From Haplodiscus bocki (Eukaryota), in assembly GCA_965655095.1 (NCBI GenBank), contig OZ296657.1, forward strand, positions 81,902,001 through 81,966,000: DNA of 64,000 nucleotides. The letters are read 5' to 3'. Below are positions 1-64,000 of the stretch, piece by piece. Below the pieces are notes generated by a model. That model searched no databases. It had not been told where the DNA came from and saw only the letters and a program-made list of their open reading frames with translations. Position 1 is the stretch's first letter. Each line of letters opens with the position of its first letter. Position numbers and translations under genes: made by a program.

Positions 1-2850
1 TATGATAGTGACGATGTTATTTTTACAGGATGGTTGTGTAAATTAAACACTTTTGAATTTAAAAAAGTAATCAGATCTCAATACGGTAGAGGTACAGATT
101 CTAAACAAGATATTGTTGAATATATAGGCAACAATTGTTATATCCCAACAAGCGGTAATTGCTTTATCAAATGTATCAATTATTTTACTGAAAAAGATTA
201 TACAGAAGAAATTTTAACCTTTAGTCGAACAGAACAAAGAATATCAAATGTGATGACATCCGCTAGAATTCAACCTTACTGTAGAAAACATAATATCATT
301 ATAGGTTGTTATGATGGGTTTAGAGTATGTCCTAGAAATATTACACAAAGAAATAAAGCACTAAAAATACATAATAATCATTTCTGTCTAATTTGGAAAC
401 CAGATGGAGTTAGTTTTGACAAAGCAATAACAGAATCAAAAGATAACTTTAAAGTCGTTGATAATGTTATATCTGATAAACATGTTAAAAGTTATATTAA
501 ATACGAATACAAACCTAAAAAAGTTCAATCTCAATTAACTAACATGATTGTGTATGATATAGAAACTTTTAGTACTATCAAAAGCGTTCCTTATGCTAAT
601 TGCATTTACAGATTAGGTAAAATTTCAGGTAAATATTATCGAGATATATCAGAGAAAGAATATCAAAAATGTTTAAATGATTGTATTGTTTTTAAAGGGT
701 TAGATAATATTAACAAAATGTTAGACTATGTTTTACAATACAAAGGAGAACCAAAAAGAATTAATAACAAAATTGTAAAGTTTTATTTATACTTAATAGC
801 ACATAAAGGAAGTGGATTTGATAGTTATGTTGTATTAAACAATCTACCTCGATGAAGAACTGTTAAGTTAATTAAAAACGGATCGGGTATTGTATCTCTT
901 AAAATATTCAACGGATATGTTGATCAAAATAAGAAAATTCCTCAATATGTTCATCTAAGATGTGGTTTATTGCATATTAAAGATTCGTTAAAAAAACATA
1001 GGAAAAGGTTTTAACTTACAACCGTGTTTACTTAAACAAGAACTACAACACGATGAAATTTTCGAAGATTAATGGGAAGAAAAAGAAAACGAGTGGTTAC
1101 CTTATCTTAAAAACGATGTGTTATCAGCTGCTTTCAGGTATGCTAGATATTCAAAAGGAATGGAAGAACTAACAGGATTTGGGATGAAAAGCAGTTTAAT
1201 TTTACCGGCTCTTGCAAATAAATTTTTTAATAGTTTGAAGGATGAAAGCGATGAACCTATTTCTACTTATAACGATGAATTTATGAGACATTTTGCAAGA
1301 CAAAGCATAAAAGGAGGACGCTGTTGAAATCTGAATCAGTATTATATATCAAATATTTCACTGGAAGTGTTCAATGTTATTTCAAAAGAATTAAATGTTA
1401 ATGGTAATGATGATGTTTGTGAAATCATAAGTAAATGTTTTGAATATACAAATGAACAAAGGAAAATGATAGAAGACGAATATGATTCAAAATTTAAAGA
1501 CTGTCGAGATATTGATGAAGAAAGAAGGACCGAACATAATAACAAAGAACTTAACAAACTAGCAATACACAAAAAATTACAAAAACTTGATGTTGATAAC
1601 AATGTTATGATGGATTACGATGGTAATAGTCTGTACCCGTCTGCTATGTGGGATGAAAGTTCTGTTTATCCTAAAATAGAAAGTGGATTTGCTTTTAAAC
1701 CACATATGAATGATGTCTTTGTAAAAGCGTTTAACAATCAAACATTTAACGAAGATGGTAATGAATCTGCAATTTTAAGAATAAAATATTACAACCCTCG
1801 TAATCTTATATTTCAACATTTGCCTGGTAAAGAAAAAGTTTAAAATGTCGAAGTTAATAGAATGAGAAAAGGTTATATCATTGACACGTTAACATCAGTT
1901 GATATTTGCGAAAATGTTGAAATTGGTGGAAGAGTGATTGAGATTTATGAAGGTGTTATTTATCAACAAAACATCAAAATAACTCCTTTTAGAAAAGTCA
2001 TAGAAAAATTATCTGATTTAAGACAAAAATACAAAGACGAACATAACGATTTGATGCAAAGATTAGTTAAATTAATCATGAACAGTTTGTAAGAAGTCAG
2101 AAACGCAAAGACATTGATCAATTTTATAAGTGTAAATCACAACATTGGATGGAAACAGAGTACGATGAAAATGTGTTAGATGATTGGAATTTACCAAACG
2201 GAAGTTATATAGTAAAATTTAAAAAAGACGATGGATTAGAAGGTGATAACGACGTTAAAAATACATTGCCAAGTCAATTGGGAGCTTTTATATTAAGTAA
2301 TAGTAAACAAATTATGAATAATTTTATCAGAGAAATCAACGGCTTTTATAATAACAGTATATACCATGGAGACACAGATAGTTTGCATATAGAGAAAAAA
2401 TATTGGGATGTGTTAGATAAAGCAAATTTAGTAGGTAAAAACTTATGCCAGGGTAAAAATGATTATAAAACAGGTGTTATATTTTACGGTTTATTCATAG
2501 CTCCTAAAATAAAATACGTTTTAACAATAGATGATTACGGTATCACTCAACAACATATGACTTTTAAGGGATTTAATGATAGTAAACGATTATTAGATCG
2601 ATTTCAATATTTTGATATGTTAGATGGTAAAAAAACAGCTATGTTACCAAGATCTTGGAAAAAATCATTCAATAATGGTGTAATCATACCAACAAAAATG
2701 AGACAATGTAATGCGTGTAAAGATGGAATACTATGTGTAACATGTAATATTCAAATCAACGGAAACAAAGAATTCGAAGCTAATTTAAATTTGTTAAAAC
2801 GAGAAAAACCAAATGATCGTGGTCATATGCTTCCTTATTATATTATCTAA
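1..2850 (+). pseudogene. Protein-primed family B DNA polymerase (pPolB), broken by frameshifts and stops
   Basis: Motifs in order across ORFs 34-855, 1118-1327, 1367-1843, 1862-2092 and 2149-2850: ExoI IVYDIETF, ExoII LIAHKGSGFDSY, SIKGGRC, motif A DYDGNSLYPSAM, motif B KLIMNSL (stop where YG is expected), motif C YHGDTDSL, APKIKY, and a C-terminal CxxC...CxxC. Confidence 0.92.
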
Positions 2851-2919
2851 AAACTTTTGATTTGAGTTGGACAATTTTTTTGAAAAGATTTTTTATATAA
2901 ATAAATTCCTCTCTAATAA

Positions 2920-3427
2920 ATGGATGGTATAATGAACGCAAATCAGTTAACCATTGTTAAAGTATATGAATTTGATAAACCATCTATTCAAAAGATAGAT
3001 TCTCTAATCGATAATTCCATAAGAGATTGTCATAATAAATATTTTCATACATTTGATCATATATGTGAATATGATCTTAATTTCACAATTATTGTTAAAA
3101 ATGAAACAACTAATTTCGCAATTTCTGATAAATGTATGGGTATGTACGAATTAAACAAAAAATTAGCTATCGCACGAGAAAGATGTTTTAAATTTAATCA
3201 AATAAATAAACTAACAATAAAAATTAATAGTAATCTTCAAAGTATAAATATATGTTATTATTTAAAACATCGTATTCCAATGGGTCATAGACTATTTTTT
3301 AGAAGAATATCACAAAGTTAAGAATATATAGAAAACTTTTGTAATGATATAAATAATCCTTTTCATTTTGCGTGTAGAAAATGGTATTTAGCCAATCAAA
3401 CACTCCAAAATTGTATTTATTTTTAAA
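2920..3427 (+). pseudogene. Uncharacterised accessory ORF of the pPolB element, one internal stop
   Basis: ATG ORF of 133 aa; the frame continues past TAA at 3319-3321 as EYIENFCNDINNPFHFACRKWYLANQ. Same strand and composition as pPolB. Confidence 0.55.
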
Positions 3428-3645
3428 CGATGTAATCTTTAACATAATTTCACAATTTCACATAATTTTTTGTTTTCTAGTCCATGTTCACATAAAATGT
3501 GGAATTATTTACACACGCTTTCATGCATCTATTCAAAAGAGCCGACGGTTTTTATGTGATTTTGTATCGGTTATGCGAGACGTTAGTCGAGCATCCCACG
3601 AGCTTCGTAGAAACGAGTCAGAAAAGGCGAAACTCGAAGAGCGAG

Positions 3646-3755
3646 GAATAGTATAAGTGACCGGAGCGAAGCGTAGGGAACGGCTATATTGTCGGATTTA
3701 TTAGTAAGGAGCCGCAGGCGAGTTACTGGTAAATCCGCAATATAGTATATTATTC
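3646..3755 (+). other. Branched imperfect inverted repeat with GNA mini-hairpins at the element boundary
   Basis: GAATAGTATA(3646-55)/TATATTATTC(3746-55); CTATATTG(3684-91)/CAATATAG(3738-45); CGGATTTA/TAAATCCG; TTAGTAA/TTACTGG; loops hold GCGAAGC (3666-72) and GCCGCAGGC (3711-19). Confidence 0.85.
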
Positions 3756-6700
3756 ACTTGGATTCAACATGAATGGAAAATCATGAGAATCATGCTGATT
3801 TCAACCGAATTTTGCACCAAGACCAGAAAAAAATGACCAGTTAAAGATAATGAACGGAATACCTGCAATATCAACAAGCTTTTTCTTGATTGATCATTAA
3901 GTTTCATTGCAACTTCCATTTGTCTAGGGCAATTCGTAGTCTTAGAAGCTGCTAAATTCGTAGACCTGCTCTTGAACTTACTTGCGGGCTGGTGGAACCA
4001 GCATGTTTCACTATCTATGCTGATTTTGTGTATATATGACTGCCTGTCCAACGATTTCGATCTTGGAAGATGTTTTCATCATCATTATGATGTGCTGGTG
4101 GGCTTTAGGTCAAACAAGCTGGTCATCGGTCAGCAACCCCAGGTCAACTTGTCAGCAGCTTTCACGGCGTCTCTACAGGTACCCTCTTTTCCAGTGACTA
4201 GTTGAAAAAGTTGAATTTGAACTATGGTAGAATTAAGAAGTGGAACTGCATGATTGTAATTTTTGTTCGATTTTAATGAGTTACATGCTTGGGCACTGAT
4301 TTTAGTCACCACGGGTAAACACTTAGCTCTTTTTTAGCTCAACCGATCTCCAATGTTTAACGGGGAGAAACGGCGACTCCTTCTGACTAGTAAATTTTTG
4401 TAATCGTCGCAAAAGTGGTGAGTTTCATGGAATCGAGCTACAAAAAAAAGTAAGCTGAGTATGAGAACGCATTTTTCTAATGCGAATGCACTTGGTCGTT
4501 TTAATCAATTCATCGTCAAAAAAAGTGTTTTTGCCACCGTGTGAGCTGCCCTCGAGAAATGCTCAGTGTTGAAGCTGGAAATCATTAAACCCCTTTCTAG
4601 GACTAGAGATAACGCTTGTAGCAGCTGATTGGTGAAAAGAAGCTAAGAAAAAGTGACTGACATGTAAAATGATTCCAATTCCTGCGTGAGGTCAACTAGA
4701 TGCACAATTTGGAAGCATGAAAACACTTGCAATCAAATTTTGATCCACACCGCGAAGGGAGAAAAATAATCGCTGATGAAAAAATGGAAAATACAAAAAG
4801 GAAGTTGGTCTTTTTGTAGCCTGAGGCATGAGTGTTCCATCGTGTTCGCTTTCGTCAGGTGATATCGCAGTGGTGGAAAGAGGAATTGAAGAGCACTTCG
4901 GTTGTAATTTGATGCCATTCAATTACGTACAGGTCAATAATGGCTAATCCGGCTGAGGAACGACGATCAACGAGAAATTTATTATTTTCAGCTTTAATAA
5001 CGTTATTTTCTGAGCTCTTCACTTTTGGTTTTGTTTGTTTGATTTGATGTAGTGTTCAGGTCTTTTCAATAGCCTGCGTTTTTTTTGCTCAGTCCTGAGA
5101 GACGAGTGGTTCTAGTGCTAGCTCAAACAAGGAATTCTATCGATTTGTTTGGCTCATTGTTATACACTTCCTATTGTCAAATAATATTTCGGTTTGAGCG
5201 TTGAAGTTATGTAGTACTGAAATTTTGGCTTCATGGCTTTCGCTTTTATCAAATTCTAACCTTTCAACTGTTTAATTGAACTGTCTAACTGTCTTTTGCG
5301 GTAACTACTCTTTTTTGTCCTAGTTGGGTGAACGAGCGTTTATGGGCATTTCTGAGCTTTGTCAGTTCCTTCCTTCCATTGACACGTTCAGTACTATCAG
5401 TGTCTTTTGCATCAGACATAAATATGAGTTGAATGTATGACAGGTAACCCAAAAAGGAAGAAACAAAATTACATAAGCTTTCGGAAAAGACCGGATAGGC
5501 AAAGAATAATGGGATCGTCCAGAGACCACACCGAGTGAGGCTCGAAAGACAACAATTTTAACGGCGTTACTTCACACTTTTGTCAGACATTGTTTCGCAG
5601 TGCTTCAGAGTTTTCGTTTTCTTTGATACCATTCCTTGCTTGAACTCATTCTGTTTCGAGAGAAAGCGTTGAGAATATTTAAAATTTCGTTCAGTCTAAT
5701 ATTTAAACGGATAGAGGGAGAAACAGAAAAAAAGAAAGAAAGAAAGAGTGAGAGATAGAGAGAGAACTCAAACATGTTCGTTTCAAAAGCGGCAATAATT
5801 GTGTGTTTTGGACTTAAACGAGAGATCAAACGTTCCGAGCACAAATAACAAGTAGTTTTTGTCTCGGCTCGCGTCAAAAGTGTGTTGAGCAATAGCTTTT
5901 TGGCGATTCACCATTGCTGCAACTCAAGAATTGGATTAAAGTTGGGAATCAGCGAATTTGTTGGGAGAAAGTAGGGTCCGATTTTTCGTGTGACGTGCAA
6001 CTATAGAGTTTTTGGAAGTGTCATGCCAGATGAAAAACTTGTTTTTTTTAATAGTACCGAGTTCAAGCGCTGATAGCAAGTTTAGACAGTTGGATTCGTT
6101 CAAATGTAAAAAGTAGGTTGCTATATCAACATTGTTCACTGCCTGCTGTTCCTGATTTTCCAATTTCTGTTTTCACCCAGGACGACAGAAATGAGTTTGA
6201 AATTGACCACGCAACAATTTTCGGGAAATTTTTGTCTTTCCCTCAAAGAACAAATGTGATAGTGTGGGTCCGAGTACTTACGACCAGTTAGCTCCGAAAA
6301 AAATCAGTCACCAAAAAATTAAACGAACTATATTGTACCAGTTTAATCAGAACGCATTTCCGATATGTTTGAGAAGCAAAATATTTCAACCTAGTTGTAG
6401 GAGCAAAGTCAACATATCGTAATCGAGAAGCGTGCAGTCTCAATTTTCAAGCGCACAGACTGAGGAACGTCTACCACAAAAACACAATAGCTTTTTTCTA
6501 ATTGATGAGTGTCTGATACCGAGAATCAGTTAATTTAAGTTAGTGTTAAGAGCATTGCACTCAATATGATTATAATTATTATGCTTGTAATATCATAGGA
6601 CAGCTTCAAAAAGTGCAACTATATCATTACTTCGATCGGCATCATGTACTGTTGATAATCACAAAACATCTGGTCAAGCTCTAAAAATTATCGGATTTGT

Positions 6701-6802
6701 AATGCACATGCGAATCAAATGATTTTTTGAAACTTCGACTCCGAGAAAGGTTGTGATTGATTAAATGGAATCTGAGGGAAGAACTAAGTGTTTTCAACAA
6801 TC

Positions 6803-9609
6803 CTGTAGAATTTTCAGGAATGTAACTTCCAACTCGATTAAACCGTGGTACCACTGTCCACGAGACGGGGGACGGGCCGAGATCCACAAAATATTTAAAA
6901 CTCCAAAATTAATCAACCGGAGATTCAACTTCGGAGGCGGTGGGGTTCATCTGCAAAGTATATGCCTAACTCTGTAATTTCTACCGTTCAACTGAGAGGG
7001 GTGTCCCGTAGCTCTTGACTGTTTTAGGAAATCGAAGAATCGTTTTGCTTGCTGAAGACTTGAATTTACTTAGTCAATCCTCACAAACAAATTTTCTGAG
7101 ATAATAAATACAATAATAACAGAATAATAATTGTTGATAGAATGATAACAAGGGATAATACCACTGATTCGCTTTCGCACATCAATTTACTATCGATTAA
7201 ATACTTCAAAAAACACGTTCAAATCAATTAATAGCATCGAATAACTTGGAGACAATTTAATACTACAACCTTCCGTTGATAGTCAGTTAATCTCTCACTT
7301 ATACCGGAATTGGATCGAACACCAAAACCACAACTCAACAATTATTAAACGAAGAAATTTAAGTCTCACTAGGCTTTCGAGCGAAGAACTAATCGATTTC
7401 AACAGTCCCGGACTGTTCAACAATACTTCTCAAAATTACGATTTCCCAACTTCAGTCCTCGACTAAGTTCAAGGAAACAACAAACAAATTAAGCAAAGTA
7501 GCAACTGCACGGCAATTCAACTCATTTTCTTTTGGCAGCGTTCAGAGACGCTCCTTTCGCTTATGGTACTCGTGGTTTCGTATTTTTACCGTTGGGGCTA
7601 TTTTCGGCCTTCTTATTATTCATCCGGTTAAACGTGTCTCAAAAGTTTAAAAAATGACTTATCAATTTTCGTTGGTTATTTCGTTTATCTCACTTCGGTA
7701 CAATATTCATCAGCTTTAGTACTACTCGGTGTTTATTTTCTTTGCTTACATCAGGTATGATTAATTGACTTTGGTCGTATCCACTGGCAAAACGGGGGTG
7801 GTAAAAGTGAGTAAGAAAGAACCTCTTCGGTTCCATTCGTCTATGTCACCATTTTGATTGACAACCTCTTTCTTCGGTTGATGTGTCAGCTATTCTATTC
7901 GTCGCGCGTGACCAAGTACGTCCAAAATAGGTGACTAAATTATCTTCCCTAACCCTTCCCATCATATTATCCATGCAAAAACAAATGACCAAAGAAAGGC
8001 GTAACTTTTGTCCAAAATTCAATATTCAATTGCGTCTAGCATAAACGTCAACAAAAAACAAGTGAGCACATCGTTACACGTGGTTTTTAATGCGGTTTTT
8101 GGCAATGTATACTTTGTGATAGTTATTTTTATTATTCATGGTCAAAAAATGCGATTTTCTGAAATTAGTCAAAATTCCATATCTGAAAAATCGATTTTTG
8201 GCCACTTTGAGGTCATTTTGCTCTACGTAAAAGTTTTTCCCAGGGCGGGGGTTTTTTCCCCTGTAGTACATTTGAAGCGGAGTCTTTTAACGAAAAGATG
8301 AGCTCTGTAGCTGGTCTCAAAAAAAAGTTATTCAATTTTCCGCAAAAGTACCGGTTTTGGCCATTTTGGCCTGCCTGGGTCCATCTTCAAAGTCGATTTT
8401 CTCAACGTACAGGCAAAATTTCAAAAAATCCTCGGTTGTTTTCCTGGAAATGCTTGTTAGGAACATTGTGTTAAATTTTGAGTTTTCTATCTTCAAAAAC
8501 GTGCGAGGGGGTAGCCGTTTTGCAAGTCGACATTTTCCGAGTTCCGTGATTTTAGCTAGTTGCAATTTTGTGGGGCGACCATTTATAGCTTGCTATGCTT
8601 GTTCTATTAAAATTTTCCATTTTTCCTAATAATACGTTTTTGTTTGTTAGTAATATGGTTGTTTTCTATTGGCTATTCGTTAACTAATAAGCGAAAAACT
8701 GCGAATTTTGACGATTTTAGGCTACTTTGGGCATTTTTTGGCAATTTCTTCCTAAATTTTCCGGAGTGACTAAATATAATAAATTCATCTTTTCAGGGAC
8801 ATTAGTCCATTCAATTATCTTCCGTTTGAGATTAATACGAGCCTTTTTTGATGCGTGGTTTGGTCAGAAGAAATTTTTAACTGAACTCACTTTGGCAATT
8901 TCTGGAGTGCACTTTTCGTTTCCAACAATTTTTCAATATCTTAAAATCGTCCGATTTTGCTCATATTCCAAACTTAAGCTTTGCAATGAATGTAATATAC
9001 AATGGTGAAAACCGTTTGTCGATATCTTTTTTCGTCTTTGAGAAAAAAGCAAGCAAACATTGGGGAACCTTAAAAAAACAGGTCTAATTTTGAGCAGCGA
9101 GAGCGTAAATAAGCTAATACGTGGGGTGGTGGCGGCCGTGCGCGTGGTCAAAATTCACTCCAGAAGCACTCCTATTGTATTCCTTTTGTACTCATAAAAC
9201 TTTCTTTCCACTCCGCTTTCACTTTTATACGCTTCTAACATTGCAACTGAACTATGAATTCGCGGTTTGACCATTTTCCGGACCGTAATAATTTTCGTCT
9301 TAATTTTTCGACAATTTTTAATTTTCAAAATGCGGTGAAAATCACCCAACTTGCTTGTCTTGGAATGTAGTTTTGACTGGTGACAACCGTTTTGCTCTAT
9401 CTATAACAGTCTTCGAGAAAATGGACGTCAAAGTTAGGGTTCGAATTAGACCAACCTTTAAATTTTTTGCTGCTGTTGCTTTGCTATGTTAACACACGTG
9501 ACAAGGTCGTTCCAAAATAACTAATACTTGCTTCGCGGCTTGTTCACATTCCAACGTAGTGCTTATTCAGTTCAATATTCACTTTTCACGTATAAATCTC
9601 GCTGCTAAA
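6803..9609. repeat. ~2.8-kb direct repeat, copy A (leader, PBS and most of the LTR of element 1)
   Basis: Matches 19158-21962 at offset ~12353; ORF translations 8008/20361, 8332/20685 and 8727/21080 are identical. Confidence 0.97.
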
Positions 9610-9855
9610 TTTCACTCAATTCACGTGTACTGACACAGCGAATACAGCATTGCAAAAATGACAAATATGATTGACTTTCGTCCTATCTACTGACCATCAA
9701 CCTGTTTTCAGCTATTAAATACGTAACAATAATACGCAAATGAAGGTGCAAAATATAGATCAAGGGTAATATGATATTGTCGGGAATTTTGCCCCTTTTC
9801 TTCCATACCGTGACAATTTTAAAACCAAAAAAAAATGTGTGCTACAAATCCCACA
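7915..9855 (-). repeat. Putative 3' LTR of element 1 (~1.94 kb, may include a nested insertion)
   Basis: Starts TGTGGG directly after the purine tract and ends ...GTACT directly before TGG; 7915-9609 is repeated at 20268-21962. Boundaries are inferred from PPT and PBS; no TSD available. Confidence 0.6.
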
Positions 9856-9865
9856 TTCCCCCCCT
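9856..9865 (-). promoter_or_regulatory. Polypurine tract of element 1
   Basis: Minus strand AGGGGGGGAA followed immediately by TG, about 350 bp downstream of env. Confidence 0.75.
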
Positions 9866-10212
9866 ACTTGGACTACTACTCTCCCGAGTAGTTGCTGGGG
9901 TAAAAAAATTTGTTTTCATCGTTCTACTTCACTAATCGCTATCCACGTTCAAGTAATTTCAACTGTAATTCACTTTCAAAGTAACTTTGCTATAAAAACA
10001 TCTTGAGTAGCTTTCAAAATCAATTAACTTGTTTCAATTCTAGTTCGTCCAAGTGGTGGTACACGTTAGAATATTGATCAATGCAGGACCTTTCCATACG
10101 TCGCTCTTTGATAGGGAGGGCAAATAAATACAGGTGCGATCATTAGAGCAACATCATACAATGGTAATATTAACATCAATTAAATCTTACGTTTGCGGGA
10201 GGAGTTTGATGT

Positions 10213-12496
10213 CTAGTTTTTCGTCAGAGGCTTTTTGGAGCTCGTTTCTCCCTGGGAGATTTCCGGGGGAGCAGACTTCTTTGCATTCTCGTTCTCTAGC
10301 ACACCTTCTTCTTGTGCTGCGTCGATGTTGCTCAATTGCAATGCGGCGGCAGCGGCGGTCTCTTCACCATTGCATCTGAATCGTTCCACATACTTCTTCA
10401 TCGCATACAGTTCCCCATTTTTAGGGCCCAGCCTAACAATAACAACAGCCCCAAGGTAATCAAAGTGGCCTCACAGGGCAAAATAACGTCTCTCCAGATT
10501 TTCTTCACGATTGTTGTGTGCACTTCCTCGACCTTTTGCATAAATGGCTGTACTACTGCTGCCAACATTTCCTCAGTAATACGGCGATCAAGCAAACCTG
10601 CTAAATTCAACTTTAAGTGCGATAGTAATTTCTGATGGACATCTCCCATCAGTTCCGTAGGGATAACATCTTCTAAATCTTTCAAACCTTCGAATAACGG
10701 ACGTAATGAGGGAGTGGGTAGAGTTCGTACAATATCACTGGATTCTTGAATACACGTAAAGGGGCCTGGAGTTAGGAATAATCCAGCGTTCGGGAGTTGC
10801 AACCTTCCTTTACAAGAGGGCCTACTAAGCAATTTTGGCAACCCGGAACACAAACTTCCCCTTGCTCTGTCAAATTTTCCATTGTAAAATCTCTTTTCGC
10901 GGACGTTAAAAGGTACGTTGAATCGAACAAATATAGGGCCTGCGGATGTTGAGGTAGCGCGACAACTTCTTGGACACACAATTTCAGGACGGTAGCGGGA
11001 AGATTAAAATATAAGCCGGTTAAGCAAGTCGTCTTCTGCGATTTAGTTGTTGAAAATGGTTGTTTACATAGACGTAGCCGGTGTGAGCCCCAGCAATGGG
11101 TAGAGAGTTCCTGCTCTGTAACTTCGGCAAAGTTCGTTTTATCCCATTTCATTAACAAGTGCGTTTTCGACAGGTGGTATTGCGTCGCACGTTTGGTCTG
11201 AGGTATCGGTTGGGGACTGGGAGTTGCTCGGAATACATCGTGTACTCCGTGTCCCGTGTAAAGAGGTATTTCGATCTGCAAATGCAACCCCTCGTCCGAT
11301 ATATAAGCGTCTCTCACAACTTCAAAAAAATAATACGCGGCTATTAGTTTTCTCGGAATCGCCTCGTTCAATCCGTACACCTCAAACGTGCCTAAATTTT
11401 TCGAAAAGATCGTCGGAGGAATCAACGCTATCGACAAGTATCCGTTAACTAACGAAGCCATCGCATCTTGCAATAAAGAAGCCATATTGGCCAGCGAAAT
11501 ACGTTGCTGGTTCACAACGTTTACTAATCGGCGATATTGAATGGTTAGATTCTGAAGAGACTCTGCGATGATAAGAGTGTTACGATGTCGGTCTTGCGTA
11601 TGTCTAGCGGCGCACTCTCCTTTTTCTACGAAATCTTTAATCTCTTCAAGTACTCCTCTAATTGTCTCATTTAACAATTCTACGTTCTCTTGCAGGCTTC
11701 TTTTCAAAGCGGGGAGCTTTCTCCTCTCAACGTTGGCCGGCATTCTAACCGTTATCGCTTCTAATAACTTAGACTTCAAATAGAAAACATTTTCTTCTAA
11801 ATCTTTAACTTGTCTGGCGAAAGCTTCTATTTTCTTCCGCTCATCTTCCTTGCAAGGTGAACCAAAAGGGACTAACTTGTCAACAAAACATGAAAATTTG
11901 TCTGCTATCGGGGTTGTAAACGGTCTGAGGAAAAGTCTGGATAGTTCACTTCCTAGCGCGGTTCCAACAATTGGTACCAAGACAGATCTCTTGTATCTAT
12001 TCGGTCTTTCAAATGTTAGATCTTGCAAAGAGCTTTTTAAAAACACGGTAAGCGATTGCCTCGTAATCTCGAGATCCGTTTTGAAAATCTGATGAGTCTG
12101 AAAAACCTCAGCTAAATTATCTCGTAACAATTGCTTCCAATACGAAAACAGATGCGTGTCGGCGCATTCGTGTTGGAACATCCTAAGGTCTAGATCATTC
12201 AATTCAAACAAAGTTTGATCCAGGATCTGATTCAAGGGTTTGGTATCAAGCTGGGGTATCTGGGGAAAACAAAAGTAGGTACACAAAGTTTTAAGAGCTT
12301 TTACTAACACTACCGGCGGCTCAGGTGTAAACGCAGCGCCTGAAATCGAGTGTGATCCATTGACAATTCCCAGAGTGTCTTGTCGTCTCTGGAAATCCCA
12401 CTCATCGAAATCATCGACAGGATTAGTAGCTCCTATTGCCGCAAAAACTAGGAAAATTAACATTCTCCTCATCGTAAGGGAAGAAAAACGGTACAT
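10213..12496 (-). pseudogene. env: Env-like class I fusion glycoprotein of element 1, two frameshifts
   Basis: Signal peptide MLIFLVFAAIGA; furin site RYKR (11987-11998) followed by hydrophobic SVLVPIVGTALG; heptad-rich helix; Cys-rich region; TM ATLITLGLLLLLGWAL in ORF 10398-10979; probable cytoplasmic tail in 10213-10401. Confidence 0.85.
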
Positions 12497-12796
12497 GAAG
12501 GGAAAGTGAGGTAGTTAGAATTGAATGTTAATAGCACAAGACCGTGGACAGTGTAAAGCGTTAAAGCGACTGTTCATTAAATTGGTCGGCAAGTGAATGA
12601 CGGGAAGAGCGTAAGTGAATCGCCAATCAATTCCGATTGCGGTGTCTCGTACCGCGACAATTGTGGAACGGGATTGGTCAATACGAACCATTAGTAATTC
12701 GCTCGATCGGTTCGCGTAATCGGAACGAATGGTGAGCTTGCATTACTTCAGGGGACTTTGCTCATCGGGAAGAGTCATGCCCGAAGTCTATCTTCG

Positions 12797-15700
12797 TTAT
12801 TTACTTTTAATAATAAATTCGTCTAACCCAAATCGCAAAGGCGGTCTCCTAACTCTACTTTCTCGGCCTGTCGGGACATCCCAATCTCGTTGCGATTCAT
12901 TTTGTGAATCATGGTCAGTGTCTAAAGGTCTTTCGGGTGCATCGTTACGCACGGTACTGCTTTCATTCTCGCTATTTCCTGAGTCATCGCCGGGTATTGC
13001 TTCGTATGCGGTCAATTGCGGCGAAGCCGAGCTTTTAATATTCTCACCGTGTGCTGTGTTTTCGGTTTCTGACTCGGAGTCTTGCTGTACGATCTCTGGT
13101 ATCGGTTTGAACGTTACTTCAGGCCTATTTCTCGCGGCTTGCGACTCTGCCGTCGTCGATTCAATCACATGGAACGGGCGGTCTACAATTTCCTCCTCAG
13201 TTTCTATATCGTTCGGAATCTCTTCGTAAATCGGAGGAGGTTGGTGTTTAAGTCTACCGAAGTGTCGTACTTCGGTATCTCCTCGATACGGTTTCAAGTG
13301 GTTAAAATGTACTTTCTGCCACTTTTCTTTAATTCCTCGCTTACAAATCATATAAGTGACCTCACTCGTTCAACTAAGAACCTCGAAAGGACGGAGCCAA
13401 GGCAAATAAAACTTTCTGGACTTCGCTTTGTGAGGTTGGAACAACCAAACAAAGTCTCTTTCTTTAAACGGTTCGCCATGTGCTTTTCTATTAAAAAATC
13501 CTCTCTGTCGCCTTTGTTCGCTTCCCATAGTCATTTGGCTTCTCTATGGATTTCAAATAAGCGTTCGTTTAACTCTTCTGCTTTCTCGCCTATTTTCAAT
13601 CTCGGGTCTCCCGGGTTTTCGGGACAAACAAATCTTTGGGGTATTGCGCTTCCCTCCTGAAAATCAAGGAGTACGGCGTCGCTCCGATAGTTCGGTGAAC
13701 GTTGGTGTTATACACAAAAGTAATATAAGGCAAATACACTTCCCACTCCTGTGGTTTTTCAGCACAATTTTTTGACAGCGTATCAGCAATGACTCGGTTA
13801 AATCTCTCGACCTGCCCATTTCCTTGGGGATGATATGGCGTAGTTCTCGTTTTCTCAACCATAAAATTTCGGCAAATGTCCTGCATTATTTCACTGTTAA
13901 AATTCGAACCTTGATCAGTATGAATCACGTCCGGCGCTCAAAATTTCATGATCCTCTAATCTATTACGGCGCTCGCCACCGTCGCAGCCGTTATGTCTTG
14001 TAAAGCTACCGTTACGACGTACTTCGTAAATCACTCATAACTAAGATATATCTGGCCCTAGACTTCTTGGCTAAAGTTACGGGTCCCAAAACGTCTGCCG
14101 CCATCGTTCTAAACGCTCCGTGAACAGAAAAACTTGCAGTTCCGCTTTGCGTTGACTTCCTGCGGTAGATCTAGCCGCAGAACGATCACAATTAGCAAAA
14201 TGTCTTTCTACGCTCGTTTTAAGCGATGGCCACCAAAATCTCTGTTTTATCTTTGCTAGGGTTTTCTCAACGCCAAATTTTCCACCACTCATTGGAGAAT
14301 CATGCAATTGATACAAAATCTTATTTCTCATTTCTTTACGAATAATCGCTTGCCAGCATTCCTTTACTCGGTTACTAGGCTTCCATTTTCTATACAAAAC
14401 TCCGTTAGATGTCGCGAGATCTTCACAATTACTCCAGAGTTCTAATGCTTCGAGATTTCCCCAAGATTGAACTTCTTCCTTGGAGATTGGGTTCTTTCCG
14501 AAAGTACAATGCGAATCTTCTAACTTTACACCGTATCTTTCCAGTGCACAAATAATGACCTTAATTGCCTGGTCGGCCCGCTGCCTTTCGGGAGTTCACT
14601 GTCGGACCTAGTCCACGAAATTCGTTCTTATACACCTTTAATCATTAACATCTCCTCGGGAATTACGACTGCACAATGAATCCGTTCGCTCGAGATGTTT
14701 TCACGAGAATTCGATGGGATTGGATAAAAATCTTCCTCAATTTCGGGAGTATATACAGTTAAAGTACAGTAAATATCTTGAAAAATCGACTCGAGACAAA
14801 TTGCAACGTTCGTCCACTCTAATCAGTCATCTACAACACAAATTCTAGGCATTGCGAAACACGACATGCCTTTCAACGCCGCATGTGCTCTCATCTCTCT
14901 CAAACACGATTTCAAATCATCATATTTTGCAACGTCGGTATACTTTTCTTTACTCATCAACAAGTAGATATATCTCGAGTGCTCGCTGTCCCAATACACT
15001 AACATTCCTCCAACACGATTCACAGAATCTTCCGTTGGCCTTAAAAGCGAATATCTAAGAACAAATACCGTCATTGGCGATGATTTAAATCGCATGTCGC
15101 CGGAGACGCAAAAAACAAACGAATTAGACGATTCCATAAAAATTCCCAATGCATATTTCACTACTTCTCTCGGAGGATGGGGGATATGCGTTCTAGCGTG
15201 CGCTATTACATGGTCCGTTTCCTTTTTTGAGGAACTACCGTTATTTAAATTTTCTTGAGCACCACCGAGCGCTTTTTCCATCATTTGAATCTCCGGGATT
15301 TGACCGCGCAATTCATCTTCTTCGCCTTCTTTCCATTCTGGCTTCTCATTGGGCCTTCTACTAAGTCCTAAAGCGATACAATGTTCTTCTCCCGGCCTAT
15401 GTACTATTCGGTATATATACTCTTGCATCTTCTGAATCATTCGGAACGTCATTCCGTCGGCGTTTTGTCTAAATAGCCACTGAAGGCTCGCGTGATCGTT
15501 CCTGAATATACATTGCGACCCATAAATGTAAGGACGGAACCATTGCATCGCTTGTACATTGCCTAGCGCTTCGCGTTTCGTTTTGAAGTAATTCACTTCC
15601 GTTTTGCTCAAAACTCTCCGCTCAAAAGCTATCGGACGTTCTTCTCCATCAAATATTTGCGACAAAACTGCACCGAGTGCCGTTTCGCTTGCGTCTGTAT

Positions 15701-17450
15701 CAATCACAAAGGGGTGGCGGAAACTTGGGAACGCTCAAATTGGGGCCTGCAACAATCTAGTTTTAAAAACTGGAACGCATCTTCATCTTCTTTTTCCCAC
15801 GTAAACTTTACTTCTTTACTAGTCAGTCGGTACAATGGTTGGGCGACTTCTGCAAAATTTTTCACAAACTGTCGATAATAATTACAAAACGCCGTCAATG
15901 ATCTCACTTGGGTCACCGTCTGCGGACGTTCCCAGTCTCTGACTGCTTCTGATTTCTTGTGATCTGGTCTAATTCCCGATCTGGTCTTTATCTATTACAT
16001 GGCCCAGATAATTCATTTGAGTTTGAAACAAATCGCATTTCTTGGTCTTCAGTTTCAATCCGGCCGCACGCAATTTTAGAAAAACTTTCTCTAAGTGCTC
16101 TAAGTGTTCCGCTGGCGTCTCACTATAAACCAACAAATCGTCAAGGAAAATTGAAACATGTTCAAAGAGGTCTTCTTTGAAAATTTTGTTGATGAGTCGC
16201 TGGAAAGTTGCCGGCGCCTTCGTCAATCCGAACGGCGTTTTCACAAATTCATAAAGAACACCCTCCGGGGTACAAAAAGCAGTTCTATGTCGGTGTTTTT
16301 CTGCTACTGGCACTTGCCAATAACCACTGGCTAAATCAAGCGACGAAAAATATCCTGCGTCTTGCAATGCGTCTATCGTTTGTCCGATTCGAGGAAGAGG
16401 ATCCGCGTCCTTCGTCGTTATCTCGTTCAACTTGTGATAATCTATACACATTCTCTTCGTTCCGTCTTTCTTGGGGACCATAACAATCGGACTAATATAC
16501 GGACTTTTACTAGGGAAAATGACTTCTTTGTCTAAAATTTCCTTGATTTCTTCTTGAACCGCAGGCAATTTATATGGGGCAAGATTGTCGGGAGCAATTT
16601 CTAAAAAGCGGATTGTCGTTTGTATCTATAAAATGTTCCGTCCCGATCGCAGTTCCGAGTGGATCTCTTGCCAACGCATGAACGTCGCGGTAAATACCAA
16701 TCAAGCTGCTCAATTTTTCTTTTATCTGACTATCTCGTAAGTCCGAGGCGGCTAATTCAACCATTTCGTTCACATATTCGTCATTTTTCTCTAATACTTC
16801 GTAAGAGACAACTGGTTCTTCAATTTTGTTTTCGGTTTGGAGGATGCAAGCAATCTCGTCGGTCGGCGGTCCTGAAGGTCTCCTACGTATAAGAAGACTG
16901 TCGTTTCGTCTTGATCTTTTTTTCTATTTATAAGAGTTTCAGTTTCAATGTCCACTTGACACTTGTTATCGCACAGGATTTTTAATCCAATCAACAAACG
17001 TGGGTACAACTCATCTACTACAATAAACTCATCCGTACTTTTAAGTTTTCCAAACGTAACTTCAGCTGACATCTTTCCGTCTATGGGCATCACGTTGCCT
17101 ATCCGGCCTAACAAACGGTGCGGGTGCGGGTTTACGGGTTTTCTGAAGAAGGACGCCATGTTGCGGCTAATTAAAGTGATACTCGCTCCAGTGTCAACTA
17201 TGGCCCAACAAGGTAGGTCCTCAACTTCATATTTTACCCATATTCCGGGACTTCGTCTAAAATTTCCTGTTGCTACAACACTCGGTTCATCTGTGTTTTT
17301 CGTTTCAAATACAACGGGTTCGTTTCTTTGTAGGATCCTGAGAGATCCAGGTTCGGCGTTACTGGTTTGCGTTTCAAAGTTGGGTGGGAGTGTTTCGTGC
17401 GAGGCGATTGACATGGCGTTCATTTTTAGGGAAAACGCCACCTGGGCCAA
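12797..17450 (-). pseudogene. pol: Pol polyprotein of element 1 (PR-RT-RH-Macro-IN), fragmented
   Basis: Protease AIVDTGAS; RT RMCIDYHKLN, LDLASGYWQV, FLDDLLV; RNase H DTDASETALGAVLSQ; integrase Zn finger LHDSPMSGG...WWPSL...C; core IHTDQGSNF, TTPYHPQGNGQVERFNR. Confidence 0.95.
14745..15170 (-). other. TARG1/OARD1-like macrodomain between RNase H and integrase in element 1
   Basis: SFVFCVSGDM...RYIYLLMSK...YDDLKSCLREMRAH...FAMPRICVVDD*LEWTNVAICLESIF...LTVYT follows the TARG1 pattern (SLAHCISxD...RYIYYLITK...MPRIGCGLDRLxWxxV...ITVY). Confidence 0.85.
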
Positions 17451-17648
17451 AATCTTCGTTCATTTGGTTCCAAGTGGTCTTATCAACGTACCTCGACCGC
17501 GGATTCTGACCGTATCAATTCTCTGAGCTCCGCGACCTATCTCTGTTTGTAACGTGCACTCGATCGCTAAACTGACTAATGTTTTGGGGCGGGTTTTCAT
17601 TTAGTGTGGCAGTTGAGGAAATAAAAATTTCAGGAGCGGAGGTACCTG

Positions 17649-19076
17649 CTACTGTAGCTCCGGCTGAACCCAGTCTAAATTATCGCTTTTGTCCGTTCGT
17701 TTGGGACAGTCGCGCGCAAAATGCCCTAATTCTTTACATTCATAACAATGAGCTCTCGAAGGAGGTGGATTATTTGAACTCACGTGACCGAACGTCTTGT
17801 TTGGAGCGAAACGTGTGTTTGTGTTCTGTGGCGGCTGTTGTTGCGGTTGTGTCTGTGGTAACTGCCCAGAACTGCTGCTGCGAGGATCACCAGCAACTCC
17901 CACCGATACTGGCTGCAAGTCGTTTGTCGATGTGGCCATCACTGCTGTCGTCACTGCTGGCATCTGCGTCATCACTGCTGTCAGCTGTATCAGGTTGTCA
18001 TTCATGCTCTTCATCAGTTGCTGGGTAGCGTCTCCCTGTCTCGCTACCGTTGCGTCAAGCTTCTCTAGTCGATTCGCCACTGTGCCCATTGACGTCTGCA
18101 AGGCTCCAAGTTTCTCCTCCACCGGACCGTGCGAATTCGGAGAACTGGCCCTGACCACATTCTCCTGCTCCCAGTCGTCATAAGAAAATCGCACTCTGTC
18201 TGCTCGTGTCGTCTTGTCTCGCCTTTGGTCTACATCTCTTGCATTTCTCTGGATCAATTCCAGTTTATGTGCACGCTGCAAAACTTCACAAAAGTTACGA
18301 TTTGTTTCATCTTCATACAATTTTTGCCGGAGCCTCGAGTCAAAAAGCCCTTCTAAAAACTGATCACGCAGATCTTTGTCTTTCTCTTCTAACGTTTTTT
18401 CGCAGAGTCCTAACTCACCTAGGTAACAGACGCCTCTGAAAGACTCTTTTAAGGACTCGTTTTTGTTCTGTCTAACTGATTTAAACTCGCTACGGGTCGC
18501 CGTAGGACTCCTATACTGTTGCATTTTTGGTTTAAGAACCTCTAACAAAGTTTCGAAAATTGGGGCTTTTTCCCCTGGTACTTTCTCGATATACTTGCGT
18601 GTAACGGTCTCGAACTCTTCCACAGCCCAGGACGTTAAACAAGCTGTTAGTGCTGCGATAGCTTGCTGATCTGTCCACCCGTTCGTCTTTGCCACAGATT
18701 TGTAATGCTGCACCCATAACTCCCATCTGTTGAAATCTTTCCCAGGGAATTTCTCTGGCTTGATAGGAGACTTCTCGTAAACTGCTTTAGTTTTCCGCTG
18801 CCGCACGCCCAGGTATTCTGCAAAGATAGATTCTTTACTGTCGGAGCCACCTGTCGTACCCAAGTCCCGAAGTCTGAACTGCAAATCTTTCATCTGCAAT
18901 CTTAAGTCATGAGCTGCTCTTCTTCTGTCTACTTTCTCTCCCCTCATGGAAGAAAAGCCAAACCCGAACTTACTCGATCCTGCCCTGGCATCCTCTTTGG
19001 AAACGTCTCCGGTGTTCCCATTGACACCGGGGGATTCCACTTGGTTGAAAGTCTCTGTTTCGTTGTCGGACGCCAT
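17649..19076 (-). CDS. gag: Gag of element 1 (475-aa open frame)
   Basis: Retrotransposon gag pattern (PEKFPG...WELWVQHY...NGW; LRDQFLEGL) and CCHC knuckle CYECKELGHFARDC. Confidence 0.92.
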   Translation of the reverse strand: MASDNETETFNQVESPGVNGNTGDVSKEDARAGSSKFGFGFSSMRGEKVDRRRAAHDLRLQMKDLQFRLRDLGTTGGSDSKESIFAEYLGVRQRKTKAVYEKSPIKPEKFPGKDFNRWELWVQHYKSVAKTNGWTDQQAIAALTACLTSWAVEEFETVTRKYIEKVPGEKAPIFETLLEVLKPKMQQYRSPTATRSEFKSVRQNKNESLKESFRGVCYLGELGLCEKTLEEKDKDLRDQFLEGLFDSRLRQKLYEDETNRNFCEVLQRAHKLELIQRNARDVDQRRDKTTRADRVRFSYDDWEQENVVRASSPNSHGPVEEKLGALQTSMGTVANRLEKLDATVARQGDATQQLMKSMNDNLIQLTAVMTQMPAVTTAVMATSTNDLQPVSVGVAGDPRSSSSGQLPQTQPQQQPPQNTNTRFAPNKTFGHVSSNNPPPSRAHCYECKELGHFARDCPKRTDKSDNLDWVQPELQ

Positions 19077-20253
19077 AATAATAGTGAACGGATAAGGGAA
19101 GTTTCTTAATAAAGATATTGAATAAATTAAGAGTCAATAGCCCACGAAGGAGAGCCACTGTGGAAATTTTGGGAATGTAACTTCCAACTCGATTACACCG
19201 TGGTACCACTGTCCACAAGACGGGGGACGGGCCGAGATCCACAAAATATTTATAACTCCAAAATTAATCAACTTGAGATTCAACTTCGGAGGCGGTGGGG
19301 TTCATCTGCAAAGTATATGCCTAACTCTGTAATTTCTACCGTTCAACTGAGAGGGGTGTCTCGTAGCTCTTGACTGTTTTAGGAAATCGAAGAATCGTTT
19401 TGCTTGCTGAAGACTTGAATTTACTTAGTCAATCCTCACAAACAAATTTTCTGAGATAATAAATACAATAATAACAGAATAATAATTGTTGATAGAATGA
19501 TAACAAGGGATAATACCACTGATTCGCTTTCGCACATCAATTTACTATCGATTAAAGACTTCAATAAAACGTTCCAATCAATTAATAGCATCGAATAACT
19601 TGGAGGCAATTTAATACTACAACCTTCCGTTGATAGTCAGTAAATCTCTCACTTATGCCGGAATTGGATCGAACACGAAAACCACAACTCAACAATTATT
19701 AAACGAAGAAATTCAAGTCTCACTAGGCTTTCGAGCGAAGAACTAATCGATTTCAACAGTCCCGGACTGTTCAACAATACTTCTCAAAATTACGATTTCC
19801 CAACTTCAGTCCTCGACTAAGTTGAAGGAAACAACAAACAAATTGAGCAGAGTAGCAACTGCACGGCAATTCAACTCATTTTCTTTTGGCAGCATATAGA
19901 GACGTTATTTTCGCTTATGGTACTCTTGGTTTCGTATTTTTACGTTGGGGCTATTTTCGGCCTTCTTATTATTCATCCGGTTAACAGTGTCCCAATAGTT
20001 TGAAAAATGACTTATCAACTTTCGTTGGTTATTTCGTTTATCTCACTTTGGTACAATATTCATCAGCTTTAGTACTACTCGGTGTTTATTTTCTTTGCTT
20101 ACATCAGGTAAGATTAATTGACTTTGGTCGTATCCACTGGCAAAACGGGGGTGGTAAAGGTGAGTAAGAAAGAACCTCTTCGGTTCCATTCGTCTATGTC
20201 ACCATTTTGATTGACAACCTCTTTCTTCGGTTGATGTGTCAGCTATTCTATTC

Positions 20254-20267
20254 GTCGCGCGTGACCA
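20254..20267 (-). promoter_or_regulatory. Putative primer-binding site of element 1 (second copy at 7901-7914)
   Basis: Minus strand TGGTCACGCGCGAC directly after ...GTACT, 1.2 kb upstream of gag; cognate tRNA not identified. Confidence 0.45.
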
Positions 20268-21962
20268 AGTACGTCCAAAATAGGTGACTAAATTATCTTC
20301 CCTAACCCTTCCCATCATATTATCCATGCAAAAACAAATGACCAAAGAAAGGCGTAACTTTTGTCCAAAATTCAATATTCAATTGCGTCTAGCATAAACG
20401 TCAACAAAAAACAAGTGAGCACATCGTTACACGTGGTTTTTAATGCGGTTTTTGGCAATGTATACTTTGTGATAGTTATTTTTATTATTCATGGTCAAAA
20501 AATGCGATTTTCTGAAATTAGTCAAAATTCCATATCTGAAAAATCGATTTTTGGCCACTTTGAGGTCATTTTGCTCTACGTAAAAGTTTTTCCCAGGGCG
20601 GGGGTTTTTTCCCCTGTAGTACATTTGAAGCGGAGTCTTTTAACGAAAAGATGAGCTCTGTAGCTGGTCTCAAAAAAAAGTTATTCAATTTTCCGCAAAA
20701 GTACCGGTTTTGGCCATTTTGGCCTGCCTGGGTCCATCTTCAAAGTCGATTTTCTCAACGTACAGGCAAAATTTCAAAAAATCCTCGGTTGTTTTCCTGG
20801 AAATGCTTGTTAGGAACATTGTGTTAAATTTTGAGTTTTCTATCTTCAAAAACGTGCGAGGGGGTAGCCGTTTTGCAAGTCGACATTTTCCGAGTTCCGT
20901 GATTTTAGCTAGTTGCAATTTTGTGGGGCGACCATTTATAGCTTGCTATGCTTGTTCTATTAAAATTTTCCATTTTTCCTAATAATACGTTTTTGTTTGT
21001 TAGTAATATGGTTGTTTTCTATTGGCTATTCGTTAACTAATAAGCGAAAAACTGCGAATTTTGACGATTTTAGGCTACTTTGGGCATTTTTTGGCAATTT
21101 CTTCCTAAATTTTCCGGAGTGACTAAATATAATAAATTCATCTTTTCAGGGACATTAGTCCATTCAATTATCTTCCGTTTGAGATTAATACGAGCCTTTT
21201 TTGATGCGTGGTTTGGTCAGAAGAAATTTTTAACTGAACTCACTTTGGCAATTTCTGGAGTGCACTTTTCGTTTCCAACAATTTTTCAATATCTTAAAAT
21301 CGTCCGATTTTGCTCATATTCCAAACTTAAGCTTTGCAATGAATGTAATATACAATGGTGAAAACCGTTTGTCGATATCTTTTTTCGTCTTTGAGAAAAA
21401 AGCAAGCAAACATTGGGGAACCTTAAAAAAACAGGTCTAATTTTTAGCAGCGAGAGCGTAAATAAGCTAATACGTGGGGTGGTGGCGGCCGTGCGCGTGG
21501 TCAAAATTCACTCCAAAAGCACTCCTATTGTATTCCTTTTGTACTCATAAAACTTTCTTTCCACTCCACTTTCACTTTTATACGCTTCTAACATTGCAAC
21601 TGAACTGTGAATTCGCGGTTTGACCATTTTCCGGACCGTAATAATTTTCGTCTTAATTTTTCGACAACTTTTAATTTTCAAAATGCGGTGAAAATCACCC
21701 AACTTGCTCGTCTTGGAATGTAGTTTTGACTGGTGAAAACCGTTTTGCTCTATCTATAACAGTCTTCGAGAAAATGGACGTCAAAGTTAGGGTTCGAATT
21801 AGACCAACTTTTAAATTTTTTGCTGCTGTTGCTTTGCTATTTTAACACACGTGACAAGGTCGTTCCAAAATAACTAATACTTGCTTCGCGGCTTGTTCAC
21901 ATTCCAACGTAGTGCTTATTCAGTTCAATATTCACTTTTCACGTATAAATCTCGCTGCTAAA
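20268..21962 (-). repeat. 5' LTR of element 1, missing its first ~245 bp
   Basis: Matches 7915-9609 but lacks the equivalent of 9610-9855; abuts LINE-derived sequence. Confidence 0.6.
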
Positions 21963-22049
21963 CTTTTACGTCATCAGCATAGAAGAAAACCTCCGATCTT
22001 AAGCATCCTTCCTTTTAGTTAAACATATGAACAAAACTGTTGGTCCAAC

Positions 22050-24620
22050 GATCATCCTTGCGGCACTCGATTCGTCAGGACTGCGCAAGAGAAGAAACTC
22101 ACTTGCACTGCAACCCCCTGTTTTTTATTGCTTAAAAGAGAGGAAACCCAATCAATTGTTTTGTTTCATCTAGATTATCTAGATTTAGTTTGTGAGACCT
22201 GTTTTTTTGGAACACAAACGAGGAATTGCTGAAATCAAACTTTAAAACGTCTACTTCGTTGACTTAGTCCATTTATGACGTCCAGATATCCAGTGTTATC
22301 TATTTTCATCTTGCCAAAACCGTATCTTTGTGGAATGGCCTGGTATAAATCAGAACCGTTTTTCTGATATAATCTTATTTCGATTTACGAGCTCAATTAA
22401 GTGCCTCCTATTGTTTTTCTTCAGTAGTCTTCGACAAGTTGAGGTCAATTTCACAGGTCTGTTGTTGTTCAGGGTGTTTTCTTTTGTTTATCAACGTAAA
22501 ATTAGCACACATCCAATTAAAAGGTTTTCGACCGTTTTTCCACGATTAACAAAAATTTGGCCCAGAGCTGAGAATTTATAATCCATTGGTTGGTACTAAA
22601 ACTACGAGCTTAGGTTATTTAGCCACATTGACGTTGTAACACGCAGTTACATGCAGTCTATCGAGTCAACCAGGAATATGTGTTTATGCTTTTTAATGAC
22701 TTTTTTGGAGAGACTGAGTTAAAGGTTTCTTCAGGAGCCTACTTTTTCTTCAAATGTGTTGCGCATGTTCAGTTGCTCAAACCCAGCGTACATTATTCAG
22801 AGTCCCCGTAGTTTCCTGTTAACGTGGTTTCGAAGACTTTTGGTTTCGAGTTTTCGGTAACGCATCGTTTGTTATTCGTGTCATAAAGTGCGTTTTCTTG
22901 ATATCTTCCTCACTTCGTTTCAAACTTGAGAAAAAAAAGTTTTTATGGCTTGTTGTTTCTGCTGAAGTTTATAGGCTTCTTTTTTTTAAAAAAATGGGAG
23001 AGTTGTTTCATTGCCCATTGGTACTTCACTGTGTTGTGCTGGCGAATTTTTGTTCGGACAAACTTTTCTGTCCCTCGTAGCAATCGGCTTCTGAAATTGT
23101 TCCAGTTTTCTGTGTTGCCATGGCCCTATCAGAGCGAACTTTTCTTTTAGCGCAAATTTTTGAGTAATTTTCTGTGCTGTAAGTATATCGAACTTTTGTT
23201 CAAACTTCAAATCTTACGTTGAAAATCGCTTGAAGTAGGGCTTGATGGCCCTTTTTCAGAGAAAAAATGCATTGATTTATGGAATCTTTCTCAAGTTTGT
23301 CCGATAATCGCATGTCCTAAATTGAAGATTCACACTGTTTTTCGAAACTCGTTGGTGGATCAGTTTCATGCCGAAAGTATGAGTCTTTATATGCCTCATG
23401 AAGCTGCTGTTCTTCACTGCTCCCGTTGTTGATCATTTTGCTAAGCTTCCAATCTATGTAGCAAATTGTCAAGTTCCCAAATCCACTGCTTTCCATTTGG
23501 TTATATTCAATTTTTTTGAGGATTTTGGGCGGTGTTCAGTGATTTTCGGTAGTCGAAGTTGGTTTGCGTAAAACAGAACCTCCCGAAATCTTGTTCTTTT
23601 TTCACTTTTTTCAAAATAACAGCTTCCTGTGACTTCCTCAGAATCATTTTTCTTTTACGTTTGTGTACGACTATTTGTTTAAATTTTTCAATAGGGTACA
23701 TAATTTTATCTTCCTTGACAAAAAAGCAAATTTTGCAAGGTCCAACTTAGTGTGATGACCTCTTTCGTCTCCTTGGTTAAGCCTGTTTAAATGATTTTAC
23801 GTGCGCAATGGCGTTTTCCTAATTCAGTTGTGGTTCCATTCCCAGCAATTTTCCATTTTTAAAGTCCTAACGTTTTCAAAACAGAATGTTAATTTTTTGT
23901 TACTTTGCTTCTAGCACTTTCTTCATTATACTGCCTTATCAGTCACTTTTTGCAATGTAAAGGAAGGTTCCGGTTTTTATTTTGTGAATTATGTTGCCAT
24001 TAGCACTGGAGCCGAGCATATTCAAGTCGTTTTGGGCTCCTAACAGGCGTGGTTCTCAATCACCAAAGATCCTCGAGGTTGATTGTCAGTTTTGCGACCG
24101 GTTTGGTTATGTGGTGTGCATCTTTTAATTTTTGAATTGTGATCAGTCTTAGTTTGGTTTTTGTCATGCTTCAGGAATTTTTCACAGCCGGTGGAGATGC
24201 CAGTTTTTTTTGTGTGTCAACCTAAACGATTCCCTTTGTTTGGTTTTTCAGGTTCATGTCCTCATTGAAACAATCTTCGACACTTTTGCATAGCTTTCTT
24301 GAGGTTTATCCCTACGCTTTTTTGTGCTGTATCACGTCCCATTGTTTTCTTTCTTGTTGCGCTCGGTGTTAGAAAAACCATCCTGCAAGAGTAATGCGAA
24401 GTTTAGTTGAAGTTGCCATGCATCTTCTTCCACACAGCCGCCACTCAGATACTGCATGGTCCTTGATCTTCTTTCTGTTCATGAAAAAGTAGAAGTCGTC
24501 CATTAGCGTCCTCGCAGAGTTGATGATTGTGGCCAAGATAGTTTTAATTTTCAACCCCGGATTTTCAATAGTTTTTCCCCTGCTTACTAATAGCATCATT
24601 TGACATTTTTCAGGTGAGGG
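22050..24620 (-). mobile_element. Heavily decayed CR1/L2-type LINE (ORF1 end, APE, start of RT)
   Basis: Manual translation: NNRPVKLTSTCRRLL...NKIISEKRF*FIPGHST and VDVLKFDFS (RT), and HLNRLNQG...KLDL near 23750-23800 (APE-like). Boundaries approximate. Confidence 0.65.
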
Positions 24621-24699
24621 GAGGTCAGGTGCTCTTGTTGCAGGTGCCTCGTCGAACAACTCTTACGTGTTCGCTTATGCTTATATCCATCGGTGACTC

Positions 24700-26700
24700 T
24701 CTTAGTGTCAAACATTTTGATCCACCAAAGTATGTCAAGAATAGATTTCAAGGCATCAGGGGATGGGCTTTTTAGAGTATTGTTGGCTACTGAGTTCCAT
24801 TCGCTTATAGCTACTTCCGTGAATGATCCTTTCCAGATTTCCATTCAAGTTTTCTGAACTGTCAGCTTCTGAGACGTTCTCCTAGTCTTTTCTTTGAAAT
24901 TGACTACAAAAGTATTTTGCTCTCAGTTGGATTGTACTGTTCGGTCGAAATTTTTTAAGTTTCAGTTTCTTTTCGTTGGTTTTAATCTTCAAATGTCGGT
25001 ATATCTAGTTTCTTCAAAGTCTCTTACTACAATCTTTCTGTCAGTTTCACGAAAACATCTGTGGCACGTCTCTTGCATTTTTATTAGCAAACCGGTGTTT
25101 TTACATTGTTGGGTACCAGACTTAATTAGCATCTTCCAAAAGAGGTCGACTTATGCTTTCGTAGAGCGTTTTGAAGGTGTTGATGTCAAAGTACGAAAAC
25201 TAAATTTGGCTACAGCAAGCAAGGCAGTTGCTTCTTTGATTAGGCTGATAGAGTTCTCGTTGAATTTCATTATTTTAGAAAGGGTCAATCTCAATTTTTT
25301 TTCAGTTACTTTTTTGTCCAAAGTTTTACCATGTAACGTGCAAAAGCATTTTTTTGGTTACATGCGGCTTCCGCTAGTGAGCTTCCTGTTTTTGTCACCG
25401 GAGAACTTAAGGGGAATTGTCTCTGATTTTTCAGCCTAGTTAGACAACTGTATTTGTAGGGCATACAAGAATGATTGTTGTGAACCTTTAGTAAGAAAAC
25501 AGTATTGTCCGCGAAGAGTTGAATCGAGGACGTGAGGGCCTGGAATAACGTTATTACGGATACGATGAACAAGATCGTTTCTTAGACAGAACTGTGCGCA
25601 AATCCACTCATGGCAGCGCTACATCTAGTCAAATCACAGGCGTTTTTATCAGGAAGTGCAACTTTGACTGCTTCAAGAAAAAGAAACTCGTTACTGGATA
25701 TAACACGCAAGGTACTTCAATTGGTCCAATCATTTTCGAAATAATTATAACTACCAAAATTTTTCAGTGTTCGCTTGCTCCCGGATGAGTTTTGATGAAC
25801 TTGTTGATCCTGCTGGTCTTTTCGGAAAATAGAATTGGCTGTCAGCCCATCAAGGGAGAGTGGGCCAATTCGTTGGACAGTTTGACGTGCACAAGGAACT
25901 TTTTGATGTTCTCGATTTTTGACTTAACTTAGTGTAAAGTAGGTTAGTGCTGGCTGAGGCATACGACATCTTCCATTGTTATCAGGGTCCAAGTTTTTGT
26001 GGAAGAGGTTATATTCACAAGTGTTATGCCATAGAGTGTTCGGGCAAAGCGTTGAGTTTTCTGGTTTACATTCCGATGCACCTGTCACAACTGATTTTTT
26101 GTCACAAGATGATCTATTTCAGTCAATTTTTCCACTGTTAATGCTTCTCTGTTGGGTAACCACACTTCGAAATCGTTTCTACATGGATTAGCTGTTTATG
26201 TTCTTTTGTCATCTTGAAATTTTATTTTCCTGCAACTATGTTCACGAAACCGTCGGTTATTTTGTTGTTATGTTTTTTTTTGCGTGATTCACAAGACCTC
26301 CAAATTCACCTTTTGAATTAGGGCTACTGTCGGTTGCTATGCTAGAATCGTCGCTGCAGGTATTGATCATCTTTAATTTGTTGAGTTTTTTCTTAGTACC
26401 TTCAGGGTGTTTTCCGTCGTCAGGAGTTATCTTGGTTTTTGGCAACTTGTTGAAAGCATCCATTCTCACTGGTCAGCTTCTTTCCGTGACTTAGTGCCGT
26501 GCTTGATTTTTGGAGACTTACAATCGATTGGCTCCAAAAAGATCTCTCCTGGCATCTGAATGCTTTTTTGATGTATCACCGGATTTTGATTAACATCCGG
26601 GAACCTTGTGATTATAGAAGCTTTTTTGCTTCTCATATTGTCTTCTGGTGCTTTGTTTGTTGAAGTTGAGCCTCGAGTCGTAACTCGTTTCACAATTTTG
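24700..26700 (-). mobile_element. Second decayed CR1/L2-type LINE with an internal deletion
   Basis: ILFIV...SSIQLFADNT (RT FADD region, ~25500-25590); SFTEVAISEWNSV...LKSILD C-terminal pattern; APE-like start EYNLFHKNL...GR near 25960-26170. Boundaries approximate. Confidence 0.65.
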
Positions 26701-27856
26701 GATCAGTTGGTGTCGTTTTCCTTGTGCGCAATTCTCGAAATTTTCAAAATTGATTTCTCTCAGCTTCATTTTCTGATGAATTTCCCACGTAGAAATAGAA
26801 AACTTCCATCGAGGTCTCCACTGAGTTTATCGTTCCGTCCAGTGTGTCCCTGATTTTTTTGAGTTCCTTGTTTGAGGACTCTACTGGTTTTTTTTTGTTT
26901 TCCATTAGCTTCCTCACTATTGATGCGGAAGGTCCACAGCTCCAATTAACAGAGGGTTTTGCTGAGTAGTCCTTGACTACGGGTGAACTATCGACTCATA
27001 TTAAACAGTGGTCTCCACAATGGTTGTCTCATTGTGTGAAGCGATCGAAAAAATCACCAAAAGCTCACTGAAGTGCTCATATACTCGGTTAGAATCAGAA
27101 ATTTGTTTCGTTGTTCTTTCCTTGAGAACGACGTAAATTAGAGAACACTGAGTACTGACCGCAGTTGAAAATTCTGGGGAAGACACCAGATCAGAGATCA
27201 AAATCACCAAACTCACTTGATATTGATTTTTTTTCAAGTCTTTCTTCAGTTCTATTCACGCGGAGCTTTGGGTTTCTTCGCTTCTGGGATTGTTTCTTCC
27301 CGCCGTCTCGGCGCCTTTGCACCATTAAAATGCGATGATTTTTTCTTTTTCAAGCAGAGTTCCAACGAACTTCAACTTGAGATTAACACACGGGTCTCTT
27401 CCGACCAGATTCCTCATGAAGTACTGCTATTGACGCTATTTCATCGAACTACTTTTCTTTCACGCAGGCATGATCAGACTTTGCCTAGTTTTCACCTGCT
27501 CAGAAATGTTTTAGGCTACTTCTTTCTAGCAGTATTCAAAAGCTTTACTCCGGTGGCTATACTTCAATAAGAATGAAATCAACTCGTTGAATGAATTAAT
27601 TTTGTTTTTCTGGGACCCTGCTTCGTGATAGTTTTGCTTGAAATATTGTGTGCCAGATGATTAGGCCTCTTTTCGCTCTTCTCTCCTTTTTCTAGGATTA
27701 GTTTCAAACTTGCCAGATTGTTTTTCATGATTGTGTTAATGGACAGATCAGGATAGGGATAAATTGAATGATGGGGGGGGAAAGTAGCTGGTGTCGATGG
27801 CTACTGCATTTTTTGTAGAGGTCAGAGCCGGCCCCGATAAAAAGAGGATCAGCAAT

Positions 27857-28183
27857 TGTCATGTACTGAAACATTGCTTTAGTTGAGGACAGATGAATTT
27901 GAAACTTAGACTCAAAATTCCTTGATATATTATTCAACTTTAAACCCTTTTAACATTTTAAACTATCTTAAGTTTTTATTCATAATGTTTTTTTGATATT
28001 GATGAAAGCTGATTTCAAAATCAACAGCTCAGAAGAGTAAAAATTGAAATATTGGAAAGGTTCTGCCAACTAACCAAAAAGGATTCTGAACCATGCATCC
28101 AAGAATCTTGTCCGCTTGCCAATAAACTGCTGTCCCCAAAAGTGTGAAACATACATCAAGACCTGAAAGAGAGGTATAAAACT
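27857..28183 (+). repeat. 5' LTR of element 2 (327 bp)
   Basis: TGTCATGT...GAGGTATAAAACT; roughly 85% identical by eye to 42486-42806. Confidence 0.93.
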
Positions 28184-28197
28184 TGGTGACACTTCGG
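28184..28197 (+). promoter_or_regulatory. Primer-binding site of element 2 (possibly tRNA-Trp)
   Basis: TGGTGAC directly after the LTR; only 7 nt agree with a typical tRNA-Trp 3' end. Confidence 0.55.
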
Positions 28198-29285
28198 AGA
28201 CGATCGTCAAATTGCAAACTGCAGAAAAACTATCCTCTCTGGGCTGAAAAGCCCGATTGTGCTTCCTATCAACCAACCACTGTGATCCCTTCACGCCATC
28301 CAGCAAACCCAGTCACATCATCCATGTCCAGATGCAGTTCCATGTTGACGGTCCAGATCCATGGAGCTGCACACCTTGAACAAAGAACTGACGGCAGTAT
28401 CATTTAGCTTTGACAAACATTGTAAAACTGTCTGACGTGAGTTCTATGTGTCCTGGAAAAAAATATCAAAAAAACACTGGAAATCAATACCATGTTTGGA
28501 TTGCAATGACTTTTTTGGGGGAAATTTTCGAATTCATTGTGGAGCAAAAACCTTGAATCGCAGAAAGCCGCAATTTAGCATTCTTATTCAGCATTCAATT
28601 CAATGGTGTTCAATTGATGTTCAGTTTTGGACAGGACAACGACACGACATTGGGATTTCAATTTTCATTCAGATGTTTGATGTGATGCTTCAATTCAATC
28701 ACGAACATTCGGTGGTCTTGGTAACTTAAAGGCCAGTTTAGATGTAGTAAATTTTTTGGAGCTTTAAGTGTTTCATTTTCGTTCAATTCGCTTTCATTCA
28801 GCTTGATACGCCTTTTTCTTTCAAGGGTCGCTTTCAAGACTGTTTTATTTTAAATTCTTCATGCTTTCAACACTGGTCTAAACAAATTCTTTTTTGAAAA
28901 AATTCTGAGTTTTCATTTTACATTTACAAAACCCGAGTTGGAACCAACTCTCAATCTTTGAAGTGATTTTAATTGTTTGATTGGGTGTCGCTGTAGTTGT
29001 CATCTTTGTTTCCTTTTCGTCTGTGGATCTTTCCACGGTGTTTACAAAGAAAAAGTTTGATTGATAAACTCTTCACAGAACTTTCTGCAGCAACTTTTTG
29101 CCATGTTTTGCAGATTATTTCTTCTGAAAAATAACATTTCTTTTTCACAGAGTAGTTTTTTTTTCCACGATTATTTCTTATCGCACAGTTTTTAGTTTTC
29201 GTTCTTCTTTCTTTTATTTTAACCTAAGTTAACCCCATCATTAATCTTCTGAACTTAGCTTAACCTTAACTCTAAGTCTTTAGTT

Positions 29286-30609
29286 ATGACTCAACCTCAA
29301 ATTACGCTTAATCCGTTTTCGGGTTCAGAAAGAGAAAAATTTTCCGAGTTTGAACTCCGTCTTCGAAGTATTTTGGCGGTAGCTGCGCTTCCTGCCAATC
29401 AGCAAGAAAACTTTTTACAATTGCAACTCCGAGATGCTGCCTTACAATTTTTGCAATGTTTGTTCCTTGCAGGACGTCAAAATTTGGACCTTTCAATAAC
29501 CATTGTTCGAGAATGGGTTGTATAATCCTCAATTACAAGAATTACATGTCCTCAAACTCGAAAATATGAAAATTGGTTCGAAAACAGACACGCTTGAAAT
29601 TTTTCTGAGGCTGTTACAAACAAAAGCAACGAAAGCCTATCTGGATCCACATCCTCCGGCTATTGCTCCAAATGACCCACATGCAACGGATGCGGCTGTT
29701 GAACAAACTCCGTTTGACCAAGACACAGTGCGTCGCGCAGAAATATAACGTTCTGCTCAAAAGGCACGTTCAGTTCAAAATAGGCGTCAATTGATCAAAA
29801 ATAAGCCCAGATGGCTACGCGCAAAGTTGATGGAGCAACTTTTTAAAACTACAGTAGAAGCCTTATGTATTTTAGCGCAAAAACAATTGTCAATTCATAA
29901 TCCTTGCAAAACAGACGATCCTGTCATGGACGCATATAGCGAAATGGGCATTCGGTTACAGATACAATTAATACCTCATTGACAAAATTGAGTTCTGGTC
30001 AAGAAGCAATGGACAAGAAATGAATCGAAATGTCAAAAAAATTTGACAAACTAAACTCTAACTTAACGAACCAATTTAACAAATTTCAGAAAAATCAAAC
30101 ACAACAGCCCCAAAGGGGCTCTTTTTTGCAAAAGTGTGGTCAAAACACAAATTATTCCAGAGGTAAAAACCGCAAAAAATTTAGAGGCCGCTTCCGCGGT
30201 AACACTCGAGGATTCAGAGGACTTCAACCGATTTATCCACGACCTCAATGGCAGAATCAGAACCATAGTTCATATACGCCACGGCAACAGTGTTATCAAA
30301 ACTTTCCCGAGCAAAACTCAAATTCCTTTCTTTCAGCCACAGTCGTCCAATTTCTAACCTCCGAAACAAAACTAAAGGAATCGAAAATTTGAGAATTAAA
30401 ACTCACAGCCTCAGAATTGAACTTTTTAACCGTAACCATCGTTTGAAGCCTTTACTCCATATCCTAACTTTTTGCCTTAAACACGACAAACTCAGATCAC
30501 CTGTCATAAATATGGCTATCCTAATCACTTAGCGCCAAACTGTGCAGTACGAAAAAATCCTCCGCGTCTTGGAGCACAAAAGCCTTTCAACCAAAATCCA
30601 AAAAACTAA
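29286..30609 (+). pseudogene. gag: Gag of element 2, fragmented
   Basis: ITLNPFSG...FSEFE...FLQLQLRDAALQF; RG-rich tail; degenerate knuckle CHKYGYPNHLAPNC (30502-30543); ends CCA AAA AAC TAA. Confidence 0.8.
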
Positions 30610-30611
30610 AT

Positions 30612-33600
30612 ATGCAGCACAAAGATCAAAAGCCCAAACATGTAAAGAAAGTCCAGTCAAAGAAGCCAGACACCTGTAAAGTACTTTCTCACATAGTTCT
30701 GCCAGACATGTGCACTGTTCTCTCTTTAGAAGGAGAAAACCTCTCTTATGTTCGTTTGAAAATTTCTAACCAATTTAAACGAAGAACCTTAATTGATACA
30801 GGCTCTTGTGCTAATGCTTTACTTGAACCTTTATTTAAAGACCGCAACGTATCTAATCCTAAATCTTCAACTTTTGAAGAACTTTTCACTAATTCTGTCA
30901 GACTGGCTTCTGGTTATAGAGTTTCGACTGATAAACAGGCAAAATTTTCAGGTCGGACCTCACGATTTCCAGGATAGTTTTTTATTTTTACCGACAAAGA
31001 ATAGTGTTTTTCTCTGAAATCCTTTTTTCAAACAAAATAATAATACAATTGATCCAGAAAAAAAGTTTGCTACAATTACCAAATTCAACAGTACAGCTGA
31101 ATCAAATTTGCTTGAGTAAGGTAAAGAACGTTACACGAAGAAATTACCGAACATTCCTTTGATCTCGACCAAGAAAGTACAAATAGTGTCTCAGTCGCAA
31201 GTACTTTTAGAATGTATTTTGGCCAAATTATCTGACCAGTACCAATCGTGTAGTGGATTAGGAATTCCTAGCAACCGCTACGAAGATAAATGCAGTTTTG
31301 TTCTTACTCCGTCTCTTAGCAAGGTTGATGATAAAGGAAAACTCATCGTTTCAGACATAAATCTTTCTGATAATCAAATCACGTTAAATTATAGAACCGA
31401 AAAACGCATTTCGAAGTTTTGAACGAAGCACAGGCTGATAACTTGATTGAAATTAATCCTCAGTTGATTTAATTAGCAAAAACGCGGAACCCGGTTGATT
31501 TTGAAGGCGTACTGGATCAATTGATTCAAGATTTTCATTTTAAAAAATTTGACACACCAACAAGTCGCCCGCCTCCGGTCTACTCGAAACTCTGGTTTTC
31601 AACTCCAGCGACGTGTGGTGGTTTTTCTAATATAACACCTCTCCAACGATCAGTTTTTGATCAATTTTTGCAACTTCAGAGACAAGAAAAAGTGGATCCA
31701 AAAAACAGTAAGACTGATAGAGCGGATTTTCTGAAAAATCTTCCATGGGATACTTGTGTCCTAAGTGCTGACCGGAAAAGGCAACTTGAGGACTGTTTGG
31801 TTGAATGCCACGATGTGTTTGACAAACATAGCTTTGATGTAGGCTATAACACAGATCTCAAAATTAAATTAACACCAGAACACCCACTTCCGCTGTAAGT
31901 GCAATGTTCGCCAGCTTCAATCCACCTACATGATGAAATTTTGATTCAACTTGCATTGTTACAATGTTTTTACATTATATCAACGCTCTCACATTCCAAA
32001 TACAGTAGGCCGACATTTGTTCATGGCAAGTCATCTGGTAAGCTGAGAAGTTTTTTTGACTTACGTCGCGTGACCCATCTCCTACGCCATGATTATTTAA
32101 ATGGTAATTTTCCGATTTCCATTATGACGGATGCCAAAAATCACTTCGCCGGAAAAACTTTGTTTTGCAAATTAGATTGTTCACAAGCATACTATTGTGT
32201 TCAAATGGTAGATGACTTTTCAGTCCATTTTTTGGCATTCAGCTTCGCCACTCGAACATTCGCCTACAATTTCTTAGCTCAAGGCTCGAATAAACTTGTC
32301 AGGGGATTCAGTTCATTTGTCGAGCACTATCTTGACCCCTGTTTAGCAGCTAATGTATGCAAGCAATTCATCTATGATAATGCTGCCGGAGTATATTCTT
32401 TTGATGAAATGATACCTGCTTCACGAAAAAATATTGATTGTTTGAGACAATCGGGTCTGGGGCTTTCAGCGCATAAATGTGAAATTGGAACAACAAAATG
32501 TAACTACTTTGGTAGTATAAATAACCCGAAAGGAATTTCAGCCCAAAATGCAAAATTTTGACGCGACTTTTTTGGCCCAATTAGAATGCCAAAGAAAGGA
32601 AAACAAGTGAATCGCCTAATTGGTTTTGTGCAGGTTTTCCGAAACTTTTTTCCCAATCTTGGTCAAAAAGTTTTGCCATTTTGCAGACTTTTACGGAAAA
32701 AAGTAATTTTACAATTACAAATGATCATCATGAATGTTTCAACACTTTAAAACCTGATTTACCACTTGTTACCTGTTTAACGTTATGTTTAGCTAAACCA
32801 GGCCTCCAGTATATCATCCTTTGTGCTGATAGTTTCCATGGTACTGGATTTGTGTTAATGATTGAAGATTACTGGATTGATCAAAAAGGTGAAAAAGAGA
32901 AAATTACGCTCCAGTATGTTTTGGTTCGAGACATTTTACAACAACTCAATAGGAATTTTCAGTCTTTTATAAAGACTTTCTAGCTCTGTATTTTGCCTTA
33001 GAACATTTTGCACACTTCATTTGGGGCGCCACAAGACCTGTCCTAGTTTTTACTGACAATAGAAGTCTGACGTTTTTTTTCAGTCTGAAGGCATTCATCC
33101 ATCCTAATGGAATTGCTTGGACAGAGTTTTGTTTTTCAATATTCTATTTGCGCATATTCCTGGAAAAGCAAACTCTGCTGCTGTTTTTCTTTCACGCCTG
33201 CCAACGGATCTTAAATCAGCTTTGCAGATAAAACTCACGGATTGCGCACCTATTCGTGAAAATGAAATTTAAACGCAAACAAAGGCGCCAAATGTCTCTT
33301 TTTCGGACAATATTGAGATTGCGCCATTTTTTGAAGAACTACAACCTCCAGTCGATGAGCACTTCATCACTCAATTGAAGGCACACAGCCTCTATGACCA
33401 ATTTTTAGAAAAACAACCTAGTGACGCGCTTAGGATATCCATATAACGGGCTTTTTCTAATTTTCATCAGTCCCACAGGTTAACCTGATCGAAACTAACA
33501 TTTTTGAAGACATTTCGAATGATTTACCAAATCGAACACAAACCTTTGACTTAGTCCAAAAACAACATAACGATGAAGTTTTACGAGAGGTAAAGTCATG

Positions 33601-36452
33601 AAAAAATTGGGTAACCCTGATGAGTTGCCCAATTTACCGTTAGCATTACGAAGGCATCGAAAACATTTCAACCGCCTAGTTGTCGAAACTGATTTTTTAT
33701 ATAGTCTATTTTATGAAGAGTGTCGTAAAGTAAAATACAAACAAATCTGTGTACCCAAAACGCTTTGGCGTGATGTTGTCCTCCACCTCCATACTTCAAA
33801 AACTGCCGGAAAGTCTGGCATTGCCAGAACAGTTGAAGAATTTCGATAGAGTTTCTATTTTGCAAATGGTACCGAAATTATCATTTCCTGTATTAAAAAC
33901 TGCCTCGCTGGCCTACAACTTAAACGCGTACCGTCAAAGGTTTTGAAAAAACTGCTACAGCCAGTGTCCTCCCTAAAATCGTATCCAGCTGAAACAATTC
34001 AAATTGATCTGGTGACCAGGAAAATCCCCAGTTCACCGTTATGTGTTGACAGCTTTTGTTGTCTTTACAAATTACTTGTTTGCTGTCCTTTTGACAAATG
34101 TCAGAGCAGAGAAAAGTGCGCTTGGACTTACGTCAATCTTTTTGCGACATAGTTACTCGCCAAAAAAACTTTTTTGACCTGGGTACCTCGTTTATATCTG
34201 AGCTTGTGCATAATTTAACGAAACTGCTTGAAATTCAGCTAGAGCATGCCAGTTTAAAACACCCACAAACGGTGGGCTTTGTTGAACGCTCTCATAGGGC
34301 GGTTAAACGTATTCTAAAGTTGACTACTAATGAACAGTGGAACAACTGGTGTAAATGCGTACAGTTAGCTACTTTGATTCACAACACGTCCTATCATTCA
34401 GCAATTGGCTGTAGTCCCGCAGTTTCTTTCGACATGCGTTAACCATTAAAACGACTCAATAATCTACTAGTCAATAACACTTCGATTGAACGATTTTCTC
34501 CGAATAGTGAATATGTGATCGCATTACAAGATGCAATGAACAAGAAAGTTTCTGAAACCAAATTTATGTTGACCGGAAAGTACAACAAAAGACCGTTCCT
34601 ATTATGATTGCAAAGCGGAAGCCAAACCGTTCTCTCTCTTCTCATACTCTCTTTTACTTAACCTAAAATTGATGACACAGTCTGATTTTGCGAGTAAGTT
34701 GTTGCCAAAGTGGCTTCCTCTTTGTCGTATTGAGAAAATTTTGACAAACTATAATTACATTGTTCGCAAGGTTGGCACGAACTACATACAATGTGTCCGC
34801 CGAATTTGCTTGAATCTTGTGACTCCTGAACGTCGCATTGATAATCTAACGGTCAATAATGTCAAAAATTTTCAAAGAGCCTCATCGTTGTGCCACTATC
34901 GTTGTAAACCAACATTGTTTGAAGAATTTCTTCCTTGTTTGTGGGAACTTCCCAGCACCGGGGTTACAACACAAAATTAGACGGAAGGTTCGCCACCTGT
35001 CACTGTCAGTTTCTTTTTTTCGATCGCTCATGCGCCTGTACCAGTCCGACTGGCAGCTGCACCGGCTCCAATACCTCTACTTGCTGCGGTGGTGGCCCCA
35101 GTTTTGTTGGCTTTGACGCCGCAGATGTTGAAGCATCGGAGCCGCAAGTTCCAGAGCAACCTTATCTTCCTACTCAAGATGTTCGATTTTCTGACAACTC
35201 AGATGATTCTTTTAGTTTTGATGCTTTATTACACACTCGAACGTTACACAAAAAACCTACCTACATAAATTTAGGCGCGCAGAGTCTACCAGCCGAAGCA
35301 ATACCTACTTACCGGCAATCTCCACTGCCCCTTTTTCACGTTCGCAAAGTTCCCATGCAACTAGCAGCGCTGGCTCCAATAAATGTTGAGTGACTCTCCA
35401 ATAAACGTTTCTAATTTGTTTGAGTTTGAACAAGGACCACTCCTGGAACCTCAACCTTCGGAGTTCATGCCTCCTGTTGATCAAGGTAACCTAAGAGTTT
35501 TCACAACCCGTCTTAGTCACACTGCAGATTGCGACAGCTCAGTTGATACTACGCTTAAGAAATTCAAATACCTTTGTAATTCTCCTACTGCTCTTACATG
35601 TGAAAGCCAACCGGCGCAATCTTCTAGTACAAATTTGCCCAAAATCTTATGAACTTCGACCGAGACTACCACCTCGTGATTATCATGAGAAAATCATTCG
35701 AAACAAAATACAGCCCAAAATGCAATGTATTCCAATTAGTGAGCCAGCTGTGTCATCGAATCAGCTGACACAAGGTCAGAAACCTAATGCAATCACTGAC
35801 TCGTGCCAACAAAAACGAACTCTGTCAAGTGGTTTTGAATCAGAAGCTGACCATAAAGTACACAACACTTTTACACAATTTAAGCATTCAGCTCAGTCAA
35901 CGCCACCTGGGTATTGAGGGCATCAGAAAGCAGTACGCAAGCGCTACTCATTGAAAAATTTAAAAAAAGATTATCAAGTGCCAATGACGTCAAGGCAGTC
36001 ATTGACTCGAGCGTACATCCAAATTCTTGTTTTTGCCAGTCGAATACTCTAACAACTACTACATCCATGGCACACTGTGTTTCTTCTGACTTCGCCATGG
36101 GCAAAAAACTAATTTCGGCGTTTGTTTGTAGTTACCTTGAGCTCCAGCAGATGCGCAGAAGGTCTTTCAATCTTTTTTCACCATGATCTTCAGTAGCCTA
36201 TTTCGATCAACAAAATAATCGATATCTTTAGAACTTAGAGCCAAAACGACACTTTTTTCAAAAATTTACCTATGAAACACTCGAATTGAACCACCAAGCG
36301 TTAAGGTACCTCTTGAAGCGCCACAATATACAAGAACTTGCAATTTGGTTGTGGATATGATCAGTTACAATGGCCAACAGTTTTTTTCATTTTTATTCAA
36401 AGTTATTTCGTGTTCCCACCCGACAATAACAATCTTTCAGCCTACACGTTAG
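30612..36452 (+). pseudogene. pol: Pol of element 2 (PR-RT-RH-IN-linker-Macro), heavily disrupted
   Basis: Protease LIDTGSCANA; RT KLRSFFDLRR, KLDCSQAYY; RNase H CADSFHGTGFVL; integrase DLGTSFISEL, KHPQTVGFVERSH, HNTSYHSAIG. Confidence 0.9.
36010..36452 (+). other. TARG1/OARD1-like macrodomain at the C-terminus of element 2 pol
   Basis: SMAHCVSSDFAMGK...RYL*NLEPKRHFFQKFTYETL...IQELAI, frameshift, FGCGYDQLQWPTV...ITIFQPTR*. Confidence 0.88.
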
Positions 36453-37259
36453 CTTAGTATCCCACTATAAGAGTCGATAGCATTTTCAGCTACCTATGGC
36501 TCTTTCCCGTAGGAAAAACTTTGTCGAATACAGGCATAAAACTCGCTCTTGAAACTTGACCTTTCCAAGACAAAATTTTCAAGGTCAAATAAAATTTCCG
36601 ACCTGATTTTTCGGTGGCTACGTTTTTTTCGCTCCTGTACTGATTCCATGCTGTGGAAGGGGCATCTGCAAAAAATTCCAATCTTGCCCGATATTACGTT
36701 TTTTACCAAGCTGCCACAGTTGTCTTTTTCCCCGTATTTTGATGTTTGTTTCATCTAAGTTCGCTTCATAAATGGTCTTCTTAGATCATCTTGCTTGCTT
36801 GTGAGTTTTGGGCAAAAAACAAAAAACAAAAATTGGTATGACGTATAAATTTTTGGCAACTCTGCATGTTGTGTCCATTTGGTTGATGAAAAGATTTATC
36901 TATTACTCAGTTTAGTCCCGTAGCCCTCTAGTTTTTCTAGACACAGGACAGTCTTCTCCGTTTTCATTGCGAAAGGTCGTTCCACTGCTAAATTAAATCA
37001 ACTGCTTTAGTTTTCAATTACGGTATCGAAACCTCGCAAGAAAAACACTTTACCTTTCTACTGACCACTCTACTAAAGGCTCGCAATGAAACATTTTTGC
37101 ATTTTCTGATTGAACAACAAAGAACATGAATACAGAGCGAACGGCAAGCCCCCTTGATCCGGTCGAATACCGTATTTGCCCCTTTCTATTCGAATAACAC
37201 CAGAACAGTAGCTTATCCCAGCCCAATAGATGCGGTGTTCCTAATACCAAAAAATACAC

Positions 37260-38400
37260 CTACTTCACATGGGATCGTCTTTCCAGGGGGTTCAATGCAA
37301 TCTTGCCTTACCCTAGGTGCACCTACGGCGCCACTTGATTTACAGACAACCTCCAGTTCCCATTCATGTGGGCAACACGCGCGACACTTCATTGATCATT
37401 CCCGGAATTCCTCAGTCTTCATTGAAGCCGAAATTTCTTCTCTTAGTTTTTTCAACGCTTCTTTGTCTTTTTTCTTATATCTGTAAAGAGCATAAACCTT
37501 CAGCAGCTTGTTTCTTGTTGCACGTTCTACATTTTCAATACACTAACCACTCTTTCTCCCAGTTAATAAATAGAAAACGCTAGACAGCCAGCACTTGCCT
37601 CCTCTTTTGGCCAGAATCGATTTACAGGACATCTCTTTCGGCTACCCGAAACTGAGCACTCCCAGCCCTTGGTATTCATCTTTCGCCTGATGAATCTTTC
37701 GCCCGAAATTCTCAAAAGTTTCTATTCTTGCTTCAAGAGCAACACTTACTGCCTTCTGCCGTCGATACCTTTTTTGATACTTCCAAAACAATTGTGGGCA
37801 GTTGTGTAGATACCTAAAAAAAATCCCCAATTTCCCTCCTTAATAAAGTACCTTCAATTCTTTTTTTTTCACTGGACGATTTGAAAAGTATTACTGACAC
37901 CTTAACAGCTCCTTCAATCTCCTCCAAAAATGCGGTCCTCACAAAATCCTTTCCAGCCAATTGCTTCTGCAATGTCTGCAGATCTCGTGTAGTTTTTTCG
38001 AGTTCTAAAAGGACCAGATTTAACACCGCTGTCTTTTGCTCCACAGTGGGTACTTTGAAATCGTTACAAAGTAGACCCTGTCATTTCTAATTGAAAAGGG
38101 TCCTAACCTTTCCAACCACTGTCTTTTTTTTCTCTTTCACACTGCGCAACCATTAAATCTACTCTTTGGTGCCTTTTCATCTCTTTGAACACCCTGTTCA
38201 AAATATTTTCCATTTTGCTCCAAAAAACGTCAACAAATTGATTTCTTGATCGTTTTGTTCACTTACATCAATCGGGGCTTTGTTTTTTTAACCAAATTTG
38301 GTTCAACACCATCATGTTTCAAAACCTTGGTTTCCGTTTCGAACAAACTGACAATTGTGCCAGCTGAGTAATTCACGCCTTTTTGTTTAAACCTCCAGTT
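37260..38400 (-). pseudogene. Antisense accessory ORF remnant inside element 2, unknown helical protein
   Basis: Overlapping minus-strand ORFs 37814-38044 and 37642-37830 plus flanks join into a long Lys/Glu/Leu-rich reading with a few breaks. Confidence 0.45.
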
Positions 38401-38536
38401 TTCGAACAATTGGCTCCTTTTATGCTACGCTGACGCTTCTTTGCATCACTTTTGTCATTTTTGATTGCAAGCTAAATGCCTCATTTCCAATTACTTTTTT
38501 CACCAAAATACGACTTCTTCAACGACCTCAACGATC

Positions 38537-38842
38537 ATGCTCGATGAACTGGAGTTCGCCATCCATTTTCGATGGACATCTATGCATAATGCGCTCAAAT
38601 ATAATGTCATCTGCATCAAATACAATCCAGAAGGCAATCAGTTCATGACGCTCAACAACGGGAATTTTCTTACCTTCTTCGTGGGAGATGGAAATTGGTT
38701 CGAATTCACCTCTCTTGTACACTCATAAAACTTTACAACCCCTAATTTTTACGGCATTAGAGGAATTATCAACTTCCACAAACTCAAAATGGAGTTGAAA
38801 AAAGTCTTCAGAGAGCTCGAAGAATTTTCCCTGCTCAAGTAA
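38537..38842 (+). pseudogene. Small sense accessory ORF upstream of env (101 codons, one internal stop)
   Basis: MLDELEFAIHFRW...FEFTSLVHS*NFTTPNFYGIRG...LEEFSLLK* in a single frame. Confidence 0.4.
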
Positions 38843-39199
38843 AGCTTTATACAGGCTTATCTGGTTCATTCTGATTCAAGATTTTGCTTGTCCAAAATTT
38901 GAATCTCGTTTTTCAGCTTTCTTGCATATACCGGTTCTCTAGTCAATTTTTCCTAATGTTGAAATAGTAATTCTTCTGGCGAAAGTTTAACTATCAGTAA
39001 CTTTAACAATAGGTAACACTCAATATGAAACGTATCCGCCTCTTCATTCAAACACTAAACTTCCAACTAAATTGAATACAAATTAATAAACAATCCAGTT
39101 ACTGTCAAACTCAAAGTTCGGTACACAAAAACAATTCAATCCACTTTCAATTGTCTGTGGGTGTGCGAGTTTCTGCTTCACTATCGCTTCTACCATAGT

Positions 39200-41900
39200 C
39201 GACGAATTACCCTATACTAAAAGTAGGCGACCGCATAGTAACAATGGCATGCTATACACGCCATGTTCTTTCTTGACATGCTTGCAGGCCTAACATGAGC
39301 TCCGCAAAAATGCAGGTTATCAAATGGTTTTTCATTTCTGCCCTGCAACACTCGAATTGAATTTTAAATATTTATCGAAACGCAAAAATAACAAACAAAA
39401 CCAGTTCAACAGTAACCGCCGACTCTTCAAAAAAAGCCTTCGTGTTCAGGGCCAAATTCCGTGGGCCCGCTTTTGACTTTTCGAACGTTTGCGTCGGGAA
39501 TTTCTTCGAAAGATATGACCCTTTCAGTTTATGTGACCATCCGGTTTAAATGTCACAGTTTGTTGGCTCAACAATTTTTATCCGAGAATTTTGGTCAAAG
39601 TGCTGAACCATTGCTTTTTTGACAAACGTGCCAATCCCCAAACAATTTCGCGGACGTTGTTGATTCGTTCTTTTTTTTAGGTTCAATATTGAAGTATCTT
39701 TTGTCTTCAAAATAGCTAGAATTGAAATCTAAGAACATGATTCTGCTTGTCCTCTGTTTTATAATCTTCATCCCTGCTTGTGTTTGAAGTGATTGGGCTT
39801 CTGAAATCAAAGTGGCTACGAATCCCGGCGACCGAAGCGAAAATGGATTTTGTTCAATGAAGTCAGTGAAATCTTACTGACCCAAATTTTTGTTCGAGTT
39901 GACTTTGTTGTACCAGTTCCGACTTATAAATACTATGAAGCCGGATATGGAGAAAAAGATAGAACAATTTTCACTTATGTATGAAACTCCTTCTCTTTTT
40001 TGTCTTCTAAACGTTTCAAGCCAATTTGCTACGAACACTTCTGGATTTAATGTTAATTGGATGTTACAACAGATTGATCATGAAATTTCAGCAGCGCAAC
40101 TATGTCTGGCGCTAATTTGGAACAAAACCACTATGTTTCTATCACCGCTAAGCCTCCTAAGTCTACTCACCAGCGCCGCGGCTCTAGTTTGGGCCTCGCG
40201 GCACTTGCTGGCGTTGTAATTGTCGGTGGGGGACTTGCTATCACTAGTTCGGACTGATGTGGCTTACCGGGAATTTTTGAGAAATTTTTCAAGATCAATC
40301 CAAGGCAAACGCAGGAAATGTACGCCGCCATGCTGATTTCAAAAAATTTCTTTCTTACTATATTTTGGAAAACATATTTAACGTTGATGAAAAGTTTTTC
40401 CTTGTTCAAATTGAACTGGCTGCCCTCAATGGAAAACAATTTGAATTGGCTCCAACTCAAGATAAGAACTGGGTCATCATTCAGAGGCAATTGGCTATTT
40501 GCGAACAAAACTTTCCTTTTTTACGAGACTGTGATCAACTCTCATTCGCTAACCAGCAATTTAACGTCAATTGTGATACCTTTTCATCTTTACTTTCAAT
40601 GATTCATGCCAGCATGAAAAATTATTGTTCTGCTTTGTTCGATTTCCAATTGAAATTAGTAAGTTCTATTCCAGTTTTGCTCAAAAGACATTTGCCGATA
40701 ACGCTCATTCCTAAAGAGTAGCTGCCACCGATCATGGATAGTGTCTGCCTTCGGCAGTCGAAGGCCGAAGAGTGCCTATCTTTCGCTATACCGGCGAGTG
40801 CTTTGTTGTCTTAATTTGGTTCTCGTTTGCTTGCTGACGCTATCACGGTGTCAGAAGGACTCTTATTGTTTCTTAACACACTGCTGGTTTCACAGCAAAC
40901 TGTCTCTACACTTTTTGAAGCAAAACCTATTCCCATGTTTTTTTCCGGACGACCCTCAGACGGCTCTTACATGTAACATCGAGGGTCCATGTTTAACTCT
41001 TTCTGAAAACAAACTTGAATTGTCCGTCGTATCTGAGGAACAATTTGAGCACTGCCTCGGTTCCTTGAAGTACCGAATTTGCTCCGAAGCCTTGCCAACG
41101 GAGATGGGACATTCTTTTTGTGTCGCTGCGTTGTTTTTTTAAAATCCTTTTGTTGCTCTAGCTGTTGGTGAAACTATTGCTCTCACTTTACCTAGTATTC
41201 AACGAGCCACGAAGATACTTTTTGGTATCTGGCATATTACATCTGCCAATGCTGATTTCACTTTCTGCAAATCATCATCATTAGCAACATCATCATCTTC
41301 AAGATCATTTGTTAGTTGTAACGTTTGCATCACCACCCGTGCCTGTGGCATGCAAATCCACACGGGGCATATCATTATAGGATCAGGTCTTGCATCTTCT
41401 TCTATTTTTCCGGCATTCAAGGTGCGATTATTTTTGTCGATTCAGCTTGAATCATTGATCATGCAAGTCCCCGTTAGACGTTCTACCCTTATATACCTCG
41501 AAAGCCGAACTAGGAATGACACTTCTGAAAGCAGTAGGAAAGAAGCTGATAAGTAGTTCAAGAATCCGCCAAGTCAATCAATTGATGAAAATAGCCTGTC
41601 CGTTCGCACAGGACATGAAACTTTTGAAACCCTCACTGACCCGGAAGTTTAATCAGTACGTACCCTTCTAGGTGTCTTTTGCCTTGACGGTTGTTTTTTT
41701 CCTCGTCTCAACAGTGCTAAACCTTGTATTCATATGTTTTTGTCACAGATTTAACCTTAGGGATCGTTTTTTTTTCCGAAATTTTTGGCGGAAAATAGCA
41801 CTACAAAACCGGTGCTCAAAGTTCCGAAATAATGCTCAAAAAACTTCCGACCAAACTCTCTAACCGTTATCATTCGCTTGGTCCTGATGCAATTGCAATA
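39200..41900 (+). pseudogene. env: Env-like fusion glycoprotein of element 2, heavily disrupted
   Basis: HQRR (40168-40179) followed by GSSLGLAALAGVVIVGGGLA; LPITLIP; EQFEHCLGSLKYRIC parallels element 1 ELSTHCWGSHRLRLC; TM SFALTVVFFLVSTVLNLVFI near 41675. Ends approximate. Confidence 0.8.
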
Positions 41901-42463
41901 TCACCGAAACTCCCGACCGTTCCTCATGAAAACTTCAACTCCGACCCCAACCTCCAAGCAGCCACTTCAATTTCGCCTGCTGCTCTAATACCCACCTATT
42001 AAAAAGGAACGTGCAGCGCTGTGACCGCTATCGCGCCTCAACAGGAAGGGCACGTTGCCACTTTTGAGAATAAAAGAAACCCCTGCTTGATACCACTGCA
42101 AGGTTGACTTGACGTCTCAAGTTAATCATTAAGTGAAATCAATAAAACCAGAACCTTCTACAATCTTTCTGCTGTAACATGTAAAATACAAATGTGAATT
42201 TCCGGCTGAAAACACCACAAGACGAGAAGCAACAACTTTCTGGAACTGGCACAATAACTGTCTCACAAGACGATCACGTGACAATCACACATACAACTTT
42301 TGGACAATTGGTAAACTTGTGCTGGTTCCTACAACTCTATCTCTTTACCTGGGAACTCTTGGGTTCATTCTGTCTTCCTACCAACTCAACTCGGACGTTT
42401 CAGCTGTTTGCAGTCACGAATTTCACTGGATATCTCCAACCGGATGATGATCTTCCACAGACC

Positions 42464-42485
42464 GGAAGAGTTTGAAGGGAAGCAG
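42464..42485 (+). promoter_or_regulatory. Polypurine tract of element 2
   Basis: GGAAGAGTTTGAAGGGAAGCAG immediately before the TG of the 3' LTR. Confidence 0.7.
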
Positions 42486-42806
42486 TGTCATGTGCTGAAA
42501 CATTGCCTTAGTTGAGGACAGATGAACTTGAAACTTGGAGTCAGAATTCCTTGATTTTTTATTGAACTTCAAACAATTTTAACATTTCAAACTATCTTGT
42601 TCATTCACAATGTTTATTTAATTTTGATGAGAGCTGATCTCAAAATCAACAGCTCATAAGAGTAATGAGTGAAATATTGAAAAAGGTCTAAACTATTCAA
42701 AAAGGATTGTGATCCATGCCTCCAAGAATCTTGTCCGCTCGCCAATCAACTGGTGTCTCCATTAGTGTAAAACATTGATCAAGACCTGAAAGAGAGGTAT
42801 AAAACT
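42486..42806 (+). repeat. 3' LTR of element 2 (321 bp)
   Basis: Homologous to 27857-28183; followed by TSD GCAAT. Confidence 0.93.
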
Positions 42807-43721
42807 GCAATTTTCACTAAGCTAGAGGACGTCGGACTTTCGGTTGTGATGATAGTTGTCAAACCTTTGGCTCATTTTTTTTTTGTGAATACACGTTATG
42901 TGATTGAGAAATCTATTCAGAGAAGTAAGTTCATCTCAACAATTTGGCTAAACTCCAAGTTTTAATCGTTTGATGAAAATGTTGAACCAACATATTGTGA
43001 CGTTCTTCTGATGACGTTCAGTTGGTTCGCAATATCGTGCCCCAGTTTCGTTTTCGAGATTCTCTCCTCAACAGCAACTCAAGATTGAAAGCAGGGGTAA
43101 TTTAATTGAAATTAAACTGAATCCTTTCGGTGTAAAAGATTGGTATTTTAACAATGAAAGTCATGAAATAAGGAGTGCATTATTCAAGCAAGCTTTTTGA
43201 ACAAATTTGAAGAATCAGGCGGCAAATCACCAACATATACACGTCAGCAAAATGATTTTCAGTATGTTCAGATGAATGACATGTTACTCGACTTTTCGAG
43301 AATTTATGTTTCAGCCAGAGCTCTCAGCAATACAAACGGGAAACTGATTTTATCCACAGGAAAGAGCGGAAATTCTGATACGATTTGTTTCCACAGGCCA
43401 ACACTCAAGTAGTGAGAATTTCTGCGAAAGTGGCATGAAATTAAGATAACCAAAACCTAGCTCCTAATTAGAAATTGAAAAACAAAAAGAGAACACGCCC
43501 GATGAACTCTACTACCTAGCGATATTGAACTCGCTATCGAAAATTTTTCTGTATTATAAGTTTTCTAAATCCCATTACCGCAAGGCAATACTCTTAGTTT
43601 ATTTTTTGTGATATACCTGTACAGTCGTTCTCTAAGCAGCATTTTTTCAGTTCAGTAGATGAAGATTTGCTGCACAGTTGTAATTCTTTGAAAAATCAAC
43701 GAAGTCGCTCTTTTTTGTACA

Positions 43722-44897
43722 ATGAAACGCATTTCATCGACAAAAAGTCTAGTATCCAGTGCAAAAGCAAGTAAGTTTGAGTTGAATGGTGATCACAATG
43801 ACAATGAACTTTGCAAGACGTCATTTGGGAATGACAAGACGTCATTTGGGAATGACAAGACGTCATTTGGAAATGACAAGACGTCATTTGAGAATGACAA
43901 GACGTCATTTGGGAATGACAAGACGTCATTTGGGAATGAAATACATTTAGCGCTATCGAAACCGGCACTTTTCAGCAATGAAGAGGCAGCGGTAGCTTGG
44001 CGTGACTCAATTGAAGTTTTCAAACCAATCACGTATGCAGAAGCATTATCAGGTAACTGTTCCAGGCCTGTTAGAGTTTATGCTGATGGTGTGTTTGATG
44101 TTTTTCACGCCGGTCATGCTAGACTCTTGAGGCAGGCAAAAACTGTCTTCCCAAATGCGTATCTGATTGTCGGTGTATCCCCAGACCATGAAGTACATGG
44201 ATTCAAAGGCCAAACAGTAAACACAGAATGGGAACGGTACGAAGCTGTTATGCATTGTCGGTACGTGGATGAAGTGCTCAGAGGTTGTCCATGGGTTCTG
44301 ACTCTGGATTTTTTGGATGGAATGAAGATTGATTTCGTTGCCCATGATGATATTCCTTATGGAAGTGGAGGCGGAGGACAGGCCGATATTTACAAAGAAG
44401 TGAAAGACGCCGGTCGTTTTGTTGCAACGCAACGTACTGAGGGCATTTCCACATCAGATTTGATTTCAAGAGTTGTCAAAGATTATGATCATTACGTACG
44501 ACGCAATTTATCGCGTGGATATTCTCGGAAAGATTTGAACGTTGGTTATCTGAAGGAACAAGAAATCAAAATGAAAGCAAGGTTCCAGAGGGCTAATGCT
44601 CGACGGAGGGCTTTGGTTAATTCAGTTGAAAGTCGCAGCCAGGAAATGTTGAGGAGATGGGAAGACAATGCGAAAGATATGGTGAGCTCTTTTCTTGATG
44701 GCTTTCATTCTGTTCAAGCTGCCAGAAACATTTGGAACAGATCAAGAGGAGTGTTCATATCACGCATGATCAAATCGCCAGAAGCTTCCAGTGACGAAGA
44801 GGCAAGCGATGAGTCTGAAAATGTGCAGTCATCCAGTGTAAATGGAACACGCTGCGTTGCGAAACGAGTAAACACTAAAGATGTGAAATATTGTTGA
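43722..44897 (+). CDS. PCYT1: Choline-phosphate cytidylyltransferase (CCT), intact single ORF, 391 aa
   Basis: [19 protein letters not shown] (HxGH), [40 protein letters not shown], an amphipathic membrane-binding segment and an acidic Ser-rich tail. One catalytic domain, so not PCYT2. Confidence 0.96.
43815..43940 (+). repeat. Coding minisatellite, 6 x 21 bp, encoding KTSFGND
   Basis: AAGACGTCATTTGGGAATGAC repeated six times in frame with a few single-base variants. Confidence 0.98.
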
Positions 44898-46129
44898 ATG
44901 TACACATGCAGTTCTACATATGATTGGCAGGCAATACAATACCATCGTTGAGCGTGTATCCTGTTTTCGCTGGGCACTTGTAGTTAACCTCGATTTGTTG
45001 TGTGATTCGAATGTGGTTCATGGCGTGATCGATAAATTTCCAATCATTAGTTAATCCAAAATTAAATGGCTTTTCGTCAATGATATGCGGCGAACATCAT
45101 GTTCACTTTTCCCTGAAATTTGTATTAGTGAAACTGGATCACAAATTCAAGAAAATTCGATTTCTGAAATTTTGAAAACCGTTGCATCGTGGAGGTATTT
45201 GGGTAACATTCTTTGTACTGTCTTCCATCTTGCCGATTATGGCCAAGTTGTTGCCAATGTGAACTTGATTTCTTTGAAGTCTCCCAAAAAACAACCTTCC
45301 TCGTAGTGGACAGCGTTCCAAAATTTTGAAACAATGCTCAGTTTTGTTTGGCAGTCTCAATTGAAACTTGTTTTTGGCAGCTGATTTCTCATTTACCGAC
45401 ATATGCGGCAGGCTTGTTTCATAATTTTGAATCGGTCTGTGTATATTGTTAATAATTAACTGGTTTCTTCCGTTAACTGGGCTGAGAAGAAGGTGTTAAG
45501 GTGTTCACTTCGCTCTTGGTGATTGTCAATCATAATATGTATTATTTCTCACGATGATCGAAACTGTAGGGTTTGGACACAACTAGAAGTTGCTACAAAC
45601 TCAGCGCTTCGACTTTGAATATACCAAATACTGTATGGTTGATATTAGCCATATACTTTAATTAGTTTAGTTAATTTCAAATATATAGTTTTAAACATTT
45701 TACCTTTTCACTCTTTTGGTGCTAAATTTGTTAAGTGAAGCTCCTGGAAAAAAATGAAGTGTACGAACAAATTTTTAAATTCTTTGTTTTATCGCGAAAT
45801 TGAGTAAATTCTCCAAATTGATATGTGCCTGTTGACAACTAAAGACAAATCAAGAAAACTTTTACAGGTGAAAACTCCTGTAGGATATTTTAATTTCAGT
45901 CGGCGTTCCACTTTAGTAAAGAAGCCGACTATTACAGTGGCTTTTCAATTTTTTTCCGTGAGACAGCAGACTCACGCTGAATCGATCCAATTTCTTGACT
46001 TTTTGGCATTTATGTATCAATGCATCTATTGATTCTCCTTGGCAATGTGAATTGTAGCAAAGTCCGAAAAAGCCTTTGATACCTGGTTATTTTGTACCCT
46101 GATTCTTGGGGAAGAAAAAACTTTAACAA

Positions 46130-47900
46130 ATTGGAACTCTTATAGATCTTCCCTAGGACTGCAAAAAACCTGCAATTTCTTCAGTTATTTATAACAAGGA
46201 GACCCCATTACATCAGATGCTAAATGCTCGTTGAGGATAAAACAGTTAGATTCAGTCGGTGCGTTACTTATTACTAAAAAGCCCAACTATATGATTAATT
46301 TTTAAAGACAAAAAGACCTTACTCTGTAAACGACGTTTTTCTAACCTATCCTCTTTTGCCTATTTGTACCCACTCTACCCACAGAATTAATACAATACAA
46401 TACATATTTTCATCAGTAGATCGTTCCCTAGATCTTTCAAGTGAGCGTATATCAATTTTGAAAAATTTTCCTCTCCGTGACTGCCAAAGCTTTGACGAAA
46501 AATTCGGAGGAACTACTTCGAAATACTCGTCAGATGGAAAATCCAATAACTCTAAAAGGAGAAGACCATAAGTTTGTGGATACTCCCATCATTATTTTTT
46601 GTATAAGCAACTTTTCCCAATGTTTTCAAACATCAAAACTCCGTTGTATAAGTATTATAAGCCTTGCGAGTGGCCATTCTTTTCTTATTATTCTCTACTT
46701 GGAATTTTGGCGTGTGCAGATAGTCTAGTGATTTCGAGTAAACGGTCAAATCGACCTTTTGAGACATTTGTCAGGTAATTGTCTTTGTTCGCGTTGTTTA
46801 ATTCAGAACACTGTTTAAACATTTTGAATATAGGTCTGCAAAATGAACACCGTAGTCATCACTTTTTTCAATTAGACTTTGTGATAGGTACTCTTTCGAT
46901 TTTAAGTTGAAGAATTGTGCCCGTTCCTCAAAAATTTTTCTGTGAAACGGTATAGGCTAAAAAGACGTCATAGGCAGAGCAAATGCTTGATTGAGACGCT
47001 GTTGTAGCAAATACTTGTCTCGATTCGAATTATCGAGCAGACGTCTGATTGACGGTTTGTTTAGTGTTTTGACACTTGCGTGAGCAAGTGTTAAGATAGT
47101 CTCAAACTTTTCTTCGATCCTTTCACAACAGATACAAGATCAGAGATTTGACCATCGAACGTAGTGACCTTGGCTCGAACCTGGAACGTTGGAGCCGCAG
47201 TCGCTTACTCTACCGTACTGCGTCACTGTCGTTTAAGAATCAGTGTTTTTATACAAAGTATGAAGCGAACGAATTGTTACAGGGTTTCTTTTTTGTAAAT
47301 AAATACTTGTTTGTAGCCGTTCGTGCTTATGACATTTTTATAGAAGTTCCGAAGAATTAACTCAGGCAAAAAGTTCTGTTCAGTTCTTTAATCAGTAATT
47401 TTTGTAGTTCCGGGAGCCCTGTGAAAAAGTTATACTTGTTCGATTTGATCACTAGTTTTCCGTTTGTGCAAGTGTTGCGAGCTCAGCTTCGCCTCAATTA
47501 AAATGTCAGTGCTCCTCAGATCAAAGTTTTTTTTTGCTTAATTCTACGAGCTTAATGCTTAGCATTGTTGATGTCCATATTTTCATCGTGATCGAAATTT
47601 GCGTTTTTTGAAGTCATCAGAGAATCTAGCGTAATTGGATAAAAATTAGTATTGATAGATTTTGCATGTATTGGTATGATTTTGCATTCGAAAATTGTTG
47701 TTTATAAACTTTGGCATGGAAAAATGAACACCAGCGTCCTAAAATACTGAAAGTGGCTTCGTGAAAAGAGTACTTCGTCTGTGTGCTTGTTGATGTTGGT
47801 GATAATGCATTCATGATTAACGCTTTGTGCCATAAAGGACGTAAACGTCTGAATCCCTCCGGCTTCGAATTTAGACAATGAAGTGGAAAACTTATCACAT
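46130..47900 (+). repeat. Older diverged copy of the repeat family that forms the 2.14-kb array
   Basis: 46130-47625 aligns to the distal ~1.5 kb of each unit (ORF 46477 vs 51100; 47148 vs 53946); 47580-47900 also matches 59510-59830. Confidence 0.88.
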
Positions 47901-50134
47901 CTTTACGAACTCCAAGAGAAATTCATGCTGAATATTTCAAGTTATGGTTAGGAACGGCAGCATCAGTTTCCTGTTAGTCTTCCTTCTTCGAAAATAGTCG
48001 AAGGTTTTCTCCCCATTCTTCTTTTCGTGATCTGACTGAGGGATCCTAAGCGTCTTAAATGGCCATTTTTCATCAATATTTTTGCGTAATATGGAAGACT
48101 GGAGTCTTCATTTTTTTCGAGAACGGTTTTTTTGCGAAATCCTCTTGGGGCAAAAGTTATTACACTTCTTGTGAGTTATTTTCAACGATGTCTGATGTCA
48201 ACTAAGTAGGTGGAAAATCATGTGCCTCTATTCGGCCATATTTGGATCATTTGTTCAAATGTCAAACTCAACCGTTGAAGGTGATTGAAAACTGTTAGCA
48301 ATAAAAACGTATGATTCTTCGCAGCAACTTTTGCAGTGGCTTTTTTAATGGTACCAACGATCGACGATTTCGCCCTAAAATGCGGCTCAGCTTTTACAAA
48401 ACCTTTCCGGTTCCTTAAAACTTTCTCAATTTTCGCCATTTTCCAGCAATTGATTTTCAGGAGAAATTTTGTATTCAATTTTCTGGTTCCATTGTCTAAT
48501 TTAAGGTGGAGAGATTTATCTCTCTGTAGACCTTTAGATTAGCATTACCGAACGTGTTCTAGTTTTCTTGATGCCTATGTTTTTCATTTTGGTCGGAAAG
48601 TTGACCCCTCAGTCGAGACAAGCGGAAACAGCTCTCCCCTTTCTATTTCATTCCCCTAAACTGAAAAAAAATTCATAATTATATCAGTAGTTTTCAAAGG
48701 GTTGGTGCAAACTTCTGAAACTGGAATGACAATTTGGGGTGGACATTCGCTTCCCCAGTGCGATATCTCGCTATGCTTACTAATTCATTGAGTATTCCAG
48801 CTCTTATCTAGTAATGAAAGGCAGTTGCAGCTGGCTTAAGCTTTGAAAGTCGTTTTTCTTTTCTACAAGCTGTGTGTCAAGGTTAAATACTTTGTATCTA
48901 CATGCTTTGCATTAGAAGTTTTGTTTTTCTGAGATGTCCAGAAATTTTAGTGCCATTTATTATGTATTTGTCACGTGCCATTCTAGTATTGCTATTGTGA
49001 ATGCAAAGAACTGTTCGATGGTTAAAAGCCACATACAGGTCAAACTAGTGTTCGCTTAGGCACTTTGTATGAAATGGTGAAACTATAAATATTTGCGCTT
49101 CGAATGTTAAATGTCGATACAACGTAATTTCTATTAATGGAACCAATTGTTCATAGCATATGCTTACTCTTGTTGGACGCAAACCAAATATGCGTTATCT
49201 CTAAACAATTAATATAAACTGTTGGTGTTATTGATGGTAATATTTAGTGCTGCTTAAGTAACTTTACTCTTTGAACCGAATTGGCCGAAGTTTGTTTGAG
49301 TGTTGAAGCTGACCTCATTCTGTATTATGTTCACATCAGGGTTGGTGTGGGAAACTAACCGGAGACAAATTTGAGTCACTGAGTAAGTGAAGTTGAGGCG
49401 TCTGTCCATCTTGTGAGGTGAGAGAATCAACTTTTTTTTCATATTTATTTACAGCATTATCAAGTTGTAAGGTTTCAAGAACCTTAATACCTACGTATAC
49501 ACTTCCAGGGGTCCAGTTACTTATTCTCTGCTGCTTATTTTACTGAATGATTGAGAAGTGCGAATATGTCAGCAATGATAGCAAGTCATAAAGATCAAGC
49601 CTGATTGAACCTCTTAGACTGGATTTTCGCGAAGCAGATGTGCTATCACAGTAAAATTGTTGCAAGAAATCGAATGGTGTAAAAAGACTTGAAATTTTAA
49701 GCGTTTATGAGCAATTTTCTTTTATAGAGAGCATGACTTCCTATTCGAAGTAATGATTGTACAAAAGACTTCTAAACAAATTGTTGACATGAAATAGTGT
49801 TCTATATAAATTTCGTAATAGTTGCAAAGTTGTTGACATCATAACCGTGTGGGCGAGGGAATCAGTAACATAACATGGTCCGGTGGTTTCCCCGATCTGA
49901 TTCTTAACCCGGTCTCACTTGCGCAAATAATCAAGTGTCTCCTCCCGCATCAATTTAATATCGAAAGCTGAATATAATATGGGACTACGTCGACCTTTTT
50001 TGCAGACCACTAAATTTATGTCCTTTTTACAGACTAAGGTTTGACAAATTTTGGAGACGAAAATAACAGATTTGCCCACTGCACTGAACTGACGTGTATT
50101 GATGTTTTCTTGTATCTTGTTTCCCTGTATTATA

Positions 50135-53100
50135 GATTCTCTCGTACTTTGTAGTCGTGTATTACAGTTATATATACAAGACTACAATATACAAAAGAAT
50201 TTCAAATATACGGAAACAAAATACTGGGAAACACGTCAATTCACTTCATTTGGCAAGTACTTGTGGTTTTCGTAATCTATAAATTGCGCGTTTTTCTGCC
50301 CTTATTCTGTAAATTGGAGCGACACCCAAAAAATATGATTGATGGATCGAGTTTTTTGAGTATGCGACAGTGTGGCAGGTATTTGTCTCAATTTGACTTC
50401 TGCGAACAAACTTTTGATTGACAGTTGATGTATATCCAAAAGTGTTAATCACATCTACGATCATGATTTGAAATGTCCTTCGGGATCTCCGATTTTACCT
50501 GACAAGTCAGGATATGTTGCGAAGTTCGGCGCTGCCTCTTTGTCAAAACTTGTTGGAAAAAAACATGGAAATCGAGCTAATTTGGAGATACTGCGCCAAA
50601 CTTGAATCCTTTACCCAGGAACACCGGTCCCTAAATCGCCTAAATTTTGCATAAGCATAACATAACAATGTGACTCGAGTATGTGACACTAGATTTTGGA
50701 TGCCGTCCGATGATTTTCCGAAAGACTTTGAAAATCGAGCAACGACTGAAAATCGTTGTCAAATTCGAAGTCTTATAGATCTTCCCCAGGGCTCCAAAGA
50801 ACCTATAATCTCTTTAGTTATAACAAAGAAACCCCAATACATCAGTTGTTAAATGCTCGTTTCAGATAAACCCGCTAGGTTTCAGTCGGTGCGTTACTTA
50901 TAAACTAAGTAGCCCAACTATATGAATAATTTTTGAAGATGAAAGACCTTACTCTGTAAACGACGTTCTTCGAACCTATCCTCTTTTGCCTATTTGTTCC
51001 CACTCTACCCACAGAATTAATACAATACATATTTTGATTAGTAGACCGTTCCCAAGACGTTTCAAGTGAGCGTATATCAAGTTTGAAAACTTTTCGCTCT
51101 TGGTGACTGACAAAGCTTTGACGAAGAATTCAAAAAATTCGGAGGAGCTACTTCGAAATACTCCTCAGATGGAAAATCCAATAAATCTAAAAGGAGAAGA
51201 CCATGAGTTTGTGGATACGCCCATCATTATTTTTTGTATAAGCAACTTTTCCCAATGTTTTCAAACATCAAAACTCCGTTCTATAAGTGTTATGAGCTTT
51301 GCGGGCGGCGACGACTTGGCTATTCTTTTTTTATTATTCTACACTTGCATTTTTGGTGTGTGCAGATAGTCTAGCGACTTTGAGCGAAATCGACCTTTTG
51401 AGACATTTGTCAGGTATGTGTCTTTGTTCGCGTTGTTTTATTCAGAACAATGTTTAAACATTTTGAAAAATTGGTCTAAAAATGAACATCTTAGTCAAAA
51501 AGTCATCTTTTATGTATCACTTTTTTTTCAATGAGACATTTAGGTATGTACTCTTTCGATTTCAAGTTGAAGAATTGTGGCAGTTCCTAAAAATTGTTCC
51601 GTGAAATGTGAGAAGCTAAAAACACGTCAATAACTGAGCAAATGCTCTATTGAGACACTGTAGCAATTACTTGTCTCACTTCGAATTATCGAGCCAACGC
51701 TTGACTGACGGTTTGTGTAGTGTTTTGACACTTGCGTGAGCAAGTGTTAAGATACAGTCTTGAACTTTTCTTCGATCATTTCACAACAGACACAAGATCA
51801 GAGACTGACAATCGAACGTAGTCACCTTGGCTCGAACCTGGAACGTTGTAGCCGCAGTCGCTTACTCTACCGTTCTGCGTCACTGTCGTTTAAGAATCAG
51901 TGTTTTTTTACAAAGTTTGAAGCGAACGAATTGTTACAGGGTTTTTTTTGTAAATAAATACTTGTTTGTAGCCGTTCGTGCTTATGACATTTGTGTTAAA
52001 GTTCATTAACAGAGTTAAATGAATTTGTCCAGTTCTTAAATCAGTAATTTTTGTAGTTTTTTGAGCCCTGTACAAAGTTGTCATTGTTCGATTCGCTCAC
52101 TAGTTTTCCGTTGGGGCAAGTGTTGAGAAGCTTAGCTTCGCCTCCGTATTAAAAGTGTCCGTGCTCCTCATTGAGGATCGAAGTTTCTTGCTTAATTCTA
52201 AGAGCCTAATGCTTAACATTGTTGGTGTCTATGTTTTCATCGTGATCAAAACTTGCGTTTTTTGAGGTCATCAGAGATTCTCTTGTACTTTGTAGTCGTG
52301 TATTACAGTTATATATACAAGACTACAATATACAAAAGAATTTGAAATATACGGAAACAAAATACTGGGAACACGTCAATTCACTTCATTTGGCAAGTAC
52401 TTGTGGTTTTCGTAATCTACAAATTGCGCTTTTTTCTGCCCTTGTTCTGTAAATTGGAGCGACACCCAAAAACTATGATTGATGGATCGAGTATTTTGAG
52501 TATGCGACAGTGTGGCAGGTATTTGTCTCAATTTGACTTCTTCGAACAAACGTTTGATTGACAGTTGATGTATATCCAAAAGTGTTAATCACATCTACGA
52601 TCATGATTTGAAATGTCCTTCGGGATCTCCGATTTTACCTGACAAGTCAGTATATGTTGCGAAGTTCGGCGTTGCGTCTTTGTCAAAACATGTTGAAAAA
52701 AAAAACATGGAAGTCGAGCTAATTTGGAGATACTGCGCCAAACTTGAATCCTTTACCCAGGAACACCGGTCCCTAAATCGCCTAAATTTTGCATAAGCAT
52801 AACATAACATTGTGACTCGAATATGTGACACTAGATTTTGGATGCCGTCCGATGATTTTCCGAAAGACACTGAAAATCGAGCAACGACTGAAAATCGTTG
52901 TCAAATTCGAAGTCTTATAGATCTTCTCCAGGGCTCCAAAGAACCTATAATTTCTTTAGTTATAACAAAGAAACCCCATTACATCAGTTGTTAAATGCTC
53001 GTTTCAGATAAACCCGCTAGATTTCAGTCGGTGCGTTACTTATAACTAAAAAGCCCAACTATATGATTAATTTTTGAAGACGAAAGACCTTACTCTGTAA

Positions 53101-56100
53101 ACAACGTTCTTCGAACCTATCCTCTTTTGCCTATTTGTACCCACTCTACCCACAGAATTAATACAATACATATTTTGATTAGTAGACCGTTCCCAAGACG
53201 TTTCAAGTGAGCGTATATCAAGTTTGAAAAGTTTTCGCTCTTGGTGACTGACAAAGCTTTGACGAAGAATTCAAAAAAATCGGAGGAGCTACTTCGAAAT
53301 ACTCCTCAGATGGAAAATCCAATAAATCTAAAAGGAGAAGACCATGAGTTTGTGGATACGCCCTTCATTATTTTTTGTATAAGCAACTTTTCCCAATGTT
53401 TTCAAACAACAAAACTCCGTTCTATAAGTAAAATGTGCTTTGCGGGCGGCGACGACTTGGCCATTCTTTTCTTATTATTCTACACTTGCATTTTTGGCGT
53501 GTGCAGATAGTCTAGTGATTTTGAGCGAAATCGACCTTTTGAGACATTTGTCAGGTATGTGTCTTTGTTCGCGTTGTTTTATTCAGAACACTGTTTAAAC
53601 ATTTTGAAAATTGGTCTAAAAATGAACATCTTAGTCAAAAAGTCATCTTTTATGTATCACTTTTTTTTCAATGAGACATTTAGGTATGTACTCTTTCGAT
53701 TTCAAGTTGAAGAATTGTGGCAGTTCCTAAAAATTGTTCCGTGAAATGTTAGAAGCTAAAAACACGTCAATAACTGAGCAAATGCTCTATTGAGACACTC
53801 TAGCAATTACTTGTCTCACTTCGAATTATCGAGCCAATGCTTGATTGACGGTTTGTGTAGTGTTTTGACACTTGCGTGAGCAAGTGTTAAGATACAGTCT
53901 TGAACTTTTCTTCGATCCTTTCACAACAGACACAAAATCAGAGATTTGACCATCGAACGTAGTCACCTTGGCTCGAACCTGGAACGTTGTAGCCGCAGTC
54001 GCTTACTTTACCGTACTGCGTCACTGTCGTTTAAGAATCAGTGTTTTTATAGAAAGTATGAAGCGAACGAATTGTTACAGGGTTTCTTTTTTGTAAATAA
54101 ATACTTGTTTGTAGCAGTTCGTGCTTATGAAATTTGTGTTAAAGTCCATTAACAGAGTTAAATGAATTTCTGTCCAGTTCTTTAATCAGTAATTTTTGTA
54201 TTTTTTTGATCCCTGTACAAAGTTGTCATTGTTCGATTCGCTCACTAGTTTTCCGTTGGGGCAAGTGTTGCGAAGCTTAGCTTCGCCTCCGTATTAAAAG
54301 TGTCCGTGCTCCTCATTGAGGATCGAAGTTTCTTGCTTAATTCGAAGAGCCTAATGCCTAACATTGTTGGTGTCTATCTTTTCATCGTGATCAAAACTTG
54401 CGTTTTGTGAGGTCATCAGAGATTCTCTTGTACTTTGTAGTCGTGTATTACAGTTATATATACAAGACTACAATATACAAAAGAATTTCAAATATACGGA
54501 AACAAAATACTGGGAAACACGTCAATTCACTTTATTTGGCAAGTACTTGTGGTTTTCGGAATCTATAAATTGCGCGTTTTTCTGCCCTTATTCTGTAAAT
54601 TGGAGCGACACCCAAAAAATATGATTGATGGATCGAGTTTTTTGAGTATGCGACAGTGTGGCAGGTATTTGTCTCAATTTGACTTCTGCGAACAAACGTT
54701 TGATTGACAGTTGATGTATATCCAAAAGTGTTAATCACATCTACGATCATGATTTGAAATGTCCTTCGGGATCTCCGATTTTACCTGACAAGTCAGTATA
54801 TGTTGCGAAGTTCGGCGTTGCGTCTTTGTCAAAACATGTTGAAAAAAAAACATGGAAGTCGAGCTAATTTGGAGATACTGCGCCAAACTTGAATCCTTTA
54901 CCCAGGAACACCGGTCCCTAAATCGCCTAAATTTTGCATAAGCATAACATAACATTGTGACTCGAATATGTGACTCTAGATTTTGGATGCCGTCCGATGA
55001 TTTTCCGAAAGACACTGAAAATCGAGGAACGACTGAAAATCGTTGTCAAATTCGAAGTCTTATAGATCTTCTCCAGGGCTCCAAAGAACCTGTAATTTCT
55101 TTAGTTATAACAAAGAAACCCCATTACATCAGTTGTTAAATGCTCATTTCAGATAAACCCGCTAGATTTCAGTCGGTGCGTTACTTATAACTAAAAAGCC
55201 CAACTATATGATTAATTTTTGAAGACGAAAGACCTTACTCTGTAAACGACGTTCTTCGAACCTATCCTCTTTTGCCTATTTGTACCCACTCTACCCACAG
55301 AATTAATACAATACATATTTTGATTAGTAGACCGTTCACAAGACGTTTCAAGTGAGCGTTTATCAAGTTTGAAAAATTTTCGCTCTTGGTGACTGACAAA
55401 GCTTTGACGAAGAATTCAAAAAATTCGGAGGAGCTACTTCGAAATACTCCTCAGATGGAAAATCCAATAAATCTAAAAGGAGAAGACCATGAGATTGTGG
55501 ATACGCCCATCATTATTTTTTGTATAAGCAACTTTTCCCAATGTTTTCAAACATCAAAACTCCGTTCTATAAGTATTATGAGCTTTGCGGGCGGCGACGA
55601 CTTGGCTATTCTTTTCTTATTATTCTACACTTGCATTTTTGGCGTGTGCAGATAGTCTAGTGATTTTGAGCGAAATCGACCTTTTGAGACATTTGTCAGG
55701 TATGTGTCTTTGTTCGCGTTATTTTGTTCAGAACACTGTTTAAACATTTTGAAAATTGGTCTAAAAATGAACATCTTAGTCAAAAAGTCATCTTTTATGT
55801 ATCACTTTTTTTTCAATGAGACATTTAGGTATGTACTCTTTCGATTTCAAGTTGAAGAATTGTGGCAGTTCCTAAAAATTGTTCCGTGAAATATTAGAAG
55901 CTAAAAACACGTCAATAACTGAGCAAATGCTCTATTGAGAGATTGTAGCAATTACTTGTCTCAATTCGAATTATCGAGCCAACGCTTGATTGACGGTTTG
56001 TGTAGTGTTTTGACACTTGCGTGAGCAAGTGTTAAGATACAGTCTTGAACTTTCCTTGGATCCTTTCACAACAGACACAAGATCAGAGATTTGACCATCG

Positions 56101-58706
56101 AACGTAGTCACCTTGGCTCGAACCTGGAACGTCGTAGCCGCAGTCGCTTACTCTACCGTACTGCGTCACTGTCGTTTAAGAATCAGTGTTTTTATACAAA
56201 GTATGAAGCGAACGAATTGTTACAGGGTTTCTTTTTTGTAAATAAATATTCGTTTGTAGCCGTTCGTGCTTATGACATTTGTGTTAAAGTTCATTAACAG
56301 AGTTAAATGAATTTCTGTCCAGTTCTTTAATCAGTAATTTTTGTAGTTTTTTGAGCCCTGTACAAAGTTGTCATTGTTCGATTCGCTCACTAGTTTTCCG
56401 TTGGGGCAAGTGTTGCGAAGCTTAGCTTCGCCTCCGTATTAAAAGTGTCCGTGCTCCTCATTGAGGATCGAAGTTTCTTGCTTAATTCTAAGAGCCTAAT
56501 GCTTAACATTGTTGGTGTCTATATTTTCATCGTGATCAAAACTTGCGTTTTTTGAGGTCATCAGAGATTCTCCTGTACTTTGTAGTCGTGTATTACAGTT
56601 ATATATACAAGACTACAATATACAAAAGAATTTCAAATATACGGAAACAAAATACTGGGAAACAGGTCAATTCACTTCATTTGGCAAGTACTTGTGGTTT
56701 TCGTAATCTATAAATTGCGCGTTTTTCTGCCCTTATTCTGTAAATTGGAGCGACACCCAAAAATTATGATTGATGGATCGAGTTTTTTGAGTATGCGACA
56801 GTGTGGCAGGTATTTGTCTCAATTTGACTTCTTCGAACAAACTTTTGATTGACAGTTGATGTATATCCAAAAGTGTTAATCACATCTACGATCATGATTT
56901 GAAATGTCCTTCGGGATCTTCGATTTTACCCGACAAGTCAGGATATGTTGCGAAGTTCGGCGTTGCCTCTTTGTCAAAACATGTTGAAAAAAAACCTGGA
57001 AACGAGCTAATTTGGAGATACTGCGCCAAACTTGAATCCTTTACCCAGGAACACCGGTCCCTAAATCACCTAAATTTTGCATAAGCATAACATAACAATG
57101 TGACTCGAATATGTGACACTAGATTTTGGATGCCGTCCGATGATTTTCCGAAAGACTTCGAAAATCGAGAAACGACTGAAAGTCGTTGTCAAATTCGAAG
57201 TCTTATAGATCTTCCCCAGGGCTCCAAAGAACCTATAATTTCTTAAGTTATAACAAAGAAACCCCATTACATCAGTTGTTAAATGCTCGTTTCAGATGAA
57301 CCCGCTAGATTTCAGTCGGTGCGTTACTTATAACTAAAAGGCCCAACTATATGATTAATTTTTGAAGACGAAAGACCTTACTCTGTAAACGACGTTCTTC
57401 GAACCTATCCTCTTTTGCCTATTTGTACCCACTCTACCCACAGAATTAATACAATACATATTTTGATTAGTAGACCGTTCACAAGACGTTTCAAGTGAGC
57501 GTTTATCAAGTTTGAAAAATTTTCGCTCTTGGTGACTGACAAAGCTTTGACGAAGAATTCAAAAAATTCGGAGGAGCTACTTCGAAATACTCCTCAGATG
57601 GAAAATCCAATAAATCTAAAAGGAGAAGACCATGAGATTGTGGATACGCCCATCATTATTTTTTGTATAAGCAACTTTTCCCAATGTTTTCAAACATCAA
57701 AACTCCGTTCTATAAGTATTATGAGCTTTGCGGGCGGCGACGACTTGGCTATTCTTTTCTTATTATTCTACACTTGCATTTTTGGCGTGTGCAGATAGTC
57801 TAGTGATTTTGAGCGAAATCGACCTTTTGAGACATTTGTCAGGTATGTGTCTTTGTTCGCGTTGTTTTATTCAGAACACTGTTTAAACATTTTGAAAATT
57901 GGTCTAAAAATGAACATCTTAGTCAAAAAGTCATCTTTTATGTATCACTTTTTTTTCAATGAGACATTTAGGTATGTACTCTTTCGATTTCAAGTTGAAG
58001 AATTGTGGCAGTTCCTAAAAATTGTTCCGTGAAATATTAGAAGCTAAAAACACGTCAATAACTGAGCAAATGCTCTATTGAGAGATTGTAGCAATTACTT
58101 GTCTCAATTCGAATTATCGAGCCAACGCTTGATTGACGGTTTGTGTAGTGTTTTGACACTTGCGTGAGCAAGTGTTAAGATACAGTCTTGAACTTTCCTT
58201 GGATCCTTTCACAACAGACACAAGATCAGAGATTTGACCATCGAACGTAGTCACCTTGGCTCGAACCTGGAACGTCGTAGCCGCAGTCGCTTACTCTACC
58301 GTACTGCGTCACTGTCGTTTAAGAATCAGTGTTTTTATAGAAAGTATGAAGCGAACGAATTGTTACAGGGTTTCTTTTTTGTAAATAAATACTTGTTTGT
58401 AGCAGTTCGTGCTTATGAAATTTGTGTTAAAGTCCATTAACAGAGTTAAATGAATTTCTGTCCAGTTCTTTAATCAGTAATTTTTGTAGTTTTTTGAGCC
58501 CTGTACAAAGTTGTCATTGTTCGATTCGCTCACTAGTTTTCCGTTGGGGCAAGTGTTGCGAAGCTTAGCTTCGCCTCCGTATTAAAAGTGTCCGTGCTCC
58601 TCATTGAGGATCGAAGTTTGTTGCTTAATTCTAAGAGCCTAATGCTTAACATTGTTGGTGTCTATATTTCATCGTGATCAAAACTTGCGTTTTTGAGGTC
58701 ATCAGA
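50135..58706 (+). repeat. Head-to-tail array of four ~2.14-kb units
   Basis: Units start with GATTCTC at 50135, 52276, 54421 and 56566 (periods 2141, 2145, 2145); near-identical ORF sets recur in each. Confidence 0.98.
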
Positions 58707-59509
58707 GAATCCAGCGTAATTGGATATAGAGTTTGTATAGAGCCTTCGTGCTTTTTACTTTTTTTAATAAAAGTTTTGAAGAATTAACGGAGTGAAATAA
58801 ATTTGTTTACTTGTTTAATCAGTCGTTTTTTTGGTACCGTGACCCCTTTAAACTAGTTGTGCCTGTTCGATATCCGTTGGCGCAAGTGTTGCGAAACTGC
58901 TTAACCTCTGTGTTGAAAGTTTCAGTACTCCTCAGATCGAGGTTTCGAATGTCTCTCAAGATAGCCGATGTCTTTTGCTTACACTTGATCTCCACTATCT
59001 AGTCAGAATGTGTTGCTAACTTCCGTTTAACCTGTTAACGGATTGTAGCTGAAAAGAAGAATATGTGTTGATTCCGAGTTGTGCCCACAATTTTAGGCCT
59101 TAAGCTGTTACGTTGAAGGACTTTAGATTTTGTTGGCCAAGCGGCGTGACGAGCCCGTTGACCGAGGCTGAATGATAGTGAGCGAAAGTCATATGTGTTT
59201 ACTTTCAATTTTTTCTTATTACTTTTTTTTTGCTTTCAAAGATTATCGTCTTTTTCTTTGAAGTGAGTAGTACTGAATTAAATCGAATTTTTAGAAAGAC
59301 GTTCAGCGATTCCCTTTATCGCTATTTAGTCATTATTCACTCTTCGCTTTCAAGTGCTTGTGAAAATTGATTGAAATATTCTCACATTACTCAATTTGTT
59401 TTCCGGTGGTTCGAAATCATCATTCAGTTTTTGCTTTTTTCACTCATTTCCAATTTTTCGCTTTTAGCTAAATTTTAGAGCTGGATGCGTAGCATCGTTG
59501 ATGCGTATG

Positions 59510-59830
59510 TTTTCATCGTGATCAAAACTTGCATTTTTTGAGATCATCAGAGAGTCTAGTGTAATTGGATAAGAATGAGTTTTGATAGATTTTGCTGGTA
59601 CTTGAATGGTTTGGCATCTAAAAAGTGTTGTTTTCAAAACATTGGCATGAAAAATTGAACACCAACGTCCTAAAATACTGAAAATCAATTCCTGAAAAGA
59701 GTACTTCGTCTGTGTGTTTCTTGAAGTTGGTGATAATGCATCGATGAACGCTGTGTACCATAAAGGACGTAGATGTCTGAATTCCTCCAGCTTCGAATTT
59801 AGACAATGAAATGGAAAACTTATTACATCA
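59510..59830 (+). repeat. Dispersed fragment of the same repeat family
   Basis: TTTCATCGTGATCAAAACTTGC...TTCGAATTTAGACAATGAA matches 47580-47900; ORF 59464 parallels ORF 47626. Confidence 0.85.
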
Positions 59831-59959
59831 TTACCAAATTAAAGTATAAACTTAAAATTTCAAATAATTGTTATGAGCGGGTAAGCCATTAATTGTCAAG
59901 AGAAAATTTCCCGAGAAGGTGAAAGTTTTTTAATGCGTGAAAGCTCCCATTCTATGAGT

Positions 59960-60850
59960 ATTTTGAGCCTTACGGGTGGCGTCGACTTGGCCGTTCTCGG
60001 CTTGTTCATGCCTTTGGTGGCCGTGGCCTTCACCATTTCAGTTCTCATGATCGGCTGCACTCAGAATAATCTGTTTCATCCGTTCTACTCTTTGTCTACG
60101 TAGGTGCTCAGTGTACTCCTTCCATCGGCTCAAGTTTCCTTCTTCAACAGAATTGCTCCTTGCTACTGTTTCAAAACCTCATCCGATTTGTGCTTCCTGC
60201 TTGCGATTTCTTAAAATTTTGCGTGGCATTCTTTCGATTCGGGAAAAGCTTCATGTTCAATTTCTTGATACCTTTCGTCGAATTTCATCTTGCTTCGGTA
60301 CAGGATTCTTTCATTATATGCTTTCTCATTTCATATATTTTACTCGTCATTTTCACTTTTTTGTTCGCATCATTTGTAGAATGCGAGATGTAATGCAGAC
60401 TTTGTATTGCCTTCTCTCTTTGAATACAATATGTACTCATTGTATTTCCAAGCATGGATTTTTGAATCTGTTCCACGGCGAAGGCGGTGTAACATAGAAT
60501 CGATCCTTTGCCTTCAATCGGATTGCTTGGATCACTTTGTCATGATCGGCTCGGCTGCATAGTTAAACTATCTAGTTCTGCGACTGTTCATTATATTCAG
60601 CCTGGCATTTACCGTTGCAGCATCGGTGGAATGATCCGCAATCAGCGCTCGTATATGTGGTGCAGTTTTAAGTGACATTCATGATCCTGTTGTTCACTTA
60701 AATGCAGGCAGTTCGGTTTCTGATTTTGTTTCCAGGGTTTTTCCACATGTACACAGTCTCCTGAAAGGTTTTTTTTCTGAACCACGTGTTTGCCATCATG
60801 AGATTGGTGTGTTCAAACCAAGAAGCAAATTGTTGTCGTCTTCGTGCTTT
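59960..60850 (-). mobile_element. RTE-clade LINE fragment (APE endonuclease to pre-RT)
   Basis: Manual translation across frameshifts: NLMMANTWFRKK...RRL, WKNPGNKIRN, TYxSADCGS, matching RTE APE (NTWF...RRLYTWxSP...RNQIDYI...ADCGSDH). Confidence 0.7.
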
Positions 60851-61899
60851 TAATTACTTAACGTCTTCTACGTTAATCAACAATGGTCTCTTTTTACTTC
60901 GTAACTTGATCATAGCTTAAAAGATTTTTTCTTCGGCTGTGTAAATTTCATAGCCAATGGCTTAAAATGAAACACACTCAAGTAAGCCCTGAATTTTTCT
61001 TCTGACAATATCCAAACAAAGCTGCAAACTGAAGCTGTTGTATATTTCTCATAAAATAAGAATGTCATATTTATTCCTTTTTAATTTTTTCTGAGGCAGG
61101 GAAAATCATTTTCTGAGGTGTTGGAAGATTGAAGATTAAATGAATTTATTTTTGAACCGAAATCAGTTGGAATCCTTTATAAGTTTTCCACGAACAACTA
61201 CCGAGTGCACAGTTTTGTTGATACCAGTATGTGAGCCACGGTCATTTTGCCCCACTTTCAGGGGTGCTGTAGTTTTTTTTTCATAAATCTTGGGTTTTCA
61301 GAGTTCGGTACGAAAACAGCACGGGCGGGTTTCACATTTTTGGCGTTGGTTTTTTTCTAAAAGTTTTATGTGTATGTAATATTTAAGAGAATTCCGCAGA
61401 AATTTTGGGTATAGCCTGGGTATTACGGGAGGGAGGTAGCACGCAGTAGGTGGTATCACGAAAATTTTTGGTGTCAACCACGGCGAAATTTTTTTTCAGC
61501 TATAATATGGGAAATTTTTGGAACCCGGGTTTACGACCACAAGGACAGATTACAGCGGGTGCATGTATGTACCCCAGCCAGTCCTGCTAGAGATAAAACC
61601 CGTAGCAAGATCTTCTTAAGAAAGCCCTGCGCGCATACATACTCCGTAGCAAGAATGCCCTGTACCCAGGGATGTACTTTAGTCAACGCTCTTCACGCCA
61701 TAGGAGAAAATTCAGGACAAAAATGTCCTTATGTGAAGATTATATTTTCCTTTGCCGCAATGTAAGGTGAAAATGCATGTAAATACCGAAACTTCCAGAT
61801 TTTTGGCTTAGATTTCTCTAAAATCTCCATGGCTTAAAACGATCTTTTTAGAACAATTGTTTGTTGATTACGATTGGTAAGATCTGAGCTCCGTAATAA

Positions 61900-62011
61900 A
61901 AGCCAAACCGACATTACTGAAGAACTTGAAAAGTTAAAGGCCGTGTTTTATCCTTAAGCCAAACCGACATTACAAAAGAACTTGAAAAGTTAAAGGCCGT
62001 GTTTTATCCTT
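61900..62011 (+). repeat. 56-bp tandem duplication (2 copies)
   Basis: AAGCCAAACCGACATTAC..AAGAACTTGAAAAGTTAAAGGCCGTGTTTTATCCTT twice, with 2 mismatches. Confidence 0.95.
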
Positions 62012-62208
62012 TACACATGTTTTCACTTTGTCTTGAACTTCTTCCGATCCGTTCACAACTCGCATTTGTGCCTACATTCTAAAGTTGCCTAGATTTTGTG
62101 CATGCCCTCTCAATCCGTTGCAGAAATCTGTTCACGTGCCCCATTTTCCAGTGCGCGCTTTCTTAAATTGAATCCAAGGCGAATTAACTTCCATAGTTCA
62201 TACTTGTT

Positions 62209-63891
62209 GGTTACATGTGATTTCGTCCTATACATTTCAACCGCTGCAATTTCAACCCTTCACACTTTCAGCCGTTCACACTTTCAACCACTTGCTTTTT
62301 CAATCGCTTGAAAAATCAACCGCCGCAAATTCGACCTATTTATTTCAGTTTAAGGTTATTCAATTTTTTCAGGACGTTCGAAATGAACTAAAGTAAGTGC
62401 AGAATCAGTTGAACGTCATCTATCGGAAAGTCTTACGTAACTTTCGAAGGTCATTTTGGACAAACTACCAAATGTACCCAACTTGAAATTGATGTTTCCC
62501 AACTTCACCAGAACGAAATCAGATGCCATTTGCGTCTCACTAGGACAACAAACTTGAAGGGACTTTGATTTCTTGTTACCATTTTTCTGAAGAGTTAGCC
62601 AGCCCGTAGTCCAAATGTACTTCCGATCTCACAAGAGACAATTTGTCATGGATCAAACTGTACGGCCAGTCATGTTAATGGTTTGAGACGCACTCCGGGA
62701 GGCTGCAAGGAGCAGTCACGACAAAAAATCAAATATCCTTTCAGCTTTATCTTTTTCTGCAAAAAAACTGAATTTCTTTCAGCAGACAAAATAAAAGATC
62801 AGTAATTACAGCAAAATATAAAATAGAAAACGTAAAAAACTGTATACAAATGTTTCTTATCTTAATTTTGTTTTTGCTCGAAGATAGTGCAAATTTTCGT
62901 AATAAGATTTCAGTCTGATCTCCTTGACTTTCGGTAAAAAGATTGCGTCTGGTGGAAATAGCAGTGCAAGATATCTGCGTGGGTGCATTTCCTGCGGAGA
63001 GCATTCAACGCTGCCTTTTCGAAGTCTGCCAGTATTTTACCAGGTTTGGGGTTCGTTTCTTATTTCAGCATCTCAATCTTTCTAATATAGGTTTTTTCTG
63101 TTATGCTCGGTAGCAGTACAGATAAACAAGGTGGCGCAAAACCGTGCAGTTCGACGTAGATTGTCTAAATTTGATAGAAGATTTTATGTGACAATTTAGA
63201 CGTTCCATCAACCAACCAATTATTCGACAAACTGAATAACTTTGTCATTGTTGCGTCTCCAAATATTAGATTTCGCTCACTGTCATCTTTTTCACTGTCT
63301 AGTGGAAGGAAGGGAGCAAACTTGTCAGGGACTTCAAAATGTCGATCAATGGGGGCAGGAATTTGAAAACACTTCCTTTTTTGTCATTTTGTAGAAACTA
63401 CTTGCAACAGGTTGTCTTTTTTGGGCATCAAGTTGAACTGTGTAGACATCGGAAAATTTGGATATTTCGTTGGCAATCGCCACAGTTGGTGTTGCATATT
63501 CTTTTAATCTGATTAATTTCTTCCACTTTACATTCGCTGGGGTCGCAGTCGTCCTTTTGTTTCGAAGACAGTTTCGTTTTTAGTCGTAAGGTTGCGGGAC
63601 ATTTTAACTTATAATGTTTTGTGGAACGCCAATGGATACAGTTTATAATTGTTTGTTTCTGGTTATATGAGTGACCGTCGTTCACTGCAGTTTTTCCGCA
63701 TTTTTGCTGTTTCCGGTAACTAGGACGATTTTGAATTCAAACTTTAATATAAATAATTCGTTTGAAAAGGATTAATTTTGATTACACTTAGTTGATGTAA
63801 TTAATTGATTACTCGGTAATTGAAGCGGTTGAATATGCGGTGATTGAAATTGCAGCGGTTGAAATGGCATGGGATGAATTGTGCTGACGCC
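62209..63891 (-). mobile_element. Mutator-like (MULE) DNA transposon, decayed, with repeat-built TIRs
   Basis: 9-bp TSD ATACTTGTT (62200-62208, 63892-63900); GG...CC termini; inverted ATTTCAACCGCTGCAATTTCAA blocks at both ends. Confidence 0.88.
62600..63690 (-). pseudogene. FLYWCH-MULE DDE transposase remnant
   Basis: DGHSY...HWRSTK...KCPATL (FLYWCH); RNLIFG...WLVDGTSK...FYQI*TI...LLP; ILADFEKAALNA...CYFHQTQ. Confidence 0.88.
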
Positions 63892-64000
63892 ATACTTGTT
63901 ACACTTGTACATAATTTTATGATAATTAACAGAGTAAATTAAATTTGTGTTCAATCAGTAGTTTTTGTAGTGCCGTGAACCCTTTGAGAATTAGTTATAC

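Follow-up and report, generated by a model that had tools for sequence, protein, structure and literature searches.

TARG1-class macrodomains in the Pol of two distinct env-bearing Ty3/Gypsy element copies from Haplodiscus bocki

The window analysed here, a 64,000-nucleotide stretch of Haplodiscus bocki contig OZ296657.1, raises the question of what a macrodomain does in the Pol of two different LTR retrotransposons. Both elements are copies of Ty3/Gypsy (Metaviridae) elements, with LTRs, gag, the PR-RT-RNH-IN order and Ty3-like RT and integrase (Table 1), and Ty3 Gag-Pol is the top PDB match for the relatives of both families (family 1 for element 1 and family 2 for element 2). The LTRs of element 1 are 98.3% identical across 2810 nt, with about 240 nt missing at the outer end of the 5' copy, and its integrase is broken by frameshifts and stops. 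The LTRs of element 2 are 85% identical, with GCAAT at both flanks. Its gag-like and protease-like remains, which gave no Pfam match, were assigned by position together with zinc-knuckle-like and DTG motifs spotted by eye. No tRNA genes were found in the window.

Table 1. Features of the two Ty3/Gypsy element copies, in window positions.
Feature	Positions	Strand	Basis
Element 1 3' LTR, ~3.05 kb	6803..9855	-	start inferred: polypurine tract then TG
Element 1 env-like gene, class I, F-type lead, frameshifted	10401..12514	-	
Element 1 integrase (H2C2, core, p58 C-terminal) and tail	12800..14595	-	Pfam on ORFs; tblastn of P0002
Element 1 TARG1-class macrodomain, ligand pocket remodelled	14745..15170	-	PDB match, residue comparison, fold model
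Element 1 RT, RNase H and linker to macrodomain	15171..16625	-	RVT_1 E=1.4e-33, RT_RNaseH E=5.9e-25
Element 1 aspartic protease	16794..17459	-	Asp_protease_2 E=1.9e-7
Element 1 gag, 494-aa open frame, zinc knuckle	17652..19133	-	zf-CCHC E=6.5e-6
Element 1 PBS-like TGG stretch (19157-19140) and 5' LTR (19158-21965)	19140..21965	-	
Element 2 TSD GCAAT, 5' LTR (27857-28183), PBS-like TGG stretch	27852..28200	+	
Element 2 gag-like and protease-like remains, broken	29286..31200	+	three-frame read, position and by eye
Element 2 RT and RNase H, broken	31899..33458	+	RVT_1 E=4.6e-6, RT_RNaseH E=1.4e-6; tblastn of P0013
Element 2 integrase and long Pro/Ser-rich linker, broken	33601..36009	+	tblastn of P0013, P0009
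Element 2 TARG1-class macrodomain, Pol C terminus	36010..36452	+	PDB match, relatives, fold model
Element 2 env-like gene, broken	39725..41730	+	homology to element 1 env
Element 2 polypurine tract, 3' LTR (42486-42806), TSD GCAAT	42466..42811	+	

The two elements are only distantly related. Their RTs are 23% identical over 181 aa, the RNase H and integrase of their relatives are 29% and 31-33% identical, respectively, and their LTRs give no DNA match to each other. The env-like genes have envelope-type anatomy, traced in element 1 as a signal peptide near 12463, an RYKR site and, near 10490, a TM segment, and in element 2 as a signal peptide near 39728, a hydrophobic fusion-peptide-like stretch near 40186 and a TM segment near 41672. 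They are also homologous to each other (tblastn E=1.2e-8, a score reached by 0/200 shuffles). Pfam named neither, and the PDB search gave no match for the element 1 protein. The Atlas neighbours of the element 1 protein are Fusion_gly/Baculo_F clusters at 0.88-0.89, and the putative F-type assignment is based on these scores, which lie below 0.9 and are a lead only. The initial annotation had described two distinct env-bearing Gypsy elements, each with a macrodomain, and this description is borne out by the RT and LTR comparisons and by the TARG1 matches given below. Its placement of the domain, between RNase H and integrase in element 1 and after integrase and a linker of ~370 aa in element 2, is likewise confirmed.

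The macrodomain of element 1 spans 142 aa with one in-frame stop (14823-14825). It shares the frame of RNase H (ORF 14826-15734), and the integrase zinc finger (14080-14595) follows downstream. The domain of element 2 contains two stops and two frameshifts and, by comparison with intact relatives, is spread over three frames (~36020-36345, 36341-36394 and 36378-36449). The linker that precedes it is 373 aa long in the family 2 relative P0009, with 12% Pro and 12% Ser. In the PDB, the element 1 domain matches human TARG1/C6orf130 chains only (E=1.6e-13), and the element 2 domain matches the same chains (E=6e-4). Fold models of both families also match TARG1 best, with TARG1 at ranks 1 to 8 of both searches. 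The model of the P0002 domain (family 1) gives a TM score of 0.87 and an rmsd of 2.6, its lowest-confidence blocks being the two remodelled loops, and that of the P0011 domain (family 2) gives 0.88 and 1.6 against the TARG1-ADP-ribose structure. The fold match is not independent of the sequence match, because the prediction alignments contain TARG1-like homologues. The Pfam Macro profile missed the window copies and the family 1 relatives and reached its cut-off in the family 2 relative P0011, and this blindness may explain why the domain has escaped annotation.

The domain had initially been called TARG1/DarG-type, and only the TARG1 half of that label stands. Human TARG1 (OARD1, C6orf130; PDB 4j5q, 4j5r and 4j5s), of the ALC1-like class, is the best match of both families by sequence and by fold, and both carry equivalents of its dyad formed by Lys84 and residue 125. 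TARG1 differs in being a stand-alone cellular enzyme, whereas the domain here lies inside a retroelement Pol; identity is only ~30%, and family 1 lacks the pocket glycines. The macrodomain of the bacterial antitoxin DarG (PDB 5m31, 5m3e and 5m3i) has class, fold and catalytic lysine in common with these domains and falls below TARG1 in all PDB sequence and fold comparisons (sequence match E=1e-19 for TARG1 versus 1.8e-5 for DarG). The PADLOC DarG model matches P0011 with E=1e-20 over its N-terminal ~150 positions, and in both families the match is limited to profile positions 5 to 153 of 329. A DarG identity was rejected because there is no C-terminal DarT-binding domain, no DarT partner (no ADP-ribosyltransferase was found among the 88 window ORFs scanned), and an acidic dyad Asp is present, a residue that DarG itself lacks.

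Intact relatives carry the domain in one frame with Pol. In P0002 and P0006 (family 1), a single ORF encodes RT, RNase H, macrodomain and integrase, and in P0013 (family 2), a single ORF encodes RNase H, integrase, linker and macrodomain. An integrase core and a macrodomain in one ORF occur in 1 of the 10 family 2 matches, where the linker is shortened. A dN/dS near 1 among copies, initially proposed as evidence against a function, is not valid for this purpose, because dead genomic copies drift neutrally regardless of the active lineage, so that subfamilies must be compared instead. Measured as protein identity between subfamilies, a proxy and not dN/dS, the family 1 macrodomain is 67% identical versus 47 to 53% for its flanking linkers, and in family 2 the macrodomain and linker values are 58% versus 34% and 41% versus 29%. 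The P0002 and P0006 domains align at 141/141 positions with no indels. The 67% identity of the family 1 macrodomain is below the 84 to 88% of RT/RNase H, which points to moderate constraint.

The two families have distinct ligand pockets. Residues are numbered as in human TARG1, following the PDB alignments; residue 125 of TARG1 is given as Glu in the accessible part of a review and is Asp in the PDB chain. Family 2 has a canonical pocket and dyad, with G43 in 17/21 of the rows that have any residue there, K84 in 21/22, G123 in 17/18, D125 in 16/18 and Leu at position 44; the window copy has Lys at the G43 position. In family 1, G43 is found in 0/7 and G123 in 0/8 rows, yet K84 is kept in 6/8 and D125 in 7/8. 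Among outside homologues, G43 is present in 119/119 rows and G123 in 118/119. All of H32, G41, G43, I44 and G123 are gone from family 1, which has Pro, Ala or Leu at position 44, and its replacement residues K41, A90, V123 and D124 are fixed across subfamilies. In subfamily P0006, the G43 position holds Glu, the published inactivating change in TARG1, where G43E, I44E and G123E each abolish binding and activity (PMC5928194, in its accessible part). The family 1 domain is a rare TARG1-class variant without the near-invariant glycines.

TARG1 removes ADP-ribose from acidic residues, nucleic-acid ends and thymidine (PMC7050489 and PMC8883491, both from the parts accessible). The domains of both elements had been proposed to be ADP-ribose erasers. 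For family 2 this proposal holds as far as the binding and catalytic signature goes, and its domain is inferred to be an active TARG1-like hydrolase. For family 1, with G43, I44 and G123 replaced in every covering row, the loss of the two glycines suggests that the domain is probably not a canonical eraser, while its retained Lys/Asp dyad could mean that catalysis was kept.

Five more LTR-element proteins, one of them a weevil Gypsy (P0159), carry a TARG1-class domain, at up to four positions in Pol. In P0162, which is unrelated to family 2, the domain likewise ends a long disordered integrase tail; elsewhere it precedes the protease or separates RNase H from integrase. G43, K84, G123 and D125 are kept in all nine of the other element-linked rows (9/9). 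LTR-element Pfam domains were found in only 6/144 distinct macrodomain matches scanned, which makes this a rare module; fusions of cellular homologues with DNA ligase and/or LIG3-type BRCT domains account for 8/144. A word search with the weevil domain, which was not a broad survey, returned three proteins among 126 candidates, and an Atlas search with an RNase H-macrodomain protein retrieved RNase H clusters alone (0.75-0.76).

The initial annotation offered either two captures or one relocation. The macrodomains of the two families are 21 to 22% identical to each other, below the medians of 30% (family 1) and 34% (family 2) to outside homologues, which disfavours a recent relocation between elements. 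A single old capture was not rejected (AU p=0.466), and either one capture or two would fit. FastTree placed both families near the midpoint, and IQ-TREE separated them without firm support. In topology tests with LG+G4 on ~140 columns, for groups named post hoc after the trees had been seen, one origin for all element-borne domains was rejected when the weevil Gypsy domain, which nests among host-like genes, was included (p=0.017), as well as without family 1 (p=0.029). Once the weevil row, P0057 and P0077 were uncounted, the test no longer rejected one origin (p=0.227), and a single clade for the RNase H-macrodomain architecture was likewise not rejected (p=0.195).

We give about an even chance to the reading that the window holds dead copies of two errantivirus-like Ty3/Gypsy families, in which a captured TARG1-class macrodomain is a selected accessory module of Pol that acts as an anti-PARP hydrolase in family 2 and has been rebuilt in family 1. 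Made within Pol, the family 2 domain should enter the particle, where, on a flexible leash at the integrase C terminus, it would cleave ADP-ribose off acidic residues in element proteins or off phosphate ends of element RNA/cDNA and thereby blunt host PARP marking of the element. Family 1 would have had the same beginning, after which both phosphate-binding loops were rebuilt, and its domain would now most likely mediate interactions within the RNase H-integrase bridge, either without catalysis or with a new specificity. It is established that macrodomains of viruses antagonise PARP-based immunity. That selfish elements have captured the domain repeatedly, and that all nine rows retain the signature, fits such a conflict role, and we infer a counter-defence against host PARPs. 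A broader version is possible but doubtful, namely that animal Ty3/Gypsy elements have repeatedly taken up TARG1-class domains, at as many as four positions in Pol, as a counter-defence that has gone unreported and that reveals invertebrate PARP restriction of LTR retrotransposons at the particle or pre-integration complex, with the family 1 eraser now a decoy or a hydrolase of another linkage.

Other roles were weighed against the same data. The family 2 domain might be a targeting module, chromodomain-like at the integrase C terminus, that recognises mono- or poly-ADP-ribose on chromatin and directs integration towards PARP-marked DNA (damaged, open or germline-active), hydrolysis being secondary. 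Its position at the end of a disordered integrase tail, shared with P0162, suits this role, as does the recruitment of TARG1 to PAR at DNA damage through its ADP-ribose pocket (PMC5928194, accessible in part). A pure reader, however, has no need of the catalytic dyad found in nearly all rows, and the RNase H-integrase and pre-protease positions suit targeting less, so that we regard it as fairly unlikely. That both families' domains are active erasers protecting RT products or integrase, as initially proposed, is unlikely. Both carry the dyad equivalents, and the ALC1-like class is mechanistically tolerant, since the excerpts consulted describe DarG without the acidic partner and SCO6735 without both residues, but family 1 has lost two glycines that are near-invariant outside it, and the published changes at G43, I44 and G123 abolish TARG1 binding and activity.

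A housekeeping role free of conflict, in which the domain binds element RNA, clears ADP-ribose caps from tRNA or cDNA ends (TRPT1/PARP repair chemistry) or eases integration-gap repair, seems very unlikely. RNA binding by TARG1 is independent of the ADP-ribose pocket and would leave family 1 a role (PMC5928194, same part), the family 2 domain is basic (K+R 16, D+E 8), and the ligase and BRCT fusions fit repair. Family 1 domains, however, are slightly acidic (K+R 15-17, D+E 18-21), and most Gypsy Pol proteins do without a macrodomain, the bridge classes in the examined part of the errantivirus supplement (PMC13524379) bearing no macro label. It is hardly credible that the domain is a neutral passenger, a piece of host sequence that entered permissive linkers in frame and has been decaying slowly since. 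The broken state of both window copies, the missing canonical pocket residues of family 1 and the insertion into low-constraint linkers would fit, but the domain is more conserved than the linkers in three subfamily comparisons, the P0002 and P0006 domains differ by no indel, and no other element-linked row has lost the catalytic signature.

Most of what is known of PARP-macrodomain conflict comes from vertebrate RNA viruses and bacterial DarTG, and invertebrate LTR elements are usually discussed only under piRNA control. A selected TARG1-type domain in several Gypsy lineages, if true, would extend this conflict to the latter. The window pair allows a canonical pocket to be compared with a naturally rebuilt one, in a domain that is small, soluble and assayable.

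Our literature search found no report of a macrodomain in Gypsy Pol and, among the papers listed, none that demonstrates restriction of an LTR retrotransposon by PARP catalysis. Macrodomains go unmentioned in an account of accessory domains (PMC6338049). Errantiviruses, as described in the accessible parts of a survey (PMC13524379), resemble the present elements in gag, in the order PR-RT-RNH-IN, in having Ty3 as the closest solved Pol, in a putatively F-type-like env, and in extra domains at two places, the RNase H-integrase bridge and the region that follows integrase. The extra domains listed there are mini, pseudo-RNase H and chromodomains; "Macro" has 0 occurrences in its main text, and the supplement matches displayed are species names. 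Fish epsilon-like ERVs carry macro-domain ORFs as additional open reading frames (Basta et al. 2009, cited in PMC4977317, accessible in part). They are likewise env-bearing LTR elements with a captured macro domain and, compared through the description in that review only, differ in belonging to Retroviridae and not to Ty3/Gypsy. A thrips virga-like virus has an annotated Macro_Poa1p-like domain (bioRxiv 10.64898/2026.10.09.758028). Macrodomains of (+)RNA viruses are similarly embedded in a polyprotein, unlike in that these genomes have no DNA stage or integration. The well-studied alphavirus and coronavirus macrodomains are of MacroD type and far more distant from the domains described here, with 9 to 16% identity for the alphavirus chains among the matches listed.

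Both macrodomains in the window belong to the TARG1 class. Among solved structures, chains of TARG1 (C6orf130) were the only matches to the domain of element 1 (E = 1.6e-13) and to that of element 2 (E = 6e-4). Models of the domain from natural relatives found in protein searches were confident for family 1, element 1 and its relatives (P0002; pLDDT, 91), and for family 2, element 2 and its relatives (P0011; pLDDT, 95). Both had TARG1 as the top structural match (TM, 0.87 and 0.88, respectively) and DarG as the next, a fold match that is not independent of the sequence evidence because TARG1-like homologues were present in the folding alignments. At the sequence level, the family-2 relative P0013 matched TARG1 with an E value of 1e-19 and DarG with one of 1.8e-5. 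The initial annotation had named the domains TARG1/DarG-type; the TARG1 part of that name stands, and DarG comes second in both comparisons.

Features of the window, with positions in nucleotides
Feature	Position	Strand	Description
Broken ORFs	1-3320	+	Low GC (28%)
Element 1	6803-21965	-	LTR element; LTRs 98.3% identical over 2810 nt
Element 1 LTRs	6803-9855; 19158-21965	-	Unusual length, ~3.05 kb; 5' LTR without outer ~240 nt
Element 1 macrodomain	14745-15170	-	Between RNase H and integrase
Interval between elements	21966-27851		6 kb; strong AT skew
Element 2	27857-42806	+	LTR element; 327-nt LTRs 85% identical; 5-bp target duplication; PBS-like and PPT stretches
Element 2 macrodomain	36010-36452	+	After integrase and a long Pro/Ser-rich linker
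Element 2, pol end to env	36453-39724	+	~3.3 kb
Choline-phosphate cytidylyltransferase (PCYT1-like) ORF	43692-44897	+	Uninterrupted, 401 aa; E = 7e-82; ~0.9 kb from element 2
Tandem repeats	43814-43939		Six 21-bp repeats in 5' part of PCYT1-like ORF
Partial repeat unit	~46300-47700		Diverged partial copy of ~2143-bp unit
Tandem array	~50100-58800		Four ~2143-bp units, mostly 94-99% alike

In natural relatives of the two elements, the domain is in frame with Pol. The element-1 domain matched 7 proteins out of 39 candidates, and in P0002 and P0006 the RT, RNase H, macrodomain, and full integrase all lie within one ORF; these two represent clusters with 512 and 207 members, respectively, the architecture being that of the representatives. 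The element-2 domain matched 10 of 344 candidates, one of which (P0013) contains RNase H, integrase, a shortened linker, and the macrodomain in one ORF, and the full linker with the domain is seen in P0009 and other family-2 relatives. Between subfamilies of family 1, identity is 67% for the macrodomain, 47 to 53% for the linkers, and 84 to 88% for RT and RNase H. In family 2, the macrodomain compares with the linker at 58% versus 34% and at 41% versus 29%. At the protein level, conservation above that of the linkers points to purifying selection, and from these alignments the domain is evidently real and selected.

The families differ in the ligand pocket (TARG1 residue numbers, taken from PDB alignments). 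Lys84 acts in TARG1 catalysis together with residue 125 (PMC7050489, in part), and TARG1 carrying the change G43E, I44E, or G123E neither binds ADP-ribose nor is active, yet still binds RNA (PMC5928194, in part). These positions are nearly invariant in 119 homologous domains outside both families (G43, 119/119; G123, 118/119; K84, 118/119; D125, 115/119). Family 2 is canonical (G43, 17/21; K84, 21/22; G123, 17/18; D125, 16/18), and its domain is quite probably active. Family 1 retains K84 (6/8) and D125 (7/8); G43 occurs in none of 7 rows, with Glu at this position in P0006, and position 123 is Val in all 8. Canonical binding is likely lost in this family. Its subfamilies all have the same replacements (K41, A90, V123, and D124), and the loops therefore look rebuilt rather than decayed; confidence in the P0002 model is lowest at these two loops, and the tree gives family 1 a very long stem (1.41). 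Judged by these residues, the two domains are not equivalent, and the earlier reading of both as ADP-ribose erasers fits family 2 but not family 1.

When 1.84 billion proteins were searched with a profile built from both families, 4266 matched at E ≤ 0.001, and the best 150 of these were analyzed. Rows P0098, P0107, P0140, and P0168 were excluded beforehand, so that vertebrate-type TARG1 is probably missing from the trees. A Pfam scan of 144 distinct proteins from this best 150, leaving out the short rows P0051 and P0053, revealed LTR-element domains in six. One of these, P0032, groups within family 2, and the other five are separate. Four are unnamed LTR-element proteins, in which the domain follows RNase H (P0121), lies at the Pol C terminus after RNase H, integrase, and a linker (P0162), directly follows the integrase zinc finger (P0067, possibly a deleted copy), or precedes the protease (P0138). 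The fifth, P0159 (RT, RNase H, macrodomain, integrase), is, like P0169, a Gypsy Pol of the red palm weevil Rhynchophorus ferrugineus in which RNase H is followed by a canonical TARG1-like domain. Family 2 also has distant relatives in P0025 and P0094. On this sampling, the domain is present in more lineages than the initial annotation could see. The weevil domain is placed among proteins without retroelement Pfam domains (support, 99/86), and a cricket protein of this kind is 48% identical to it; it apparently came from a gene family of the insect host in a capture of its own.

Among the same 144 proteins, eight have a TARG1-like domain fused to DNA ligase and/or a LIG3-type BRCT (P0045, P0047, P0060, P0078, P0080, P0093, P0106, and P0131), and further fusions involve HMG, UDG, PWI, UBM, or CUE domains. 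In P0024 (762 aa), the C-terminal half of the domain is repeated seven times in tandem, possibly through an assembly artefact.

The elements themselves are evidently distantly related, with 23% identity in RT and, between their relatives, 29% in RNase H and 31 to 33% in integrase. The family-1 and family-2 domains are 21 to 22% identical, and each is closer to typical outside homologues. Approximately unbiased (AU) tests used trees of ~140 columns and 50 to 78 of 158 rows, with the tested groups named after the trees were inspected and with some outside rows that may be unrecognized element fragments. A single clade for families 1 and 2 was not rejected (P = 0.466). One clade for all element-borne domains was rejected when the weevil row was counted (P = 0.017 and 0.029) and not without it (P = 0.227), which indicates at least two captures overall.

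Pol of Ty3/Gypsy elements is packaged together with Gag and processed inside the particle. The relatives show the domain to be encoded in Pol and kept. In family 2, it would be carried on the integrase tail and could strip ADP-ribose from the element's proteins or from the ends of nucleic acids, kinds of substrate known for TARG1 (PMC8883491, in part). The main rival, drawn by analogy with the chromodomains that occupy the same position, is that the domain would target integration to ADP-ribosylated chromatin. An active domain in family 2 and loss of canonical binding in family 1, combined with a counter-PARP role, make up the best explanation, which has about an even chance of being correct. 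Small natural domains make the feature directly testable.

Some Helitrons and non-LTR elements are also known to have macro domains. Some fish epsilon-like ERVs contain extra ORFs encoding macro domain proteins (PMC4977317, a review, in part), whereas here the domain lies inside Gypsy Pol. Macrodomains go unmentioned in the abstract, outline, and sections 7 and 8 of a 2026 errantivirus survey and in term searches of its text and of its supplements, whose cells are cut at 400 characters (PMC13524379); the survey leaves five bridge domains labelled "Other." TARG1 is patchy across invertebrates, and TARG1-like genes occur in viruses, according to part of PMC4245714, where a search for the term "transpos" gave nothing; macrodomains are likewise absent from the opening quarter of PMC6338049 and from a term search of it. 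An RNA virus of an insect has been annotated with a Poa1p-like domain. Searches for TARG1-type domains in Gypsy Pol found no description of them in a literature collection from which subscription journals, Repbase reports, and bioRxiv supplements are mostly missing. Macrodomain capture by mobile elements is already known, and the domains in Gypsy Pol are a new variation on it.

The gag of element 1 is open and encodes a zinc knuckle; the protease, RT, RNase H, and integrase of this element are all broken. Decay is far greater in element 2. The aligned Pol has 13 stops in element 1 and 21 in element 2, the latter figure being raised by out-of-frame parts. Both elements have an env-like gene, and the two genes are homologous (E = 1.2e-8, a score reached by 0 of 200 shuffles); their resemblance to class I F-type fusogens is a lead only. 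The part missing from the 5' LTR of element 1 was not seen across the rest of the window. The interval between the elements has no ORF longer than 190 aa and no match to the Pol of either. Motifs in the broken ORFs at the start of the window resemble those of a family-B DNA polymerase (Polinton/Maverick-like), a reading that Pfam and PDB searches did not support. A domain search recognized nothing between pol and env of element 2, a stretch that could represent a nested insertion or the remains of an accessory ORF.
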